A DNA stretch of 64,000 nt from an uncultured virus (IMG/VR IMGVR_UViG_3300045911_000603). Its lineage: Duplodnaviria; Heunggongvirae; Uroviricota; Caudoviricetes. The stretch lies in the IMG/VR virus record IMGVR_UViG_3300045911_000603. One strand, written 5' to 3'. Under the pieces are notes generated by a model, which saw nothing but the letters and a program-made list of their open reading frames with translations, was not told where the DNA came from and made no database searches. Below are positions 1-64,000 of this stretch, piece after piece. Positions within the stretch are counted from its first letter, which is position 1. Each line of letters starts with the position of its first letter. The translations under genes were made by a program, and so were the position numbers.

Positions 1-2526
1 ATGGCCCCGGTCGGGCAGAACTCCTGCTTCCACGAAGCCGGAAAGCACGGTGCGGCTTCCATCGGGCAGGAAGGTGGGATAGACCACCCTCCCGTTGCGG
101 CGGATCATGAACTCGCCATTGTGCTGCCAGCCATTCCCATCCGATAACTCCACCGGCACTCTGGCGGGTCCAAGGTAGGGGTTGGCTCTCCCGAAGCGGA
201 GAGGGCGCAGGGTGCTGGTGAACTCGATGGGTTCGGGGTTGGTTTCCTGGTCCAAAGGCGTGAGTGTGAGCGTGAACACATTCTCACCGTTGAGGCTTTC
301 CAAGCGTCCGACTATTTTCCGGCCCAAGAGGCGATTGGTCACGGCGAAGGTTCGTCCGGCATACCCATCCCCATGATGGTTGGGGAACAGTTTGCCGCGC
401 AGGGCAATCGGCTGGCCCGCCACCCACACCCTGACCGTGTAGGGGATCACTTCCACCAACCCGAGCGTCGGTTGGAAGAATGGTCTTGGCACAATCCCCA
501 CTTCCTTGGTGGCTTGGCCCATCTGCAAGCGCACGATGCCGCTCTCGAAGGTTCCGTAGTATGCCCCAGGAGCGGGAGCATCCCCTGTTTCCCAGGCTTC
601 TCCGGTGGAGGTCCAAGGCAGCGGATCGAACTGCGGTGCGCCTTCCTGCCAGTTCGCGGCGACGGCGGGAGCATCCTCTGGCGGGGTGGCAGGAGAGGAG
701 ATTTCCAACTCGTAGCGTCCTCGACTCCCGTATGCGGTGTATCCTACGGCCCGATAGTAGGGATCAGGAGTTGCATTGCCGTAAATGTCGAACTTCATTC
801 TTGGAATCAGTGTCCATTCGGTAGGGTTTCCGCGTCCGGTCGGGGTGATGTGAACCACATAGGAGCGGCCTGCTTCCACCGCGACGGTGCGCTTCCAACC
901 GGGGAAGTCGTCAATGACCAGATGGGAGCCGGTTTCCTCGTCCTCGATCTTGACCACAAAATCCAACATGCGCCGATCATAGGATGCCGTGCGCTTGTTT
1001 GCGCGGTAATCCCGAAAGAAGAGCATGCGCTGTGGGTTGGCGAAGATGGTGAGTTGATTGGTCTGCGGGATGACGCGGAAGGAATCTTTCTGCTGCCAGG
1101 CCAGCAGTCCTTCCACCCGAACTGGTTCCGCGCCAACTGCTCCCATTTCCATGATGCCTGCTTCGTCATACTCGCCTTCCAACGTCACTCTGGCGCGTCC
1201 GGCAAGATACGCGATGGCGGCTATGTCGTCGTCGAAATTGTCGATTTGAATGGTTCTGCTTCTCGTATCGGTCTGCACTGCGCCCTTGAATTCCCCGCGG
1301 CTCCATTGAACGATCACATTGCTTCCCCCTAATCCTCCCATGATCGGCGACCATGTTTTGGGTCGAGGAACGCCAGAGCCAGAGGAAGGCAATGATCCCG
1401 GCCAATCCAAGTCAATCAGGAAGCTATTGGCATACAGATTAATTCCTGCAAAGTCTTCGCTGGCCAGGGAGCGGGTCATTTCACTGTCATGTTGCAACCC
1501 AAAGGTGTGCCCAATTTCATGGACAACCGTTTTTGCCACACTATCTGGTGATCGGATAAGCGTATTGGCAGATCCCAAAATAGTGCCTTCCACAAAGGCA
1601 AAGGCTGGCATGAGATATGCCGCTTTCTCGTCTGTTGATTCCCACAGAGCCGCCATTGCAGCAAATCCTCCAACCGGTGTGCCCGACAAATGGACTCCGT
1701 TCACATCATAGCGTCTGGCAATCAGCACATGGAGACTTTTGCGGCCAAAGGCGGGAGGACGTTCCGTGGTAACATTGATACTAAAGGGACTAAAATACTC
1801 CGAGACGGAAGCCCACACATCATAGATGTATTGGAGTTCATCGGCGTTAAATTCCTCCCGATTGGCATCAATCGAAAATCGTTGCGGTCGCACCACCGCC
1901 CGCTTCCAAAGATTGTCATTCCAAACGGTATTGCGGATTTCCCCTCCAGTAAAATCCAAGTAAATGGTGAACCCTGCGGCAGGGTTGCTATGCAAAACAG
2001 GAACCTCGGAGCTGACGGTTTCCGGGGTCAGATCAGGCATGGAGTAAAATTCTTCCTCCAACTCCCATCCCGGAAAATTGTTGCTGAATTGCACTTCTTC
2101 ACTCTTGGCCATGATTTGTGCCAGCGCAGGCGGATTGTGCTGGCTGTAAGGCACAAACGGTTCCCCGGGGCCGAGATCACAGGAATACATCAACCATCCA
2201 TCGCCCAGGATGCGCAAGCCCCAGCGGGATTCCGGGGCAATGGCCGCCACCCGTTCCAGGGCTTCGACTGCCTGCGACGGCGATGCTTCCGTTGCCACTT
2301 GCACGAGATCCTGACGCAAACGGACAGAAAGCCCTTCCCAAGCCGGATGATCGACGAGAAGCGAGAGGCTGGCCTGCGCGTCCGTCCCCTCCCCCCAGGG
2401 TTCTTGGGGATGGTTTTCGAGCAAAGAGGTGCCTCCAAAGACCATTCCCACCAAAGCACAAGGAATCAGCCATCCCGTCCGGCTGCGTGGCTTGTCGGTG
2501 CGCTTGTTGGTGCGAATCGTGTTCAT
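1..2526 (-). CDS. Secreted metzincin zinc metalloprotease (partial, runs off the left edge; absent from the ORF track)
   Basis: Translated by hand from ATG at 2526 (MNTIRTNKRTDKPRSRTGWLIPCALVGMVFGG, basic plus hydrophobic N-terminus). HEIGHTFGLQH (HExxHxxGxxH) at 1489-1521, followed by a Met-turn-like WSPIMG. No stop codon found down to base 1. The long + ORFs 373-1332 and 1690-2655 are its antisense shadows. Confidence 0.85.
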   Translation of the reverse strand, partial: MNTIRTNKRTDKPRSRTGWLIPCALVGMVFGGTSLLENHPQEPWGEGTDAQASLSLLVDHPAWEGLSVRLRQDLVQVATEASPSQAVEALERVAAIAPESRWGLRILGDGWLMYSCDLGPGEPFVPYSQHNPPALAQIMAKSEEVQFSNNFPGWELEEEFYSMPDLTPETVSSEVPVLHSNPAAGFTIYLDFTGGEIRNTVWNDNLWKRAVVRPQRFSIDANREEFNADELQYIYDVWASVSEYFSPFSINVTTERPPAFGRKSLHVLIARRYDVNGVHLSGTPVGGFAAMAALWESTDEKAAYLMPAFAFVEGTILGSANTLIRSPDSVAKTVVHEIGHTFGLQHDSEMTRSLASEDFAGINLYANSFLIDLDWPGSLPSSGSGVPRPKTWSPIMGGLGGSNVIVQWSRGEFKGAVQTDTRSRTIQIDNFDDDIAAIAYLAGRARVTLEGEYDEAGIMEMGAVGAEPVRVEGLLAWQQKDSFRVIPQTNQLTIFANPQRMLFFRDYRANKRTASYDRRMLDFVVKIEDEETGSHLVIDDFPGWKRTVAVEAGRSYVVHITPTGRGNPTEWTLIPRMKFDIYGNATPDPYYRAVGYTAYGSRGRYELEISSPATPPEDAPAVAANWQEGAPQFDPLPWTSTGEAWETGDAPAPGAYYGTFESGIVRLQMGQATKEVGIVPRPFFQPTLGLVEVIPYTVRVWVAGQPIALRGKLFPNHHGDGYAGRTFAVTNRLLGRKIVGRLESLNGENVFTLTLTPLDQETNPEPIEFTSTLRPLRFGRANPYLGPARVPVELSDGNGWQHNGEFMIRRNGRVVYPTFLPDGSRTVLSGFVEAGVLPDRGH

Positions 2527-2591
2527 AAGAAGATACTACGCACAACTCTCCCGGGCGGGGAAAGGCTTACTCCTTCCCTTGGGGGAAGGCT

Positions 2592-4880
2592 TCAGTTCTG
2601 CGCGGTGATGATATTGCCCTGCACTTGGATGGGACTCAGGATGGGGCCTTCGTAGAGAAACTGCCGACTTCCTGCCAGTCGCCACCCGTAACGGTGCGGA
2701 TTGGGGGAGCGTCCTGCTGGAATCCACATGCCCGAATTGCGGTTGCCAATCGGAGGATTTACTCCATCAAGAGGGAACGGTCCCAAGTCAACGGGGGAGT
2801 ATTGCCAGATTTCCAAAATATGCTCGCCTTGCTCGGTCACCCCTTGGGACACATCAAACTCGAAAATGCGAGGGGCATTCGTCACAGGATCAAAGGCATT
2901 GTAATAATCTTCGGGATTCTCTGCGTTGTTCGGGGAAACGACCCTTGCCTGATTGGTTGCCATATTGCGCACAATGCCCACGATAAACACATTGTCATAG
3001 AATTCCGTCTGATCTTTGCCCACCCGAGCCCGTATAATCGGATCGGTGGTAATCCGGCGGGCGTTGCGTCCCGCCGCCGTGTTAAGCGCGGATGGCATCG
3101 TGCCAAAAGCCGCATTGGTGGTATTGGGATTGAAGGTGTTATTATTGGAATTGAAGGCGTTAATGGTGGTTTGAATGGTTGGTTCTGGAACCACTTCCAG
3201 TTCAATAATGGATCCGCTGAGACTTGCCGTGGACGGATCAGGGGTATTCGTATAATTGCCCGAGGTCCGAATGCCCCGGAAATAAGACCCAAAAAACACC
3301 CTCATTCGATTGCTGTCCCAGAGGCTTTCGGGCAACGCGGGATTATTAGGCAACGCGGTATTATTAGCAAAGGCCGTAGTGACAAATTGCACTGCATACC
3401 CCCCACTGTAACTACCCTGCACGCGAAACCCTGTGCTTGTTTGAGGAGTCTGATTAAAGCGGGGACTCAATGGCGGGAGCAGAGGATCGCCCGAGGATTT
3501 CGTGGTGTTGGGTGCGGAGAAATTCACGCTGATCCCCGTATTGCCTTGCGGGGATAAATTGTTTCCTAGATCGAACCATCTGCGATGCACGGTATTGACA
3601 CTTGGACGTGGATCTGGAATGGCTACCATGACATCATAGTGCGTTTCGCCCGGATCGCCATGCGGAACAACGGTTCCATTCGGTCCCATAAATTGCACGG
3701 CCATCGCACGCAAAATCACCGTTCGTTCATTGCGGGTGCGGTAGAATCCCTCTCTTTCAAAGGCCACAGTATCCACCCAATCCAAATACGGGGGCAGGAC
3801 CGCAGCATAGGGCGTGGCTGTGATGCTGGTAATGAAATCATGCGTGGCCCCGGACGTGGTGCTAAAATCACAAGCCACAGGGAATTCCACCAAACCTACC
3901 CCCGGCATGTCGAAATTTGCTGGACCGGAAGCCAACGAAGGATTGGACGCAAGATTGGCTCCGTAGAGATAATATGTAGTCAGTCCTGACGGATTGACCG
4001 GAGTGGCAATCCGTTCGGAAATCGTGTTGTGCTGCCCAAAGGAAACCGGGCCTCCGCTCCCGAATCCTGTGATTGTTCCCAACGTCCAGGAAGGATGGGT
4101 GCGGTTGAGAAGCACCGTTCCATTGGCAGCGGGCGAACTTGTGGAGATGGTGTGATTCGGATCCAGCGCGCCAGGCCGGGCCACCACCAATGCTCCCAAG
4201 GAACCTTGGGTGGACACATCCAAGGTGACGTTATTGCCCGCTCTTTGAATGGATTTATTCAGAATCAGCGAACCCGAATGCTGGTGATGTATACTATCCG
4301 TTTCGGTCACAATGATAGCATCATTCCATTCGAGGAGGCTTTCTGTATCCCGAGCGGAACTGAATTGATCATACTCCCAAATCACAGGTGTGCCGGTGGC
4401 TCTTCGCACCCACCCCGTCGTTGTAAGCCTGTTGGCGGCCCATTTGTGTGTCGAGGGATTCCATGGGTGCTGAACCAGGCTGCCTCCCGGATCCCGAGAA
4501 TCAACGTTCTGCCGGAAGCGAATCCCTCCACGAAAGGTTCCGTCAACAACACGCGGAGGATTGGCCGTTGGCTCAAACTGACGAATACTTTCCGTCACAC
4601 GATACCAGATGTTGCGCATATTGTTGCGCACCGGTATTGTGTAGCTTTGCGGCACTGCGCGCCAACTTGATGGTTCATGATAGTTCACATTGCCATCTGG
4701 GGCACGGCCCGAAGCACTCCGAGCAATCAGCGTTTGAACTCCCGGCCCCGTCATTAGGAAACCTTCCGACTGCGCCGAGCCGGAGGACGAATTAGCGTAG
4801 AGCGACGGGATTCCGCCGAGGAAACCCGTCGCTAGAATCCAAAGCGCAAAACCCGCTTGATGATGGATTCGCCGCCGCAT
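2592..4880 (-). CDS. Large secreted protein, Asn/Thr/Pro-rich, possible adhesin
   Basis: 762-aa ORF with signal-peptide-like N-terminus (MRRRIHHQAGFALWILATGFLGGIPSLYA); directly downstream of two pilin genes. Confidence 0.65.
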   Translation of the reverse strand: MRRRIHHQAGFALWILATGFLGGIPSLYANSSSGSAQSEGFLMTGPGVQTLIARSASGRAPDGNVNYHEPSSWRAVPQSYTIPVRNNMRNIWYRVTESIRQFEPTANPPRVVDGTFRGGIRFRQNVDSRDPGGSLVQHPWNPSTHKWAANRLTTTGWVRRATGTPVIWEYDQFSSARDTESLLEWNDAIIVTETDSIHHQHSGSLILNKSIQRAGNNVTLDVSTQGSLGALVVARPGALDPNHTISTSSPAANGTVLLNRTHPSWTLGTITGFGSGGPVSFGQHNTISERIATPVNPSGLTTYYLYGANLASNPSLASGPANFDMPGVGLVEFPVACDFSTTSGATHDFITSITATPYAAVLPPYLDWVDTVAFEREGFYRTRNERTVILRAMAVQFMGPNGTVVPHGDPGETHYDVMVAIPDPRPSVNTVHRRWFDLGNNLSPQGNTGISVNFSAPNTTKSSGDPLLPPLSPRFNQTPQTSTGFRVQGSYSGGYAVQFVTTAFANNTALPNNPALPESLWDSNRMRVFFGSYFRGIRTSGNYTNTPDPSTASLSGSIIELEVVPEPTIQTTINAFNSNNNTFNPNTTNAAFGTMPSALNTAAGRNARRITTDPIIRARVGKDQTEFYDNVFIVGIVRNMATNQARVVSPNNAENPEDYYNAFDPVTNAPRIFEFDVSQGVTEQGEHILEIWQYSPVDLGPFPLDGVNPPIGNRNSGMWIPAGRSPNPHRYGWRLAGSRQFLYEGPILSPIQVQGNIITAQN

Positions 4881-4895
4881 TTGTTCAGAGAGGTT

Positions 4896-5291
4896 CTACC
4901 ATCCAGTGGTGTTTGCAGGAGCGTGGCCTTGCGCGGCGAGCGAGCAGGTGGTGTAGGCCGTGCCCACGGGGGGGACCGTGGTGCCGAAGGTGTAAGCCCC
5001 CCCTCCCGGGCAGGTTGGAACCGCAGGCAGCATACCGGCGGGGCCGATGAGACGGGCTTCTCCGGTGGTCAGCCCTGCGCCGATGTTGAGTCCATACATG
5101 GAGGCGTAGCTGCGCACGGCTTTCTGCATGTTGCTGATGTTCATCACGCAGTTGGCCCGGTTGACCCCGCGCAGATAGCCCTGCACGCCGACAAAGAGAA
5201 CCGCAATCAATGCCAGCAAGATGGCAATGACGGCAGCAATTTCAATCAGGGTGTAGCCTGATTTGTTTCGTGGCGTGGTGGTTAGTTTCAT
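4896..5291 (-). CDS. Type IV pilin (copy 2)
   Basis: Class III signal G|YTLIEIAAVIAILLALIAVLF; Cys residues in the globular domain. Confidence 0.9.
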   Translation of the reverse strand: MKLTTTPRNKSGYTLIEIAAVIAILLALIAVLFVGVQGYLRGVNRANCVMNISNMQKAVRSYASMYGLNIGAGLTTGEARLIGPAGMLPAVPTCPGGGAYTFGTTVPPVGTAYTTCSLAAQGHAPANTTGW

Positions 5292-5316
5292 AGTAGTGAA
5301 GGCATGATGTATGACG

Positions 5317-5715
5317 TTACCATCCAGTGGTGTTTGCAGGAGCGTGGCCCTCTCCGGCGAGCGAGCAGGTGGTGTAGGCCGTGCCCACGGGGGGGACCGT
5401 GGTGCCGAAGGTGTAAGCCCCCCCTCCCGGGCAGGTTGGAACCGCAGGCAGCATACCGGCGGGGCCGATGAGACGGGCTTCTCCGGTGGTCAGCCCTGCG
5501 CCGATGTTGAGTCCATACATGGAGGCGTAGCTGCGCACGGCTTTCTGCATGTTGCTGATGTTCATCACGCAGTTGGCCCGGTTGACCCCGCGCAGATAGC
5601 CCTGCACGCCGACAAAGAGAACCGCAATCAATGCCAGCAAGATGGCGATGACGGCAGCAATTTCAATCAGGGTGTAGCCTGATTTGTTTCGTGGTGTGGT
5701 GGTGGTTAGTTTCAT
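5317..5715 (-). CDS. Type IV pilin (copy 1)
   Basis: Near-identical to 4896-5291; start reassigned to ATG at 5715 (MKLTTTTPRNKSGYTLIE). Confidence 0.9.
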   Translation of the reverse strand: MKLTTTTPRNKSGYTLIEIAAVIAILLALIAVLFVGVQGYLRGVNRANCVMNISNMQKAVRSYASMYGLNIGAGLTTGEARLIGPAGMLPAVPTCPGGGAYTFGTTVPPVGTAYTTCSLAGEGHAPANTTGW

Positions 5716-5767
5716 AGTAGTGGTGGTTGTTGGTTGTTGGGTGGATGATTTTTGCTTTAAGGTAATC

Positions 5768-6115
5768 TCAGGCAGCTTGGGCGGCGAAATAGCGGGATAA
5801 AAAATCAGGAATCGCCTCATCGAGGAACTCCGCTTCCTCCTCGCTTTCGGTCGCATCTTCCGGCGTGATTTGAGGCATGGAGTTTTTGAGGGATCGGCGC
5901 ACAAAATCGTGCAGGGCGAGCACGCTATTGACAGGGAGAGAGTGATTGCGGGAAGTCCCCGCCTTTTCGTATTGGTCGTAAGCGTCCGTGATTCGGGCGG
6001 CCAACAGATCCCGGTCGGCCTCCGTTTGCATCCAGAAAAGCGTCAGGTATGCCGGATTGGTTTTGCGCAATTCCGTCATGTAAGCCTCGGCAAAAATGTC
6101 AATTCCGTAAATCAC
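5768..6115 (-). CDS. Hypothetical acidic protein
   Basis: 115-aa ORF co-oriented with neighbours, natural composition. Confidence 0.6.
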   Translation of the reverse strand: MIYGIDIFAEAYMTELRKTNPAYLTLFWMQTEADRDLLAARITDAYDQYEKAGTSRNHSLPVNSVLALHDFVRRSLKNSMPQITPEDATESEEEAEFLDEAIPDFLSRYFAAQAA

Positions 6116-6262
6116 ACTTGCGGCAAGGCTACTGGTTTTAATTAACTTGTCAAGTTGCCAAAACGATCAAAAAATCTGCTTAAAAATGCCCTGTTTTTGC
6201 ATCCTGTTCGGATGGTCCCCGAGAGGTTTGGGCGACAATCTGCTTATAGCAAGAGTCCTCGC

Positions 6263-7183
6263 TCAAACACCGCAAATGCCAGCGCACTCATTTTGCATCG
6301 TGTTCCATTGTGGCATGCCGGGATCTTCCTTCTCGTCGAGATTGACTTGATCCAAGGGGATGCGGGCGGGATGCAGGAAGGGAATACCTCGCATATTGTC
6401 CGAATGGCGTTTGACAGCCTGGAGATCGCGCTCAAATTGCACCGCCTTGGCAAACTCGGCTGGTTCCTGATCGCGGAGCCTGCGCCACTCCTTATTCGAG
6501 TGGTATGGGCAATACACGCAAGCCGAGCGGGGTGGTTCCGGGTATCCGCGTTTTGCCATCCAGTTCAGGCAGTCTTGCCGGGACATGCCTATGTCAATGA
6601 GTGGGTAACGATGCCTCACCCACGGCTCCCGACTCTGCTTCATGCGCCCCACTTCATCGAGCGAGATCCCAATCCATGTGGTTACGGTGCAGACCTTCTG
6701 GCCCCGCTTGACTGCGGCCAGGCGGCGTTGCGCTTTGCGCAGGATGTCGATTTTGTAGTCGTGGGTGCAGGCCCGTTGCATGTGGCCCTTTTTGCCATCT
6801 GGCTCCAAGGTGAACACGGGCAGCAGACTTTTGCTCCACGGTTTGCCGACCGATTTGACCCGTTCGCGGAGGCGGAGGGCTTCTGCCGTCATGTCGCCCT
6901 TGGTGATGCGAAACACCGGAAAGGGTAATTGGGTTTCGAGCCAGTCGAGCCAGCGATATACGCTTTGCGGTTCCGCTTGCGTGTCGGCAAAGATCGCCGC
7001 ATCAGGCATGGGAGAGACTTCTCCCCGCGCCGCCATAAGCGCGAGCGTCGAGGACTGCACCCCTGCGCCCAGGCTCAGAAAGTGCCAATGATCCTTGCCT
7101 GGCGTGATTGGTTCGAGGTCCGAGAAGAATTTTAGACCGGATTGTTCCCGCCCTTTAAGTCCTTCTCGGCTAGGGGCTTTTTT
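6263..7183 (-). CDS. PAPS-reductase-like (PP-loop, Cys-rich) protein of the phage/plasmid type; probably reached by a -1 frameshift from the upstream gene
   Basis: LSLGAGVQSS PP-loop-like motif, AIFADTQAEP, SACVYCPYH, terminal ECAGICGV. No ATG/GTG/TTG in frame between the track's start at 7285 and the PP-loop. Confidence 0.75.
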   Translation of the reverse strand, partial: KKAPSREGLKGREQSGLKFFSDLEPITPGKDHWHFLSLGAGVQSSTLALMAARGEVSPMPDAAIFADTQAEPQSVYRWLDWLETQLPFPVFRITKGDMTAEALRLRERVKSVGKPWSKSLLPVFTLEPDGKKGHMQRACTHDYKIDILRKAQRRLAAVKRGQKVCTVTTWIGISLDEVGRMKQSREPWVRHRYPLIDIGMSRQDCLNWMAKRGYPEPPRSACVYCPYHSNKEWRRLRDQEPAEFAKAVQFERDLQAVKRHSDNMRGIPFLHPARIPLDQVNLDEKEDPGMPQWNTMQNECAGICGV

Positions 7184-7200
7184 TCCGCAGATTCCCCCTT
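7120..7200 (-). other. Candidate programmed -1 ribosomal frameshift signal
   Basis: SD-like AAGGGGG, 10 nt, A_AAA_AAG (7183-7177) in frame, 7-nt spacer, then stem CCGAGAAGGA / TTCTTCTCGG. Confidence 0.7.
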
Positions 7201-7668
7201 GGCAGTGTTGATGCGGAAAAAGGTGTTGCGCCCTTGGACAATGCGCTCGAATCCGGGCGTTTCTGGTCCGACTTTGTGGACCCAATTTCGGACCTGCGCG
7301 GTGCTGCGCTGCACGATTTCCGCAAGCTGATTGACGCTAAGACCGCCTTGGGGAGCGGCTTTGAGCGCATTGAGCATCGAGGACGTGAAATCCCCCCTTT
7401 TCGTTTTGCCATCATGGAGGATGGCCGGAGGCACGGGCTTGATCTCTGGACGGACGGGCTGCTTGGCGGGTTGCGCAACCACAGGGCTGGCTTTCTCGCC
7501 GGTTGTGCGCGGCGAGGCAGTTGGGCCCGTTGCGTCTCCATTACGGAGATTGATGCTCTGCACGAAGGCATTGATGCGGCTTTCCAGGCTTTCCCGCTCG
7601 GCCACCAGTTTGGTGAGGGCGGCAAGGTCTTGTGAGGACAGTTTCGTTAGGTCGATTTGTGGGATCAT
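7132..7668 (-). CDS. Nucleoid-associated-type DNA-binding protein (coiled coil, Pro/Ala linker, C-terminal winged HTH)
   Basis: N-terminal helix LAALTKLVAERESLESRI; C-terminal MLNALKAAPQGGLSVNQLAEIVQRSTAQVRNW HTH-like. Confidence 0.65.
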   Translation of the reverse strand: MIPQIDLTKLSSQDLAALTKLVAERESLESRINAFVQSINLRNGDATGPTASPRTTGEKASPVVAQPAKQPVRPEIKPVPPAILHDGKTKRGDFTSSMLNALKAAPQGGLSVNQLAEIVQRSTAQVRNWVHKVGPETPGFERIVQGRNTFFRINTAKGESAEKKPLAEKDLKGGNNPV

Positions 7669-7674
7669 GGTTTA

Positions 7675-7887
7675 TTATACGCAGGGGGTTGGGGTTGGTT
7701 TTGAGGGGGATGGTTGCATATCTTGCTGGCCTTGCAAACGCCCTTGCAGGATGGCTTCCGCGAGGGCCGTAATGACGACGGTTTCCAGATCGGTTTTCTC
7801 CATTTTGGCGTCCATGTAATACTCCACGGCAGCAGCAATCCGACGACTCTCCTCCTCGATTAGATGGTGCGTTGTCATGGTTCGCAT
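7675..7887 (-). CDS. Small hypothetical protein
   Basis: Co-oriented and tightly packed within the operon. Confidence 0.5.
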   Translation of the reverse strand: MRTMTTHHLIEEESRRIAAAVEYYMDAKMEKTDLETVVITALAEAILQGRLQGQQDMQPSPSKPTPTPCV

Positions 7888-7920
7888 GGGCCTTACTCCA
7901 TTGATGAAGGATACGCGCAG

Positions 7921-8613
7921 TCAACGTGGTTGCAAAATCTCATCGGCTTGGATGCGCTCCTCCTCAGTTAAGCCATCCATTCCCGCAGGGATTTGTCCTG
8001 GCGCGGGGGAGCTTGGCACGGCGGGCACAGGCGACGGATTGGCCGATGCCTGCCTCAACCGAACAATTTCCGCGTTCATTTCCTCCTGCTTGGCTTGGAG
8101 AGCTTGCAATTCCTTGTTGAGAGCAGCCATCTCCTGCGACTCCGCGCCCATCCCTTGCTCGCGCAGACGGGTTTGGGTTCTCTCCACGTCCACGATTTGT
8201 CGTCCGAGGGCTTGCACGGTGGATTGCAGCCGCTTCTGCTCCTGTTCCACACGTCGCATGCGCGTGGCGGCCGTGGCGGCATCGGCGCGGGCGGCCGTGC
8301 TTGCTGCATCCATCGGGCTTTGCGTCACCGTGTTGCCGACAAGCACCTGCTGGGAGGCATTGCTGGCCAGTCTCCATCGAGCATCCTGCTCCACGCGATA
8401 GACTACGCTGCGCTCGTGCATTACTCTAGGGTTGGCTGGATCGACATACCGATTGACCGGGTAGGCTTTGACGGTTTCGCCCACCCGCACGTTGGCTTGT
8501 GATTCCAGAGGAATGGTCGGAGGAGGAGCGATCACTCGGGATGGTGGAGAAGCGCATCCGGCCAACAGCACGGCCATGGATATGCCAGCAAGGAGGTTGG
8601 TTGGTTTGTGCAT
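7921..8613 (-). CDS. Conjugation-associated lipoprotein with coiled coil
   Basis: Lipobox LAG|C; lies downstream of virB10; C-terminal heptad-rich region. Confidence 0.65.
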   Translation of the reverse strand: MHKPTNLLAGISMAVLLAGCASPPSRVIAPPPTIPLESQANVRVGETVKAYPVNRYVDPANPRVMHERSVVYRVEQDARWRLASNASQQVLVGNTVTQSPMDAASTAARADAATAATRMRRVEQEQKRLQSTVQALGRQIVDVERTQTRLREQGMGAESQEMAALNKELQALQAKQEEMNAEIVRLRQASANPSPVPAVPSSPAPGQIPAGMDGLTEEERIQADEILQPR

Positions 8614-8649
8614 AGATCGGTGTGTTAGGGTGGAATGGAGCAGTTCGTG

Positions 8650-9045
8650 TTACCAGCCGGTGGTGTCAGGAGGGTTGTGTCTGGCCCCTGCCCCGCAACT
8701 GATGACGTAGGCAGTTCCCCAATCGGGGACGGTTGTGGCAAAGGTGTATGCCCCAAATTCCGGACATGCAGGCATTTCCGGAAACATGCCATCGGTTCCG
8801 ATGAGTCGAGCATCGGTGGGGTTCAAAGGTGCGCCAATGGGTAATCCATACATGCTGGCCACCGAACGGACACTTTTCTGGATCGTGCTGCGATTGAGAA
8901 TACATTGCGTTCGATTCACGCCCGCTCGGTAGCCTGTGGCGACCACGAAAAAGACGCCCAGCATCATGAGGAAGATGCCAATGGCTACAGAGACCTCGAT
9001 CAAGGTGTAGCCTGCTTGGTGAATATGTCGTGCGGAAAACTTCAC
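8650..9045 (-). CDS. Type IV pilin (divergent third paralog)
   Basis: G|YTLIEVSVAIGIFLMML; aligns along its length with the duplicated pilins (GVNR..C..N...QK.VRS.ASMYGL, CP..GAYTF.TTVP, TTGW end). Confidence 0.9.
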   Translation of the reverse strand: MKFSARHIHQAGYTLIEVSVAIGIFLMMLGVFFVVATGYRAGVNRTQCILNRSTIQKSVRSVASMYGLPIGAPLNPTDARLIGTDGMFPEMPACPEFGAYTFATTVPDWGTAYVISCGAGARHNPPDTTGW

Positions 9046-9048
9046 AAC

Positions 9049-10374
9049 TCACGGTAAGGGGGAGGATGTGGACGGGGCTGATGGAAAGGGAGAGGTTGCG
9101 GCCGGGGATGATGGCTCCATTTGATAAGAATCCGTCCTGGTTGGGGTGATTACTGGAAATCGGGTGGTGGAACGGATTTCGTCCTCGCGACGTTGAGCCT
9201 CCAAGCGGCGGCGGCGTGCTTCGGCTTCCTCGGCCACCGCTGCGGAATCCCCCACCCTGGCGTCAGTAATGTCGATGGTTTGGCGCACGTAGAGGTAGAA
9301 TTGTGTGCCTCCTGGAACTCTGGTGTAGAAACCGTTGGTTTTGATTTCTTCGAGAATTTGTTGAGCGAACTGGTCGATGACCGATTGTGAGCCTGCCTGG
9401 AGGCCCGCGAAAGGCGAATTGAGGATCGGCGTCACATCGCTGCCGCCTGATCCTCCGAGATTCGGATTAAGCACGATGTTGGTATTACCAACAGCATTGG
9501 CCACTGCGCCAAGAAACTCAGCCGCAAACAGCTTCACTTCCGCCCATTTGTCGCTCTTGATGGTTTCGCCCAATAAGCCGAAGGAGCCGTCCAACACTCC
9601 CCAGGATCGTTGGCCTGCAAATTCTTCCTCTTGACGGGCTAGAGCCACCCCGTCCACGACAATCTCCGTGCCATTGAGAATGTCGCTAAACCCCGGCAGA
9701 ACGATAATCCACTTGCCCTCGGCGCGAATGCGGCCTTTCTCCCTGTCCGTTTGGGCCGTGCCATGAACTTCGCTGCCAGCCGGAATAATCAGGTTCCCAT
9801 TCCACCACAAATCCTCCGTGACCATCCCGATCACCGGAGTTTCCACGCGGCTCGAATCGACCGTGAAAACGAGCTTGCATTGCAATGGTCGTCCAAAGGG
9901 CGCGAATCGTTCCGAGAACGGTCGGATGGGGGGAGTGACATTCTGAAATTCCTGTCTCGCCTCTACGGGCGCGGGCGTGGGAGTGGAAACCGGGCGCACG
10001 CGCAGACCGATGCGATTGTTGACGAGGCCGGTTGGGACGATTCCCGCAGGCACCCCGGCGGGATCATCGGATTCCTGCGCGGGCTTTTCCTCCTGAACCA
10101 CCGTTGCCGGTTCGCCCCATCTACTGACGGGGGGGGTGGGGGCGGGAGTTGGTGGGGCTGGCTCTGGAAGTGCCCCAGCCGTAATTCTTTGGATGGTGTC
10201 AACGGGTGCTCCCAATACTTCCTGCGGGGCATCCATCGGATCTTCTGCTTTTTCAGCGGAGGATTTCCGCCAGTCGCCGAAGCCGAAAATCAGCACCCCA
10301 AGGGCCACACAAAGCAACAAGAGAATCCCGAGCTTGGACTTGAAGAAGGAAATTGCCTCTCTGACGTTAAACAT
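9049..10374 (-). CDS. virB10: TrbI/VirB10-like T4SS core protein
   Basis: N-terminal TM, Pro-rich stalk, TPVIGMVTEDLWWNGNLIIPAGSEVHG and YTRVPGGTQFYLYV typical of the TrbI domain. Confidence 0.85.
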   Translation of the reverse strand: MFNVREAISFFKSKLGILLLLCVALGVLIFGFGDWRKSSAEKAEDPMDAPQEVLGAPVDTIQRITAGALPEPAPPTPAPTPPVSRWGEPATVVQEEKPAQESDDPAGVPAGIVPTGLVNNRIGLRVRPVSTPTPAPVEARQEFQNVTPPIRPFSERFAPFGRPLQCKLVFTVDSSRVETPVIGMVTEDLWWNGNLIIPAGSEVHGTAQTDREKGRIRAEGKWIIVLPGFSDILNGTEIVVDGVALARQEEEFAGQRSWGVLDGSFGLLGETIKSDKWAEVKLFAAEFLGAVANAVGNTNIVLNPNLGGSGGSDVTPILNSPFAGLQAGSQSVIDQFAQQILEEIKTNGFYTRVPGGTQFYLYVRQTIDITDARVGDSAAVAEEAEARRRRLEAQRREDEIRSTTRFPVITPTRTDSYQMEPSSPAATSPFPSAPSTSSPLP

Positions 10375-10383
10375 GGCTATTTT

Positions 10384-10872
10384 TCACCTGGAGGACAAGG
10401 GATCGAAGAACATCCCCATGGGGGCGGTATCTTCCCCAAAGGGTTGCAGTCTATCGCTGGTTTCCATCGTCCATTGCAAATCTTGGATCTGGCGTTGCGC
10501 CATGCCCAACGAGCTTCGCAGTTGCTTTTGCCCGCTTTCGACGGACTCCAATCGTTTGAGGATGTTGGCCAATATCCCCGCCAGCACCTTCTCCTGCTCG
10601 GTGCTGAGAGCCGATGGTTCCGACGATGAGGGCCAGATGGGGTGCTGCAATGCAGGGGTTTGACTGGATTGTTTTTCGAGAGATTGAGCCAACTGCACGA
10701 GTTTTTCGTTGATTTGCTCTATTTGCGCGGCGTCCGGTATCTGCTGTATCTGCTGACGGGAATCCATGCCTCCGAGCACGATCCCCGCCCCGCAGATGGC
10801 TCCCAGCACACCAGCCGCGACCATCCAGACCATCAACATTCCATGTCTGCGGAAAATGGTGCTTGTTGTCAC
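10384..10872 (-). CDS. Membrane-anchored coiled-coil hypothetical protein
   Basis: Single N-terminal hydrophobic segment; located in tra operon. Confidence 0.6.
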   Translation of the reverse strand: MTTSTIFRRHGMLMVWMVAAGVLGAICGAGIVLGGMDSRQQIQQIPDAAQIEQINEKLVQLAQSLEKQSSQTPALQHPIWPSSSEPSALSTEQEKVLAGILANILKRLESVESGQKQLRSSLGMAQRQIQDLQWTMETSDRLQPFGEDTAPMGMFFDPLSSR

Positions 10873-10900
10873 AGTTTTGGCTAGGTTCTACGGGGTTCAA

Positions 10901-11680
10901 TTATGGTCTGGCGGTGGTTTCCGCTAGAGCACTCTTGGATTGACGGTCCTTGTATTCTTTTTCCGCCTGCTCCAACGTGGCCTGCAAAAGGACCAGAGTT
11001 TCCTCCAACTCCAAGTGTAACTCCCTGGTCTTTTCTGCGGAATCGGCCAAAAGTTTGCCCACCGTGGGACTGTTGACCCCTGCGCGTGGGTCATACCCAG
11101 GATCTTGGATATGATACAGCCCGGGACGGTCTGATGGTTTGATCTCATATGGCAGGCTGGAGATTTCCGCCACACGTCCACCAGGAAGCGGCACCGGATA
11201 GCTTTGGGCTTCGTGGTCGGCAATCACTTCCATTTTCCATCCGTGGGGGATTACTCCCATTGGTTTGGGCAGGCTTGGTTCAAATATCTGCACGGTGGTC
11301 GCCGGTTCCTCTTTCGGCAGAGAGGGGGGCGATGCAGGTTGAGGATCTGCGGCCACCGCTTCCTCCAAGGGGGTGATTTCCTCCTGCGCTTCAAGCGACG
11401 TGGTATCCGCTTCCACTACGGGCGCAAGCGGCATTGGTTCCGATGGGACCGCTACCGGTTCGCTCACGGCTTGGGTTTCGCTGCTTTCCTCATCCAGAAA
11501 GGGCGCAGGGGTGGCAACCAATGGTTCCTGCTCCAGGCGATCAAGATTCTTTCGCGGCATGACTTTCTCCATGACCAAGGCAGCCCATCCTTGAGGAACA
11601 ACCACTTTATCCCAAGCGATAAATCCGGCCATGCCAAGGCAGACCCCAACTAAAAAGAACAAGAAAATACGGTTCCACAT
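10901..11680 (-). CDS. Membrane-anchored Pro/Glu-rich hypothetical protein
   Basis: Likely start MWNRIFLFFLVGVCLGMAGF at 11680. Confidence 0.6.
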   Translation of the reverse strand: MWNRIFLFFLVGVCLGMAGFIAWDKVVVPQGWAALVMEKVMPRKNLDRLEQEPLVATPAPFLDEESSETQAVSEPVAVPSEPMPLAPVVEADTTSLEAQEEITPLEEAVAADPQPASPPSLPKEEPATTVQIFEPSLPKPMGVIPHGWKMEVIADHEAQSYPVPLPGGRVAEISSLPYEIKPSDRPGLYHIQDPGYDPRAGVNSPTVGKLLADSAEKTRELHLELEETLVLLQATLEQAEKEYKDRQSKSALAETTARP

Positions 11681-11684
11681 AATG

Positions 11685-12509
11685 CTACATTCCTCCAGGG
11701 ATCGGGGGTTCTTTGATTTCGAAGCGCAGTCCGGTTCCGGCGTCAAATCCCGGCAATGGTTCGCCGCGCAGGATCTTGTTATCGCCTTGATTGCTTGGTA
11801 GCGAAGGCGAATCGGCCATCAGGACCGCGCTGGGTGTGCCCTTCTCGACCAACGCATTCCAACGCCTTGAGAGTGCTTCAAATTGGGCCGGTAACTCCTT
11901 GGACTTCTTGAGGAGATCTTGGAGTTCTTCTACGATCTTCCGCGCCTGCACAAAATCCTCTTGTGTCCAGACCAGAGTGCGCGAGCGATAGATGACAGGG
12001 ATGTTGAGCGGGATGGTTGAGGTCCATTGGGGAGTTTGCGGAAATTCGGGGTCTATTCCGACGGCGACCAATGTGCGATTGACGAACAGGCTGGTTGGCT
12101 CAAATGGAGTTCCCTCGGTTTGCGCGGCCTGCAAAATCGGGGATGTCGGGTCGATCCGCCAGACTTGGCTGGGAGCGACAAAGGAAAGATTGCCGGTGAT
12201 ACGACCGGAAGATTCCTCGGTATCCGCTGGGGGCGGTGTGGCTGGCTCTACTGGTTGGGCGACAGGAGGCTCCGCCATCGGCGGGGCCGTGGTGACGGTG
12301 TTGCGAGCACGGACGACCCTCTCCCCTGCTGGGGTGGATTCAATGACGGTGGCGACAGGAGGCTCTGCCATCGGTGGTGACTGCCCGCTCTCGGAGCGTC
12401 TCAACAAGTCGTTGAGATCCTGAGCGGCGACAGGGCCAAGGCCGGAGGCGGCTCCCAATACAAATATGAGAATACATCGGTGCATACGTCGTATCCTACG
12501 CATGAGCAA
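11685..12509 (-). CDS. Secreted hypothetical protein with duplicated PPMAEPPVA motif
   Basis: Signal peptide ending VAA|Q; internal 9-aa repeat also visible in the DNA. Confidence 0.6.
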   Translation of the reverse strand: MLMRRIRRMHRCILIFVLGAASGLGPVAAQDLNDLLRRSESGQSPPMAEPPVATVIESTPAGERVVRARNTVTTAPPMAEPPVAQPVEPATPPPADTEESSGRITGNLSFVAPSQVWRIDPTSPILQAAQTEGTPFEPTSLFVNRTLVAVGIDPEFPQTPQWTSTIPLNIPVIYRSRTLVWTQEDFVQARKIVEELQDLLKKSKELPAQFEALSRRWNALVEKGTPSAVLMADSPSLPSNQGDNKILRGEPLPGFDAGTGLRFEIKEPPIPGGM

Positions 12510-12714
12510 GTTGGTGGAGATCGGCCAGCAGTTCCTCCAGATTTCGATCCGGCGAGAGTGTAACCATGACGTTTATTTGTTCGGCCAGATGGGTGGGCAC
12601 CCCCGCAAGAACAAGCCATTCCACCGGCACCTTCTGAATGGACCCATATTTGGCCACTCCCACTCGGAGCGCGGTGGTCGCCTTCAAAACCTCCATTTTG
12701 GTTAGCTCAGGCAT
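12496..12714 (-). CDS. Small hypothetical protein overlapping the 3' end of the sigma gene
   Basis: ATG 12714 (MPELTKMEVLK) overlaps the end of the sigma ORF. Confidence 0.45.
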   Translation of the reverse strand: MPELTKMEVLKATTALRVGVAKYGSIQKVPVEWLVLAGVPTHLAEQINVMVTLSPDRNLEELLADLHQLAHA

Positions 12715-13415
12715 AGACTTTCCTCTTGGTGTAGGGCTTCCCTGAGTTTCTGCATGGCGGAGGCGAATGTGTTTTTCGGATTCGGCACAACGTTGGCCCC
12801 GCAAATGCTCATGATAGTGTGACCCTCCATATACATCATGACGACCTTGCGTTCGTTCTCGGTGAGAAGCGAAATTTGCCGGAGCAGCATTTCCCGCAAC
12901 TCGGCTCGTTGTGCGTCGCTCACCGGATCACACGCATGTTGATACGTCACGGTATCAACCATTTCGTCCCCATCCTCGTTGGGAGTGTTGAGCGAGCTGG
13001 TTTCAAACTCTCGCCGGTTATATTCCTTGCGCAGTGCGCTTGTCACCGCGTTTTGCATATACAAGTAAGCCATGGAACTAAACTTGATTCCCCGTTCGGC
13101 ATCAAACTCCACGGACGCCTTGGCCAAGGCCATCAAGGCCACTTGGACCAGATCCTCCCGACCATAGAGCTTGCCGCCATGCGAGCGGTCGAGGCATTTT
13201 TGCACGATATGCTCGGCCATGGGTTGGCAACTTTCAAATCGAGCAATTTCCTCCTTGGTCAGGGTGGCTGCATCCTTCTCCTTGGATGCTCGCGGATCCT
13301 TGTTCCATGATTCCAAGACCTCCTCTCCTCCGGAAAGTTCCATGACAGACCGGAAATCAGGGCTATTGAGGAAATCAAAAAACTTCTGATTGATGGGATT
13401 GCGTGTAATAGGCAT
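12702..13415 (-). CDS. Sigma-70 family RNA polymerase sigma factor
   Basis: Region 2 EDLVQVALMALAKASVEFDAERGIKFSSMAYLYMQNAV; region-4-like LTENERKVVMMYMEGHT. Confidence 0.85.
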   Translation of the reverse strand: MPITRNPINQKFFDFLNSPDFRSVMELSGGEEVLESWNKDPRASKEKDAATLTKEEIARFESCQPMAEHIVQKCLDRSHGGKLYGREDLVQVALMALAKASVEFDAERGIKFSSMAYLYMQNAVTSALRKEYNRREFETSSLNTPNEDGDEMVDTVTYQHACDPVSDAQRAELREMLLRQISLLTENERKVVMMYMEGHTIMSICGANVVPNPKNTFASAMQKLREALHQEESLCLS

Positions 13416-13419
13416 CGGG

Positions 13420-14004
13420 TTACTCCAGAATTGGAACAGTTATTTCGTGCGGAACGAGGCGAACACCATCCGCAGTTTCCGTAGGTCCAGGGAAGGTGTA
13501 ATAGACCATCGTGCCGTGATCCTTCGCTTTGGCGCGTTCCATGTTGTTGCGAGCAAAGTAGAGACGTTTGAGTTCATCGGACTCCCCTCGTTGGTAGGCT
13601 CTTTCCACATCGTTGATACTGCGCGTGGGAAGATTGTCGGTAATACTGGAGAACATATTTCTTTGGCGGGCCGGGCGTTCCAAGGGCGGGGCAATATAGG
13701 GTTCATCCCACTCCGGCGAACCAGGAGCGATCAGATCGCCTCCCCGCCCCCCGGTGGCGCACCCGCTGGTTGCGAGCACGATCAATAGCAAGACGGACAG
13801 GGATGTGGCCACCATCCCTCCATTGAGATGGTTGCTGCCCTCGCTCCGAAAAAAGCCTTTCACCCCATGACCTGCCAGGGCGATTTCGATTTCCATCTTG
13901 CGACGATGGAGCGTCTCAATTTCACGACGCAAATAATCCGCTTCCCGTTCCATGGCTTCCACCTCCGGGGGAAGCTCCTTCTTCCGTCCTATTCCGAATA
14001 ACAT
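13420..14004 (-). CDS. Putative T4SS-associated lipoprotein
   Basis: Hydrophobic stretch ending LATSG|C; true start uncertain. Confidence 0.5.
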   Translation of the reverse strand: MLFGIGRKKELPPEVEAMEREADYLRREIETLHRRKMEIEIALAGHGVKGFFRSEGSNHLNGGMVATSLSVLLLIVLATSGCATGGRGGDLIAPGSPEWDEPYIAPPLERPARQRNMFSSITDNLPTRSINDVERAYQRGESDELKRLYFARNNMERAKAKDHGTMVYYTFPGPTETADGVRLVPHEITVPILE

Positions 14005-14016
14005 ATTTCTCTCCTT

Positions 14017-14703
14017 CTATGGTTGCGCCACACGGCTAAATTGCAGATTGCTGGGGGGGATGACTTGTCCTCGATACCAATATCCAGATGCTCCGACGGG
14101 GTTGGCCGAGTAGATCACGCGCACCACGACCCGCCGATTGGCAGCTTGATCGGCTGGCAGACCTCCGGCGACCACAGGGGCCGAGAAGCCATAGCCCAAA
14201 ACCGTGATGTCCGGCTTGGTCCCGCCCAACCCGCGTTGCAGGGCGGTTTGCACAGCCCTCCCTCGTCGGAGGGAGAGATCCCGTGCAAAGGCGGCATTGT
14301 TGGCTCGGCTCAGATTGCCTTCCCCGAGGGCGTCGGTATGCCCTTCCACATAGACCTTGGCATCGGGCCTGGCCCGAATGGTGTCCAGAGCCTTCTGGAT
14401 TCCTGCGGAATTGCTATCCACTTGGGCAGAGCCGGAGGCAAACGGAATCGTGGCGGCAATTTCCATCATTTCCCCTGTGGCGGGGCTTAACAGGGTGGGA
14501 AAGACTTGCTCCACGGTGCCGTCAAGACGCTGGGCATAGTAACTTTGTGGAGGCCCGGGAAAGATACCGGCAACCGGCGCAGCTTCCCCGGGAGCGGTGA
14601 TGATAAACTGCCGCCCGCCTCCGCTCTGCTGGCACCCGACAAGCATCAGCAATCCAGCCCCCGCCAAGGCCGGCCAAAACAACATCTGTGATCCCACGCG
14701 CAT
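14017..14703 (-). CDS. OmpA-family peptidoglycan-binding lipoprotein
   Basis: Lipobox LVG|C; VEGHTD, LSLRRGRAV, GYG...P, NRRV motifs. Confidence 0.9.
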   Translation of the reverse strand: MRVGSQMLFWPALAGAGLLMLVGCQQSGGGRQFIITAPGEAAPVAGIFPGPPQSYYAQRLDGTVEQVFPTLLSPATGEMMEIAATIPFASGSAQVDSNSAGIQKALDTIRARPDAKVYVEGHTDALGEGNLSRANNAAFARDLSLRRGRAVQTALQRGLGGTKPDITVLGYGFSAPVVAGGLPADQAANRRVVVRVIYSANPVGASGYWYRGQVIPPSNLQFSRVAQP

Positions 14704-14731
14704 GGAGCATAGAAAACATCCTTCACTATAA

Positions 14732-14746
14732 TTTGTAAAGTGTTTT
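14732..14746 (-). promoter_or_regulatory. AAAAYRCTTTACAAA box upstream of the OmpA operon
   Basis: AAAACACTTTACAAA on -; same box at 23601 and 45690. Confidence 0.65.
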
Positions 14747-14844
14747 TACAGCCATTATTTTGGCACTTGCAATCAGGATTTCCAGGCAAGTGTTAATTTT
14801 TTGGTGGTTATACCGCAGCAACTTCCGTTGCCGATAGAACTCAA

Positions 14845-14876
14845 GGAAGCTGGTGCTGCAATTTCGCACCAGCTTC
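14845..14876. terminator. 11-bp perfect inverted repeat, likely terminator
   Basis: GAAGCTGGTGC-N9-GCACCAGCTTC just downstream of the 14927 stop. Confidence 0.5.
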
Positions 14877-14926
14877 AACAACCTGCCTGAAATCAATCTT
14901 CCTGATCGTGTTCATGGAGACCCCAC

Positions 14927-15847
14927 TCACATCACGAGCGGCACCCCGCGCAGTTCGGCGGGCGTCTTGTAGGACGGTCCTTTACCGGCCTGAAAGGCTT
15001 CCGCGCCAGCAGAGTGAGCAATGGTGTAGGCTCGGCGGTAGTCCTCGAAGTTCTTGCCGAAGCGTTCCTTGAGTTCCTGCTCAATGAAACCGGAGTTCAG
15101 CGGGAGTCCTTTGACGCCCTGGGCATAGCCATACTCCTCGACAAACTTCCGAGGATCGGTGCGCAGGACATTGCGGGCAGGTTTGGTTGCACGAGCCGGC
15201 TGGGGAGCAGGAGCTGGCTGGGGCGATGGGGGAGGCGCAATTACCGCAGCCTTGGCTTGGGCAATCTTCGCCTGCTCTGCCTTCGCCTTGCGCATTTCCT
15301 TCTCCTTCCGGCGCATTTCCTTTTCCTGCTGGCGAAGGGCTTTCCGCTGCGCCCGGTAGGCTATGGTCCACTGCTCAAAATACTCGTAGCAATCTGCATG
15401 ATACGCTCCGTAGGCAAACTGCGTCTTGGTTCGCGCAAATCCCCCTGGGACTTCCCGACGATAGTAATTCGGATCCACTCCTGGGGCAAACTTCGAAAGG
15501 TAGGCGACGGAGGCTTTCGTGACAAATCGCGCTTCCCTGAAGTATTGCCTGTTCCTGACTCCCAAAAGCAGGCCAATCCACGACCCATACCAGCCAGAAA
15601 CCACAATGATGAGGTAATACTGCACGACCCAAATGGCCGGTAATACCTGCTTGTGTAGCTCTTTGAAGAACTCCGGCTCTTTTGAAAGCCCAAACCAAAA
15701 CCCGGAAAAGGTGAAAAGGGCCAGAAGTCCCACAAAGTGCCGACCCCAAAAGGGATTGAGCAATCCAAGAAGGAAAATGAAGTAGGAAGGAGGCTTGATA
15801 ATTGCCCCATTCTTGCTAGTGGGAAAGTGCCATGTATAGGTTTGCAT
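14927..15847 (-). CDS. Membrane protein with cytoplasmic coiled coil
   Basis: Two to three hydrophobic segments then a basic coiled coil; follows virB6. Confidence 0.6.
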   Translation of the reverse strand: MQTYTWHFPTSKNGAIIKPPSYFIFLLGLLNPFWGRHFVGLLALFTFSGFWFGLSKEPEFFKELHKQVLPAIWVVQYYLIIVVSGWYGSWIGLLLGVRNRQYFREARFVTKASVAYLSKFAPGVDPNYYRREVPGGFARTKTQFAYGAYHADCYEYFEQWTIAYRAQRKALRQQEKEMRRKEKEMRKAKAEQAKIAQAKAAVIAPPPSPQPAPAPQPARATKPARNVLRTDPRKFVEEYGYAQGVKGLPLNSGFIEQELKERFGKNFEDYRRAYTIAHSAGAEAFQAGKGPSYKTPAELRGVPLVM

Positions 15848-15868
15848 AATCCATTATACGCATACCTA

Positions 15869-17455
15869 TTACCTGCGTGAGGCAGTCCTTGCCTGATTTG
15901 AAGATAGCTTGGCCAGCATTTCCCGCTCATCGAACGTCCGATCCAGACTGCCTGCCATGTGCATGGGATCATTTGAGGCGTGAGCAATATTGCGCAGAAG
16001 CCTGCCACTAAATCCCATCATCGAGTTGGCTGCGAGGGCTGTGCGGGCTAGGCCGGAAGCGAACCTCGACCCTAATCCTCCTCCTGCTGCTGCTCCTCCT
16101 GCTGCTCCTCCTCCTGCTGCTGCTTCACCTGCTCCTCCTGCTGCTCCTCCTCCTGCTCCGCCGTTACCGCCCTGACCACCCCCCGCAGTCGCCGCACCCC
16201 CCGCAGCCCCTAGACCCCCCGCCGCCGCCGCAATGCTTCCGCTTGCAGCAACCATCGCCGCGCCAATAGCCCCTATTGTGCCTGCGCCCGTGGCCGCAGC
16301 AATCCCCCCAAGCATGTGGCTGCCATTTGCCAGCATTTGCCCCATGAACTTCGGTCCCCAAAGCGTTACGAAAAGAACCCAAATCGCCGTAGTAATCACC
16401 GCGATAAGCAGCATGAACATGTTCGCCATCGCCATGGCAGCAAGAACTTTCGTAGCAATTGGAGCCGCCACTACCGCAGCTATCGCTGCCCCCGAGGTTA
16501 CTGCCGCAGTTACAGTTGCCGAAAAATTGCTGCCAACCATGCTGTCCGTAATTCCCGCAAGCCACGTAAAGAGTGCCATCGTGCCAAGATGACCAACCCC
16601 CCAAGCCACCGGCCAGGCGGCAATAGCAATGGTTCCAAGAATATAATTGATGCCTTGCGTGCGGAAAAACCCCGTAGCTACTCCGGCAATGAATACAGGA
16701 GCGAAGATGGATGCTCCCACAAGCAGGAAGAACCTCACAATCAGCATCACGTCGATGATCGTTCCGGTTAAGTAGGCAACACACCCGATCAATCCGGCGA
16801 TGATCGTATTCACGATCCAAGACATGATTCCAGCGAGGGTAAAACCATCCATCGCAGATTCCAATGCGTTCTTAGCACTAGCCACTTTAGCACCAATCCA
16901 TCCGACAGAGCGTGAGAACCAATTCTCCCCCTCTTCATCATTTTGCGCTTCATCAATGGCTGCTGCTTCCTCTTCAGGGTTTGTTCCTATAAAGAGATTG
17001 GCATATGCGGCAAACGCCGAGCCAAGATTGTAATAATCGAATCCGGTAATTTGCGTAATCGCCGTTCCTGCATCATCGCCCATTTTCGCCATAAAGGTAA
17101 TGCCCCATGCACTGGCGGCGGCAAAAATGCCCGCGATAAGCGGCACCATCACCGCATTCATTATCTGCTTGCCGGTTTCAGCCTGGTTGAGCTTGGCAAT
17201 CATGGACCCAAGCAAAATCACCAGAGCCAAGGGAAGCATAAGATAGTCCCGAATATTGGCTGCCGGTTGCCGGATGCCTTGAACTCCTTTGAGGAGGGCA
17301 GGCATGGCTGCATAGCCGGAAATTCCCGTCATGTCTGGAGGCGGCTGCACATTGACTTCACCTTGGAAGCGGATCGCTTCCTGCGCAAAGGAATTACCCC
17401 CTGCGCACAGCAGGAGGGACACAATCAGCAGGACAATGAGCTTCACGCCACGCAT
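15869..17455 (-). CDS. virB6: TrbL/VirB6-like polytopic membrane protein
   Basis: Multiple TM helices, FAPVFIAG signature region, Gly/Ala-rich tail encoded by a GGA/GCA triplet tract (about 16077-16160). Confidence 0.8.
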   Translation of the reverse strand: MRGVKLIVLLIVSLLLCAGGNSFAQEAIRFQGEVNVQPPPDMTGISGYAAMPALLKGVQGIRQPAANIRDYLMLPLALVILLGSMIAKLNQAETGKQIMNAVMVPLIAGIFAAASAWGITFMAKMGDDAGTAITQITGFDYYNLGSAFAAYANLFIGTNPEEEAAAIDEAQNDEEGENWFSRSVGWIGAKVASAKNALESAMDGFTLAGIMSWIVNTIIAGLIGCVAYLTGTIIDVMLIVRFFLLVGASIFAPVFIAGVATGFFRTQGINYILGTIAIAAWPVAWGVGHLGTMALFTWLAGITDSMVGSNFSATVTAAVTSGAAIAAVVAAPIATKVLAAMAMANMFMLLIAVITTAIWVLFVTLWGPKFMGQMLANGSHMLGGIAAATGAGTIGAIGAAMVAASGSIAAAAGGLGAAGGAATAGGGQGGNGGAGGGAAGGAGEAAAGGGAAGGAAAGGGLGSRFASGLARTALAANSMMGFSGRLLRNIAHASNDPMHMAGSLDRTFDEREMLAKLSSNQARTASRR

Positions 17456-17535
17456 TGTCTCAAAAAGTAAATGGATCGCCTTCCGAAGAAAAGGGTTTTC
17501 TACAAGGCGCACGATGGGACTTGGTTGGCCAACAG

Positions 17536-18060
17536 CTACCGCAACTCAGGATGTTGACTGGCGGGGCTCAGCTTCCCTTGGTTGTCGATCACGGTCAGGT
17601 TTTGCGGCAACGAATACCCATTCGCCTTGAAGAATTTTGCCTCCTCCAAGCTCATGCGCTCCCACCCCATGATGGCCCTTTGCAGTTGTGCCTTGCCTCC
17701 ATGGTTTGCTTCCTCGCGGGCCAAGGAATCCTTGAGCAAGGCGGAAACAATCTTGGGATCGCGGATATACCCGCCAAAAGGACGGACTGTTTTTCCTTCA
17801 TTGATGCGGCGAATGGTGCCGTTGGGAAGAACCTGGAAAGCAGCTTCGGTATCGGATCCCGCCTCGCCCCCATCACCACGATCCGAGCCATAGAGTGCCC
17901 AATAGCTCGCTCCGTCCACCTTGGCATGCGCTACCACCGACAATTGCCCTGTATTGGGAAATTCCTTGCGATAGGCTTCCCAAATCTCCGGGGGGGGGTT
18001 GGCGTGGAGGAAAAGCATCGACATGGCGAGAACAATGACAATGACAAAACAGTTTTTCAT
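17536..18060 (-). CDS. Small exported protein; candidate entry-exclusion or immunity protein
   Basis: Signal peptide (MKNCFVIVIVLAMSMLFLHA); located between virB5-like and virB6-like genes. Confidence 0.55.
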   Translation of the reverse strand: MKNCFVIVIVLAMSMLFLHANPPPEIWEAYRKEFPNTGQLSVVAHAKVDGASYWALYGSDRGDGGEAGSDTEAAFQVLPNGTIRRINEGKTVRPFGGYIRDPKIVSALLKDSLAREEANHGGKAQLQRAIMGWERMSLEEAKFFKANGYSLPQNLTVIDNQGKLSPASQHPELR

Positions 18061-18132
18061 GGTTGTTGGGTTGGTTAGGTTAATTTACGCAGCGGCATCA
18101 AGTGCGATGATGGGTGCTACATCCAAGACGAA

Positions 18133-19485
18133 TCATCCGGGCAGTCGGTAGAGTTGCGATGTGGTGTATCTTGGATTGTTGAGGCTGTGGCCTCGCTGCA
18201 CATGATCGCTGACCCATTTGCCGTCCATATACACCTCGATATGTCCGGCTCCACCTGGATCTCGCGGTTGAAGAATTCTGGTGTCCCCATTGCGATACAC
18301 GCCGGTGTCCGGAACGGGAATCATGCCAAAGCGTTGCTGAAGCAGTGGACCCGCAGTCTTTGCCACCGGCCACCCCGCTCTGGCCATCGTGGGGCGTCCC
18401 AGGTAACTGAGCAGGACATTATTGGCCCCGCGCAGGCAACGACCCGTCGTAGATTGCCGAGAGTTGATATACCTCCAGGCAGCCTGGCTGTTGCCCCCGG
18501 GAGCCTCCACTCCCCGAAAGGAACCCGAAGGAGCGTCCCGCGATGGATCCATGAGGTTCATTTCGCGCAAAGAATCCCCGACCGGACGCTGCTGATTCTG
18601 CTGTAAAAACTCCTGCTGCCTTCGGGCAGCTTCCAAAAGGTTCTCCTTGTATTTGTCAAGTTGCAATTTGGCGTTTGCGCTGATCTGGGCTCGTGCCTGT
18701 GCGTCCTGCGCCGTGCGCCAGGCATCGCCATCCACTAATTGCTTGAGGTAGATTGCCAGAGCCTCGTCCCCCATTTGGGATGCCTGCAACTGCAATCCCG
18801 CGAGCTGGCCCATGAGCAGTTGGATCTCCGCGTCATCTTTGGCTTGGCCAAGGCGGGCAATGACCCGGTTGATTTCATCTACGAGCCGCTTCTTCTCTGG
18901 TTCCACGGCGTCCTCCCAAGTCTGAATTCCTTCGTAACTTTGCCGCAAGGCTCCGTGGCCGGAGAAGTTCGTGGTGGTGGCATACATGATAATTTGCTCC
19001 GGGTTGTTTAGGGAGCCAAGACGCCCCCATTGTCCCAAGCCCGCCATAGCAAGAACTCCCTGCACATCGCCAGATTGAGCCGATTTGAATATATTTTCGC
19101 CAAGTGTGTAGAGAGAATACCCCTGCTGGAAAACCGACATTCCATCACCCACCACTTTTTGCACGTTTTCTACCGTCTTGGCTAGGTCCGTAAAGCCCAA
19201 GGCTCCGATCAAAGCGGCGGGATCCCCTGCCACTCGGAGTATTTCTGTTCCCTTTTCGACCATTTCGTTGGCTTTTCTCAGTTGGGCGACCGCTTTATCT
19301 AACAAATCTCTTTGCCACTGCCGATCTACTTGCAACTCTTCCGCCATTCTGGCCCACTCTACAAGGTGCGCAGAGAGACTGGCCGCATCTATCACAGGAA
19401 TTCCTGTCGCCTCGGTTTTCTCCTGCGCGAAAAACAAAGCCGCTCCGATCAGAAGAACACAAATTATCCAGCTTTTGGTTCTCAT
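18133..19485 (-). CDS. TrbJ/VirB5-like protein fused to a C-terminal Tae3-like (NlpC/P60 superfamily) amidase domain
   Basis: Signal peptide plus TGIPVIDAA (VirB5/TrbJ N-terminal motif), helical body; C-terminal GRCLRG...AKTAGP...GD...GHIEVYMDGKWVSDHVQ. Confidence 0.7.
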   Translation of the reverse strand: MRTKSWIICVLLIGAALFFAQEKTEATGIPVIDAASLSAHLVEWARMAEELQVDRQWQRDLLDKAVAQLRKANEMVEKGTEILRVAGDPAALIGALGFTDLAKTVENVQKVVGDGMSVFQQGYSLYTLGENIFKSAQSGDVQGVLAMAGLGQWGRLGSLNNPEQIIMYATTTNFSGHGALRQSYEGIQTWEDAVEPEKKRLVDEINRVIARLGQAKDDAEIQLLMGQLAGLQLQASQMGDEALAIYLKQLVDGDAWRTAQDAQARAQISANAKLQLDKYKENLLEAARRQQEFLQQNQQRPVGDSLREMNLMDPSRDAPSGSFRGVEAPGGNSQAAWRYINSRQSTTGRCLRGANNVLLSYLGRPTMARAGWPVAKTAGPLLQQRFGMIPVPDTGVYRNGDTRILQPRDPGGAGHIEVYMDGKWVSDHVQRGHSLNNPRYTTSQLYRLPG

Positions 19486-19997
19486 GGGGTGGTTCCTTCC
19501 TTGGTTTCAGTTAAAGTTAACGTAGTGGGTGAAATTGTCGAGGTTCCTCCGGCCAGTTTCCACACCTCGGGAAAATCGGCCAAGGGCACACTGGTGTTGG
19601 CCCGGCGAAAGATCACCAATTCCCCCCGGTCGTTGATGGCGCTAGCCCGTTCGGATATGGTTACCCTGCCAACCCCATCGACAAAGATCATGCGTTTTTC
19701 GGCGGGCAAGCGGGCCAGGCGGATGATTTCAGCCGCAGCAGAGCGAGAACCCTTCACCTCGACGTTGTAGAAGAACATCCCTGCGGCGAAAATCCCCACC
19801 AACCAACTGCCGATGAGTGCCAGCATGCCAAACTGTTCAATGCGGGGACCAATCGACGGACGCAAGCGAGCTACAATAACCGCCAGCGATACCAAGGCAA
19901 GAAACAACCCGCCGCCGATGAGCAGGGCCAGGATACCCGGAATGAGGAAATTCGGATTGTAGAGGATTGAGGCGATTTGTTCTTGGGCTGTTTGCAT
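19482..19997 (-). CDS. Two-TM membrane protein in the tra operon
   Basis: Hydrophobic segments; stop overlaps the next start. Confidence 0.6.
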   Translation of the reverse strand: MQTAQEQIASILYNPNFLIPGILALLIGGGLFLALVSLAVIVARLRPSIGPRIEQFGMLALIGSWLVGIFAAGMFFYNVEVKGSRSAAAEIIRLARLPAEKRMIFVDGVGRVTISERASAINDRGELVIFRRANTSVPLADFPEVWKLAGGTSTISPTTLTLTETKEGTTP

Positions 19998-20011
19998 CGG
20001 TTTTTTTGATT

Positions 20012-22825
20012 TTACCCCGCTGCCGTGGATTCTTCCAGTTCCAATGATGCGCGATCTTCGGCTTCAATGCGACGGGCCTTTTCAACCAGATCGGCATCCA
20101 TGATGCGTGGACCATGCTCGGCGGCTTTGTCCACTTCGGCAAAGATTCCTTCGACCACATTGCCATACTCGGTCAGAGCCTTGGCGCGACGATCAAAGTG
20201 TTCTCCATCAGAGGCAGCCATGTAGAGCATTTCCGGAGATGGGCGCACGCGGAAGGTTCCACAGGAAACCCCGCCCTCCCCAATCGTCATGTAGGTAGCC
20301 GATGAATACTTGTCGCGCCCCATGTGTTCCGGCAGCGGATAGTTGAGGATTTCATGTTGGGCCAGATCCGGCAGACCACATTCCTGGGCCAGCGTTTGCA
20401 CGGTTGATTTGTTGTTCTGGCGCAGGAAGATGAACGTGGTCGAGTTGCCCTTGATAACCGGCCAGAGGTTGGTCTGCATGAGCTGTTCGAGTTGCTGTGT
20501 GATGGTGAGCACCCAGCAGCCAAACTTCCGCATTTGGGCATAGCTCTCGGCCACAATCTTGTCGCCGTTGGGCACGAGCAGAAAGCGGCTGACTTCCTCA
20601 TAGATGAGACGTTTGCGCTGGCCGCGTGGGCGCGAAACGATGGCTTGGCGCACAAAGTTGGAAATGAGGAAGCCAGCCACCTTGCGGAGTTCCTTCTCGC
20701 TCTCCCGGATTTGACCCAGTTCGAAATGATCCACCTTTTCGCCCAGGACAAAATTGGTTTGCCCGTCAAAGAGAACCCCATTGCTGCCACCGGCGCGGCA
20801 CCAGGCCGAAAGCATGGTGCTCAAATCGTGCATTTCGTCCTTCTTGTGGTGGGACATCACCCCGTAGCGGAGCATTTCCACCAATCCTGAGTGCGTGGGA
20901 AATTCGTTGGGCTTCCAGCGCACCGCAGAAAGATTGCGGATCGATATGGCGTGCTGCGGATCCTTGGCGTGGGTGACAATATCCTTCTCGGAGAAGGATT
21001 CGAGGAAGGAGCGATGGCGTTCAGGCTCCCGCATGGCCCAGGAAAGCATCTCCGAATATGCTTCCAGTTGCGTGCTCCCCGCTGGCATCTTCGTCTTGCG
21101 ATAAACAAAGATCGCATAGGCAAGGCGTTGGATTTCTTCCAATGCCTCCTCGTTGCGCTCTGCCCAGTCGGTGAAATGATCGGTATAGAGCTGGTTGATA
21201 TACTCCCCTATCGCACTCAAACGGTAGTTATTCTTGTCCTCATCCTGATTGGCTCCGATCATCGTCAGGCAGAGGGCCGATGCCGTGGCAATGTTGTGAT
21301 TGGCCAGTGGCATTTTCAGGCTGTCGAAGTAATTGAGGGTCAGATCCAGATCACTGTGCAGGATGATGGGAGAACCCCCGAGCGTCTTGGTGTATATCCC
21401 ATAGGAAAGCCCCTCCTCAATGATGGCCGTGTAGTCAAAGAATGGTTCCGTTTGGGAGAGCAGATCGGCAGCCAGCACACTCTTGCCCGCTCCGCGCATA
21501 CCAGCCATGAGGGCGTGCTGCGGGGTCTTGCCTGCGAAGGTTTTAATTCCGACCAATCCTCCGTTGCCTCCCTCATAGAGAGCTTCCCCTCGATCCAGGT
21601 CGCCAATGAAGGTGGACGATACGGGCAGTAAATCCGCCAGATAGTTGCTCTCGGCATAGAGATCCCATTGCCGGACCTTCCCGGCAAGGTATCCCGGCAA
21701 GGTTTCCTTGAACAAGTTTTTGCACTGTGCCGGGTGGTTGGCTTGGTGGTATTGCATCCCGGCCATGTTCTGCATGGCTGTCTTGATTGCGCTGGTCTTG
21801 ACAAACAGCCCGTCGAGCGTGGCATCCCATGCTCGAATCACCGTGAGCACGTTGAAGGGCAGGGTGAATCCCATCATCAATGCGTTGATTTTGGACTCCT
21901 TCTTGGCAATCGAGGTCAGCATGCTATACTTGCCGGTGTAGGAAACGTCCCCCCGCAAGCGATTGAGGTTGAGTTCCTCCTTCTCAATCTCGGTTTTGAC
22001 ATCCAAGGGGTAGATATTCTGCGTGATGGAAAAGTCCCTGCCCAGGCATTGCGTGAGAGCGCGGATCATGCCTGGATAGGTCTGCTGCGGCCAACGCCGC
22101 ACCACAAGCAGGGCATGATAATGCTCATCCATCTTGAAGCAGATCCCATCATCCCCTTGAAACATCACTCCATCAGAGTGCAAAGTTTGGGAAAGTGCCG
22201 AAATGTCGGGATCGTAGTTGATGAGACGGTTCTCCGGCAAAATGCCAGCCTTGGCCAGTGATGGGTTGAAAAAATCCAGATAATGCAGGTAATGGTCATG
22301 GTCATCCATTGGCCTGACCTTGCAATCCGGCATCACCATGGCCACCGTGGATATTTTATCGAGGAAGTTCTGATTTTCCTGCGCCAAAAACTTGTCGATT
22401 TCCGCTTCAACGCGAAAGGGACGCTTGGGGAGAGAGGAGCATTTGCGGGAAAAAAAGCAGACCAACCTTTCCCGGCGCAGTTCCTTGTTGGCCATCATGT
22501 GTCCGAAGCGCAAAAACCGTTCGGTGCGGGTGAACTTGCTCCATTGGTTGCGGGCAAAACGCTCGGTATTGCGTTGGTAGGTGGCCAGTTCCTCCTGGTA
22601 ATCGCTGTCGATGGTCCATTGAATCTGCAACGCCATATCCTGCCCAATCAACCCCAGCATGACTTTGAGGTTGTCCTGCAATTCCTCCAGGCGTTCGGTG
22701 GAGGCCATGGTCGAGTCGGGCACATCGAGGAAGAACCCTTTGGAGAGGACCGTTTCCCGCGAGAGAGACTCCCCCCAAAATAACATTCCTTCGACGAAAA
22801 AAGGATCTGGAAACTCGGCAATCAC
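20012..22825 (-). CDS. virB4: VirB4/TraC-like ATPase
   Basis: Walker A GMRGAGKS, Walker B LIYEEV, MRKFG...ITQ motif, 937 aa. Confidence 0.9.
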   Translation of the reverse strand: MIAEFPDPFFVEGMLFWGESLSRETVLSKGFFLDVPDSTMASTERLEELQDNLKVMLGLIGQDMALQIQWTIDSDYQEELATYQRNTERFARNQWSKFTRTERFLRFGHMMANKELRRERLVCFFSRKCSSLPKRPFRVEAEIDKFLAQENQNFLDKISTVAMVMPDCKVRPMDDHDHYLHYLDFFNPSLAKAGILPENRLINYDPDISALSQTLHSDGVMFQGDDGICFKMDEHYHALLVVRRWPQQTYPGMIRALTQCLGRDFSITQNIYPLDVKTEIEKEELNLNRLRGDVSYTGKYSMLTSIAKKESKINALMMGFTLPFNVLTVIRAWDATLDGLFVKTSAIKTAMQNMAGMQYHQANHPAQCKNLFKETLPGYLAGKVRQWDLYAESNYLADLLPVSSTFIGDLDRGEALYEGGNGGLVGIKTFAGKTPQHALMAGMRGAGKSVLAADLLSQTEPFFDYTAIIEEGLSYGIYTKTLGGSPIILHSDLDLTLNYFDSLKMPLANHNIATASALCLTMIGANQDEDKNNYRLSAIGEYINQLYTDHFTDWAERNEEALEEIQRLAYAIFVYRKTKMPAGSTQLEAYSEMLSWAMREPERHRSFLESFSEKDIVTHAKDPQHAISIRNLSAVRWKPNEFPTHSGLVEMLRYGVMSHHKKDEMHDLSTMLSAWCRAGGSNGVLFDGQTNFVLGEKVDHFELGQIRESEKELRKVAGFLISNFVRQAIVSRPRGQRKRLIYEEVSRFLLVPNGDKIVAESYAQMRKFGCWVLTITQQLEQLMQTNLWPVIKGNSTTFIFLRQNNKSTVQTLAQECGLPDLAQHEILNYPLPEHMGRDKYSSATYMTIGEGGVSCGTFRVRPSPEMLYMAASDGEHFDRRAKALTEYGNVVEGIFAEVDKAAEHGPRIMDADLVEKARRIEAEDRASLELEESTAAG

Positions 22826-23190
22826 GGAGTGGTTTCCTGATTCTTGCGAATTGCGGCTTTGGTCAAGACGACCGGATGAGGACGAGAGGGCTTATGATTG
22901 ACGTAGAAATCCCCCCCCAAAATCAGTCCATCCCAAAAGTCATGATGGAAGCGAGGCGGGCGGCGATTGAAAAAGATAATCACGTAAAGTGCGGTGAGCA
23001 CGGTCGGAGAAAATGCTATCCCGTAGCGAACCCCCACAGGCCAATCCGCGCCGGTGCCGGTCTGGAAGAAGAAGAAGAGAATCCCGACGCACACAAATAT
23101 GGATAGGAGGATCGGCGCAAAGAGGTTGCCCTCAAGTCCAAATCCCACCCCCTTGCTATCCGTGGCGGAGTTGGTTGGTGTCACTCGCAT
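22822..23190 (-). CDS. VirB3-like membrane protein
   Basis: Two TM segments; overlaps the virB4 start; canonical B2-B3-B4 order. Confidence 0.65.
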   Translation of the reverse strand: MRVTPTNSATDSKGVGFGLEGNLFAPILLSIFVCVGILFFFFQTGTGADWPVGVRYGIAFSPTVLTALYVIIFFNRRPPRFHHDFWDGLILGGDFYVNHKPSRPHPVVLTKAAIRKNQETTP

Positions 23191-23225
23191 GGGTAGCCAC
23201 AGAAACCGTTGGGTTCAATCCATGC

Positions 23226-23564
23226 TTACTGTCCCGGCGGCAGAGCCTTGATCGAATTTGGGTTAGGGGCGATACTCCCCCCTAAAATGTTGTTGAATAC
23301 CAAATACATGATCCAGGGGGCGAGCGCGATCCCCACGCCACCCACAATTTCCATCATGGAGTCCATGCCGCCGCCACCGCGCATACCGGCAAATCCGCCA
23401 ATGCACTTGATGATCCCCCACACGAACCCCACCACCATCAGAATATAGATGATGTAGGAGATGGCGTTGATGAAATTGCTCGCTGATCCTTGAGCCTGGG
23501 CCTGAGCTTGGGCCAAAAGGGGATAGAGTCTCGCTGCGATAAGGAAGTAGGATGGTATTTGCAT
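23226..23564 (-). CDS. VirB2/TrbC-like conjugative pilin
   Basis: Signal region plus two hydrophobic helices; first gene of the operon. Confidence 0.65.
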   Translation of the reverse strand: MQIPSYFLIAARLYPLLAQAQAQAQGSASNFINAISYIIYILMVVGFVWGIIKCIGGFAGMRGGGGMDSMMEIVGGVGIALAPWIMYLVFNNILGGSIAPNPNSIKALPPGQ

Positions 23565-23600
23565 AACGGTGATACGCCTGAACTAGACGAAATTACTTGT

Positions 23601-23615
23601 TTTGTAAAGTATTTT
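23601..23615 (-). promoter_or_regulatory. AAAAYRCTTTACAAA box / -35 of the virB2 operon promoter
   Basis: AAAATACTTTACAAA on -; TTTACA-N17-TAGTTT. Confidence 0.65.
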
Positions 23616-23620
23616 TTGAA

Positions 23621-26600
23621 TTAGTTTGCCACCCCCGCAATGCGGGGTGGTTCCTCCTCAATATCCGGTTCCGGAGCCTGTTGGAAATCGGTTTCCACAA
23701 TGTTGCTCGCGTCCTTGTTGGATGGGTTCTCTGCCATTTCCGCCTCCTCGCGCCGTTCCCTGGCGGATTTGCGCTTAAAGGGATTCACACGCATGTCGGT
23801 TTCGAGGGCATCAAGCTGTTCCTGCAACTCATTGACACGGGCTTCCAGCGATGCACTGGATGGGGCATTTTCCAATTGCTCCCTGGCCACCGCGAGATCC
23901 TTGATGGTTTGCTCCAGCTTGTTTTTGAGCTGTTCTGGCTCCCTGGCCACGGTCTCATAGCGCGACTGGATCATCTTGAGGATTCCGTTGGCCGTGCCAA
24001 AGGTGAACTCGTTGCCGAGTTTCTGGTCATCAGGACCAAGGCATTGGCCGACCAGAATGGCTTTGGTTCCATCCGCAATGCTTTTCTGCTCCCTGGTCAC
24101 GCGCACCTTCATACCCCCGACCTCCAGATAACCGAGCGGCTTCACCACGGCATCACTGGCCGTAAAGACAATGCGTTTCCACTGCTCAAAGCGTTCGTCG
24201 AGCACTCGAATAAGCTCATCCAGCGAGGCTTTGCCATCCGCTCCTGGCAACTCCTCAAACACGGTATTTTTCGTGGGACGACCTTTTTCGTCCAGTTCAG
24301 GGACACGGATGTTGGGGTTGTGGGGAAGCCGGTAGGAAAGCAACTGATTCTCGGGGCAGGAATGCGGAGGCGTAACCTGCTCCATGAGTTTGAGCGAATA
24401 CAACTCACGGGCGGGCAGAATTTCCTCTATTTCTTTCCGGTTTCTTTCCAAGAGCCGAATATTGCGCTCCAGATTGAGCCGTCGTCCCTGCACGACCTCC
24501 ATCTCCGTTTTCGCCTCCTTGATGGCCAGTTGGAGTTCGGCCCGGTGCAATACCCTCTTGTCGGAAATGAGGGCGGCTTTCATCTGATTGAGATCAATGC
24601 TTCCGGCATCCTCAAATTCGACTCCCACGCCCCTTCCCGCCATGGCCTGATTGACAAACGCTTCCTTGCGGGCAATGCGGTCAAAAATCCCCGGCATGCA
24701 GGTATCCTTCATGCCGTAGTAGATCACCTTGATTTTCTCGTTCTTGTTGCCCTGCCGGATGATGCGACCATTGCGCTGGGTCAGATCCGCTGGGGTCATG
24801 GACCGTGGAGGATCGGCATGATGGGCGCAAATGAGGTTCTCTTGGAAGTTACAACCAGTTCCGATCCGCGTCGTGCTGCCAATGACAACCACATCCGGTT
24901 CGGTATTGGCCCGGTCGAGCATGGCTAGTTTCTCATCCTTGCTCTTCGCCTCGCTTGGAATGATGATTTTATCCGGACTCCATCCCTGCGCAATCAGTTT
25001 GTCGCGGATGTCGTGGTAGAGGTTGAAATTGCCGCGAGTGGCTCTCAATTCCTCTACATCAATCTCCTCCTCGTTCTCCTCGTCCTCTTCGTCTTTCGCC
25101 TCATTTTTCTTGGCATTTTCCTCCGCGTCCTCCAATTCAATGGTCGCAGAGGTGATTCCTCCGGTGCGGATTTTCTCCAAAATGGAGGTATCCATTGTGC
25201 GGTATCGGTCCAAGAAAATTACCTGCGCCTTGCCGGGGTTCTCCTTCCCGACTTGGATGACGTTTCTCACCAACTGATTGACCAAGGAATCCGGGCTATC
25301 TTCGGCTTCTTCGTCAATGAGCCGGGGATCAATGGCTGCGGCCATGTTGACCTGCATCAACATGATGGGAATCCAGGAAAACTTCTTCTTCGCCTCCCCA
25401 GTCATACGCTCGAAATTTGCATAAATTTCCGAACAGCCATCCACCATGTCAGCCACGGTATCGGTCAACGGCACCACTCGCATTTCGGGCTTGCCTCCCT
25501 CCAACTCGGGGAGGACCAATCCAGCCTCAACCGGATCGTTGCGCACATCCATGCCTCCGCGAATCAGGCGAATGAACATTTCGCCATTGATGAACTTGCG
25601 CAGACGGTCCACCTCTTTCCATTTCCCGCTCGCCTCGTTGAGTTCGAGCTGCGTGCTTTTCTCGCAGAACATCCGCGCAAATCGGTCGAAGTGCGTCACT
25701 CCGTATTCCTCCAGGATTTTGGGGTAGAACATGCGGAGCATATTCCAGGCTTCCGCCATCGTGTTGGTCACAGGGGTGGCCGTGGCTCCAATCACCCCTT
25801 TGCCGTTCCGCTGGCTCTGAATCGAGCGAAACTTGATGAGCGCATTGACCGCTTTTTGCGAGTTGCTGGTGTCCAGCCCCTTGATGTTGCGCATGCTCGT
25901 CACAAAAGGCGAGCGTTTGTATCGGTGGGCTTCGTCCAGCAGGAGCAGATCCACGCCGAGGCTCTGAAAATCCATCGTGTTATCCTGATTGTCCCGGAGA
26001 GCCTTAATGAGATTGGAGATTTTGGCGGTCTCCTTCTCGATGGCTTTTTGCGTCTGGCGAACCATCCGGCGAATGGCTCCATCTCCCGATCTCTCGCCGC
26101 CCTCCAGATCCAGGGAGCGCAGGGTTGCCCGCAACTCATTGATATGTTGTTGCGCGTATTCAATCTGGCTTTGCGGCGAGTTGGGAATCCGGTCAAAATG
26201 GCTTTGGGGCATGAGAACAATGTCCCAATTCCCTGTGGCTACCCTGGAAAGGAATGCCGTCCGATTGCGCTCATTCATGCTATCCTCATTCGAGCAGAGA
26301 ATGTTTGCCTGCGGATAGAGTTCACGCACCGCGCGAACAAACTGCGCATAGTTCGAGTTGTCGCAGACGATCATGGGTTTTTTGGCCAATCCGGTTCGCT
26401 TGCTCTCAAAGGCCGAGATAATCAGCGTGGCCGTTTTGCCGTAGCCCACATCGTGCGCCACGATGCCTGCCTGCTCCTGCAAGAGCCGGGCCACCGCCGC
26501 TTTCTGGACAGGGCGCGGTTTGAAGTGACTGGAAAGCCCAGGAATGCGCAGGTAGTCGCCTTGATAATTCGGAATGACCGAATGGTTGATCCGGTCATTG

Positions 26601-29600
26601 AAGGCCTGCTCTACGGCATTGCGGGCCACTTCATCCTCCTTGATGAAATCCTCAAAGGCCTTGCGCACGGACTGCACCCGGTCATTGGCCAGATTGGATT
26701 CCTTTTCATTGCGGATGGTCTCCCCCTCAAATCCTTTGTCGAAAATTTGGATCTTCTCGTCGTTGAGAGCCGCCGTCACAATATCCAAAGCGGATTTGCG
26801 CGAGGTGGAAAACTCGGCAGCGGATTGCGTGGCATACGCATTCCCGCCCACGATCCAACGGTTGGCTCCATCCAAGTAAGCCGCAGAGGCGTTGGAAATC
26901 CCACATCGTTGCGAAAGGAACCGATCCACCGCTTCCACGGGCAACCACGATGCTCCAAGTTGGGCGCGAATGGCGGAAATTGTCACCATCTCGGGTTGCA
27001 CGGCTTCCAGTGCCTCGATATTCGGTTCGTAGATTTCCGCGTTAATTGCATTGGCCGACGCCGCTTTCTTGGCTGCTTGCAATTTGCTTCGGACATTGCC
27101 GGAGAGATACTTCTCCCGAACCTGATACAGCCCGCTCTCGGGGTCGAGAAACGCCCGCCCGCTGCGACTGATGAGGGTTTCGACCCCGGCCACATCCTCG
27201 GTGCCCATCAGTTGGGCCACCCGCGCCGGATCGACATAGCCCTTCTCGCTCAGAGAAAGGTAAATTGCATCCTCCACATTGTCTGCGGATTGCGCCGGGG
27301 AATAAGGAAACAAAGTGCGCTCCCGCAGAATTGCGGCCTTGGAATAGACGTTGATTTTCTTGCCATCGGAGGTGCGCTCCTCGCGCACGTTGGCCAAAGC
27401 AAGGACGGCTCCGTATTCAGGATCAAAGGACAGCAGACGGTCGTGGGCCGGATTTTCGCCAATATCGCCCCATTTGGCGACAAAACGATCATACTCCGCG
27501 TTCAGAGCAACGCGGCAACTCTCGCTTTCACTGTCCGAGGTAATCGGATTAAGATCAACAGCAATCTGCCGCTTGAGGGCATCCCGGAGAGCAGCAAAAT
27601 CCGCAGCCAGTTCATCCGCCCGCGCCATATCAAACCCCCGGGGCAGGGTGGCCATTGGTCCCCGCGAAGTAGTGAATGTGAATACTTCGCCTCGGACGAT
27701 TCTATACGCCTGCATCACATCCTCCTCCGTGACTCCCAGGTTGGCGGCAATTTGGCCAACTGGGAGACGAGAACGAACCTGCTTCTTGAGTTGCTTGACC
27801 TGCTCGGGCGAGAGGATGGGCTGCTCTTTTACCTTGGTGCGCAGAATTGCCTCAACTTCCCTCTTCCACGGAGGAGGTATCAGTTTGCGGTCCGGTCCCA
27901 CAGAGAGCAGTTGTAATCCTTGCTCGGTTTCCGCGAGGATAAAGTTTTCCTCCTTGGCATCCAGTCCCGCATAGATTTCCTCCGTCTGCGCTGCTTCTTC
28001 TTCGAGCGCAGCTGGTTTAGCGGCCATGCTGGAGTTTGGCACATTGGCCGGAAGTCGTCCGATGGCTTCCCGAAGGGCAGTCAGCAAGTCCTCCCCCTCC
28101 CTTGGCTCCACCGTGTATTGCCCGCGTTCGCTTCGGCCATACATTCGGCCCGCCAGAGAGTGATGCCCCAGGACCATTTCGGGATGCCGTTGGAAATACT
28201 CGTTGACGGACACCACTTTGATGGGATCGCCCGTAAGCCGATTGAAATAACGAGACTCATCCAGGTCCACCGGAAGGTTGTCACGGAAGCTCTCATGGGG
28301 GACGGATTGCAGGTCCGGTTTGCGGAGAACCAGAATGTCCGTCACGACCTCCGTGTTGGCATTGTCGGCAAATGCGGAGTTAGGCAGGCGAATCGCCCCC
28401 AAGAGTTGCGCGTTTTCAGACAGGATGCGGCGTTGGGAGGGATTGTTCTCCATCGTGGATGCCGAAGTGATGACGATCTGAATCCCACCAGGTTTCAGGC
28501 GTTTTTGGCCCTCATTGATGAAAAAGTTGTGCAGGTTTAGGGGTTCTCCGTCCTGCCCTGGAGGTGGGGTGTCGGAGAAGGGCACATTGGTAATCACCAA
28601 GTCCTGCGACCCCAGGCGAATCTGCTTGGCGTCTTGGAATGCCGAGTGAATCACCTTGGCTTCCGGGTAAAGGAGTTTGGCAATGCGGGCGGAAACCTGA
28701 TCCAACTCCACGCCAGTCACAAGACTGCGTTCCAGGAGATGGGCGGGGGCTGCTCCCACAATGTCGCCAATGCCCATCGCAGGCTCCAAGATCGCGCCTC
28801 CCTGAAAGCCGATCCGCTCGGCAATCTCCCACAATGCGTGACACACTTCGGGGGAGGTATAATGCGCATTGAGGGTGGATGCCGCCGCCGCGTTCCACTC
28901 CTCCTCTGTCAGAACTTCCTTGAGCGCATCGTAGTGCCTGCCATACTCCTTTTCCCATGATTGGTAGGCGGGAAAAGAACTGGCGTAGGACAAATTGCGG
29001 AAAGCCCCCATTTGCTCATTGAACACTTCCTTGTAGGCTCCCCATCCGGTGTAGGCAGCCAGAACTTGTTTTTCCTCGGGAGAGGGAAGTCGCCCCATGG
29101 CCTCCAATTCCTTGGAGAGCCGAATGGCGCGAAGATTGGCTTCGATGCGCGTTACCTTGCCCCTGGGTTTGATTTCCTGCCCAAGCTCGTAGGAATAGTT
29201 GCGCTGCTCAGCGGAAAGATTAGCTCGTTCCGCTTCGCGCCAAGAGGTAAGAAAGGACTCCAGGTTGGTGTAACTTTCCCAATTCTCGGCGGCCCAGGAA
29301 CTCAACCGGGCATGCGCCTCCTCCAATTCCTCGACTTGGGTGGCGACCGTAAAACGGGAGAGCATGGCATTGGAGAGACGGGCAATGCGGGCCAGGATTT
29401 CTTCGCGGCGACCAGTTTTGGCTTCCTCTGTCTCCGGTTCGGGCGGGGCGGGATCGCCTTGATAATAAACCTCCTCGGATTGCGCCGCTTCTGCTTCCTG
29501 CTGTGCCTCTGCGGGAGTGGTTGCGGCGGCGGCCGTTCCCTCGGACACCACCACATAGCCACTACCATCCTCGGATACCGTGGCCCTTACCACCTCGGGA

Positions 29601-29689
29601 GGACGAACCTCTCCGTTCTCGTCGAGCAGTTCATCCAGCAGATCAAAAAAGTTCGTGTCGATGGGATTGCGGTTGCGCAGGGTGGCCAT
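23621..29689 (-). CDS. DarB-like N6-adenine methyltransferase / SNF2-type helicase fusion
   Basis: MTase motifs ILEPAMGIG and NVPF; helicase HDVGYGKT, DEAH, TATP, QRNGRIIRQGN; 2022 aa. Confidence 0.9.
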   Translation of the reverse strand: MATLRNRNPIDTNFFDLLDELLDENGEVRPPEVVRATVSEDGSGYVVVSEGTAAAATTPAEAQQEAEAAQSEEVYYQGDPAPPEPETEEAKTGRREEILARIARLSNAMLSRFTVATQVEELEEAHARLSSWAAENWESYTNLESFLTSWREAERANLSAEQRNYSYELGQEIKPRGKVTRIEANLRAIRLSKELEAMGRLPSPEEKQVLAAYTGWGAYKEVFNEQMGAFRNLSYASSFPAYQSWEKEYGRHYDALKEVLTEEEWNAAAASTLNAHYTSPEVCHALWEIAERIGFQGGAILEPAMGIGDIVGAAPAHLLERSLVTGVELDQVSARIAKLLYPEAKVIHSAFQDAKQIRLGSQDLVITNVPFSDTPPPGQDGEPLNLHNFFINEGQKRLKPGGIQIVITSASTMENNPSQRRILSENAQLLGAIRLPNSAFADNANTEVVTDILVLRKPDLQSVPHESFRDNLPVDLDESRYFNRLTGDPIKVVSVNEYFQRHPEMVLGHHSLAGRMYGRSERGQYTVEPREGEDLLTALREAIGRLPANVPNSSMAAKPAALEEEAAQTEEIYAGLDAKEENFILAETEQGLQLLSVGPDRKLIPPPWKREVEAILRTKVKEQPILSPEQVKQLKKQVRSRLPVGQIAANLGVTEEDVMQAYRIVRGEVFTFTTSRGPMATLPRGFDMARADELAADFAALRDALKRQIAVDLNPITSDSESESCRVALNAEYDRFVAKWGDIGENPAHDRLLSFDPEYGAVLALANVREERTSDGKKINVYSKAAILRERTLFPYSPAQSADNVEDAIYLSLSEKGYVDPARVAQLMGTEDVAGVETLISRSGRAFLDPESGLYQVREKYLSGNVRSKLQAAKKAASANAINAEIYEPNIEALEAVQPEMVTISAIRAQLGASWLPVEAVDRFLSQRCGISNASAAYLDGANRWIVGGNAYATQSAAEFSTSRKSALDIVTAALNDEKIQIFDKGFEGETIRNEKESNLANDRVQSVRKAFEDFIKEDEVARNAVEQAFNDRINHSVIPNYQGDYLRIPGLSSHFKPRPVQKAAVARLLQEQAGIVAHDVGYGKTATLIISAFESKRTGLAKKPMIVCDNSNYAQFVRAVRELYPQANILCSNEDSMNERNRTAFLSRVATGNWDIVLMPQSHFDRIPNSPQSQIEYAQQHINELRATLRSLDLEGGERSGDGAIRRMVRQTQKAIEKETAKISNLIKALRDNQDNTMDFQSLGVDLLLLDEAHRYKRSPFVTSMRNIKGLDTSNSQKAVNALIKFRSIQSQRNGKGVIGATATPVTNTMAEAWNMLRMFYPKILEEYGVTHFDRFARMFCEKSTQLELNEASGKWKEVDRLRKFINGEMFIRLIRGGMDVRNDPVEAGLVLPELEGGKPEMRVVPLTDTVADMVDGCSEIYANFERMTGEAKKKFSWIPIMLMQVNMAAAIDPRLIDEEAEDSPDSLVNQLVRNVIQVGKENPGKAQVIFLDRYRTMDTSILEKIRTGGITSATIELEDAEENAKKNEAKDEEDEENEEEIDVEELRATRGNFNLYHDIRDKLIAQGWSPDKIIIPSEAKSKDEKLAMLDRANTEPDVVVIGSTTRIGTGCNFQENLICAHHADPPRSMTPADLTQRNGRIIRQGNKNEKIKVIYYGMKDTCMPGIFDRIARKEAFVNQAMAGRGVGVEFEDAGSIDLNQMKAALISDKRVLHRAELQLAIKEAKTEMEVVQGRRLNLERNIRLLERNRKEIEEILPARELYSLKLMEQVTPPHSCPENQLLSYRLPHNPNIRVPELDEKGRPTKNTVFEELPGADGKASLDELIRVLDERFEQWKRIVFTASDAVVKPLGYLEVGGMKVRVTREQKSIADGTKAILVGQCLGPDDQKLGNEFTFGTANGILKMIQSRYETVAREPEQLKNKLEQTIKDLAVAREQLENAPSSASLEARVNELQEQLDALETDMRVNPFKRKSARERREEAEMAENPSNKDASNIVETDFQQAPEPDIEEEPPRIAGVAN

Positions 29690-29715
29690 TGGATTGTTCC
29701 TTGGTTTGTTCCAAA

Positions 29716-31236
29716 TTAGGATGCGGATGCGGCCAAATCTCCCGCCAGGATAATTTCGCCTTCATCACAAATCACTTGGTTGTCATCATTCAATCGAGCT
29801 TCGATTTTGCGCCCGTCTTTCGTAAAGAAGATTGCGGATTTGCCGGTGATATTGCCTCCGGCTACGGGAACTGGACCTTCTGCGGTGGCGATAATACCCA
29901 CCGGATCAAAGGACTCCTGCGGAGACTCCTCCACAACAGGCGCGGAAGCAGTATTCTGATTGGAGGCTGCTCCCTGACTCGCGGCGGCGGGCGCGGCGGC
30001 TGCTGCCGCCGCAGCTTGGCGTGCGGCCATGATTTCCTGAACCAATTTGCGCTGCGTAGCGGCTATTCCCAACGAGATTTCCTTGGCTGTGCCAGCGATG
30101 GTCAGCAGATTGCTCTGAATGTCTCGCGCCGTTGCTCCCCAACATTTGAGGTAGGCTGTGCTAAACTGATTGGGGACTCGCAGTTCCTTGGTCACTACAT
30201 AGCTGACCGCTTCCGCCCGCATTTCCCGGATTTCCTTGGATTCCTTGGAATCCTGCTTGCCTTCCTTCAAATCGAGCAGGTGGTGCGCGATCTCGTGGAT
30301 CAGCGTGCCAACTTTCTTCGAATCGGCCAAGGCGGGATTGATCCCAATACACCGTTGCGATCCTTTCATGTAAGCGATGCCGTTGGCCCCATTGGCGGTG
30401 TTCTCCGTAACCTCGATTCCAAGGTTGGCAGCGTATTTGCGCAGAATCGCATACACCTTGCGTGGGTGGGCCTGCCCCTCTTGCGTGCCTTGGTCGAGCA
30501 ATGGTTCGCCTACTGTATCCTTCCCGAGATCGGCCACACATTTGACCATCTTGAATCCAACCTTGGGCCCGGTTTTACGCTCTCCTTGATGGAGAGCACG
30601 GTCGATTTGCGACCGATACCGATCATTGACCCACCGCAAAAAGTATTCCTCACGCTGTTCCTTGGGTTGCTCGGCATCCTGCGGATTTTCCAGATTGAAA
30701 ATGGCTTTCAAGCCTTCGAGTCGCCCCTCATTTTCAGCCAACCACGTCTTGACCTCCTTTTGACGTTCCTCGGTGAACGGCGGATCGTGCCGCAGACGGT
30801 CCTTGTCCCGGCCTGACTTCACTCCTTTGCCCTGAATCTCCTCTGGTTCCGCCTCGGCGTCCTCCCTCGCGTCTTCCTCTGCATGGTTCTTGCCCTGCCT
30901 GCTCTCGCCTAAAATAATAGGCACCATGAGTTCCTTGAGCTCCGCGCCGGGTTTCAGGCGGTGATTGAAGCGTCCCAACTCCGAAACCGTCACCGGATGA
31001 CCAACCCCTTGAAAGGCCAGAAACATCATGTTGTAGGGACTCCAGAACTGCGCCTTGCCGGAAAAGTAATCCAGCAATTTTACAACACCATCGGGATCAC
31101 CTGCCTGCACTTTGGCAGCCAATTCCTCGCAATACGCTTTGAACCTTTCAGAATCTTCCTTGGTTCGGGCGCGTTCCTCGTATTGAGGTTTCTGCGCTTT
31201 GGGACCAACCGACGTGGGATAAAGATTTCGAGCCAT
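29716..31236 (-). CDS. ArdC-like ssDNA-binding / zincin antirestriction protein
   Basis: WSPYNMMFL ArdC N-terminal motif; HEIAH plus EMRAEAVSY zincin motif. Confidence 0.8.
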   Translation of the reverse strand: MARNLYPTSVGPKAQKPQYEERARTKEDSERFKAYCEELAAKVQAGDPDGVVKLLDYFSGKAQFWSPYNMMFLAFQGVGHPVTVSELGRFNHRLKPGAELKELMVPIILGESRQGKNHAEEDAREDAEAEPEEIQGKGVKSGRDKDRLRHDPPFTEERQKEVKTWLAENEGRLEGLKAIFNLENPQDAEQPKEQREEYFLRWVNDRYRSQIDRALHQGERKTGPKVGFKMVKCVADLGKDTVGEPLLDQGTQEGQAHPRKVYAILRKYAANLGIEVTENTANGANGIAYMKGSQRCIGINPALADSKKVGTLIHEIAHHLLDLKEGKQDSKESKEIREMRAEAVSYVVTKELRVPNQFSTAYLKCWGATARDIQSNLLTIAGTAKEISLGIAATQRKLVQEIMAARQAAAAAAAAPAAASQGAASNQNTASAPVVEESPQESFDPVGIIATAEGPVPVAGGNITGKSAIFFTKDGRKIEARLNDDNQVICDEGEIILAGDLAASAS

Positions 31237-31274
31237 AAATTATTTATATATTACCCCGCGTTCTCCCCGTCAAT
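31234..31274 (-). promoter_or_regulatory. Sigma70-type promoter with ATAAATAATTT motif abutting the start codon
   Basis: TTGACG-N17-TATATA-AATAATTT-ATG; similar elements at 34747-34789 and 39854-39893. Confidence 0.65.
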
Positions 31275-31734
31275 CAAAAAAATCTCGATGACCGAGCTGC
31301 GAGCGGGGCATCTGCACAACCGGAGAGGAGACGAGAGATGGGAATGGGTCCGGGGAGATTCAATCATGCGGCACTTGCGGTTGCATTCTTCTGTTTTGCA
31401 TTACTTCTCTCCGCAACATTCAACAACTCCATTCCAAGTTTATGGGCAATTTCCGGTGGCAGACACATGGCGATCTTGAATGATGCTTGTCCAATATCAT
31501 TTCCTGTTGGCACGAACCTTCGCAACTGAAGCCATATGTGTTGCTGGTTGCTATAAACAAGGACAGCATCCGTGGAGTTCACGGGCAGGTGAATTGCACG
31601 AGTGCCTTTTGGAGTTCCCATAATCAGAATTAAGGTGCCTGGCCCTGCCGCCAAAACAATGAGGCAACTGCCTGCTCCAGGCGGGCCATTAGCAGAATGT
31701 CGCCCGCCGTGGAGTAGAGGCGGCAAAACCGTTT

Positions 31735-32016
31735 TTAGGCTACTGCGGCCTGTTTCGGCCACACCGCCTGGATGCGCGAAGGAAGCTCTTTGCGCCATCC
31801 ATCCATGCCCACGTCAACCGCAGTTTCGTAGGTGGCCGAAGGGTATCTCTCTTGCACGGAACCGATGGATTCAATAGCCAGATCGACCAATTCCTCCATT
31901 ACATTGCTGCCGTCCTCAAGGTAGGCAATGAGATCGGCGGCGGCTTGTTCATCGTCGGGGAACAGATCGCCCCGGATGTAGCCTCTGACGCATTCACGAA
32001 TTGTTGATTTGTCCAT
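31735..32016 (-). CDS. Small acidic hypothetical protein
   Basis: Likely start MDKSTIREC at 32016. Confidence 0.55.
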   Translation of the reverse strand: MDKSTIRECVRGYIRGDLFPDDEQAAADLIAYLEDGSNVMEELVDLAIESIGSVQERYPSATYETAVDVGMDGWRKELPSRIQAVWPKQAAVA

Positions 32017-32077
32017 AGTAGTAGTTGGGTTGAGTTTTACTGGGGAGTTGCCTCCAATCAATGATACGCACGGAATC

Positions 32078-32362
32078 TCACATGGAAAGTCCCTCCTCAC
32101 TCTCGCCGGTGAGGGCTTCCGATTCGCCGGTGAGGGCTTCCGATTCGCCGGTGAGGGCTTCCGATTTTTCCGCTTCTTCGGCAGCAATCGCGGCAATTCG
32201 TTGAACCTTCTGTTCCAGCTTCACCGCTTCCTGCAAAAGATCGAAGAGAGCCATTAGCGCGAACTGATTGCCGCCAAAGATGGCGTCCTTATGGGCCGCC
32301 CGCAATTCCTCTATGAAGAACTGGAACGAGTCCCTTGCTTTTGTTATGTTTTCGGTTTGCAT
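32078..32362 (-). CDS. Small hypothetical protein with (SEALTGE)x3 and C-terminal EEGLSM
   Basis: Co-oriented ORF; carries the shared C-terminal tag. Confidence 0.6.
   Translation of the reverse strand: MQTENITKARDSFQFFIEELRAAHKDAIFGGNQFALMALFDLLQEAVKLEQKVQRIAAIAAEEAEKSEALTGESEALTGESEALTGESEEGLSM
32103..32165. repeat. 21-bp tandem repeat x3 (TCGCCGGTGAGGGCTTCCGAT)
   Basis: Seen directly; in frame within 32078-32362. Confidence 0.95.
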
Positions 32363-32373
32363 AATTCTTGGTT

Positions 32374-33411
32374 CTACATCGCAGTGATCTCGCTCTCCTC
32401 CTCGTCCTCCCCGGAGGCTTGGGGTGATGGCATTGTCCTTGGAGACATTTTGGGAGCTTGCGCTCGGTCGGCCACCAAAGATTCGTCAAGAAATTGCTTA
32501 ACCTCATACGATAATTGCAGATCGCCCCTGCTTGCATGGATCTTCTGGAGAAGCTCCGCATCAAATTCACGCTCTGGTCCCGCCCACGGCTTCACGAATA
32601 TGATTTCGTTGGGATGATCCTTCACATGCCGCAGTAAATAACCAAGTTCATGAAACGCATAAGACCAGCCTCGTTCCATCATGCTTTGCCATTGCCCATT
32701 CGAAGCCACGCCTGGCCGAATCATTTCCCCCGTTGCATCGTCCCGAAGCAGTAGAAATACTTTCGCCAGTTCTAGCTGCTCGGTAGATTCCAGAATCGCG
32801 TTGAAAGCCTTGGTGATGGCCTGCTTGGTCATCTCATACTCTGGTAGCTTCACTATCGCATCCCCAACACATACTCCGATCTGCCAATGATACTCCGGTT
32901 TGGATTTATCATCCGTATCCGGACGAAAGCAGCGGAGTCGCATTTTAATACTGGGGGAGTCCCATTTCCTTTCCACCTTGCAAATAACCTCGCCGTATAG
33001 ATTCCTTTCCACGAGCCAACCTTTTTGCTCGGCAGTCGGCTTCACGGCATCAAAAAGAACATCCATTCCTTGCGCCAAGGTCTTGGAGTTCGGAGGACGC
33101 GGCGGCAGGGTTTGCGGATAAACTCGGAGCATCACATTTGTCCATTCGTCCACGCACTCCACTTCCCCGCGAACATTGGGAAACTCCTTCTCGACCGCAC
33201 GCACCATGCGCCAGGCCGCCTTAATATCCTCCTTGCCTGGGGTTTCGTCATAAACGCTCCCGGCGTCACGGGTTGAGAACAGCAACTTCCTTTTAGCAGC
33301 GTCCTCACCATCAAAGGTTAGGCATGTGCTTTGGCTTTCGCGCTGCAATCGCGGAATGATTTTTTTTACATCCTCAAACGAGGGAACTGGCTTGGTTTTC
33401 GGCGCAGCCAT
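32374..33411 (-). CDS. Hypothetical protein, paralog of 34782-35780
   Basis: Shared block VEKEFPNVRG...RVYPQTLPPRPP; ends EEEESEITAM. Confidence 0.65.
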   Translation of the reverse strand: MAAPKTKPVPSFEDVKKIIPRLQRESQSTCLTFDGEDAAKRKLLFSTRDAGSVYDETPGKEDIKAAWRMVRAVEKEFPNVRGEVECVDEWTNVMLRVYPQTLPPRPPNSKTLAQGMDVLFDAVKPTAEQKGWLVERNLYGEVICKVERKWDSPSIKMRLRCFRPDTDDKSKPEYHWQIGVCVGDAIVKLPEYEMTKQAITKAFNAILESTEQLELAKVFLLLRDDATGEMIRPGVASNGQWQSMMERGWSYAFHELGYLLRHVKDHPNEIIFVKPWAGPEREFDAELLQKIHASRGDLQLSYEVKQFLDESLVADRAQAPKMSPRTMPSPQASGEDEEESEITAM

Positions 33412-33809
33412 AATTTCACTCCTCGTTCTTGATTGCATCCCACTGCGCCCTAAGCGTGTAGTATTGGAGGTTGCCCTCATGCAGAAATCCCGCCATTCTC
33501 CTGGGTCAAATCATCTTCACAGAAGCCCAAGAACATTTCCACCCCATAGCCCTTGGCCAAGGTTCCCGCAATTTCCTTGGCATATCCAAGGTCATGGTAA
33601 TCCCCCACATGCCCTGCCAATCCGGGGAAATCCCCATCCCAACCGGCCCGACGCACATAGACTGCGAAAAAACCTCCTCGTCATTGGGTGGCGTGTCATC
33701 GCCAAAAAGCTGCGTTGGACTCCCATCAATACTGTCATAATACAGCCTGGCTACGTCCACGCGAGTTACTTCTTGCATGAGAAAAACTCCAAATGCTGCC
33801 ACAAAGGTT

Positions 33810-34325
33810 TCACATTCCTTGCGTCATTTCCTCTTCATTGTCAGTCTCTTCCTGCGGAGTCTCCTGTGCGTTTTTTCGGCGCGCAAGCTCGGCTTCGAGT
33901 TCTTCGGTGCTTACGTCCTCCAGCGGGGAGCGAGTAGCTTCGGTATTCTCGGCCTCTATTTTGCGCATCGTGGAGCGTGCTTGACTTGAGGCAATGCGCC
34001 ATGCGCGGAGCAGATCATCCGATTCCTCAAGAGACTCGATGTGATCTTTGGCCAATTGGATGGCCTCCTCAAGATCCGCCCCATCCATTTTCGTAATTCT
34101 TCCGCCGTGCTCCTCAAAGTATCCTTGATTGCTGCCATACCGATCATCAATCACGACGCGAACCTCGCCGCTTGGAATCAGATAGTAGGACACTTCTCGA
34201 AATCCTATGCCGCCCCCTGGCGGATTCCAGTAGCCCTGATCGTCACTGCCAAGTTCGAGGTTGCCTTTTTCGGTGAGGTTAAGGTTAAGTTTTTTTGCGA
34301 GTGCTTCGAGGTTGATTTTTTTCAT
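33810..34325 (-). CDS. Acidic hypothetical protein
   Basis: 171 aa, Glu-rich, ends EEEMTQGM. Confidence 0.65.
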   Translation of the reverse strand: MKKINLEALAKKLNLNLTEKGNLELGSDDQGYWNPPGGGIGFREVSYYLIPSGEVRVVIDDRYGSNQGYFEEHGGRITKMDGADLEEAIQLAKDHIESLEESDDLLRAWRIASSQARSTMRKIEAENTEATRSPLEDVSTEELEAELARRKNAQETPQEETDNEEEMTQGM

Positions 34326-34393
34326 AAGTTTGGGTGTTTGCTTTATTGAGTTGAGAACGGTAATAATTCGCCGCCAATCAAAATTTCCTGTGG

Positions 34394-34693
34394 TTACATG
34401 GAGATCTCTTCATCTTCCCTTGCTTCCTGGGCGGCCTTCCATTCGGAAACCGGGATTGGGGTCCAGTGGAGATCGAGTGTAATCCAATTCGTGCCAAGGA
34501 TTTCCACGAGGGAAATATATCCCCTCTCCGCACCATAGCCCAAGTTGGCATAGCCGTAGGCTTGATGTTGGCCCGGCTCTTCCTCATCGCCCGCATCCTT
34601 CTCGATGATATGGAAGTCGCATCTTCCTCCGAAATAGTGCAGATAAATGAGCGGATCATCGGTGGACCTCCGGGCCTCGTAGGTGGCAGGCAT
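34394..34693 (-). CDS. DUF2958-like small protein (possibly frameshifted at its 5' end)
   Basis: LHYFGG..D..I.E.D...QAYG..LG...E.GYIS..E......LDLHW.P pattern; ends EDEEISM. Confidence 0.6.
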   Translation of the reverse strand: MPATYEARRSTDDPLIYLHYFGGRCDFHIIEKDAGDEEEPGQHQAYGYANLGYGAERGYISLVEILGTNWITLDLHWTPIPVSEWKAAQEAREDEEISM

Positions 34694-34781
34694 CGTGCGA
34701 ATGCGTTACGCTGTGCATTTTCGGATTTACTCATTCCAAGTGTGCTCATGTAAAATTATTTATTTACCAAGCTCGGCAGAG

Positions 34782-35780
34782 TCAAGCTGATAAATGCGGC
34801 AAAGATTCTTCCTCGGCGCAGCTTGCGATCATGGCATCGCCTGCGGCCAGCAATGCACCCCAACGCGGATCTTCCCGCATGGAGCGCATCGTCAGGGGAC
34901 CGACATGAAAATCCGTCAGGGACGCCAGACGAGCATCCAATTCGGTCGTCAGCGGCAATTTTTCCAATGGATGCCACGGACAGACCAGGACAACCTTCTG
35001 TGGATGGTGGGGATTCGCAAAGCAATTCACCAGGGAAGGCATTGCGGATTCCGGCAAAAAGGTGCCGGTTTGCTGTCCTCGGGCCCATGATTCCTTGGTC
35101 CATCCCGGGGGAGCAATGGGCTGGCCATCTGCATCCCCTCCGACAAACGTGACCCGGGCCAGGCGAAATTGACAAGACAGATCGCAGAGATGGGCAAATG
35201 CGGTCACGATCTCCTCGCCCTGCAACTTGTTTTTGGGCGTGGGGCATATAACGCCGCTGTCCCCAACGCGCAGGTTCATGCGCCATGCTTGGGATGGTTC
35301 ATGGACAATTTGCGGATCGAGCCAAATGCGCACAGATTCCCCGGATGGAGCTTGCATGGCAAATCCTGGAGCCAGCGCATTCTCCGTGGATGCGTGCAGG
35401 GTGAGCTTGGTTGAGCGAGGGATCATGCGGCGGATGGATGGCAGGACTTCCGCCAAGGCGCGGTAGCGGTCCTTGCTGGATGGTGGTCTTGGAGCAAGTG
35501 CCTCGGGATAAACTCGGAAGCGCAGGACCAATCTGCCTGCCTCCGATCCCACACCCCCTCGCACATTGGGAAACTTGCGCTCCACCTCCTTGCGCATTTG
35601 GAGGACTTTTTGCGGGCAGGCGTCTGGTTTGCCGCCCTCCCAGGTCAAATCGCAGAAGTATTCATTCTCCATGGGGCGTAAGGTCGCCCCGGTCTGGCGA
35701 ATCTTGGCATCCAATTCGTGACTTAGGCGGGAAAATGTTTCCCGCTGCACATCATCTTCGGTGGATTGAGGCTTGGACAT
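34782..35780 (-). CDS. Hypothetical protein, paralog of 32374-33411
   Basis: VERKFPNVRG...RVYPEALAPRPP; ends EEESLPHLSA. Confidence 0.65.
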   Translation of the reverse strand: MSKPQSTEDDVQRETFSRLSHELDAKIRQTGATLRPMENEYFCDLTWEGGKPDACPQKVLQMRKEVERKFPNVRGGVGSEAGRLVLRFRVYPEALAPRPPSSKDRYRALAEVLPSIRRMIPRSTKLTLHASTENALAPGFAMQAPSGESVRIWLDPQIVHEPSQAWRMNLRVGDSGVICPTPKNKLQGEEIVTAFAHLCDLSCQFRLARVTFVGGDADGQPIAPPGWTKESWARGQQTGTFLPESAMPSLVNCFANPHHPQKVVLVCPWHPLEKLPLTTELDARLASLTDFHVGPLTMRSMREDPRWGALLAAGDAMIASCAEEESLPHLSA

Positions 35781-35840
35781 GCTTGGATGCTAAAACGCAC
35801 GCACCCCCTCATGCAATGCACAACAGAATCCCGAGACGGT

Positions 35841-36569
35841 TCATGCGGAAACCCCGCCTTCCTCCCCATAAACAGCGCAGCAAAATTCCTTGAGGTAATC
35901 CTCTGCCGTAACCCCATACGGGCGTTTCGTGGCAAACCAAAGCACCCAAGTATCGAGGGTTTCAATTGCGGATTGCCGCCCGGTGAAGGCCTCAAACCAT
36001 TCGCTGGAATCCTTCACCGCTTGATGCACGACATCGTAATTATACCCCTCCAACGGAACAATCCGGTTGCTACCACCGTGGCCATCGTTGGACACACGCA
36101 AAATCGGCCTGCCTGCCTTCCAAATTTCAGCCGAGAACGCCAGGGTTTCCTCGCTCAAGTGCTCCGCCGACTTGAACTTGCGAACCTCATAACAATCCAT
36201 GGGCGTTTTCTTGGTGTCGATAGCCAAGGGTTCCGACGATGGAAAGACCTGCCCATAAGGAATGAAAACAACTTTCTCGCCCCCATCTTCAACCACTTCC
36301 AGACCATGGGATCGGCGGGCAGAGACAACGCCAAACCGCTTGCTCTTGGTGGCAGGATCCTCCCACTCCACCCGGTCGTTCTTGCGCAAAAGGAAGTGAG
36401 GAGGTATCGGGGTGTCGCTCGGAAGAAAGGCAGCTTCGTCCCCGGATAAGAGCAGACCATCATCGGTGACAACCGAGATTTTGCCATTCCTATTGGAAAG
36501 CACCATTCCCTCCTTCAGGAATCCCTCCACTGGCCGCAAGGTCTTGATTCGTTGGCCTTTGGTTATCAT
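35841..36569 (-). CDS. Hypothetical protein
   Basis: SEETLAFSA...VSNDGHGG motif; ends EEGGVSA. Confidence 0.65.
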   Translation of the reverse strand: MITKGQRIKTLRPVEGFLKEGMVLSNRNGKISVVTDDGLLLSGDEAAFLPSDTPIPPHFLLRKNDRVEWEDPATKSKRFGVVSARRSHGLEVVEDGGEKVVFIPYGQVFPSSEPLAIDTKKTPMDCYEVRKFKSAEHLSEETLAFSAEIWKAGRPILRVSNDGHGGSNRIVPLEGYNYDVVHQAVKDSSEWFEAFTGRQSAIETLDTWVLWFATKRPYGVTAEDYLKEFCCAVYGEEGGVSA

Positions 36570-36581
36570 AGGGTGTTCTCC

Positions 36582-37424
36582 TTACATTTTGATGCCGTCA
36601 TCGGCTGGAAGGTCGCTCATGGGAGAATCGTTCCATCGCCCAGGGAATTTAACCTTCCCCGACGCCTCGAATTCGAACTGCGGAGTTTTGATGGCCTCGG
36701 CCAGAACCTCCAGAACCTCATCCGTGGAGCAGGTCTCACTCGCCACAGGATTGCTCTCTGCGGCAAAGTTCGAGACGGCTCCACGCAGCAGCAGGGCAGC
36801 AGCAGTCATCCCGCCAGACCGTTCTTCCCGCAGGAGAGCATCTGTTATGGCGTCCTGAACGAGAGGAGTCGAACAATGCTGCTCCGTGCGGGCAAGCATT
36901 CCCAACACTGGACCAATGACATTCGGCTCAACCTGCCCGAGATCGGTTCCTGCTAGGAAAACCTTGCGAGGCGTCCCATCGGAATTCTTCACGCCATTTC
37001 GCGCAAATTCCCGATTGATGACATGGGCAAGGAACATTTGCGCGGAGCGGGCAGTCGGGAAATCAATCGTGGGACGCTTATCGCTGTCCTTGAACATACC
37101 GATCAGATCACGCACGCTCATTTGCTGCGAAACGAGCAGAATCACATCGCCCACGGTCTGCGCAATAAACGAATCGCTTCCCGGGAATTCACCCGCACAA
37201 ACACTCTGCTCGGCCAGATCGTTAAGCAGGGTATCAGGGATCATTACGCTCTGGCCCTCCTCGGATTTGTATTCACCAGGGGAGGAAATGATTTCTTGGA
37301 TGGTTTGGACCGTCAAAGACAACGATCCAAGTCCCATTTGGAACCCCTCTTGGTGTCCTTCCATTCCAACCGCACGCCTGGCGTTGGTCTTTACGGACTG
37401 CTCAATAATCGCGTCACAATACAT
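36582..37424 (-). CDS. Hypothetical protein
   Basis: Likely start MYCDAII at 37424 (avoids overlap with upstream gene); ends ADDGIKM. Confidence 0.6.
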   Translation of the reverse strand: MYCDAIIEQSVKTNARRAVGMEGHQEGFQMGLGSLSLTVQTIQEIISSPGEYKSEEGQSVMIPDTLLNDLAEQSVCAGEFPGSDSFIAQTVGDVILLVSQQMSVRDLIGMFKDSDKRPTIDFPTARSAQMFLAHVINREFARNGVKNSDGTPRKVFLAGTDLGQVEPNVIGPVLGMLARTEQHCSTPLVQDAITDALLREERSGGMTAAALLLRGAVSNFAAESNPVASETCSTDEVLEVLAEAIKTPQFEFEASGKVKFPGRWNDSPMSDLPADDGIKM

Positions 37425-37473
37425 TGTGACTCTTCGCGCCGTATCCTTGTTGCAAATAAATCTCTGCATAAGG

Positions 37474-38214
37474 TTAGCAGGAGATGCTTGATCCCTCATC
37501 CGCATCCGCCACGGCATACTCTTCGGCAGTTGCCACGGCTGGCGTGATGGCCACATAAGCTCTAATTGCTCCCCGCCCATCGGTCGAGAACCCTTCGATT
37601 CGAGCGGTGTCGCCATCTGCATTGATGAGGACATCCACATCCTTGCCAGCATCGTGCAAGTCCATGAGATTGCGCAGCGTGAGGGGAACAAAGGTTTGCG
37701 ACTCCCGATCCCCGACTCGTCCCTCCAAGATATAACTAACCGCAGTGGGTTTTTCGGCACCGGATTCCCCATCGAAGCGGATCTTGTAGCCGAATACTTC
37801 ATGGTCCTGATTGATCCGAGCGGTTGCCACCAGAACAGGAGCGTGCTTGCCTTTGGTCAGCATGGTTTGGCCATCCTTGACATATTCCCGTTGGACTGGA
37901 GTTCCGATGCCGATTTCATTGGTGATGGGTTTCTTTTTCCCGTCCACCACTACCACTTCGCGGACTTTGAGGATTCCTCCCGCCGCCAATTCCAGGACTT
38001 CATCAGGGGAAAGGGTCTTGCCAAACAGATTGCCCTTGATGGCGAAAAATTCGTTCTTGGTCTTATCCAAGACGCTGTAGTTGACCAGTTCGCGCCCTGT
38101 ATTGGGAGAGGTGGTCTTGGTGCAGAACACCGCAAATTGCTCATTGCTGGCCACAGGTGTTTTCTTGGTGTTGGAGTTGCCGATGCTGGCAATGTCATTT
38201 TCGATTTTACTCAT
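37474..38214 (-). CDS. Hypothetical beta-rich protein
   Basis: 246 aa; ends DADEGSSISC. Confidence 0.65.
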   Translation of the reverse strand: MSKIENDIASIGNSNTKKTPVASNEQFAVFCTKTTSPNTGRELVNYSVLDKTKNEFFAIKGNLFGKTLSPDEVLELAAGGILKVREVVVVDGKKKPITNEIGIGTPVQREYVKDGQTMLTKGKHAPVLVATARINQDHEVFGYKIRFDGESGAEKPTAVSYILEGRVGDRESQTFVPLTLRNLMDLHDAGKDVDVLINADGDTARIEGFSTDGRGAIRAYVAITPAVATAEEYAVADADEGSSISC

Positions 38215-38252
38215 GGTGTTATTTTGGTTGGGTTGGTGGTTGGGTGATTGGA

Positions 38253-39170
38253 TTACATGCTGATGCCTGCGGATTCACTCATTGCGGTTTCGAGCATATC
38301 CATGATTTCGGTGTGACCTTTCTCCTTAGCCAAGCGCAGGACAAAATCATCCCAGACGTGGAGGTTTGCACCCCGGTCCAACAGCAGAGCAACCGTTTCC
38401 TTGCGTCCAAACCTTACTGCCTCGCGCAAGGCTTCATCAGCCTTGGCATGAATATCAGCCCCACGGTCCAACAGCAGAGCAACAGTCTCGGTGTGACCTT
38501 TCTTCGCTGCCTCGCGCAGGGCTTCATCTTCATTGGCATGGATGTAGGCCCAGCGATCCAGAAGCAGGGACACAATCTCGGTATGACCGTGCGCCGCTGC
38601 AAGGCGCAGGGCTTCATACTCCTGAACGTAAATATTCGCCCCACGGCGCAAGAGCAGGGACACCGTTTCCGTGTGGCCTTCACTGGCTGCAAGGCGCAGG
38701 GCTTCATCATTCTTGGAATGGATGTTGGCCCCACGGCGCAAGAGCAGGGACACGATCTTGGTGTAACCGTGCGCCGCTGCAAGGCGCAGGGCTTCATCAT
38801 CCCTGGCGTGGATGTTGGCCCCACGGTCCAACAGCAGGGACACCGTTTCCTTATGGCCGAAATATGCTGCCCAGCGCATGGCTACATCTTCGTAGGAGTT
38901 GATATTCGCCCCGCGAGCCAAGAGCAGTTTGACCGTTTCCGTGTGGCCATTCTGCGCTGCAAATCCAAGAGCTTCATCATCCCTGGCATGAATGTCGGCC
39001 CCCCGGTCCAGGAGCAGAGATACGATCTCGTCGTAACCGCTCAAAGCTGCAAGGCACAGAGCTTCATCATCTTCGGCATGGATGTTTGCGCCTTGGTCGA
39101 GCAGTTTTTCCACTTCGGCGTTGTCGCCTCTGGCTACCGCTTCAAGGAGTATTTTGTCCAAGTCCTTCAT
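38253..39170 (-). CDS. Ankyrin-repeat protein (about 9-10 repeats of 30 aa)
   Basis: Repeat GHTETVSLLLDRGANIHARDDEALRLAAAH; start MKDLDK at 39170; ends SESAGISM. Confidence 0.9.
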   Translation of the reverse strand: MKDLDKILLEAVARGDNAEVEKLLDQGANIHAEDDEALCLAALSGYDEIVSLLLDRGADIHARDDEALGFAAQNGHTETVKLLLARGANINSYEDVAMRWAAYFGHKETVSLLLDRGANIHARDDEALRLAAAHGYTKIVSLLLRRGANIHSKNDEALRLAASEGHTETVSLLLRRGANIYVQEYEALRLAAAHGHTEIVSLLLDRWAYIHANEDEALREAAKKGHTETVALLLDRGADIHAKADEALREAVRFGRKETVALLLDRGANLHVWDDFVLRLAKEKGHTEIMDMLETAMSESAGISM

Positions 39171-39177
39171 GTGTGGT

Positions 39178-39576
39178 TTATGCGCTGATGCCTGCGGATT
39201 CCTCTTCAACCTCTTGGCTCGCGGCGGCTTTGGCTTCCAGCAGGGCGACGATTTTTGCGTGACCACCATCCTTGGCCCAACGCAGAGCTGCGTCATGTTC
39301 GGCATGAGCGTTCGCCCCACGGTCCAAAAGTAATTCGACAATCTCGATGTGCCCTTTCCATGCCGCCCAACGCAGGGCTTCATCATCCATGGCATGGATG
39401 TCGGCCCCACGGTCGAGGAGCAGGGCCACCGTTTCCTTGTGGCCTTTAGTAGCTGCGAGAAACAGGGCTTCATCATCTTTGCGATGAATGTTTGCGCCTT
39501 GGTCGAGCAGTTTTTCCACTTCGGCGTTGTCGCCTCTATCTGCGGCTTCAAGGAGTTGTTCGTCCAGGGATTTCAT
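39178..39576 (-). CDS. Short ankyrin-repeat protein (about 3-4 repeats)
   Basis: Same repeat type; start MKSLDEQ at 39576; ends EEESAGISA. Confidence 0.9.
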   Translation of the reverse strand: MKSLDEQLLEAADRGDNAEVEKLLDQGANIHRKDDEALFLAATKGHKETVALLLDRGADIHAMDDEALRWAAWKGHIEIVELLLDRGANAHAEHDAALRWAKDGGHAKIVALLEAKAAASQEVEEESAGISA

Positions 39577-39589
39577 GGCGTTGGGTGGG

Positions 39590-39856
39590 TTATGCGCTGA
39601 TGCCTGCGGATGCACTCAATGATTCAAATACATCCTCCGCATCCAAGGTATGCGCCGGAGAAAACCCTGACTCCTTGAGTTCATTCCACATCGCAGCGAT
39701 TGCCTCTTCGCTTCGCCCCTCGGCCCGCAAATTGTCCACATCGACAATCACGGCTTTGTGGTCGGCAGGGTTTTCCCCCCGCCGCTCCATGACAGCCTGG
39801 ACATTGCCGCCCTCCACCCACACAACCAGCAGACTCTTTGACTTTTCGGATAGCAT
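39590..39856 (-). CDS. Small hypothetical protein
   Basis: Preceded by a conserved promoter; ends SASAGISA. Confidence 0.65.
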   Translation of the reverse strand: MLSEKSKSLLVVWVEGGNVQAVMERRGENPADHKAVIVDVDNLRAEGRSEEAIAAMWNELKESGFSPAHTLDAEDVFESLSASAGISA

Positions 39857-39899
39857 AAATTATTTATATACCATTGCGGTGGCTCCTGTCAATCCCAAT

Positions 39900-40121
39900 T
39901 TAGAAACCTAATTTTTCAAACGATTGCTCCAAAATGATGTCTTGGATTTTCTCCATGGCATCATTAAAAGCCGCAAAAGAAATGACCAAATCTTTTACGA
40001 CACCCTCGACGGCAAACTCTTCTTCTCCTATTTGAATAATAGCCTGCCCATCCAATACACGCCATGAAACGTCACGGCGTCCGTAAAACTCTTGAAGAGC
40101 TTTCAAAACTTCTTCTTTCAT
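39900..40121 (-). CDS. Small hypothetical protein, lower GC
   Basis: 73-aa ORF behind a structured leader. Confidence 0.5.
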   Translation of the reverse strand: MKEEVLKALQEFYGRRDVSWRVLDGQAIIQIGEEEFAVEGVVKDLVISFAAFNDAMEKIQDIILEQSFEKLGF

Positions 40122-40252
40122 GTCTCGAAGTCGGGCTTTTCACCCGCTCGCTCCGAAAGGTTCACTGTTCCCTCTGCGCCTCGGAGTCTCGCGCTTCGGG
40201 ATTCGAGGCCTACCACAGCCTCGATGGTTTTATAATATTTATAAACAAAAAA

Positions 40253-40325
40253 CGTGCCCGGCAGGATTCGAACCTGCGACCTACGCAGGGGGAATGCGCC
40301 GCTCATTTGTTCAGCCTACAAACTC
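40253..40325 (-). pseudogene. Degenerate tRNA-like sequence
   Basis: Perfect T arm GCAGG-TTCGAAT-CCTGC, 3' acceptor CGGGCAC-G, anticodon-like arm GCGCA-TTCCCCC-TGCGT; D arm and 5' acceptor strand are mismatched. Confidence 0.55.
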
Positions 40326-40971
40326 AGAGTAGTTTCCCGAGAACAAAACCCACAAGGATGGCGACCAATGGGACAAGAAAATTGACGAGCACTTGCCAAC
40401 GTCCCAACTCCCCCAGGTATTTCACCGCCTCGTGGATCGTCTTGTAGTGATTCGGCAGTTGTTCCAGTAGCTCGACATTGCTCTTGTGTAACTCCTGCAT
40501 GGCCTCCTGGGCCAACTTGGTTGATTCGACAACGGCATTGGAAGATTCGCTCACATCGGCCACGCGATTAACATGACGCTCCATCTCCTCCAGAAGGGCG
40601 ATCTGGAAAAGTTCGCTTTTTTCGCCTACTTTGACAAGTCGGTGAATGGCATTTCGGAATCTCGCATCGGCCAGCCCCATGGTTTCCACCAGTAGGAACA
40701 CTGGATCCTCCGGGTGGACTCCCTTGCTCTCCCACAGTTGCCGCATGTGCTCGATGGCCGGCAACTCGTGAAAACATGCCTCGGCAGCCACTCGCTCCTG
40801 CCGCACCTCATTGAAGGCAGTTTCAACCTTCTGGCGAAAATTGTTCTGCGCTTCTTCTTGCTGATCGACCTCACGAACGGCTTCCTCGTCCAATCCTTCA
40901 TCGGCCATGATTTCGAGGATTTCATCCTCGGTCAAACCAGACGTATCATCTGGCCTAAAAACGCGAGCCAT
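40324..40971 (-). CDS. TraM-like (IncP-type) protein
   Basis: GVHPEDPVFLLVE motif, coiled coil, C-terminal TM; follows traK- and traL-like genes. Confidence 0.55.
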   Translation of the reverse strand: MARVFRPDDTSGLTEDEILEIMADEGLDEEAVREVDQQEEAQNNFRQKVETAFNEVRQERVAAEACFHELPAIEHMRQLWESKGVHPEDPVFLLVETMGLADARFRNAIHRLVKVGEKSELFQIALLEEMERHVNRVADVSESSNAVVESTKLAQEAMQELHKSNVELLEQLPNHYKTIHEAVKYLGELGRWQVLVNFLVPLVAILVGFVLGKLL

Positions 40972-40983
40972 ATGGATGGACTC

Positions 40984-41790
40984 CTACTTGGCAGCAGGGA
41001 GGAAATACGCTTCCGCTTTGGCAATCTCCTCGCTCATGCGTCGCCACAATCCGCGAAAGCGGTTCCGGTCAAGTAGATTGGGTGCCTGGTCCACGGCTTT
41101 GCGCACCGAGAGGGTTTCTTTGGTCAGATAGATGGCCGAGCTTTCCATCAGCCGTTCGACATTGATTTCTATACCCCCCAAGCCAAGGCCGATCTTCCGC
41201 GCAGAACTATTCTCCCACAGCAGCGAATTCTTGGCGTTCTTCCGGTTGAGGGCGAAAACCCAATCAACCTTGTCGCCAATATCGTCCAAGAGGGATTTGG
41301 TTTGCAGGATCACATCACGGTCCTCCTCCACCATGACCACAAAGGTCACGCGAAACCCAAGCTCCTCGGCGGCTTGGAAAATATCCACATCCTTGAGCCA
41401 GGCGATGATGGTTTTCTTCTGCTGCGAGCCAAGACCGTCGAGAATCGAAACATCCACGTCATTGAGCACCATCACCACCCGATCAAGAGCATTGCCCTGA
41501 TCGGTGTCGATAAACTCCGTGCAATCTTTGTGGAATGTTAGAAGGGTTTTGTTGGCCTCGTCGGGATCAAAAGCGGCAAAGGTTGGCTTGCTGGGATGCT
41601 CCTTGAGCCATTCAATCAGTTGAATGAGAAAGAAGGACTTTCCCACCCCTCCCTTGTTGGAGACGGAGACGATGATGCGTTTGGTTGGTGTGCTCATTAC
41701 TTGTTTTTGTTGAGTTTTTCTACGGTTTTGTTTTGGAGACTTTTCCTCGGAATGGGAAGCCTTTTTTGGGGTTTTCGCTTTACTTGTCAT
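40984..41790 (-). CDS. TraL/StbB-like P-loop ATPase (ParA/MinD superfamily)
   Basis: NKGGVGKS, FDPDEAN; alternative start at 41697. Confidence 0.75.
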   Translation of the reverse strand: MTSKAKTPKKASHSEEKSPKQNRRKTQQKQVMSTPTKRIIVSVSNKGGVGKSFFLIQLIEWLKEHPSKPTFAAFDPDEANKTLLTFHKDCTEFIDTDQGNALDRVVMVLNDVDVSILDGLGSQQKKTIIAWLKDVDIFQAAEELGFRVTFVVMVEEDRDVILQTKSLLDDIGDKVDWVFALNRKNAKNSLLWENSSARKIGLGLGGIEINVERLMESSAIYLTKETLSVRKAVDQAPNLLDRNRFRGLWRRMSEEIAKAEAYFLPAAK

Positions 41791-42305
41791 AATCCTTCAC
41801 CGGCCATTTGATCGACGGTGGGAGCCTTCAAGTCGGCAAGAGTGGCTCGGCGGCGTGGAGGCGCGGTGTTCGCTTCATCTGCGCCAGCATTGGTGCCTCC
41901 CTTGGCCATCTGACCATGCACGTTGAGGTTGTAAAGGGGACCATACTTGGCGATCAGACTTTCGATGACTTGCTCCTCGCTCGGTGTCATTCCGCCCTTC
42001 ACGGTATATCCATGCAATAAACGGAACTTCCGAATCTCCCGGCAAAAGTGAATGTAGGAGGTCTTGAATAGCCCCTGGTTGACGCAGGCATCGTGGATCA
42101 CTTGGACCTCAACCCCTCGATTGAGGAGTTGCAGGATTTTGTCGCGATGGAGCATGAGGATATGGAATACGGGGCTGGCCCCTTCGCTGTCCTCCAGTAG
42201 ATCATCCAGCGAACCGGAGAAGTATTCTTTCGCGCGGCGGCGGCCTCGGTGCAATTCCTGCAACGAGACGCTCCGAGATCCATTGGCGTTCTTCTTACTG
42301 GCCAC
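41787..42305 (-). CDS. TraK/StbA-like DNA-binding protein
   Basis: RDKILQLLNRGVEVQVIHDACVNQGLFKTSYIHF resembles the TraK family; GTG start at 42305 with G-rich RBS. Confidence 0.6.
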   Translation of the reverse strand: MASKKNANGSRSVSLQELHRGRRRAKEYFSGSLDDLLEDSEGASPVFHILMLHRDKILQLLNRGVEVQVIHDACVNQGLFKTSYIHFCREIRKFRLLHGYTVKGGMTPSEEQVIESLIAKYGPLYNLNVHGQMAKGGTNAGADEANTAPPRRRATLADLKAPTVDQMAGEGL

Positions 42306-42594
42306 GATTCCCCCCCTTCCTTCCTGGATTAACCCGCTTGCCTTGGCGCAAGGCTGTTTGAAAATTCTGCCACACCCGTTCGTTCCACGTTCTGCGCCCG
42401 CGTTCCAGATCCGAAAGATATGTCGCGGATATTCCCATGACGACGGAAAGCTCCCGAAGGGTGATGCCTGCATTGGTTCGTTGGGCGCGAGCCCTCGCTC
42501 CGGTTGCCACGTGGTCCACATCAGATACCAATTTCTCGCAGAATACGAGTCCTGCGGGTGTGGACTGGCGGGAATTGGTTCTGTGTGCGCTCAT
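42295..42594 (-). CDS. XRE-family HTH regulator
   Basis: RTNAGITLRELSVVMGISATYLSDLERGRR. Confidence 0.8.
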   Translation of the reverse strand: MSAHRTNSRQSTPAGLVFCEKLVSDVDHVATGARARAQRTNAGITLRELSVVMGISATYLSDLERGRRTWNERVWQNFQTALRQGKRVNPGRKGGNRGQ

Positions 42595-42639
42595 ACGCTG
42601 ACAATTGCGGATACGCTTCTACTGCTGTTACTCAACAAG

Positions 42640-43428
42640 TCAAGTAACTTTCTTCGGCGTCGGGCGCATCTTCGCCGCCAGAATATCCACGGATTCCGCA
42701 CCCGATTCGAGGCCTGGATCGGGATGGAGATGACAGCGCACGATCCCGAGATACGTGCCTCCCAACTCCAGGCGGATTGTCACCTTGCGCAAAAAATCGG
42801 GGTGGGGAACGCGCCAGAAGGGAACTTCCTCCAGAGGGTCGGGAATGAACCTCGCCCCCTGGAGCATTTGTCCAGTGACGATAGCAGTTGACATCCAATT
42901 AACGGATCGGACCAAAAACCTCCCCTGGGCATAAGAGCTTTCCGGAGCAATTTCCTTGCGCTCACACCAGACAAGGTAATCCTGATCGCGGAGAACGACA
43001 AAGGCGGCAAATGGGCTGCGTTGCACAGCGGTATGAGACCGATTGTTCCATTCCCTGCGCGATTGGACAAACGGCAAGTGCATCCGGGCAAACAGGTCTT
43101 GATCGTCAAAGACCGGATAGATCACAGGCAGGGATCGATTCCCCCCGTTGAGTTGGTCAATGAAATCGTGGAATGGATGCGGGTAGGGAACCCAGGGTTG
43201 GTGCAATGCCCTCCGCGCCTTGCGCAGCACAAGCTCCTTCAGACGCAATCGCTCGGACTCGCCTAATGCGGCCACGGATTCCTGACCGTCCCTGCTCACA
43301 CAACCCAGCCCGATCCTGGACTTCGCCTCCATGATACGAGTCATGAAAGCATTATGGAAATGCTTCACCATCTTTGTATTGATGCTCCGGGGACCAGAGG
43401 ATGGTTGGGATGTGTGAGGTATGCCCAT
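42640..43428 (-). CDS. Hypothetical protein
   Basis: 262-aa ORF in operon downstream of virD4. Confidence 0.5.
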   Translation of the reverse strand: MGIPHTSQPSSGPRSINTKMVKHFHNAFMTRIMEAKSRIGLGCVSRDGQESVAALGESERLRLKELVLRKARRALHQPWVPYPHPFHDFIDQLNGGNRSLPVIYPVFDDQDLFARMHLPFVQSRREWNNRSHTAVQRSPFAAFVVLRDQDYLVWCERKEIAPESSYAQGRFLVRSVNWMSTAIVTGQMLQGARFIPDPLEEVPFWRVPHPDFLRKVTIRLELGGTYLGIVRCHLHPDPGLESGAESVDILAAKMRPTPKKVT

Positions 43429-43442
43429 ACAGGTGATCTTCG

Positions 43443-45680
43443 TTACAATTTCTTTCTACGCGGTGGCTTCTGCTTGCGCTTGGCAACGAAAACACTGTGG
43501 AGCCACACCAGCCAGCGCACTCGCAAGCTCTCCTTCTTCACGGCAGTATTGACCCAGTGCGGCAATTCCCCGTTGACCGTCACCGGAGGAATATACCCCA
43601 GCGTCCACTCCCCGTCAGAATGCCGGACGATGGCGTGAAACTTCGGCAGCTTGGATTTCATCTCATGGGGTTCAATGTGGTATTGGAACTCCTCCTGGTA
43701 GGAATAGCTTGGTCCTTGGCGGCTCGTGCTGCGCGATTTCTTGATCTTGCGCACCTTTCCCAGCCAATCCGCACTTTCCTGCGCACATTCAATGCTGGCA
43801 GGCGCGAAAATAAAACGGGAGCAGAGGTTGGAAATGATAATCTCCGCCCGCTCCTTGTTGCCCAGGCCGGTTTTCAGCGCACCTTTGGTTTGCGTGGCCA
43901 TGATGGTCGTGGTCTGGCTTTCGCGCAGTTTGTCCACCTCGCCATCAATATCCTGGATAAAGCTCTGCGCCTCATCCTGCAAGCAAAGGAGCAGGTTCCA
44001 GCCCGCTCGATCATCCATCCGCTGGTCAAAGCGGCGCAGCGCGTGATTGTAGAAAAGGAGCTTCAAGATGGTGCAGACATACTGCCGATGCTTCTTGAGC
44101 TTCTGCGGCATGGCCACGCAAACCACCATGCCACGGTCCACTTCCTTGAACTCAAAGGTGGTGTCCGTGCAGAAAACCTCGGCCACGTTCTCATCGATAA
44201 AGTAGTTGAGGTAGTTGCCTATATTCCCCATGACACTTGCCCACGTATCCTTGGCCAGTCCGAGATAGTTCTTCTCCAGGTGATTGAGGGCACCCTGCAT
44301 TTGCCTGGTCGCCTCTTGGGTTTTCTCCAGCCATTCGGCGGGGTCCATGTCCGGTGGCATGGCTGTGGCATAATTCTCCACCGGGCATTCGCTGCGCATC
44401 TTATAGTATTTGAGGTAAGATGTCAGATAGGTCTTGTCGGTAAGCAATTTATGGCAATGGCGCAAATTGGGCAGATGATCGTTGATCGGAAACTCCGTAA
44501 TCTCGTTGGGCTTGTTGATGATGTCGGGAGCATGAGGGATATTTCCCGTCAACCGATTGTGATCCCGAACGGCTCTGTCGAGTTTGATGGCCCACCCAAT
44601 ATGGGTCGCCGCTTGCGTGATGAAATATGCGCTATTTCCGCCTCCATCGCCCCCACCCTCCACGCCTTGCGCGGTCTTGACGATGATGTTGGCATACGAG
44701 TCGGCATTCGTGTTGTCGTCGCCGAGCAGGTTGAACCGGCTTTCGGGCCTCCATCCAGGCTTTGCCCAATCGGGCCGCGTCTGGATCAGGCAAAGGTGGT
44801 GCATGCGCTTGTAATGCTTGAAGATTCCCCGAAGGATCTGATACCAGCTCCCCTTCTCGTCGATAGCCAGGCCACCCCATGGAGCGACGGAATACTTGCC
44901 CAACTCGTTTTTGCGCATCCAGCCGTAGGTTGCAAAATTGACCGTCCGCATTTGTTCCTCTATCGCTCCCCACTGCTGGTCGAGAGCTTCCACCTTCGCC
45001 TCGGCCTCCATCATCGCCGCACGGGCAGCTCGCATTTCCTCCATCTGATTCAACCCTTCGGCAGCAATCATCCTGTTCCGCGCCTTCTCCACTTCCGTCT
45101 TGGCTTCTGTGACCAGTTTGGATGTTTCCTCCAACTTCGCTTCCAATTCCTTGGTTTCACGCTCCATACGGGCAATGACTTCCCGCTCGGCTTTCTCGGA
45201 CTCACTCCCCAAGTAAGAATCCCTGATGACACCCGTTTCCGTCTGGCACAGATTGTGAATGATGGGATTGATGCCGCTCTCGGTTTTGCCCACACCAGTG
45301 CCTCCGGTGATTAACCACCCACGGCAAAAAGCATTCCGATCCCAGTCGAGCTTCTTGCGCTTAACCCACAGCCACAAGGGAGCAAGGCTGAAAACTTCAA
45401 GCTGACAAGTGGTGCCTGGAGGCACCGTGGACTTCCCGGATTGTGGGGAACCTGGTTCCCTGAATACGGTAGAGCAAACCACGCCCCCAACAAGGAAACC
45501 AAGTGCCGGATAGAAGAACGCGGCATACTCCACGGCCCAAATTGGCGCAGCCCCTTGGATCCGCTCAAAGATCCACCACACCGGAGGGATCAACTCAAAC
45601 CGATTGCACACTAAATAGGAAAGCATCGCTCCCGCCAGCCCGCCAAAAAAGAAGAAAATCATGCGGCCTTTGTTCCGCAA
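43443..45680 (-). CDS. virD4: VirD4/TraG-like type IV coupling protein
   Basis: Two N-terminal TMs, Walker A GGTGVGKT, Walker B LQDEAQ, ATQ motif, ESADWLG. Confidence 0.85.
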   Translation of the reverse strand: MRNKGRMIFFFFGGLAGAMLSYLVCNRFELIPPVWWIFERIQGAAPIWAVEYAAFFYPALGFLVGGVVCSTVFREPGSPQSGKSTVPPGTTCQLEVFSLAPLWLWVKRKKLDWDRNAFCRGWLITGGTGVGKTESGINPIIHNLCQTETGVIRDSYLGSESEKAEREVIARMERETKELEAKLEETSKLVTEAKTEVEKARNRMIAAEGLNQMEEMRAARAAMMEAEAKVEALDQQWGAIEEQMRTVNFATYGWMRKNELGKYSVAPWGGLAIDEKGSWYQILRGIFKHYKRMHHLCLIQTRPDWAKPGWRPESRFNLLGDDNTNADSYANIIVKTAQGVEGGGDGGGNSAYFITQAATHIGWAIKLDRAVRDHNRLTGNIPHAPDIINKPNEITEFPINDHLPNLRHCHKLLTDKTYLTSYLKYYKMRSECPVENYATAMPPDMDPAEWLEKTQEATRQMQGALNHLEKNYLGLAKDTWASVMGNIGNYLNYFIDENVAEVFCTDTTFEFKEVDRGMVVCVAMPQKLKKHRQYVCTILKLLFYNHALRRFDQRMDDRAGWNLLLCLQDEAQSFIQDIDGEVDKLRESQTTTIMATQTKGALKTGLGNKERAEIIISNLCSRFIFAPASIECAQESADWLGKVRKIKKSRSTSRQGPSYSYQEEFQYHIEPHEMKSKLPKFHAIVRHSDGEWTLGYIPPVTVNGELPHWVNTAVKKESLRVRWLVWLHSVFVAKRKQKPPRRKKL

Positions 45681-45689
45681 AAATTATGT

Positions 45690-45704
45690 TTTGTAAAGCA
45701 TTTT
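45690..45704 (-). promoter_or_regulatory. AAAAYRCTTTACAAA box upstream of virD4
   Basis: AAAATGCTTTACAAA on -; a divergent copy AAAACGCTTTACA on + at 45929. Confidence 0.65.
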
Positions 45705-45789
45705 CAGGTAGCACCTAGTATCCTCGCGCAGCGGGCTGCGGTTGATGGTTCGCCGCACCCACCAGAGAATTGCAGGGGATGAGGACGAT

Positions 45790-45910
45790 GTTACTACAGG
45801 TTACTGCGGGTTACTACGGGTTACTACGGGTTACTGAAGAACACTCTACATTACTACATGATACTAAAGGTTACTAAAGGTTACTACGGGTTACTACGGG
45901 TTACTACGGA
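45790..45910 (+). repeat. Array of about 12 10-bp units (GTTACTACGG consensus)
   Basis: Seen directly; intergenic between virD4 and the rep-like gene. Confidence 0.9.
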
Positions 45911-46031
45911 TATACAACACGATACTGGAAAACGCTTTACATGGTTTCTAACGTGTTGGTTTTCAGGTGTTTGCAGATTAAAAAATATCGTTTTTCTGTG
46001 ATTCCCGTGCCTGATTCCGAGTGAACAGGGC

Positions 46032-46064
46032 AAAAAAAAACCACCTTGCGGTGGTTTTTTGTTT
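46032..46064. terminator. Hairpin flanked by A and T tracts (bidirectional terminator-like)
   Basis: AAAAAACCACC-TTGC-GGTGGTTTTTT. Confidence 0.55.
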
Positions 46065-46224
46065 GAAAATGCTGGGTGTTTCTGATCAGTATTTAGAAAA
46101 ACAAAACTAAAACTATGAAGAACCGAACAGAAAAAGCCGAAGCGTTTTCCCTAGCGGTTGCTCCTACTCATAGGGGGTTTTCCCCGGCACCGCAAGTTTT
46201 TTTTGCAGTGGCCGGAGAAAATAA

Positions 46225-47526
46225 ATGACCCCTCCAGCCTGCCGCAGACAGATCGAATTGCCGCTCGGAGATTACGAGCGAGTCCTCCCAAGAGGGGAGC
46301 GAGTCCGCGCCAAAATATGCAGCCAAGGACTCACCATCACCGCCCTCTACCAAGCCCTGACCGGAAAAGTGCTCCCCCCATTTCTCCCCTGGCGGGAAAA
46401 AACCACTCCATGCCAAGTAATCCAAGATCGGCTCCTTTACTGCCCCGACACGGGGGAAAAGTTCGATGCCATTGATTTAATCGTCCACTGCCAAGGCTGC
46501 GATCAGCGGCAGGCCACCAAGCTCTACCTCTCCATGAGCGGGCTGAAGTCTCGATCAGGCCGCAAAATTGCCTACAATACAGCCTACTCCATCATGCTCG
46601 GGTATTTGCGTTTGCGCACAGAAAACGAGAAACAACCTTGGATGCACCTTTCGGAGCGATGGGCACAATCCAGTGAACTGTCGCAAAAGACCAGATTGCG
46701 CCTCGTCGCACGACTGCGGGAGGAAGCCCTCCAAGGGAAAGTGCCTTTCTTCCCGGTAATGATCTCAGACACCCAGGAAAATCCCGTCACAGGAAAGAAA
46801 AAAACCTGCTGGAAAATCCTCATTGGGAACTTGGCCTGCGCCAAGGTGGAGCAGAGCCTTTTCCACGCCCAAACAGATGGACGCGACAAGCACATCCGTC
46901 TCAGCGTGCGGGATACCAGCATGAGTGAGGAGCAGCTGCGCTCCATGATTCGCGCTCTGGCTGCAAAATGGCGACCGCAAAAAGCCTCCCCTACCCCACA
47001 TTCCGCACCCTCGAAAATCCTTCCTGCGAAAAGCCAAGGTGATGGACATTTGGGGGATAATAGGGGGAAGCAAATCGAAGATTTGCCACATAGCTGTAAT
47101 ACCGAAGCCTCCTCAGAACCACCGAAATGTCCCCCCAACCGCCCGAAACGGGCATATCACGATGTTTTGCATCCCAAGCTCATGCCTGCGGCCCGATGCG
47201 CCATGCGAAAATTGCAGCAAACGCATTACGACAATTGCAAAATCCATTGGAGTCCTGCCCATGCGTTCAATTTTGTGAGCAATTCCTTGCGGGAGGGATA
47301 CCTCATGGAATCCATGATCCATGCCTACACCCTGGCACTGCACAAATGGCACGGACTGGCCACAGATCGGGGCGTGAAAATGGTCCCGTCGGGATTGATT
47401 GCCGATGCAAAAGCCATCATCAGCCAACATGGGAAAAAGTATGTTCACCCGACCCGCGACCCTGAATATGACGCCATCGCCAAGAAAATAAGGGAATCTT
47501 TAAGCCGCATCGAAGAGGCTGCGTAG
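46225..47526 (+). CDS. Putative replication initiator-like protein
   Basis: N-terminal segment resembles a degenerate CHC2 primase zinc-binding domain (LPWREKTTP...YCPDTGEKFDAIDL); adjacent to repeat array and AT-rich tract. Confidence 0.45.
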   Translation: MTPPACRRQIELPLGDYERVLPRGERVRAKICSQGLTITALYQALTGKVLPPFLPWREKTTPCQVIQDRLLYCPDTGEKFDAIDLIVHCQGCDQRQATKLYLSMSGLKSRSGRKIAYNTAYSIMLGYLRLRTENEKQPWMHLSERWAQSSELSQKTRLRLVARLREEALQGKVPFFPVMISDTQENPVTGKKKTCWKILIGNLACAKVEQSLFHAQTDGRDKHIRLSVRDTSMSEEQLRSMIRALAAKWRPQKASPTPHSAPSKILPAKSQGDGHLGDNRGKQIEDLPHSCNTEASSEPPKCPPNRPKRAYHDVLHPKLMPAARCAMRKLQQTHYDNCKIHWSPAHAFNFVSNSLREGYLMESMIHAYTLALHKWHGLATDRGVKMVPSGLIADAKAIISQHGKKYVHPTRDPEYDAIAKKIRESLSRIEEAA

Positions 47527-47552
47527 AATGCGATCAAGACAAAATCGCTGCC

Positions 47553-47819
47553 ATGCTACACAAACCAAGCCGCCAACAAGACCAAAGTATCCTGCCATAC
47601 CTCGTCGGAAATGGCGGTTCCTCGCAAGAGAAAGCAACCAAATGCGCGAGGGTTATCCTCTGGATTCAGGCCAAACTCACCGGACTCCAAGAAATGGAGG
47701 CGGAATTTCGGGGCATGGACGAAGGCGAAACCTCCGCCGAAGTTCGCGGATACCGGCTGGCCTTGGAGGAAGTCCAAGAACAACTTCGGGAGGCTCTCGA
47801 AATCCCCAAGGGACTCTGA
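47553..47819 (+). CDS. Small hypothetical protein
   Basis: Packed between rep-like and scpB-like genes. Confidence 0.45.
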   Translation: MLHKPSRQQDQSILPYLVGNGGSSQEKATKCARVILWIQAKLTGLQEMEAEFRGMDEGETSAEVRGYRLALEEVQEQLREALEIPKGL

Positions 47820-47825
47820 AAGAAA

Positions 47826-48455
47826 ATGACCAAGCAAATCGCCCAGCCGCTTCCCCAACTGCTGCTTTGTGCCTTGGTGCGCAAGTCTCCCCAAAGCGTT
47901 TCCGGGTTGATGGCGACCGTCTCGCAGGCAGGAATTCCATGCTCTCCGCAGTCGGTAGAGATGGCCCTGCTCGACCTTGAAACAATTCTCGAAACCTCTC
48001 CACAAATCCCCTTCAGGTTGACCAGATCGGGGAACATCATTTCCCTCGTCGGCAAAACCGATCAGGCGGATATGCTTCTCACGGGAAAAACGATCCAGGT
48101 ATTCATTCCGCTGGAACCAATCGATCTGGAAGTCTTGGCGGTCATTGTCTTTCGCGCCGGTGCAACGCCTACCTCTATCGAAAATATGCTGCGCAAAGAC
48201 CCCACAAAATCCATCGCAAGATTGCACCGAGCGGAATTGATTGCACCAGTCCCCTGCCCTCACGGAACCAAATGGCTCCCCACGGATACGATCAGAAAAC
48301 GGTTCGGTCTCGAAAGCCTGGAGGAAATACCCGGTTACCACGAGTATCGCGCCTACCTGGAAAATAGCCAGGACCAGAAGGCGCGGGCCAAAGCGCAGGC
48401 CGCCTCTCAGCAAGCCTTGCAGCGCAAAAGGAGCAGCAAAAAATCATTCGCTTAG
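47826..48455 (+). CDS. scpB: ScpB-like (SMC kite subunit) protein
   Basis: LEVLAVIVFR...T...IE..LR......L....LI...T....RFGLESLEEIP matches the ScpB C-terminal winged helix. Confidence 0.7.
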   Translation: MTKQIAQPLPQLLLCALVRKSPQSVSGLMATVSQAGIPCSPQSVEMALLDLETILETSPQIPFRLTRSGNIISLVGKTDQADMLLTGKTIQVFIPLEPIDLEVLAVIVFRAGATPTSIENMLRKDPTKSIARLHRAELIAPVPCPHGTKWLPTDTIRKRFGLESLEEIPGYHEYRAYLENSQDQKARAKAQAASQQALQRKRSSKKSFA

Positions 48456-49353
48456 TTGCACCATTCGCATTAGACTCAGGGGGGGAATGATTGACAGCCG
48501 GGCAGGAGAATGCAAGGATCATGGCATGACACCGGAGAAAATCAGCGCACGGAAAAAACGACTCCGGCAACTCAAGGAACAGATCTCGGACGCGAATGCC
48601 CGGCAGGAGGAAAAAGAGCGAGCGGCAAAAATCAAGGCGAAATTGCGGAAGCCTGCGAACAAAATTGGATGCGGTTCTTCACTCGGCGCAGTCGGAGCAT
48701 CCGGCCTTGCGGCCCGGGGAAAAGATAAGGACTCGTTACCCAAGCTCTCTCCACCCGAAGGGTGAGCGCAAGCCCGGACTCGGTGACGAGTCGGCGGCGC
48801 AGGGCGATCCATGCGCCGATCTGCGACTTGGCTCCTTCGTGACGAATCCGAGAAGCATCAAACCCATCCAGATGCAACCGACATACGGCCGTGCCCGAAA
48901 GACCCAAGGACTCCATTGCCAAGTGCGCCAGACGCTTGCCACGTTGCTTCACAGTTTCGCCACCTGGAGCTTCCAGCAGCCTCGGGGAAGGCTCAAGCGT
49001 CCGCAGGAAATCCCCCATCCGGTTCCACACTTTCCTGACATGAGGCGGCCAATCACTTCGAGGCCCGTAACGCTCTGGATCGAAGCGCAATACTCGGGCC
49101 ACGGAGCTGTAGTGATTGACAGACCGGGGATAACGAACCCGCAGGAATCCAAGAAAATCCTCGAAAGGGAACGCAAAATCAGTCAAGTCGGCCTGCATGT
49201 AGGGCTTGATTACTTACAAAAACGCCATTTCGTTGTGCGCGGAAAAACCCTCCATTTTGCCGAAGATCACGATTTTTCCATAAAATACTGCCAGTAAAGA
49301 CCTTACAAAACAGGAAAATCAGTTCGGTCGGGCGTTTTTTCCGGCATCATGAT

Positions 49354-50648
49354 AAATGCGCGAGGAAACCCACGGCTTCAGCCGTGGGAGGAATCGCGCC
49401 TCCTTTTGTGGTTGACATGTTCTGAAAAATTTATAGTTTCGGTTTGTATTGAAAGCCATACGGATAGTCAAAATCAAGTTTGCCGGAGATATCGCACATT
49501 ATAATACTACGTGCGCACACTACCTTTCGGCTCTGAACTGGATCTCTCCGATTGTTTTCAGCAGCAAGGAATTGAACTCCCGGAAGCTGCACAATCAGTT
49601 CTATGGTGCTGTGCGAGAGAAGTTCAAGCTTCCCTCCCAGTTGACCTGCTCGCTGTTTCGACAAGTAACTGCTACTTACAAAACGGCCAAAGCCAATAAT
49701 CGCTGGCGACTGGCGATCTACAAAAAGCCTGCGGTGCCAGTCACCTACCGGCGTGACTTCTCTAGGAACCAGAAAGGCGTCACAATACTCGGGAAGCCAG
49801 TTGAATTGATCGGCCCCAAGGTTCCTGACTCCGGTTGGAAGGATTCCAAGATCAAACGTGTAGGCAACCAGTGGTATTTGATTCTCTCTCACGAGATCGA
49901 GATCCCAGAACCAAAGATTACAGGTTGCATTGTAGGCGTGGACTTTGGCGTAAAACGCCTCCTGACCGCTACCAATTCTAACAATCAAAAGACATTTTTC
50001 TTCAAAGGCGGGGAGTTGAATCACCGTCGTTTGTGCATCCGGCGCACCCGCGCCGCTGTCCAATCCGTTGGCACCAAATCTTCCAGACGCCTGCTCCGCA
50101 GGATGTCCGGAAATGAGGCAGCCGTAACGGGGCACCTCTTGCATGTCGCCTCCAAGGCATTGGTCAGCTACGCGGTTGAAGTTGGGGCGCAACGGATCGT
50201 CTGCGAAGATTTGAGCAACGTGCGAGACGCCTCGCTCAAAAAAGGGAAAGACCTCAGATCCAAAGTCCACCGCTGGCCCTACGCCCAAGGTCAGTTCTTT
50301 ATTGCCTACAAGGCGGCAGCGGCGGGTATCGGGTTTGAGCGGGTCGATCCTCGCAACACCAGCCGGGGCTGCCCCCGGTGTGGTTACGTCTCGGCATCCA
50401 ACCGCAAGGGCCTGCACTTCAAGTGCGGCCAATGCGGACATCAGGATGATAGCGACCGCAACGCCTCTGAAAACATTCGTCTGCGGTCTGTTCTGGCTTC
50501 GCAATGCGATGACAGAACGGGGAGCACTAAGTCCCCTCTTGAAATCTGCGACCCGTTGATCTCGGATCTGGAGTGTTCGGTTATTCGACATTCTGGTTTC
50601 GGTGTAGGGTTGGGATAAACCCCATGGCTTTAGCCGTGGGATACTTAG
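49354..50648 (+). mobile_element. IS200/IS605-family element, tnpB only (IS1341-like)
   Basis: Subterminal hairpins CCCACGGCTTCAGCCGTGGG (49369-49388) and CCCATGGCTTTAGCCGTGGG (50621-50640); no tnpA; exact ends approximate. Confidence 0.85.
49449..50618 (+). CDS. tnpB: TnpB RNA-guided endonuclease
   Basis: RuvC-I GVDFG, RuvC-II VCEDL, Zn finger CPRCG/CGQCG, RuvC-III DRNASENI; upstream TTGACA-N16-TATAGT. Confidence 0.92.
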   Translation: MKAIRIVKIKFAGDIAHYNTTCAHYLSALNWISPIVFSSKELNSRKLHNQFYGAVREKFKLPSQLTCSLFRQVTATYKTAKANNRWRLAIYKKPAVPVTYRRDFSRNQKGVTILGKPVELIGPKVPDSGWKDSKIKRVGNQWYLILSHEIEIPEPKITGCIVGVDFGVKRLLTATNSNNQKTFFFKGGELNHRRLCIRRTRAAVQSVGTKSSRRLLRRMSGNEAAVTGHLLHVASKALVSYAVEVGAQRIVCEDLSNVRDASLKKGKDLRSKVHRWPYAQGQFFIAYKAAAAGIGFERVDPRNTSRGCPRCGYVSASNRKGLHFKCGQCGHQDDSDRNASENIRLRSVLASQCDDRTGSTKSPLEICDPLISDLECSVIRHSGFGVGLG

Positions 50649-51105
50649 CAAAGATGGAACGCTTGTTCACCAAGCGAATCTTGCTTGGCAAATCGGCGGG
50701 GATCGCCTGCTTCGCGGCCAACAGGGATGCGGCCCGAATAAGCTCCGACAGGCTTGGTTCCCAAGATTTATCTTGGGAATGAGATTTCAGCCGTCCAGAA
50801 AGTTTCTGCAAGGCGGCAATCGTGTCACCTGCTAGGTAGATGGTTGTTTTCACCCCTTTGCCTTTACTCCCTTCGCCAGAGGAGGGTTGGGTTCCTGCGG
50901 GGGAGGGGGCAATGGATTTCTTCTTCTCGGCTTCGCCCACTGAAAGATCATCCAGGGGGGTTGGTGCAGAAGTGGGGGGAGTTTTCTCCTCCGATGCTGC
51001 GGGCATTTTCGTCGCAGAGGATGGATACGGCGGGGTTTGATGGATCAGGTTTCCAACCATGCTCTTGAGGAGCTTGGTGGTTTCCGTGGGCGTGTTCTTC
51101 GGCAT
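50581..51105 (-). CDS. Ribbon-helix-helix partition adaptor (ParG-like), 3' end replaced by the IS right end
   Basis: Disordered N-terminus, KTTIYLAGDTIAALQKL...SLSELIRAA; directly downstream of parA. Confidence 0.65.
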   Translation of the reverse strand: MPKNTPTETTKLLKSMVGNLIHQTPPYPSSATKMPAASEEKTPPTSAPTPLDDLSVGEAEKKKSIAPSPAGTQPSSGEGSKGKGVKTTIYLAGDTIAALQKLSGRLKSHSQDKSWEPSLSELIRAASLLAAKQAIPADLPSKIRLVNKRSIFAKYPTAKAMGFIPTLHRNQNVE

Positions 51106-51115
51106 ATAGTAGGAT

Positions 51116-51935
51116 GTATGACGGTGTGACAGTATGACGAATTACATGGCAAGGATGTTTATGGCAACCTTCTGAACCTCATCTTGGGCATAACGATTGA
51201 GGGCTTTCCAACCCAGCACAGCAGCCATCTGGTATTGCGTCCGGTGACGAAGCCCGCTTTCCAGAGGCAGACAGGGCCAGGACTCAATCAGTTCATCCCG
51301 GTTCTCGGACAGGTTGTTGCGAATGATCTTGTTGAATAGGATGCGCACCCGATCCGTGGAGCCTCGCAATTCCTTGAGCAGGTGGACGGTCTGAAAGCTG
51401 GTGGCCAGATCAAGCGGGGAAGGGCCGACCACCACCACAACCTTGCCAGCAACCCGCATGGCTTCCCTGGTTGGCTCGTAGTCCAAACGAGGGGCGGTGT
51501 CGTAGATCACCTGCTGCGTATCGGGTCCAATCTCGGTGGGAAGCCCGATTTGTTTGGCAGCGGCCAGCGCAGAACCTTGAGGATCATGGTCAAGAACCGC
51601 GACCGATAACCCACAATGACGGAGAGCTTCGGCAAGTAGAATGGTTGTCGTGGTTTTCCCCACCCCGCCCTTGCCGTTCACAATAGCGATAGAAGAAACA
51701 GAGTTCACGAGCGGATGATACGCAGCAGGTGCCGGCCAACGACAAGTAAAAAGTATGACATCGCACCATGCGCCGTCATACTGTCATACGAATGACGGTA
51801 TGACAAATGCTCCGCAGGAGATAATTGTCATGGGAAGGTCCAAGCAAGCGAGAGTGCTATTTCGATGCGAGCTTGGGAACAGGGTCAGACGGTGATATGT
51901 ATGACAGATTACCATCCTACACGCCACCGTCATAC
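51116..51935. promoter_or_regulatory. Clusters of GTATGAC/GTCATAC repeats flanking parA (candidate centromere/operator)
   Basis: Copies at 51116, 51124 (variant), 51132, 51753, 51775, 51783, 51798, 51899, 51929; several at 8-bp spacing. Confidence 0.6.
51142..51708 (-). CDS. parA: Type Ib ParA partition ATPase
   Basis: KGGVGKTT, LDHDPQGS, YDTAP; short, no N-terminal HTH. Confidence 0.9.
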   Translation of the reverse strand: MNSVSSIAIVNGKGGVGKTTTTILLAEALRHCGLSVAVLDHDPQGSALAAAKQIGLPTEIGPDTQQVIYDTAPRLDYEPTREAMRVAGKVVVVVGPSPLDLATSFQTVHLLKELRGSTDRVRILFNKIIRNNLSENRDELIESWPCLPLESGLRHRTQYQMAAVLGWKALNRYAQDEVQKVAINILAM

Positions 51936-52569
51936 ATGCGCACGCCTTAGTCCTCGCAAACGCCACCTGATTCTCAGCTTTATCTCCTGCGGCACCATCC
52001 AATTCGCAGGGAGGCGAAAGGACTGGTTGAGCCGTCGCTCTCTCATGGGGCTGCAAATTGGAATAGTCCAGCGAGAAGGGTTCCCAATCCAGTGACGGTG
52101 GTTAGTCCCATGCCTACTATGGTGGGATATGGATCGGTCCATCGAGCGATGGAGCCGAACAAAAGGACTGCGGCCATTTGCGCAATCAAGAATCCTACCC
52201 CAAGGATTAAACCGATTCCGACAATGATGATGCCTGCTGCAATCATGGATCGAAATCCTTCATCGCACTCCAAGAGTGATTTGTCACTCCTGAAATACAC
52301 CCACGGCTAAAACCGAGGGGGAAGTCTTGCATCCATGATTGCGGAAAATTCGCGCACCCCTACCCCGGGGCATAACAAACGTCGGCCCGTGCCTATGCAG
52401 CAATCAGCCAAGGCCGGACTGAACTCTTCTCGGAGTGATCGACAGTGTGTTCTAAGACGCAGCGAACAGCCTGGATCGAAAAAAGGTTTGCTCCCCATGC
52501 TTGGGTGGCACCAGTCAAGAGGGGTGGAGGGTGGAAAAAGTGTCAAGCGTTCTCCAATTTCATGCAGTA

Positions 52570-52731
52570 TCATGTAGTAACTCGTAGTAACGCATAGTAA
52601 CCCGTAGTAACGGATAGTAACAGATAGTATCGGATAGTAACGGATAGTAACGGATAGTATCGGATAGTAACGGATAGTATCGGGTAGTATCGGATAGTAA
52701 CGGATAGTATCGGATAGTATCGGATAGTATC
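52570..52731 (+). repeat. Array of about 16 10-bp units (CGGATAGTAW consensus)
   Basis: Seen directly; unit CCCGTAGTAA is the reverse complement of the 45790 array unit. Confidence 0.92.
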
Positions 52732-52734
52732 TAA

Positions 52735-52775
52735 TGAAAGTAAGGTGCGTAGATCTTCCTTGCGGGAAGATTTGC
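52735..52775. other. Candidate oriT
   Basis: Immediately upstream of relaxase; AAGGTGCGTA resembles the R388-type nic-proximal sequence; hairpin ATCTTCC-TTGCG-GGAAGAT. Confidence 0.35.
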
Positions 52776-52814
52776 CTTGCGGAACCCCTCGCGCCAAATC
52801 TACGGTCCCTTGCC

Positions 52815-54083
52815 ATGCTCAAGATTCGCTGCCGCCATGATGCCGGTCCCGCAGCCAAATACTTCACGCAGGACTGCAACCTCTCGGCCGAGGAACGTGT
52901 AGGAACCTGGGGCGGCAAGCTGGCCGCAGGATTAGGTCTGCAAGGTGATGTTGACCCCAAGGACTTCCTCTCCCTCCTGCACGGGTTCCACCCCAAGGGA
53001 TTTCCCATCTGCGCCAGGCTCCATGTCAATCGACGATCCGCTTGGGAAATTGTCCTCTCCCCGGATAAATCCATTTCTATCGCCGCTCTCGCTTCCTCCC
53101 CTTGGAAACAGGCGGTTCAGGACAGCTTCAACGAAGCTGTCCGCTCAACCTTCCAAGTCGTTGAAAGCCTCGCTCACGTCCAAGTCGCCAATGCCCGAAA
53201 ATTCGCACCCACCAAAAACGTAGCCTGCGCAGCCTTCGTTCACCACCATAGCCGCGATGGTGACCCGCACATTCACGCGCATCTCCTCCTCCTCAACTCA
53301 ACCTTCGACCCTCGCTCGCGCCGCCTGCGATCCCTCGAAGTCGAACCCATCTACAAATGCCGCCAGCCTCTTGGCGAAATCTTTGACCGCGAGTTGGCTC
53401 GCTCCCTCCAGCTCCATGGCATCCCTGCCACCCTCTCAGAAAAAGGCGTCGCCATCATTCCCTCCGTGCCCTCTTCGGCCATTTCTCGCCTCAGCAGAGC
53501 AAATCAACGCATTGAAACCCACACCAGAACAGCCAGCGGCCTCGCACTACTCAAAAGTCTCAACCGCCAAAACGCCATCAATCGCATCAATGATCGCACT
53601 CGCCCCAAAAAATCCCAAGCCCGCATCATCCAACCTGATGAAATGCTCACCCGCCACGAACTCCAGTCCATGCTGGCCGGGGCAGGGGAGGGGAGATTGG
53701 ACCGCTTCGCCGCCGCGTCTCCGACCAAAGCAAAAGTTGATGTGAACCAAGCGGTGCGGGCAGCTTTCCTCGCAGACGCTTTCGAGCTAACGCCGAAAAC
53801 CGCCCTGCGTGCTGCCGTTCGCGCCTCCCGGTCCAACCTGCAAATCCCTCTCGGGGACTTTCTGGAAGCCGCCAAGGAACTCAAGCCACCTGGCCCTTTT
53901 CTCCCAAGCCGGTCGAAAATGCCAATTCACCTTCTCCACCTGGCCCACAACCTCGCAACTTCCTCGAAGGAGGAGTTTGCTCCCGCCGAGGGCATTTCAA
54001 CTCAAGCCGATCCCGAGATTCCCGTCACCCGCTTTGGTTCCGTGGATGTTGAGCAAGGTTGGGATGATGCAATTACTATGTAA
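52815..54083 (+). CDS. MOBF (TrwC-type) relaxase without helicase domain
   Basis: MLKI...AAKYF, WGGKLAAGLGLQG, SPDKSIS, HHHSRDGDPHIHAH; ATG at 52815. Confidence 0.88.
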   Translation: MLKIRCRHDAGPAAKYFTQDCNLSAEERVGTWGGKLAAGLGLQGDVDPKDFLSLLHGFHPKGFPICARLHVNRRSAWEIVLSPDKSISIAALASSPWKQAVQDSFNEAVRSTFQVVESLAHVQVANARKFAPTKNVACAAFVHHHSRDGDPHIHAHLLLLNSTFDPRSRRLRSLEVEPIYKCRQPLGEIFDRELARSLQLHGIPATLSEKGVAIIPSVPSSAISRLSRANQRIETHTRTASGLALLKSLNRQNAINRINDRTRPKKSQARIIQPDEMLTRHELQSMLAGAGEGRLDRFAAASPTKAKVDVNQAVRAAFLADAFELTPKTALRAAVRASRSNLQIPLGDFLEAAKELKPPGPFLPSRSKMPIHLLHLAHNLATSSKEEFAPAEGISTQADPEIPVTRFGSVDVEQGWDDAITM

Positions 54084-54176
54084 GAGGTAGGATGTCATAC
54101 CTATTACAATCAGAGAATTTGCCTTGGATCAACACCAGAAAGCTCCAATGGCTCTTCTCAACATGGAAAGCTGATT

Positions 54177-54806
54177 CTACAAGGAAGGTCGAGCTGCCCA
54201 GAATGTGATCAGGTAGAAGTCATCCAGCATGAACTTGTGGTAGGTCCAGAAGTAACCCTCGTCATTGTCGTAGGACTGGGCAATTCGACACATTCTCATA
54301 AGAAAATCCGTTACCTTGAATGAATTTGGGGGGCGATTTGATGGCAGAATTTTCCGCAATCGTGACCAAGGATCCTCTCCAATCTGTCTGTCCCCCATCC
54401 GGGTTATTCTCGGAAGGGATGCAGCCACGTCTGAAACATAACCAATCCAACGCATGTAATCGCCGGATTTATCAAGACCCTTGTAACGGGCTTTCTCTCG
54501 AAGATGCCAGTATTTCCAGTAGTAGATTGGTGCGGCAAGGTCGAAATGTGTGGTGTTCTCCATGAACCGATCAACCGCACTGAAATCATCCTCCGGCGCA
54601 AGAATACTTTCCCATGCAGCTAATACACATGCCAGCTTCCTCTTGAACGTGCCAGAAACAGCGAAAAACGAACTCTGACTTGTCGCCAGATTCGTCGCCG
54701 GAGTCGATGCAAGAAGCGCATCAATTACCACAATTGGACGAAGATTGGCTGGAACTTCATTGCTTGCTGACATACATGGGAAGGTTAATTTACTAGAATC
54801 TAACAC
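54177..54806 (-). CDS. Hypothetical aromatic-rich protein
   Basis: 209-aa ORF, lower GC; start uncertain. Confidence 0.45.
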   Translation of the reverse strand: MLDSSKLTFPCMSASNEVPANLRPIVVIDALLASTPATNLATSQSSFFAVSGTFKRKLACVLAAWESILAPEDDFSAVDRFMENTTHFDLAAPIYYWKYWHLREKARYKGLDKSGDYMRWIGYVSDVAASLPRITRMGDRQIGEDPWSRLRKILPSNRPPNSFKVTDFLMRMCRIAQSYDNDEGYFWTYHKFMLDDFYLITFWAARPSL

Positions 54807-54808
54807 TC

Positions 54809-55339
54809 ATGCCAAGAGCAATTATTATCATTGACGTCCAGAATGGGTTCATCAATCCGTCCACGGAGCACATTCCCGCCAAGATTAAATCGTTGCTTGA
54901 CGCAGTCGTTTTTGAGCACCGAATCTTCACGCAGTTCTTCAACCCACCCGGCAGTCCCTACGAGGAACTCCTCCACTGGGCACGCCTGCGCAGCGACGAT
55001 GAAGTAGCCATCGTGCGTGAATTACTCACATATCCAAGCATTGTTTTCAAGAAACCAATCTACTCCTGCTTGAGTCCGGATTTTCTTCGTTACGCAGAAA
55101 CACATCAGCTAAAGCAATTTTATCTCGCCGGAATTGATACAGACTGCTGCGTCTTGAAATGCGCAGTCGATCTTTTCGAGCAAGGCTTCAAGCCGATGGT
55201 CTTGGCAGATTGCTGCATGAGCTGTGGAGGCCGTGCGGCCCATGATGCGGCTCTCTCCATCCTGCCCCGCTTTATTGGCCGAAATCAGTTTATCAAAGAC
55301 AGCCTCCTCCACTTCGGAGTAACTCCCTTTGCACAATGA
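54809..55339 (+). CDS. Isochorismatase-family cysteine hydrolase
   Basis: IIDVQNGF, K in FKKPIYS, GIDTDCCV (Asp-Lys-Cys triad). Confidence 0.88.
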   Translation: MPRAIIIIDVQNGFINPSTEHIPAKIKSLLDAVVFEHRIFTQFFNPPGSPYEELLHWARLRSDDEVAIVRELLTYPSIVFKKPIYSCLSPDFLRYAETHQLKQFYLAGIDTDCCVLKCAVDLFEQGFKPMVLADCCMSCGGRAAHDAALSILPRFIGRNQFIKDSLLHFGVTPFAQ

Positions 55340-56292
55340 TCCGACTCCACTCCACCGTTCCATTCCAGAGTCTCAACGCAAGACCCATCAGAAAAGATGA
55401 CATCGAACTCTTTCGGAAACTCTGTTCCGATCCCGAAGTTCGGAAAAACACCTGGCTTCAACTCCCCGAAAGGGTGGATACAGATATACTCCTCCACTAC
55501 TGCTTCAAATCTGGAATCATTCGCTACATCATCGAATCCTCCGACAATGTTCCCATCGGCACGTTCTCCTACCACAGGGTATCCAATGTCCACGCAGCCG
55601 GGGGGCTCTTCCTGCTAGCCGAATTTCGTGGAAAAGGCTACGGGAAAGCCGCCTTTGCCATCCGGGACAAAATCCTCAAGGAAAACGGAATCCGATTTCT
55701 ACGAAACGAGATATTTCAAGACAACATCCCATCCGTCCAAAACAACCTCCGATCCGGAAGTAGAGAATTCGGATGGGGGTCCAAACGCCTCCAACTAAAC
55801 GCAGAAGAACGAATGCAAGCTAAATACCTCTCCACCAGCACACCAATCGGCCGATTGGAAATCACCCCTTTCTGCTCCGAAGATCTCCCTTTCTACCGGG
55901 AAATGTTCACAGAACCCGATGTCCAGTTCCAAACTTACTCCGAATACGACCTCGCTACCTGTCCCGACGAAGATGCCATCCGCTTCCTCATGGCCAACAG
56001 CGAAAGACGCTGGACCGCTTGGCTCAACACCGCTTCCAAAAAAGTCCCGGTAGGAACCTGCCACATCTACGAAACCCACCGGCCCGTCTCCAACTTCGGG
56101 ATTCTGCTCCATACCCCCTGGAGAAACAAAAAACTCGGACAAGCTCTCCTCCAACTACTCGAACGGGCTGCCATCGAACACGATATCCGTATTCTAAGAG
56201 CAGATGTTTTCCTCGAATCTACTCCGGCAATCAAAGTCATGGAGAAAAGCGGTTTTCGCCAACTAGGATTCTACGAAAAATTTATCGCTTGA
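55336..56292 (+). CDS. Tandem GNAT (RimJ/RimL-like) acetyltransferase
   Basis: Two acetyl-CoA motifs FRGKGYGK and WRNKKLGQ; ATGA overlap with upstream gene. Confidence 0.85.
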   Translation: MIRLHSTVPFQSLNARPIRKDDIELFRKLCSDPEVRKNTWLQLPERVDTDILLHYCFKSGIIRYIIESSDNVPIGTFSYHRVSNVHAAGGLFLLAEFRGKGYGKAAFAIRDKILKENGIRFLRNEIFQDNIPSVQNNLRSGSREFGWGSKRLQLNAEERMQAKYLSTSTPIGRLEITPFCSEDLPFYREMFTEPDVQFQTYSEYDLATCPDEDAIRFLMANSERRWTAWLNTASKKVPVGTCHIYETHRPVSNFGILLHTPWRNKKLGQALLQLLERAAIEHDIRILRADVFLESTPAIKVMEKSGFRQLGFYEKFIA

Positions 56293-56380
56293 GAAACCCC
56301 TTGATTTATCACGGATCGGCTTGAGGATCCGGTTGCTTTTTTTTGTTGAGTGACTTTGAACAACCTGCAAGTTTGCAGAA

Positions 56381-59300
56381 ATGAATGCCCATTCAATGAA
56401 TCCACATGCTGCCAAAAATCTAACTACTGCAACCGAGAAATTCATTCATGGTAATGTTTGGGGGTTCGACCTTGGCACAGGGTCCATCGCTCACGCGGTC
56501 AGATCCGGGGCAGAGTTTCGTGATGTGGGCGTCCTGATTTGCGATAGCGAAATTGGTGCGTTGGTTAAACGCAATGAAAGAAGACGTAACCGCCGAACTC
56601 TGCGTTCCAGAAATTACAGACGCAAGTGGACAACGGAGCAGTTGGAACGCATCGGCATCCCAAAACCTAACGCTGATTTCTACAAGAAGCAGGCCAATGA
56701 ATCCCACGAGCAATTCCAACATCGAACCAATCCTGTCATTCTTCGCTGTCGCGCTTTGTCTGGCGAACCCTTGGATCCGATGCAGTTGCATGCGGCAATT
56801 TCGCACCTCTGGAAACGTCGAGGTTATGAGCCTGCGGTCCCGTGGAGCAAGGAAAGCGAACCAACGAGCAGAAAACGTGCAGGCGAAAAGAATAAATCAG
56901 AATGGGTAGGAATGGTCTCACCTGAGCAGAACCAAAAGGAATTCAATCAAAGCGGGGACGAGTATCCCGCGCAGTTTCTTAAACGGCTCATGGAGAGCAG
57001 AATCGCGGCGAATACATGGCCGCGTGGCAAATACGATCAGCGACGACGTGTGTGGTTGCGCGAATTGCTGGTGAAGGAATTCCGAGCAATAGTCGCCAAA
57101 AATGATGTTCTCCAGAAAGACATAACATTCACAAATGAGAATGGCAAGACTCTGACCATACCATTCGCGCAATGGCTTCTTTATGGTGATGGCGAACTAC
57201 GCACACGGAATGGGAAAGAGTGTAGGTGGTATGAGAAGTCATCACAAGGTCGCAATCCTGGCGTGCTTGGCCTCAAATGGCCTCGATTCAACAATCGCAA
57301 TCCTTCCCTGGACATGCTCCACCCCTACGATGCAAATGGGCGACCTCAGCATGTCGTCAGCAAAGATTCGCCTATCGCTCGCCAAGCCATGTGGAAGATC
57401 GCCACCGTCAACTTCATGGTTACAGATCTCAAAACCGGCAAACGTGTGCGACCCAGCCAGGAGAGTCTAGTCAAACTCGAAGAAATCTGGTTGAACTCGC
57501 TCACCAAAAAAGAACGCGAGAAATACTTGGCGGGCCATCATGATTTTGATGTCAAAATTAGTGCGAAGGATAAGATAAACAAGAAAGGTGAGGTTTCCAA
57601 GGAAAGCATCCTGACCAAGTGGATTTCGCTTTATCGGGACCAGTATGCCTTGCTGGAGGATCAGCAGGATCTTGTATCTTATTCGGGCGAGGGCCGATCT
57701 CGCTATTCGACGCCCACCCTCAAGGCGATATTGGCAGGTGATGACGAGGCGTTGCAAAAGACACCTCAACCTGTCCTCGTTCGTCAGGGACAAAGCCGCG
57801 AAGATGCAATGCGGGAGTTTTTGGCCAATGTTCGCAGTCCATTGGTGCGCCACCGTCTGACTTTGTTTCTTCGGGTGCTTGACAATCTGGTCGCAAAATA
57901 CGGACTTCCTGATTTAATCATCGTCGAGGCGGCTCGCAGTTTTGGCATGGGACGCAAGGCCAAGGAGGAATACATGAAAGTCCTGGCCTCCAATAAGGAG
58001 GAGAACAACCAAGCCGTTGATCATGCCAAAAAGGAGGGATTCTCAACCTCCAAAAAGGCTTTGTTGCGTTACAAATTATGGAAAGAAGCTGATGGTCGTT
58101 GTCCCTTCTGTGGAAAAGCAATATCCATTGAGCAATTTAAGAATGGTGACGCAGACATCGCTCACATTGTCCCAAGGTCCATCCGCGCATGCAACGATTT
58201 CTACAACCTAACCGTTGCTCATGCTGATTGCAATAGGCGCGAAATGGAGAACAAGATTCCTCGTGATGCCTTTGGCCACCGCTGGCACGAGTTGGAGGCC
58301 TTTGCCCGCTCGCACTTCAAGGAAAAAAAACTGGAGCTTTTCCTAGCCTCCAACCTCGCTGAAGCGATGGATATTCTCGACGCCAAGAACCATCTCTGCA
58401 TGACAGCGTATTTGTCTAAGTTGATACGTCGTCTGTGCATCATCCGCTTTGGCTGGCAGGGTAAGGATGGACGCGACCCGTCCGACGAGGCAGGGAATCT
58501 GCCAAGCCAGAAATTCCTCGTAACCAATGGCAGCATCACCTCAGAGCTAAGGCGGGCCTGGGGTATCAACACGCTACTGCACCCCGTGGCTTCTTATACG
58601 GATGACGAGTGGCGAAATCTTTCCGAGAAGGAACGCGAGAAAGTCAAGGAGAAGCGTCGGAATGCTCAGAGTAAGAATCGTGGCGATCTTCGTCATCATG
58701 GACTTGATGCCATGGTTATTGCTTGCACGCTGCCTCACCTCGCCAGGCGAGTCGTGGACCGCGGCGAGGATGCCGAAGGCAATCTGATTTGGTGGAAAAT
58801 GCGCGAGCGTAAAAGGCGGATACTAGCCGTCAATCCTGTGTTTCCGGGTTTTGGCAATTTCCGCAAGGAGGCCGAAAAATGGCGCGACAGCATGACAGTG
58901 CTCCATCATGTAGCAAGTTCGCGAAATTGCCAACCAGCCCAGACCACATTTTACTCCAGGCGAGGTATTGAGAAATTCATCGCCCGTGAAGAGGTCACCA
59001 ATCTTTCCCCGAAAGATCTCCATGCTGAAGGATCGCGCATATGCCGCGTTCATCCTGAAGAGCTGGGTCATTACTTGCATTTGCTTTGGGTGCGTTATAC
59101 GCATCAAATGCGAAACTACTTGGAGGCTGTGCGTGACTCCTGGCTAAAGGAGCACCCGTTGACCACCCAAGAAAAACCCGAGGAAGTAGTTAAAAAATTC
59201 AAAAAACGCCTGCGCTTTGAGGAATTTGAACTATGGCGTTGCTGTGGCAAGCTGTTTCCAGCCACAATTCCAGACGAACCTGTCCACCCTATCAGGATTC

Positions 59301-59992
59301 AAGGCAAGATCGAACCTGCTTATCCAGAAGGAGGCCATCCCACTTTTATTCTGCCTGATTGCCAGGACTTGTTCTCAAACCTGACTTCGGACTTTGCAAA
59401 TCGCCTTTGTTTTTCGGCCTTTCAGAAATGGAGGGCCAGAGGCATGCCTGCGAATCCCGATTTCCCAAATCGTGTGCGCATTCCAATTACCAAGGTGCGC
59501 TACATCGCCAAACTTAGCCTCGGCAATGCGGTGCCAGGTCCAAAAACCATGCCTGGTTTCGGCTCATACCCTGTCTATGTGAGCCGAACCGAAATCCACG
59601 AGGTTCGCATCTCGCCAGCCAAGGCAGGCGATGGCTTCCTGCCTGTTTTTGTGCCTACTGGTCGCAACTATCCATGGGCCTCGCCCTTCGGCGAATACAT
59701 GAAGGATGTCAAGCCCGTGTGCATAATTCGCAAGCGTCAGCGAATCCAACTCGTTGAAGACTATAGTCAATCTGTCGTGGCGGGCACGTATGTTGTAGAG
59801 GTATTGTGCGCATATCACGCAATCATTAGCCTTCCCCATGTTGCCCGCAATCCTGAATCCCGAAAAGCCTTCGGCATGCCCGCATCAGGATTCAAAGTTC
59901 TTTGGAGCCGTTTGATTCCTGCAATAGGAATTCCCTTCTCGGCCAGCGCATTGGGTAAAAAAATCCATGAGGAGGAGGATCAGAATGGATAG
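56381..59992 (+). CDS. cas9: Type II-C Cas9
   Basis: RuvC-I GFDLG, Arg-rich bridge helix, KRRGY, RuvC-II IVEAAR, HNH CPFCG...IAHIVP...NLT...CN, RuvC-III HHGLDA. Confidence 0.95.
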   Translation: MNAHSMNPHAAKNLTTATEKFIHGNVWGFDLGTGSIAHAVRSGAEFRDVGVLICDSEIGALVKRNERRRNRRTLRSRNYRRKWTTEQLERIGIPKPNADFYKKQANESHEQFQHRTNPVILRCRALSGEPLDPMQLHAAISHLWKRRGYEPAVPWSKESEPTSRKRAGEKNKSEWVGMVSPEQNQKEFNQSGDEYPAQFLKRLMESRIAANTWPRGKYDQRRRVWLRELLVKEFRAIVAKNDVLQKDITFTNENGKTLTIPFAQWLLYGDGELRTRNGKECRWYEKSSQGRNPGVLGLKWPRFNNRNPSLDMLHPYDANGRPQHVVSKDSPIARQAMWKIATVNFMVTDLKTGKRVRPSQESLVKLEEIWLNSLTKKEREKYLAGHHDFDVKISAKDKINKKGEVSKESILTKWISLYRDQYALLEDQQDLVSYSGEGRSRYSTPTLKAILAGDDEALQKTPQPVLVRQGQSREDAMREFLANVRSPLVRHRLTLFLRVLDNLVAKYGLPDLIIVEAARSFGMGRKAKEEYMKVLASNKEENNQAVDHAKKEGFSTSKKALLRYKLWKEADGRCPFCGKAISIEQFKNGDADIAHIVPRSIRACNDFYNLTVAHADCNRREMENKIPRDAFGHRWHELEAFARSHFKEKKLELFLASNLAEAMDILDAKNHLCMTAYLSKLIRRLCIIRFGWQGKDGRDPSDEAGNLPSQKFLVTNGSITSELRRAWGINTLLHPVASYTDDEWRNLSEKEREKVKEKRRNAQSKNRGDLRHHGLDAMVIACTLPHLARRVVDRGEDAEGNLIWWKMRERKRRILAVNPVFPGFGNFRKEAEKWRDSMTVLHHVASSRNCQPAQTTFYSRRGIEKFIAREEVTNLSPKDLHAEGSRICRVHPEELGHYLHLLWVRYTHQMRNYLEAVRDSWLKEHPLTTQEKPEEVVKKFKKRLRFEEFELWRCCGKLFPATIPDEPVHPIRIQGKIEPAYPEGGHPTFILPDCQDLFSNLTSDFANRLCFSAFQKWRARGMPANPDFPNRVRIPITKVRYIAKLSLGNAVPGPKTMPGFGSYPVYVSRTEIHEVRISPAKAGDGFLPVFVPTGRNYPWASPFGEYMKDVKPVCIIRKRQRIQLVEDYSQSVVAGTYVVEVLCAYHAIISLPHVARNPESRKAFGMPASGFKVLWSRLIPAIGIPFSASALGKKIHEEEDQNG

Positions 59993-59994
59993 GC

Positions 59995-60987
59995 ATGAGA
60001 CACATTATCCATCTTCTCGGTCCCCACATTAGCGCACGTCTGTCGCGGGATCAGCTTGTCATTGAGGATAGATCCAAAGAAACCCAACGAACGGTGCCCG
60101 TGGAGGACATCGGCTTGCTTATCTGCGCGGCCAATGACACTGTTTTTACCGCCAGTGCTCTGCGGCGTCTAGCGCAATGGAATGTGCCTGTGCTCGTATG
60201 CAATGAATCCTACGAGCCTGCGGCCATGTGCCTGCCTTACTTTCGGCCAACGGATACTGCATTGCTTCGTTCTCAGATAACGTGGGATCTGGAGTGGCAA
60301 GATGCGATATTTCGCCGCCTGATCACGGCCAAGGTAAGGAATCAGGCAGCCAATCTTGAAGGCAAGGCCAGCGATGTTGTGCGCGCCATCGCCGCCCGCT
60401 GTGCTGCCGGAAGGTTTCGTGCAGCAGATCAACCAGGGTCCGGTAAGAGAATCGCCACGGTAACCGGCAGCCGTCGCCACTTGCTGTATTCAGATACTCC
60501 TGCGGCCTGCGAATCCCGGGCCGCAAGGATCTATTGGAGGCGATTTCTTCCACCGCTCATTGCGAAGCTGGGAACGACAGAAAAAACTCGGATCCACGGA
60601 ACCCGAATGGGAGTAAATGGCATGCTCGACTACGGCTACGCAATTCTGCGCAGTGCCGTTCTACGCGCTCTTGCATCTCGCGGGTTTATTGCCGCATTGG
60701 GCCTGCACCACACAGCCCGAGCAGGCACTTTCGCTCTGGCGGATGATGTAATGGAGCCCTTTCGTCCTTTCATCGACCGCGCTTTACGCAACTATCTTGA
60801 GTCAGCAGAAATGCCTGATATGCGCGGGTGGATGCGTAATGCGGCGGATGTGCTAATGCAACCAGTCAAGATGCCTGCGGGCAATGTGCGCTTGCTGCAT
60901 GCACTGGACTTTGTAGTTAAGGATCTCGCTCAACTATCCATCAAGAATGACCCGAATGGAGTCCTCCCCATTCCGATTCTGGATTGA
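59995..60987 (+). CDS. cas1: Cas1
   Basis: VPVEDI, ESRAARIYW, NGMLDYGY, LGLHH, LADDVMEPFRP. Confidence 0.95.
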   Translation: MRHIIHLLGPHISARLSRDQLVIEDRSKETQRTVPVEDIGLLICAANDTVFTASALRRLAQWNVPVLVCNESYEPAAMCLPYFRPTDTALLRSQITWDLEWQDAIFRRLITAKVRNQAANLEGKASDVVRAIAARCAAGRFRAADQPGSGKRIATVTGSRRHLLYSDTPAACESRAARIYWRRFLPPLIAKLGTTEKTRIHGTRMGVNGMLDYGYAILRSAVLRALASRGFIAALGLHHTARAGTFALADDVMEPFRPFIDRALRNYLESAEMPDMRGWMRNAADVLMQPVKMPAGNVRLLHALDFVVKDLAQLSIKNDPNGVLPIPILD

Positions 60988-61331
60988 ATGCGCAGCGGAA
61001 CATGATTTGCACCAAATACCGCATGGCCTGGGTGGTTGTTATGTTTGATCTGCCGGTCGGAACTCCACAGGAACGTAAACTCGCCACGCATTTCCGCGAG
61101 GATTTAATCAGGGATGGTTATTTCAAGATGCAGTTCAGTGTGTATGCCCGCCCCTGCGGGAGTCCAGACAAAGCTGAAACCCACATGCGGAGGCTCAAAA
61201 GCAGAATACCTCCATGCGGCGAAGTTCGGGCTCTTACGATCACGGATGCGCAGTGGGGCAGAATGGTAGTCTTCCGAGGTCAGAAACAGACCAAATCGGA
61301 GAAGATGCCTGAGCAGTTGATGTTTTTTTAG
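60984..61331 (+). CDS. cas2: Cas2
   Basis: VMFDLP, FREDLIRDGYFKMQFSVY; no csn2 or cas4 follows. Confidence 0.95.
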   Translation: MNAQRNMICTKYRMAWVVVMFDLPVGTPQERKLATHFREDLIRDGYFKMQFSVYARPCGSPDKAETHMRRLKSRIPPCGEVRALTITDAQWGRMVVFRGQKQTKSEKMPEQLMFF

Positions 61332-61332
61332 C

Positions 61333-61467
61333 AAAAAACCGCCTCCAGCAGTAAATACTGGAGGCGGCAATAACCTTGCATCCTGCGGGTGTCATTGCTG
61401 ACAGTGCCGCAAGTTGGTTTGCTTATTTGGGATGTATGACCTCAATCCGACCAGGATCTTCTATACT
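61333..61467 (-). ncRNA. tracrRNA
   Basis: Anti-repeat AGTATAGAAGATCCTGGTCGGA...ATCCCAAAT followed by AAG, hairpins and terminator CCGCCTCCAG/CTGGAGGCGG-TTTTTT. Confidence 0.9.
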
Positions 61468-61474
61468 CGCAATG

Positions 61475-61502
61475 AGATTAGCAGAATTCTGCGTTCCGTC
61501 AA
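61475..61502 (-). promoter_or_regulatory. tracrRNA promoter
   Basis: TTGACG-N16-TAATCT with extended TG; palindrome GCAGAATTCTGC in the spacer. Confidence 0.6.
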
Positions 61503-61505
61503 CCT

Positions 61506-62929
61506 AGTGTAGAAGGCCCTGGTCGGAGGGCAATCCCAAACCCTCCCGTCCAGGCGGGGCGGCGTGTCGATAGTGTAGAAGGCCCTGGTCGGAGGGCAAT
61601 CCCAAACGACAGAAATCACGCGGATTTCGGGAAGGAAGTGTAGAAGGCCCTGGTCGGAGGGCAATCCCAAACGGTTTTTGCGTCGTCGAGGTTCACGGAT
61701 AGAAGTGTAGAAGGCCCTGGTCGGAGGGCAATCCCAAACGGATTGATTCGCCATGATATTATTCCCACGAGTGTAGAAGGCCCTGGTCGGAGGGCAATCC
61801 CAAACTTCGCCGGACAGCCGGAGAAGGTCGAGGGCAGTGTAGAAGGCCCTGGTCGGAGGGCAATCCCAAACGGCTCTCCCCGGCAGCGTCGGGGCCGCGT
61901 TAGTGTAGAAGGCCCTGGTCGGAGGGCAATCCCAAACATCTCCTCGACGATTGGCCGGAGGATGGCGTAGTGTAGAAGGCCCTGGTCGGAGGGCAATCCC
62001 AAACCAACAAAGCTGCAACGCCGTTGCACGCTTGAGTGTAGAAGGCCCTGGTCGGAGGGCAATCCCAAACCGAAGGGCCGCCGGGGTGCCAGCCCGGAGG
62101 AGTGTAGAAGGCCCTGGTCGGAGGGCAATCCCAAACGCGCAGACCGAGCATAAAAGCTCGTAGTCCAGTGTAGAAGGCCCTGGTCGGAGGGCAATCCCAA
62201 ACCTCGTCACCGTTTCACTCGCTTATCCCGGGAGTGTAGAAGGCCCTGGTCGGAGGGCAATCCCAAACGCCCGACCCCGTGACCATGTGGACCGTGAAGT
62301 GTAGAAGGCCCTGGTCGGAGGGCAATCCCAAACACAGCTGCTTCCACAGTCTCGGGCGAGACCAGTGTAGAAGGCCCTGGTCGGAGGGCAATCCCAAACC
62401 ACCCGTTCCAGGCCTGCGGCCCGGTTGCGAGTGTAGAAGGCCCTGGTCGGAGGGCAATCCCAAACCAAATCGTTGAATTTCTTGACGGGGATGTCAGTGT
62501 AGAAGGCCCTGGTCGGAGGGCAATCCCAAACTACGTCAAGCGTAGGGGAAGAATCAGAGATTAGTGTAGAAGGCCCTGGTCGGAGGGCAATCCCAAACTT
62601 CCGGGTCCGGCTGCCGTCCGGAATGGAGAGTATAGAAGGCCCTGGTCGGAGGGCAATCCCAAACGATTTGGCCGCCGTGCGGAAAGCGGTGGGGAAGTAT
62701 AGAAGGCCCTGGTCGGAGGGCAATCCCAAACGCACTTCTCGAAGCGGCACTTCGCCATCCAAGTATAGAAGGCCCTGGTCGGAGGGCAATCCCAAACGCA
62801 GTCAACGGCGCAACCGAGCCGCTCGCGAGTATAGAAGGCCCTGGTCGGAGGGCAATCCCAAACACTGCTCGGGATTGCTAGCGATTCGCTGCAAGTATAG
62901 AAGGCCATGGTCGGAGGGCAATCCCAAAC
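61506..62929 (-). CRISPR. CRISPR array, 22 repeats of 36 bp (GTTTGGGATTGCCCTCCGACCAGGGCCTTCTACACT), 21 spacers of 29-31 nt
   Basis: Counted directly; the five right-most repeats end TATACT and the last has one further change; orientation from GTTT start and tracrRNA complementarity. Confidence 0.97.
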
Positions 62930-63351
62930 GTTATTATCCCTGCGGCTAGAAAGAAGTAACCTTGGTAATTTGGTAATGGGGTTGCCGTGCCCTCGACGAT
63001 GCCGAGAAGTTGGGCATTGTTCGTGCTGATGGCCCGTCTCACGCTGTATGTGTGTTCTTGGCCCTTTAAATCTTTTACCGTTTTCTCAATTGCGAGGATG
63101 ACGTTGAATTCGCTCACCTCGATGTGACCTTCGGGGTTGGCGAGCCATTCCTGGGCAAAAGCCTCGTCGGCTTCGTATACGTATTTCAGCCAGACATTGG
63201 CCAATCCAGTGATGAAAAGGCTGCCTGCAAGTGCCGCAAAGATTAATTTTGAACGGTCAAGATGTTGATCTCCAAAGAGGTAGTTCCCGGTGTAAATGCC
63301 CATTATGAGTAGGACGAACGCGATGAGTAGGATTATGAGGAGAGCGGTCAT
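62878..63351 (-). CDS. Membrane protein whose 3' end runs through the terminal CRISPR repeat
   Basis: Three hydrophobic segments; last codons FGIALRPWPSIL are repeat-encoded. Confidence 0.6.
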   Translation of the reverse strand: MTALLIILLIAFVLLIMGIYTGNYLFGDQHLDRSKLIFAALAGSLFITGLANVWLKYVYEADEAFAQEWLANPEGHIEVSEFNVILAIEKTVKDLKGQEHTYSVRRAISTNNAQLLGIVEGTATPLPNYQGYFFLAAGIITFGIALRPWPSILAANR

Positions 63352-63396
63352 TGTAGGGATGCAAGCGAATTATTCATTCAACGAAACGCGGCGCGA

Positions 63397-63720
63397 TTAA
63401 ACCGCAACCTTTTCTCCCTCGACGATCATGTGGGCCGTGATGCTCAATCCGGCTTGGGGTAGGTGCGCCAATTCGCACACCTTTTGGTCGGCCAGCTCCT
63501 CGAACAACTTGTCGAGCGGGAAGTCGCCGGTAGCCTTGAGCAGGATTTCGGCGCAGGAGAAGGTAAGCAGCACCCCGTCAGGACGCCGATTCATGTGAAC
63601 CAGGTGCATGTATGGCACCGCAAATCGCTTGTCCTCCCCCAAGCGCACAGTCAACGCAAGGGAGCGTTCTTCCGGTTTCGTCGTCCAGGTTTTGATGCTC
63701 TTGCTTGGAGGGGTGGCCAT
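63397..63720 (-). CDS. Hypothetical protein
   Basis: 107-aa ORF with natural composition. Confidence 0.55.
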   Translation of the reverse strand: MATPPSKSIKTWTTKPEERSLALTVRLGEDKRFAVPYMHLVHMNRRPDGVLLTFSCAEILLKATGDFPLDKLFEELADQKVCELAHLPQAGLSITAHMIVEGEKVAV

Positions 63721-64000
63721 GAATGTGGGATTGACTCGCCGCTAATTATTGTTGAGTGTCACACCCTGCACTGTGAGTGGGTTATCTGCCTATGCCGTGA
63801 AGGATAAATCCTCGGCCTCCTCGCATTCTTTCTCATCACAGACCAAGGATGCCGAAGGGAGGCTTTTTTGCCCTGCCAACAAGCAGGCACTCCTCCCAGC
63901 CTCAACCTGGCGCACTTGGCGCACTTGGATCATTTGGTTCAGTCGGTTCAGCCTAACGGCCCCACGGCGCAAATGGCCGCGCAGCGACTCGGCCAAGGCG

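Follow-up and report, generated by a model that had tools for sequence, protein, structure and literature searches.

On the minus strand of a 64,000-nt stretch of DNA, analysed here in full and called the window, two genes overlap in different frames: ORF1, which encodes a small candidate DNA-binding protein, and a gene in the −1 frame that encodes an enzyme of the PAPS-reductase fold. The parts of a putative −1 frameshift signal lie at the overlap. The features are as follows.

7132..7668, minus strand: ORF1, 178 aa, with a long helix (residues 12–43), a Pro-rich linker, a winged helix-turn-helix (~90–155) and a non-conserved tail that holds the slip site
7674..7683, minus strand: TGCGTATAAT, similar to a −10 element and 5 nt upstream of the ORF1 ATG
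7200-7194, minus strand: AAGGGGG, an internal Shine–Dalgarno (SD)-like element with a 10-nt spacer before the heptamer; its pairing (−10.5 kcal/mol) is calculated with an assumed E. coli-type anti-SD
7183-7177, minus strand: slippery heptamer A_AAA_AAG, in the ORF1 frame GAA AAA AAG (codons E162-K163-K164), followed by CC
between heptamer and stem, minus strand: 7-nt spacer, its first two letters CC
7120..7169, minus strand: 50-nt stem-loop with arms at 7169-7160 and 7129-7120, forming a 10-bp basal stem with one G-U pair
7134-7132, minus strand: ORF1 stop codon TAA, inside the hairpin loop
6263..7177, minus strand: −1 frame ORF, 304 aa, with a linker of ~30 aa followed by an intact PHROG-424/SspD-like PAPS-reductase-fold (PP-loop) domain
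7103..7108, minus strand: in the enzyme frame, ATC (7108) and ACG (7105), near-cognate codons that would form a rival start site

The sequence comes from a hot-spring community, and the window is a conjugative element with a TrwC-type relaxase, a coupling protein, a VirB4-like ATPase, TrbI, pilin-like genes, and Cas9 and Cas1 with an array. Its host probably belongs to the Verrucomicrobiota, because look-alikes of ORF1 occur mostly there and the VirB4-like protein has top matches there (41–44% identical, among 36 of 401 Verrucomicrobiota genomes, in a search confined to that phylum). Other parts of the element also deserve record. Positions 56381-62930 encode a divergent 1,203-aa Cas9 and Cas1 and hold a 22-repeat array, whose spacers have no convincing match in the window or the fetched loci. 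A type IV pilin-like gene shows a tandem 421-bp duplication (4897-5722; 97% match), with a third paralogue at 8650-9045, across the locus studied here. Two arrays of related 10-bp iteron-like repeats (45790-45909 and 52585-52729) flank a rep-like gene, an ScpB-like gene and TnpB, the second array directly preceding the TrwC relaxase. A 2,022-aa SNF2/ResIII helicase with an N-terminal methylase-like region, recognized by eye, is encoded at 23621-29689 and recurs on a related element in genome G154.

A slip of one base backwards at the heptamer opens 304 codons up to the stop at 6263, for a fusion of 164 + 304 = 468 aa. ORF1 and the −1 frame overlap by 69 codons, and the sole in-frame A_AAA_AAG falls within the overlap. 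The original prediction had described a complete signal, running from AAGGGGG through 10 nt, A_AAA_AAG and 7 nt to a 10-bp stem with the TAA in its loop, and we found every element as described. The 67-nt stretch downstream of the heptamer has a folding energy of −22.9 kcal/mol (z −2.24), a value reached by 3 of 200 shuffles, and a wider 116-nt fold window is unremarkable, with a z of only −1.05. An Rfam search of 5500-9000 gave no match at E ≤1. A sigma-70 scan returned 1 promoter-like and 4 terminator-like sites, against 1.0 and 4.3 in shuffles; since these counts equal the shuffle level, we set aside a plus-strand terminator-like match over 7157-7179.

The layout agrees with published descriptions of −1 sites. 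The heptamer has the X_XXY_YYZ form in the zero frame. Its SD spacing of 10 nt lies within the 9–14 nt given for frameshift SDs (PMC5009743) and passes the published GGNGG rule, with the host anti-SD assumed, and the CC that follows is the 3′ dinucleotide described there as most prone to shift. The hairpin begins 7 nt after the motif, inside the published 4–10 nt, and is more stable than its surroundings: it reaches 0.432 kcal/mol/nt, or 0.126 above the local mean, compared with 0.452 ± 0.124 kcal/mol/nt and an excess of at least 0.09 for the stimulatory hairpins of IS3 elements (PMC4066793). As in dnaX/IS3-type arrangements, the −1 ORF has no canonical start of its own, although near-cognate ACG and ATC codons are present.

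One stem-arm 8-mer is a common word in the window (11 occurrences against 2.9 expected), and we therefore used real-sequence backgrounds to gauge the rarity of the signal. In-frame A_AAA_AAG occurs once in 14,282 codons of 36 hand-picked window genes, where codon use predicts 1.6. Equally strong SD pairing is found at 1.6% of 3,000 random in-frame coding positions, or at 21% under the lenient rule of PMC4066793. A stem of at least 10 bp is found at 3.2% of 3,000 background positions, and 6.7% of 300 carry a hairpin whose energy per nt matches or betters the one seen here. The joint chance within the 69-codon overlap comes to ~4e-6 (strict) to 1e-4 (lenient), a post hoc figure that assumes independence and an E. 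coli-type anti-SD.

The gene layout is real DNA, as matching contigs and a second allele share it. We compared alleles using contigs from 4 of 14 hot-spring or microbial-mat metagenome runs. Contig X1 (depth 60), which may be the window's own source, is identical over 5665-9500. Contig X5, from the same sample on record, represents the second allele, which differs by 28 substitutions and 2 indels over 3,390 nt; the indels are a 12-nt deletion between genes and a 3-nt insertion within ORF1 that leaves its frame unchanged, and the A run is free of them. A partial contig from another study (X9) carries the same allele (13 of its 14 differences over 5665-7349 listed), and the coverage of contig X10 lies outside the junction. 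An indel in the A7 run, raised in the original prediction as the mark of an assembly error, is absent from the contigs of two alleles, and judged on contigs an assembly error behind the frame break is unlikely. Across 7032-7227 the second allele shows no change; with ~1.6 substitutions expected, this is not significant. Both of its 2 substitutions in the enzyme ORF are synonymous, and those in ORF1 comprise 4 synonymous and 2 non-synonymous changes. A third allele has the same ORF1 tail and one I-to-V change in the enzyme, and is likewise annotated from an internal ATG. All alleles with this layout are ~99% identical to one another and are thus too similar to show selection on the signal.

ORF1 is probably transcribed without a leader, to judge by the −10-like element so close to its ATG. 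The same 10-mer, TGCGTATAAT, stands 5 nt before the ATG of the gene starting at 15847 (15862-15847, minus strand), which suggests that both genes give leaderless transcripts from a common promoter type. The predicted structure of ORF1 comprises a helix (12–43), a low-confidence linker and a winged helix (~90–155), with a best Z of 9.6 among many winged-helix proteins. A profile search gave 45 matches, 44 of them outside the lineage and mostly proteins of 120–270 aa with one or two such domains, one match being probably false; none of the 44 resembles the enzyme. Family members were found in 22 of 401 genomes, one of them a stand-alone gene carried by a related conjugative element (G154), and ORF1 had no match among plasmids. 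ORF1 belongs to an unnamed Verrucomicrobiota family (P0126-P0169, L167-L190) that combines a coiled coil, a basic linker and one to six winged helices, a candidate nucleoid or silencer family.

The earlier label 'nucleoid-type' has its basis in the coiled-coil, linker and winged-helix architecture. Like xenogeneic silencers of the Rok/H-NS type, ORF1 has an N-terminal helix, a flexible linker and a C-terminal winged helix, and its homologues are found in chromosomes as well as on a related conjugative element. The similarity to Rok itself, however, is sub-threshold (WH_Rok falls below the cut-off in homologues, and the Rok structure has a Foldseek E of 0.16). From the architecture alone we infer a Rok-like role, in which ORF1 would bind DNA broadly and oligomerise. 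A complex prediction with two copies of residues 1–50 scored 0.17 against a mark of 0.42. The slip site sits in the non-conserved tail, past the winged-helix domain, and the fusion therefore keeps both domains whole.

The enzyme matches PHROG 424 (E 4.5e-42) and the PADLOC SspD model (E 4.8e-19), and searches of Pfam and NCBIfam gave no match. Its model (pLDDT 88.7) has the PP-loop/PAPS-reductase fold (VIA: Z 13.1, rmsd 3.5, 168 aligned to PAPS reductase 7rge; NcsA and APS reductase tied at 12.2), and a sequence search of the PDB returned only a weak match, to a chain named PptA (E 0.1). The SLGxGVQSS motif and six cysteines are invariant across 43 sequences, the SLGAG motif of the window lying at 7075. 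The domain is intact, scoring 499 bits against the homologue profile over positions 7–286 of 286. The family is large (7,674 of 8,000 candidates), with homologues on 200 plasmid and 53 phage records, one plasmid copy being annotated as a cytosine methyltransferase. Its neighbours, in 46 representatives of 219 clusters, are varied phage genes (terminases, helicases, two methylase clusters) with no fixed partner. More than 60 extra N-terminal residues are present in 87 of 120 long enzyme forms, the fused partners being ParB-like, N6/N4-methylase and, in many, DUF6339; the ParB-like partner comes from precomputed PF02195 matches and was not recovered at E 1e-5 in our own scan. The DUF6339 and PAPS-reductase-like in-frame fusions (P0208-P0289; ~540 aa) are numerous and form an apparently uncharacterised two-domain family. 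On a conjugative Rhizobium plasmid (L192, 4114-5945), a family member overlaps the end of an ArdC-family gene, with ParB and HU genes nearby.

By family, the enzyme would adenylate or thiolate DNA. The profile matches, PP-loop fold and conserved cysteines are shared with the phage and plasmid 'PAPS reductases' of PHROG 424 and with SspD/DndC, and the PAPS-reductase-like assignment of the original prediction is confirmed for fold and family. Its DNA-modifying role is drawn from the family, and the sspABC or dndABDE partners of Ssp and Dnd systems, by contrast, were not found among the window proteins scanned, where 0 of 35 further proteins match such PADLOC models at E 1e-5. Stand-alone enzymes of this kind have been proposed as anti-defence DNA modifiers (PMC13551039, which cites Piel et al. 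2022 for evasion of Dnd), and other prophage PAPS reductases have been argued to serve sulfur metabolism (bioRxiv 10.64898/2026.02.18.706556).

How the enzyme is started is central to the interpretation. An ATG, GTG or TTG of its own lies within 45 codons at 162 of 163 scorable family loci, the sole exception being the window (167 sequences, 165 placed, 163 with enough upstream DNA; the loci are partly redundant). The motif stands 4–40 residues from the N-terminus, with a median of 15, in 118 of 120 homologues among those listed. In the window, no ATG, GTG or TTG intervenes in the −1 frame between TTG 7285 (inside ORF1, 70 codons ahead of the SLGAG motif) and ATG 7036 (13 codons beyond the motif serine). 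The earlier statement that the −1 frame is a PAPS-reductase-like ORF with no start near its first motif therefore holds for ATG, GTG and TTG; it overlooked the near-cognate ACG 7105 and ATC 7108. With a slippage signal at the overlap and an enzyme gene that lacks a start, a minor fusion to the candidate DNA-binder is probably the sole form in which the enzyme is made.

The near-cognate codons offer another route, which we consider unlikely: the enzyme would be a protein in its own right, translated after weak initiation (or re-initiation) without an SD at ACG 7105 or ATC 7108, which may once have been an ATG, and the slippery elements would be incidental or secondary. These codons lie 10–11 codons before the first motif, within the family start range, and most alignments to homologues open on or beside the ACG (70 of 118 begin at residues 24–26). 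Their RNA surroundings are unstructured, and their context is about the median of true starts, with 48% and 44% of 27 true starts scoring no higher; yet 15–17% of internal codons score as well, so the context is not distinctive. A strong SD precedes only 6 of 27 starts in the element. Coupling and frameshifting can also coexist (PMC3711429). Against this route, none of the other 162 scorable loci needs a non-canonical start, the ORF1 stop is 27 nt from the site, and a start here leaves the joint occurrence of heptamer, SD and stem (1e-4 or rarer) unexplained. The −1-frame peptide FFSDLEPITPGK covers the ACG codon and the residues preceding it.

The original prediction had also pointed to homologous loci, where slippery sites or in-frame fusions of the same pair might be conserved, and we found none in the loci fetched. 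Both families occur at one locus in the window only, among 169 enzyme loci and 22 ORF1-family loci (window included; flanks 1.5–5 kb). The ORF1 domain is absent from the 120 long enzyme forms (best E 0.24), and the exact slip region had 0 matches among viral contigs. An in-frame A_AAA_AAG in the ORF1 homologue of G154 was rejected as a conserved site: it lies in the winged-helix TGKK motif, and its −1 frame closes 20 codons past the stop. The junction DNA resembles none of the fetched IS loci (best E 0.53), so capture of the junction from an IS is unsupported. Membership of the IS3 family was likewise dismissed, the −1 ORF having the PHROG 424/PAPS-reductase fold and not a DDE transposase.

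The signal is thus known from one lineage only, whose alleles are its sole carriers. This confinement, together with the stand-alone occurrence of both families elsewhere, would fit an enzyme gene whose start was lost recently and which is now silent or in decay, with any slippage adventitious and unselected. We find such decay improbable, as the enzyme domain is intact end to end and a full three-part signal is improbable by chance; the substitutions, 2 of 2 synonymous plus the I-to-V change in the third allele, also speak against it, weakly with 3 changes.

Some Verrucomicrobia are SD-scarce yet keep CCUCC (PMC10783764). Among Verrucomicrobiota IS3-type orfA ends (30 of 60 matches listed), A_AAA_AAG precedes a long −1 frame in 9 of 30, 2 of them cut by contig ends, and some slippery heptamer is present at 21 of 30. 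The window holds no tRNA gene; tRNA-Lys(CUU) is present in 4 of 5 genomes with related elements. Slippage efficiency should drop accordingly, this tRNA having been linked to poor slippage at AAG (PMC5009743). From the sequence signal and the tRNAs of related genomes, we infer that slippage occurs as a minority event.

One extra A added by the polymerase on the A7 run would produce the same fusion by transcriptional rather than ribosomal slippage, which we judge very improbable. The run is only 7 A long, efficient transcriptional slippage usually needing ~9, and the SD and the hairpin stand at the distances typical of ribosomal stimulators. In its favour, related genomes have two lysine tRNAs, as does Thermus, where dnaX uses polymerase slippage (PMC5009743). 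Scarcely credible is a 340-aa protein from TTG 7285 inside ORF1, which appears in the open-reading-frame list but has structured RNA, a context in the bottom 4% of true starts and a substitution at 7228 that is synonymous for ORF1 but Q-to-K in its frame, or the 248-aa protein from ATG 7009 carried in databases, which has an SD-like element (−8.1) before its ATG but lacks the invariant SLGAGVQSS loop and has that element (7025-7009, minus strand) folded into a 6-bp hairpin (z −1.43).

The mechanism of −1 slippage is textbook, and most described bacterial examples come from IS elements and phages (PMC4066793). E. coli dnaX and IS3 elements of the IS911/IS150 type share with the window an A_AAA_AAG heptamer, an internal SD ~10 nt upstream and a hairpin 5–8 nt downstream (PMC4066793, PMC5009743). 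IS3 elements also fuse a short N-terminal HTH protein to a catalytic domain by frameshifting; in the window, however, a PAPS-reductase-fold domain takes the place of the DDE transposase, and a coiled-coil/winged-helix protein serves as the putative DNA-binder. Slippage truncates the product in dnaX whereas it extends it in the window, and for the window signal conservation across lineages was not found. For frameshifting in a conjugative element, a +1 precedent is FseA (msi172-msi171) of ICEMlSymR7A, where a low-frequency programmed event fuses two ORFs and limits the product (PMC10359603). FseA differs in being a transcriptional activator made by a +1 shift, and its site is reported in ~61% of 4,709 homologues (PMC10359603), whereas the site in the window is lineage-specific. 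PHROG 424 homologues have a start codon of their own, which the window enzyme lacks. In the literature covered (main texts outside subscription), we found no −1 frameshift controlling a candidate DNA-modifying enzyme on a conjugative element; the main text of PMC3711429 does not mention the PAPS-reductase family.

Taken together, we favour −1 frameshifting at this locus, yielding a free 178-aa coiled-coil/winged-helix protein and a minor 468-aa fusion in this lineage specifically, with a probability of about 0.65. The frameshift reading draws support from the anatomy of the signal, its rarity, the missing start and the presence of the same motif in IS3-type elements of the probable host phylum, and is weakened because pair and signal recur in no other locus examined; the interpretation first offered for the locus keeps its anatomical basis and gains nothing from conservation. 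Ribosomes on ORF1 would stall once the two Lys codons occupy their P and A sites, with anti-SD pairing 10 nt upstream and the hairpin 7 nt downstream keeping them in place. The majority would read on and release the free 178-aa protein; a minority would slip back one base and continue through the linker into the PAPS-reductase-fold enzyme, making the 468-aa fusion the main or only source of intact enzyme. By adenylating or thiolating DNA, that enzyme would let the element escape host defences; the winged helix would direct it to DNA, and the frameshift would limit how much of it is made. The arrangement most likely arose from a pair of stand-alone genes that overlapped, the downstream one having since lost its start.

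A more specific form of the frameshift reading is tentative, and we hold it as doubtful. Here the frameshift would graft a partner-less DNA-modifier onto a small fraction of the element's silencer-like chromatin protein, the free form of which would coat the element's DNA; the fusion, assembling along with it, would mark this DNA by backbone adenylation or phosphorothioation at a fixed low stoichiometry, for defence evasion, replacing targeting by SspB/SspC or DndD/E. In Ssp systems the recognition subunit SspB is described as a winged-helix protein (PMC10853773).

For the enzyme family, current annotation of this locus starts the protein past its catalytic loop. If the frameshift reading is true, the locus would be a natural test of what stand-alone phage and plasmid 'PAPS reductases' do, and of how such enzymes find DNA without Dnd or Ssp partners. 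The locus may, in addition, show a recoding site shortly after it arose from a pair of overlapping genes.

Follow-up and report, generated by a model that had tools for sequence, protein, structure and literature searches.

Several C-terminal signals are on record for protein substrates: basic and hydrophobic tails, the Legionella E-block, the RalF-type end and the C-terminal 48 residues of MobA all appear in the accounts cited here (PMC10025392; PMC7251119). Conjugation systems are also described as translocating plasmid proteins besides the relaxase (PMC8406263), and substrate choice by these machines beyond the relaxase rests on signals described as diverse, mostly internal or loosely defined. 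Here we describe a hot-spring conjugative element in which the MOBF relaxase and 12 neighbouring, mostly unrelated proteins have a common short acidic C-terminal tail. Our literature search turned up neither a paper on such a common tail nor any Verrucomicrobiota conjugative elements.

The window (the whole 64,000-nt stretch of DNA analysed) carries a relaxase, a coupling protein and a VirB4 ATPase on one element, as conjugative T4SS do, with profile matches to TrwC/MobF, T4SS-DNA_transf/TraG-D_C, P-loop_TraG and TrbI. Judged by sequence, the element is of a Verrucomicrobiota VirB4/VirD4 type with a MOBF relaxase, and its backbone is that of the TAV5 plasmid. The following backbone genes, genes outside the tailed block and promoter-like elements bear on the argument.

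20012..22825, minus strand: VirB4-type ATPase, untagged structural control (PF19044; 33% to TAV5 plasmid)
23621..29689, minus strand: SNF2 helicase / methylase-type protein, 2022 aa, end EEEPPRIAGVAN, weak fit to the tail
29716..31236, minus strand: ArdC-like protein with IrrE/M78 metallopeptidase-like domain (PF06114; phrog_7245 anti-restriction, E 1.5e-5)
31237..31273, minus strand: promoter-like element, third copy, ahead of the ArdC-like and DarB-like genes
34751..34785, minus strand: promoter-like element, second copy, within the tagged block
39857..39892, minus strand: promoter-like element, immediately adjoining the block's first ATG
40324..40971, minus strand: coiled-coil protein with hydrophobic C-terminus, adjoining the ATPase also in TAV5 and L049
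40984..41790, minus strand: ParA/MinD-like P-loop ATPase, kept beside VirD4 in related elements
43443..45662, minus strand: VirD4-type coupling protein, presumed tag reader (PF02534, PF12696)

The 2022-aa protein is one that we take to be DarB-like and call so below. The promoter-like element consists of TTGAC, about 17 nt, an AT-rich box and TAAATAATTT. The ParA/MinD-like ATPase and the coiled-coil protein are candidate adaptors. The tailed proteins themselves are as follows.

32078..32362, minus strand: 94-aa orphan with 21-nt tandem repeats, end ESEEGLSM
32374..33411, minus strand: 345-aa protein, loose-fit end EEEESEITAM
33477..33656, minus strand: 59-aa ORF, start uncertain, end QENGGISA
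33810..34325, minus strand: 171-aa orphan, loose-fit end EEEMTQGM
34394..34693, minus strand: DUF2958-related protein, 99 aa (other alleles: 162 aa), end EDEEISM
34782..35780, minus strand: 332-aa protein, paralogue of 32374, end EEESLPHLSA
35841..36569, minus strand: 242-aa orphan, end EEGGVSA
36582..37424, minus strand: 280-aa orphan, end DDGIKM
37474..38214, minus strand: 246-aa orphan, end DEGSSISC
38253..39170, minus strand: ankyrin-repeat protein, 305 aa, end SESAGISM (Pfam Ank_2, E 2e-66; start as called by script)
39178..39576, minus strand: ankyrin-repeat protein, 132 aa, end EEESAGISA (Pfam Ank_2; start as called by script)
39590..39856, minus strand: 88-aa orphan, end SASAGISA, tail a DNA copy of the ankyrin-gene tails (repeat D3)
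52815..54083, plus strand: MOBF relaxase of TrwC type, 422 aa, lacking a helicase domain, end EQGWDDAITM (PF08751, E 9e-45; NF041492 MobF above cut-off)

The common tail on these proteins is real. All tails quoted in the preliminary description were found where it placed them; it had omitted the small ORF at 33477–33656 (minus strand, QENGGISA), with which 12 consecutive called genes (32078–39856) are all tailed, ten exactly and two loosely (EEESEITAM, EEEMTQGM). The relaxase is the thirteenth tailed protein, about 13 kb from the block and on the opposite strand. We scored the tail as [ILV]-[STK]-[MAC]-stop, with a stricter version adding at least two acidic residues, on genes called by a purpose-written script. 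Of the 67 window proteins called, 11 end in the tripeptide, versus 6 of the 1,371 C-termini in the background (Fisher p 1e-11), which is made up of loci elsewhere in the Verrucomicrobiota instead of the host chromosome that the preliminary description proposed; the stricter form gives 8/67 versus 0/1,371. With 5 matches in 528 shadow ORFs and 54 in 15,698 internal positions, the tail is specific to the extreme C-terminus. Net charge over the last 15 residues is −3 to −6 in all 13 tailed proteins, and reaches −4 or below in 9/67 window genes versus 39/1,693 in the background. The claimed acidic patch before the tripeptide holds for only 8 of the 11 matches, since D/E is absent from positions −10 to −4 of 39590 and occurs there once in 38253 and once in 33477. 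Seven of the 13 end in Met (background 13/1,693) and five in Ala, the last two residues being SM, SA, KM, TM, SC, AM or GM.

That the carriers are unrelated is largely borne out by 11 body families among the 13, with the qualification that the block holds two paralogue pairs (38253/39178, 67%; 32374/34782, 25%) and that repeat D3, copied as DNA, accounts for the three SAGIS[MA] tails, which were counted once. The tail was sought on the VirB4, VirD4, TrbI, pilin and Cas proteins of the window and was absent from them, as it was from the window sigma-factor and HTH regulators. The statement that T4SS structural, Cas and par proteins lack it therefore survives for VirB4, VirD4, TrbI and Cas but is not clean for par, as ParA (51142) ends INILAM, a partial fit. 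Because the pattern was derived from these same sequences, non-circular tests were added. When only the relaxase tail served as query, block genes scored above the rest of the window (p 1e-5 to 9e-5 after collapsing paralogous tails), and with a matrix from 10 block tails the relaxase ranked first of 55 non-block window genes, equalled by 2 of 1,371 background tails. Leave-one-out results were weak for 34782 (51/1,371 background), 37474 (87) and 33810 (14). The DarB-like tail, earlier listed as a looser fit, fits only weakly, with 109 of 1,371 background tails scoring as high, and the ArdC-like protein (29716..31236) ends DLAASAS, with no fit to the tag.

Two alleles are altered beside the tail yet retain it; an allele of the 37474 gene with an 8-aa deletion just upstream still ends in it, and one other allele of the DUF2958-related gene (34394) ends EDGGISM. 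The 33477..33656 ORF may have a longer allele, to judge by an insertion at 33666 seen in two runs. In the 36582 gene of other samples an 8-nt insertion abolishes the tail in three of four runs, the fourth having no coverage there, and two of three cluster members carry the same insertion as frameshifted alleles.

The DUF2958-related cargo runs 22 residues beyond its last conserved motif, where 16 of 18 homologues stop after 9–16. The tag conservation that the preliminary description proposed checking is thus absent here: none of the 18 homologues has the window motif at its C-terminus, and the tail is an addition to a domain that is without it in its relatives. Under a relaxed pattern ([ILV]-x-[MAC]-stop), other Verrucomicrobiota elements show it in 5/21 relaxases and 6/32 DarB-like proteins versus 31/1,763 other genes, with 2/97 VirD4 and 0/17 VirB4 among channel parts; the last 20 loci gave 0/4 relaxases and 2/18 DarB-like proteins. 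Of the 12 DarB-like homologues that are closest, a single one has a hydrophobic-x-hydrophobic end, and co-variation of relaxase and DarB-like tails within elements was unclear (permutation p 0.09 and 0.16; further tests 0.017, 0.125 and 0.05). Two sister elements with the same backbone carry basic tails in place of acidic ones. In the TAV5 plasmid a Leu-Pro...Arg-rich tail ends 11/98 genes versus 2/1,599 in the background, a pattern picked after viewing the tails and with 2 of the 11 being one duplicated gene; the TAV5 relaxase does not match it. In L049, 9/28 genes have a net charge of +4 or more versus 150/1,665, the relaxase being the most basic.

We infer that the tail probably marks proteins as substrates of the conjugative T4SS, as a C-terminal signal specific to this element. 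This reading is favoured because the tail sits on the relaxase, a bona fide substrate, and on soluble cargo but not on VirB4, VirD4, TrbI or Cas, because it is added to a domain whose relatives are tail-free, and because sister elements exchange it for an Agrobacterium-substrate-like basic tail; the earlier proposal of a co-transfer signal thus remains the best supported, with a degron as a real rival. Signals internal to MOBF relaxases usually lie in the helicase domain. That domain is missing here, and the C-terminal part of the relaxase is an extended acidic linker followed by the tail. Unrelated accessory genes may have acquired the tail via point change and copied gene ends, so that about a dozen ready-made proteins, driven by the three look-alike promoters, could accompany the DNA. 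VirD4, alone or with the neighbouring ATPase and coiled-coil proteins, would bind the free C-terminus, and the unfolded tailed protein would be threaded by the VirD4 system into the recipient; what we infer is that VirD4 or an adaptor recognises the tail and that the proteins are translocated, together with any role they may have in the recipient.

Several observations run the other way. The 36582 tail is lost in three of four runs, the proteins most plausible as payload (DarB-like and ArdC-like) match the tail poorly or fail to match it, relaxase and DarB-like tails lack clear co-variation and the TAV5 relaxase is off the TAV5 pattern, and the comparison set has no close relative bearing a cargo block. 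A motif present in 7/12 ICE relaxases failed on 4/4 held-out ones, and the relaxed window pattern was rare in the last 20 loci. Conjugative-relaxase signals are moreover mostly internal among those compiled in PMC10025392, and F-system substrates are without a common tail in the account of PMC11288057.

The ending could be a by-product at the DNA level, such as the ribosome-binding site of the next gene, a gene-end recombination repeat or simple paralogy, as a purine-rich site can be spelled by Glu-Glu-Gly codons, three tails are DNA copies and one is missing in other alleles. Tail codons vary, however (Ser TCC, TCT, TCA and AGC, hence both Ser boxes; Ile/Leu/Val ATC, ATT, CTT, TTA and GTT; all three stops), which argues that the tail is kept as protein; the gap to the next start ranges from 7 to 153 nt, the other ten tails have no common repeat among the 20 largest repeat families listed, and the relaxase is encoded 13 kb off on the opposite strand, with 11 body families involved. 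The codon and spacing data largely refute this explanation, which we regard as very improbable. A non-export role, in which the tail docks proteins on an element-encoded hub in donor or recipient for localisation or regulation, is improbable too; the hub might be the coiled-coil protein (40324), the ParA-like ATPase (40984) or one of the ankyrin proteins, for example. It accounts equally well for element specificity, the ATPase is kept beside VirD4 in related elements, the coiled-coil gene is present in TAV5 and L049, and peptide-binding pockets typically take a terminal hydrophobic-x-hydrophobic-COOH end. Yet there is no reason why the relaxase and 11 unrelated families would use one such hub, and the known C-terminal signals common with relaxases are export signals, as compiled in PMC10025392.

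The main rival is a C-terminal degron, attenuated and ssrA-like, for ClpXP or another AAA+ protease, because Verrucomicrobial tmRNA tags look similar: four of five predicted by ARAGORN (AETEDLALAA, GNNEEMLMAA, ADYEGLALAA, ANEELALAA) are acidic then hydrophobic-small, an architecture like EEESAGISA. Such a signal, which we consider rather unlikely, would limit the lifetime of co-regulated establishment proteins and the relaxase, and the common promoter-like element preceding the block is as in a pulsed regulon. ClpX recognises C-terminal motifs of ssrA and MuA type, as described in PMC12723719. Ala ends 5/13 tagged proteins, but Met ends 7/13 (background 13/1,693), and none of the 67 window proteins has the [LIVM]AA end of ssrA-type C-motif 1. 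AA ends occur in 5/18 DUF2958 homologues versus 50/1,693 in the background, and [ILVMA][AS]A ends in 7/12 related ICE relaxases. A host-protease signal should moreover recur in chromosomal genes, where the motif is near-absent across the phylum, and the window sigma-factor and HTH regulators lack the tail. Same-phylum sister elements with oppositely charged tails also speak against a degron; the MuA-type ClpX motif is basic, so could cover the TAV5 tails. Were the tail to prove a degron, it would be a new, plasmid-specific one.

The preliminary description envisaged an anti-defence payload, for which there is little support: the libraries searched gave no anti-defence match to any of the 12 tagged cargo proteins, such matches being confined to the ArdC-like (untagged) and DarB-like (weakly tagged) genes downstream, and Pfam, NCBIfam and PHROGs (not every library for each protein) gave only ankyrin and DUF2958-related matches. 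Under the export reading, the tag supplies a ready list of candidate delivered proteins without known function, and a six-residue tag on the relaxase and twelve proteins offers a sharp, cheap test of substrate choice. We suggest tentatively, with some doubt, that Verrucomicrobiota conjugative elements deliver a dozen or more uncharacterised proteins, ankyrin proteins too, by a private code of <10 residues with a conserved hydrophobic end and element-specific charge; the hydrophobic end might double as a degron, clearing the payload after entry. If true, the secreted proteome of any such element would be readable from sequence.

Among described systems, Legionella Dot/Icm uses an E-block (EExxE, read by DotM) and a RalF-type hydrophobic end, and as presented in the cited accounts shares with this locus a Glu-rich patch a few residues from the end, a terminal hydrophobic residue and a large set of unrelated substrates that includes ankyrin-repeat proteins (PMC7251119; PMC10025392). 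All 13 tails here are net negative near the C-terminus, as in an E-block. Unlike Dot/Icm, a type IVB effector system, the element has a conjugative VirB4/VirD4 system with a MOBF relaxase, and its tail is shorter, tighter and also on the relaxase; no Dot/Icm components were matched in Pfam (55 proteins) or NCBIfam (26), in profile scans that covered 64 of 117 kb, and the ankyrin protein matched NCBIfam Dot/Icm effector models far below cut-off. The Agrobacterium VirB/VirD4 signal (VirF, VirE2, VirE3; MobA C-terminal 48 aa) is a short, transferable signal common to relaxase and other substrates, as proposed here, and basic tails of this general type are found in TAV5 and L049; the window tails are not net positive and Arg-rich but oppositely charged (net −3 to −6), and the target would be a bacterial recipient. 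For pED208 (ParA, ParB1, SSB, ParB2, PsiA, PsiB) and ColIb-P9 (SogL primase), non-relaxase plasmid proteins are described as reaching the recipient via the conjugation channel, as we propose here, with no common C-terminal motif reported in that account (PMC8406263); F-system signals are described as diverse, C-terminal or internal (PMC11288057). The ssrA tag and ClpX C-motif 1 resemble the tail in being acidic, then hydrophobic plus small residues at a free C-terminus, but ssrA ends Ala-Ala whereas the window tails end in Ser/Thr/Lys followed by Met, Ala or Cys. XVIPCD and BID are also C-terminal modules on many substrates, BID on relaxases too (as summarised in PMC10025392), but these fold as domains (about 120 residues for XVIPCD), whereas the window signal spans <10 residues.

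The C-terminal tail studied here, an acidic patch followed by [ILV]-[STK]-[MAC]-stop, is a real feature of this conjugative element. Among the 67 genes called in the window it ends 12 consecutive cargo genes (10 exactly and two loosely) and the relaxase, placed as follows.

32078-39856 (-), block of 12 tagged cargo genes
52815-54083 (+), MOBF relaxase of 422 aa, tagged
43443-45662, VirD4-type coupling protein
20012-22825, VirB4
56396-62929, element-borne Cas9-Cas1-Cas2 locus with 22 repeats (Cas9 of 1198 aa)
Other window genes: TrbI, a 2022-aa SNF2 helicase/methylase-type protein that we take to be DarB-like, an ArdC-like protein and ParA

All tails quoted in the preliminary description were found in the sequence, and a 59-aa ORF of the block that it had overlooked is now added. 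The DarB-like tail, counted there as a looser fit, is not set apart from background (109 of 1,371 C-termini score as high), and the statement that par proteins lack the tag needs qualifying for ParA, whose end, INILAM, is a partial fit.

The tripeptide [ILV][STK][MAC]-stop closes 11 of the 67 window proteins, versus six of 1,371 non-redundant C-termini taken from elsewhere in Verrucomicrobiota, a background used in place of the host chromosome; three of those six belong to the surroundings of related elements. With at least two acidic residues added, the counts become 8/67 and 0/1,371. Shadow ORFs (5/528) and internal positions (54/15,698) matched at background level. Because the pattern was drawn from the window sequences themselves, two held-out tests were run. 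As sole query, the relaxase tail told the block apart from the remaining genes of the window, with p from 1e-5 to 9e-5 once paralogous tails were merged. A matrix of 10 block tails placed the relaxase at the top of all genes beyond the block, a score that two of 1,371 background tails reached. Leaving block tails out one at a time, three were weak, their scores being reached by 14, 51 and 87 of the 1,371 background tails.

The 13 tagged proteins belong to 11 body families. Two cargo proteins contain ankyrin repeats and one is related to DUF2958; the libraries searched had nothing informative on the other nine. The proposed anti-defence payload finds little support, no tagged cargo protein having matched a recognised anti-defence family in those libraries. 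The fold of the DUF2958-related protein, predicted with confidence (pLDDT 88), found no counterpart in Foldseek at E 0.001 and its best Z was 3.5, the single-sequence fold of the protein encoded at 36582 reached pLDDT 39, and the ESM Atlas held no usable match for two cargo proteins.

The DUF2958-related protein (34394) extends 22 residues beyond the last conserved motif. Of the 18 homologues aligned with it (partial match P0329 excluded), 16 end 9-16 residues past that motif, and none carries the tag. Among alleles from other samples, all >90% identical, one has EDGGISM in place of EDEEISM with the ending kept, and two alleles have an 8-residue deletion directly upstream of EEGSSISC, again with the ending kept. 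In the 36582 gene an 8-nt insertion shifts the frame and removes DDGIKM in two of three cluster members and three of four runs, so this gene either can do without the tail or is itself in decay. In the window, the allele of the DUF2958-related gene is ~130 nt shorter near its start (34693-34749), the protein having 162 aa in other samples. The tandem ankyrin genes (38253-39576) vary in repeat content across samples, with joints that skip 316-532 nt in three runs, which suggests ongoing rearrangement or assembly of repeats.

A promoter-like element (TTGAC, ~17 nt, an AT-rich box, then TAAATAATTT beside ATG) precedes 39856, 34749 and 31236, its core occurring three times versus 0.10 expected; a generic promoter scan gave seven sites versus 10.6 expected and did not pick up the shared element. 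Because of this common element, the tagged genes and those for the ArdC-like and DarB-like proteins look like one regulon, as far as sequence can indicate. Just upstream of the relaxase, a 10-nt repeat recurs at least 11 times (52610-52729), a candidate oriT accessory-protein or partition site. Were oriT near this array, and were the relaxase to enter last (PMC11541004), the block would lie 13-21 kb into the entering strand, a distance to which we attach no weight. Between the block and the VirD4 operon, a degenerate tRNA-like sequence (40253-40325, -; Rfam tRNA 29.6 bits, just over the cut-off; missed by ARAGORN) could be an attachment-site relic or a tRNA mimic. Three small genes beside the T4SS genes (4896-5820 and 8650-9045) have near-identical C-termini ending NTTGW/DTTGW and N-termini that look type IV pilin-like.

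The window comes from a longer contig of 117,073 bp found in hot-spring and microbial-mat DNA runs. The host is probably Verrucomicrobial, because the top plasmid match, the Opitutaceae TAV5 plasmid (CP007054), has the backbone in common at 32-42% identity and because, among the 40 genome loci where a VirD4 relative occurs, 38 are assigned to Verrucomicrobiota. The nearest relative, L046 (VirD4 61%), spans only 4.6 kb, without cargo, and the compared record G701 is represented by fragments only. No relaxase relative appeared in the genome-contig search, and the protein search returned its own cluster only. Against viral contigs, VirD4 and VirB4 alignments gave no match and the DarB-like alignment 80 loci. 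The ArdC-like protein had no significant match in a PDB sequence search, and Cas9 matched none of 401 Verrucomicrobiota genomes at E 1e-40. Among the fetched loci, the CRISPR spacers had a single 21-nt partial match, in viral locus L278. In Chthoniobacterales-type genomes (L006, L007, L014, L022, L023, L028, L067, L078; ~9400-11400 each) VirD4 occupies a conserved chromosomal site, in some with TrbI and VirB4 nearby; in none does a relaxase or a DarB-like gene lie within 10 kb, and this T4SS may have been domesticated.

The window motif is found in none of the 98 TAV5 genes and in none of the 28 carried by L049, a metagenomic element that shares the backbone of the window and TAV5. In TAV5 a Leu-Pro...Arg-rich end, a pattern picked after viewing, occurs in 11/98 genes versus 2/1,599, several of these tails lying between the DarB-like and SSB genes, the place of the tagged block in the window; the TAV5 relaxase ends RPPSGRKSSML and does not match. 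Unannotated proteins of CP007054 (loci L001-L002) share this Leu-Pro...Arg-rich tail, for example at 54657, 55139, 74770, 77483, 77940 and 79554. In L049, nine of 28 tails have a net charge of +4 or more versus 150/1,665, that of the relaxase being its most basic.

Among further Verrucomicrobiota elements, whose rows are related to one another, a relaxed [ILV]-x-[MAC]-stop ends 5/21 relaxases and 6/32 DarB-like proteins versus 31/1,763 other genes, 2/97 VirD4 and 0/17 VirB4; the signal thins out in the last 20 loci, with 0/4 relaxases and 2/18 DarB-like proteins. A hydrophobic-x-hydrophobic end, chosen post hoc in these related rows, occurs on 17/32 DarB-like proteins and 9/21 relaxases versus 68/1,763, an enrichment that may serve as a lead only. 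The wider pattern fits one of the 12 closest DarB-like homologues, and no clear co-variation either way was seen between relaxase and DarB-like tails within elements. A candidate motif of 7/12 relaxases failed on four held-out relaxases. The Termitidicoccus plasmid, its record heavily broken into small ORFs, was left out of scoring. On a fair reading, hydrophobic ends with a charged patch appear common on likely substrates in Verrucomicrobiota, and a tight element-wide tag appears clear only in the window, TAV5 and L049 being suggestive. For testing such tails, the cultured TAV5 plasmid would be the most practical choice.

We suggest that the tail is probably a C-terminal substrate signal for the conjugative T4SS; to our knowledge, T4SS passage is the only function that a relaxase has in common with unrelated soluble proteins from its own element. 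That the tail instead docks these proteins on a hub unconnected with export seems improbable, and an origin as a by-product of the DNA scarcely credible, both being less likely than an export signal or a degron. The last codons of the tails differ synonymously, drawing on both boxes of Ser codons and on each of the three stops, and the tail-to-next-start spacing is 7-153 nt; this excludes a ribosome-binding site and likewise a single recombination repeat. Only the three SAGIS[MA] tails depart from this: they are copies at the DNA level and were scored as one event.

A degron is an unlikely reading but a serious rival, the best of these alternatives: of five tmRNA tags from Verrucomicrobiota, four show the order acidic-hydrophobic-Ala-Ala, and AA ends occur on 5/18 DUF2958 homologues, but terminal Met is present in 7/13 tails versus 13/1,693 in the background, an [LIVM]AA end is absent from window proteins, the window motif is rare on chromosomal genes, and tail charge is swapped in the sister elements. 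Export and degron functions could coexist. Several untagged element proteins (29716-32016, 5768 and 46225) have Ala-rich ends (DLAASAS, ATASAA, KQAAVA, AAQAA, IEEAA); these may be ordinary degrons, separate from the tag.

A predicted complex between the relaxase tail and VirD4 (residues 95-745) scored 0.02 and is given no weight for or against binding. C-terminal T4SS signals are of an already known kind. RSF1010 MobA may end in a similar tripeptide, a resemblance that plays no part in the argument. In the literature covered, which leaves out most subscription journals, we found no paper on these Verrucomicrobiota elements or on a short tag common to a relaxase and a whole accessory block with another tag in sister elements. 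Documented C-terminal signals include those of basic or hydrophobic type and, in Legionella, an E-block and a RalF-type end, and MobA is recruited via its last 48 residues (PMC10025392; PMC7251119); plasmid proteins are co-transferred in conjugation (PMC8406263; PMC11288057). MOBF relaxases usually carry a helicase domain (PMC12857230), unlike the window relaxase, and because this domain is missing a terminal signal may be favoured here.
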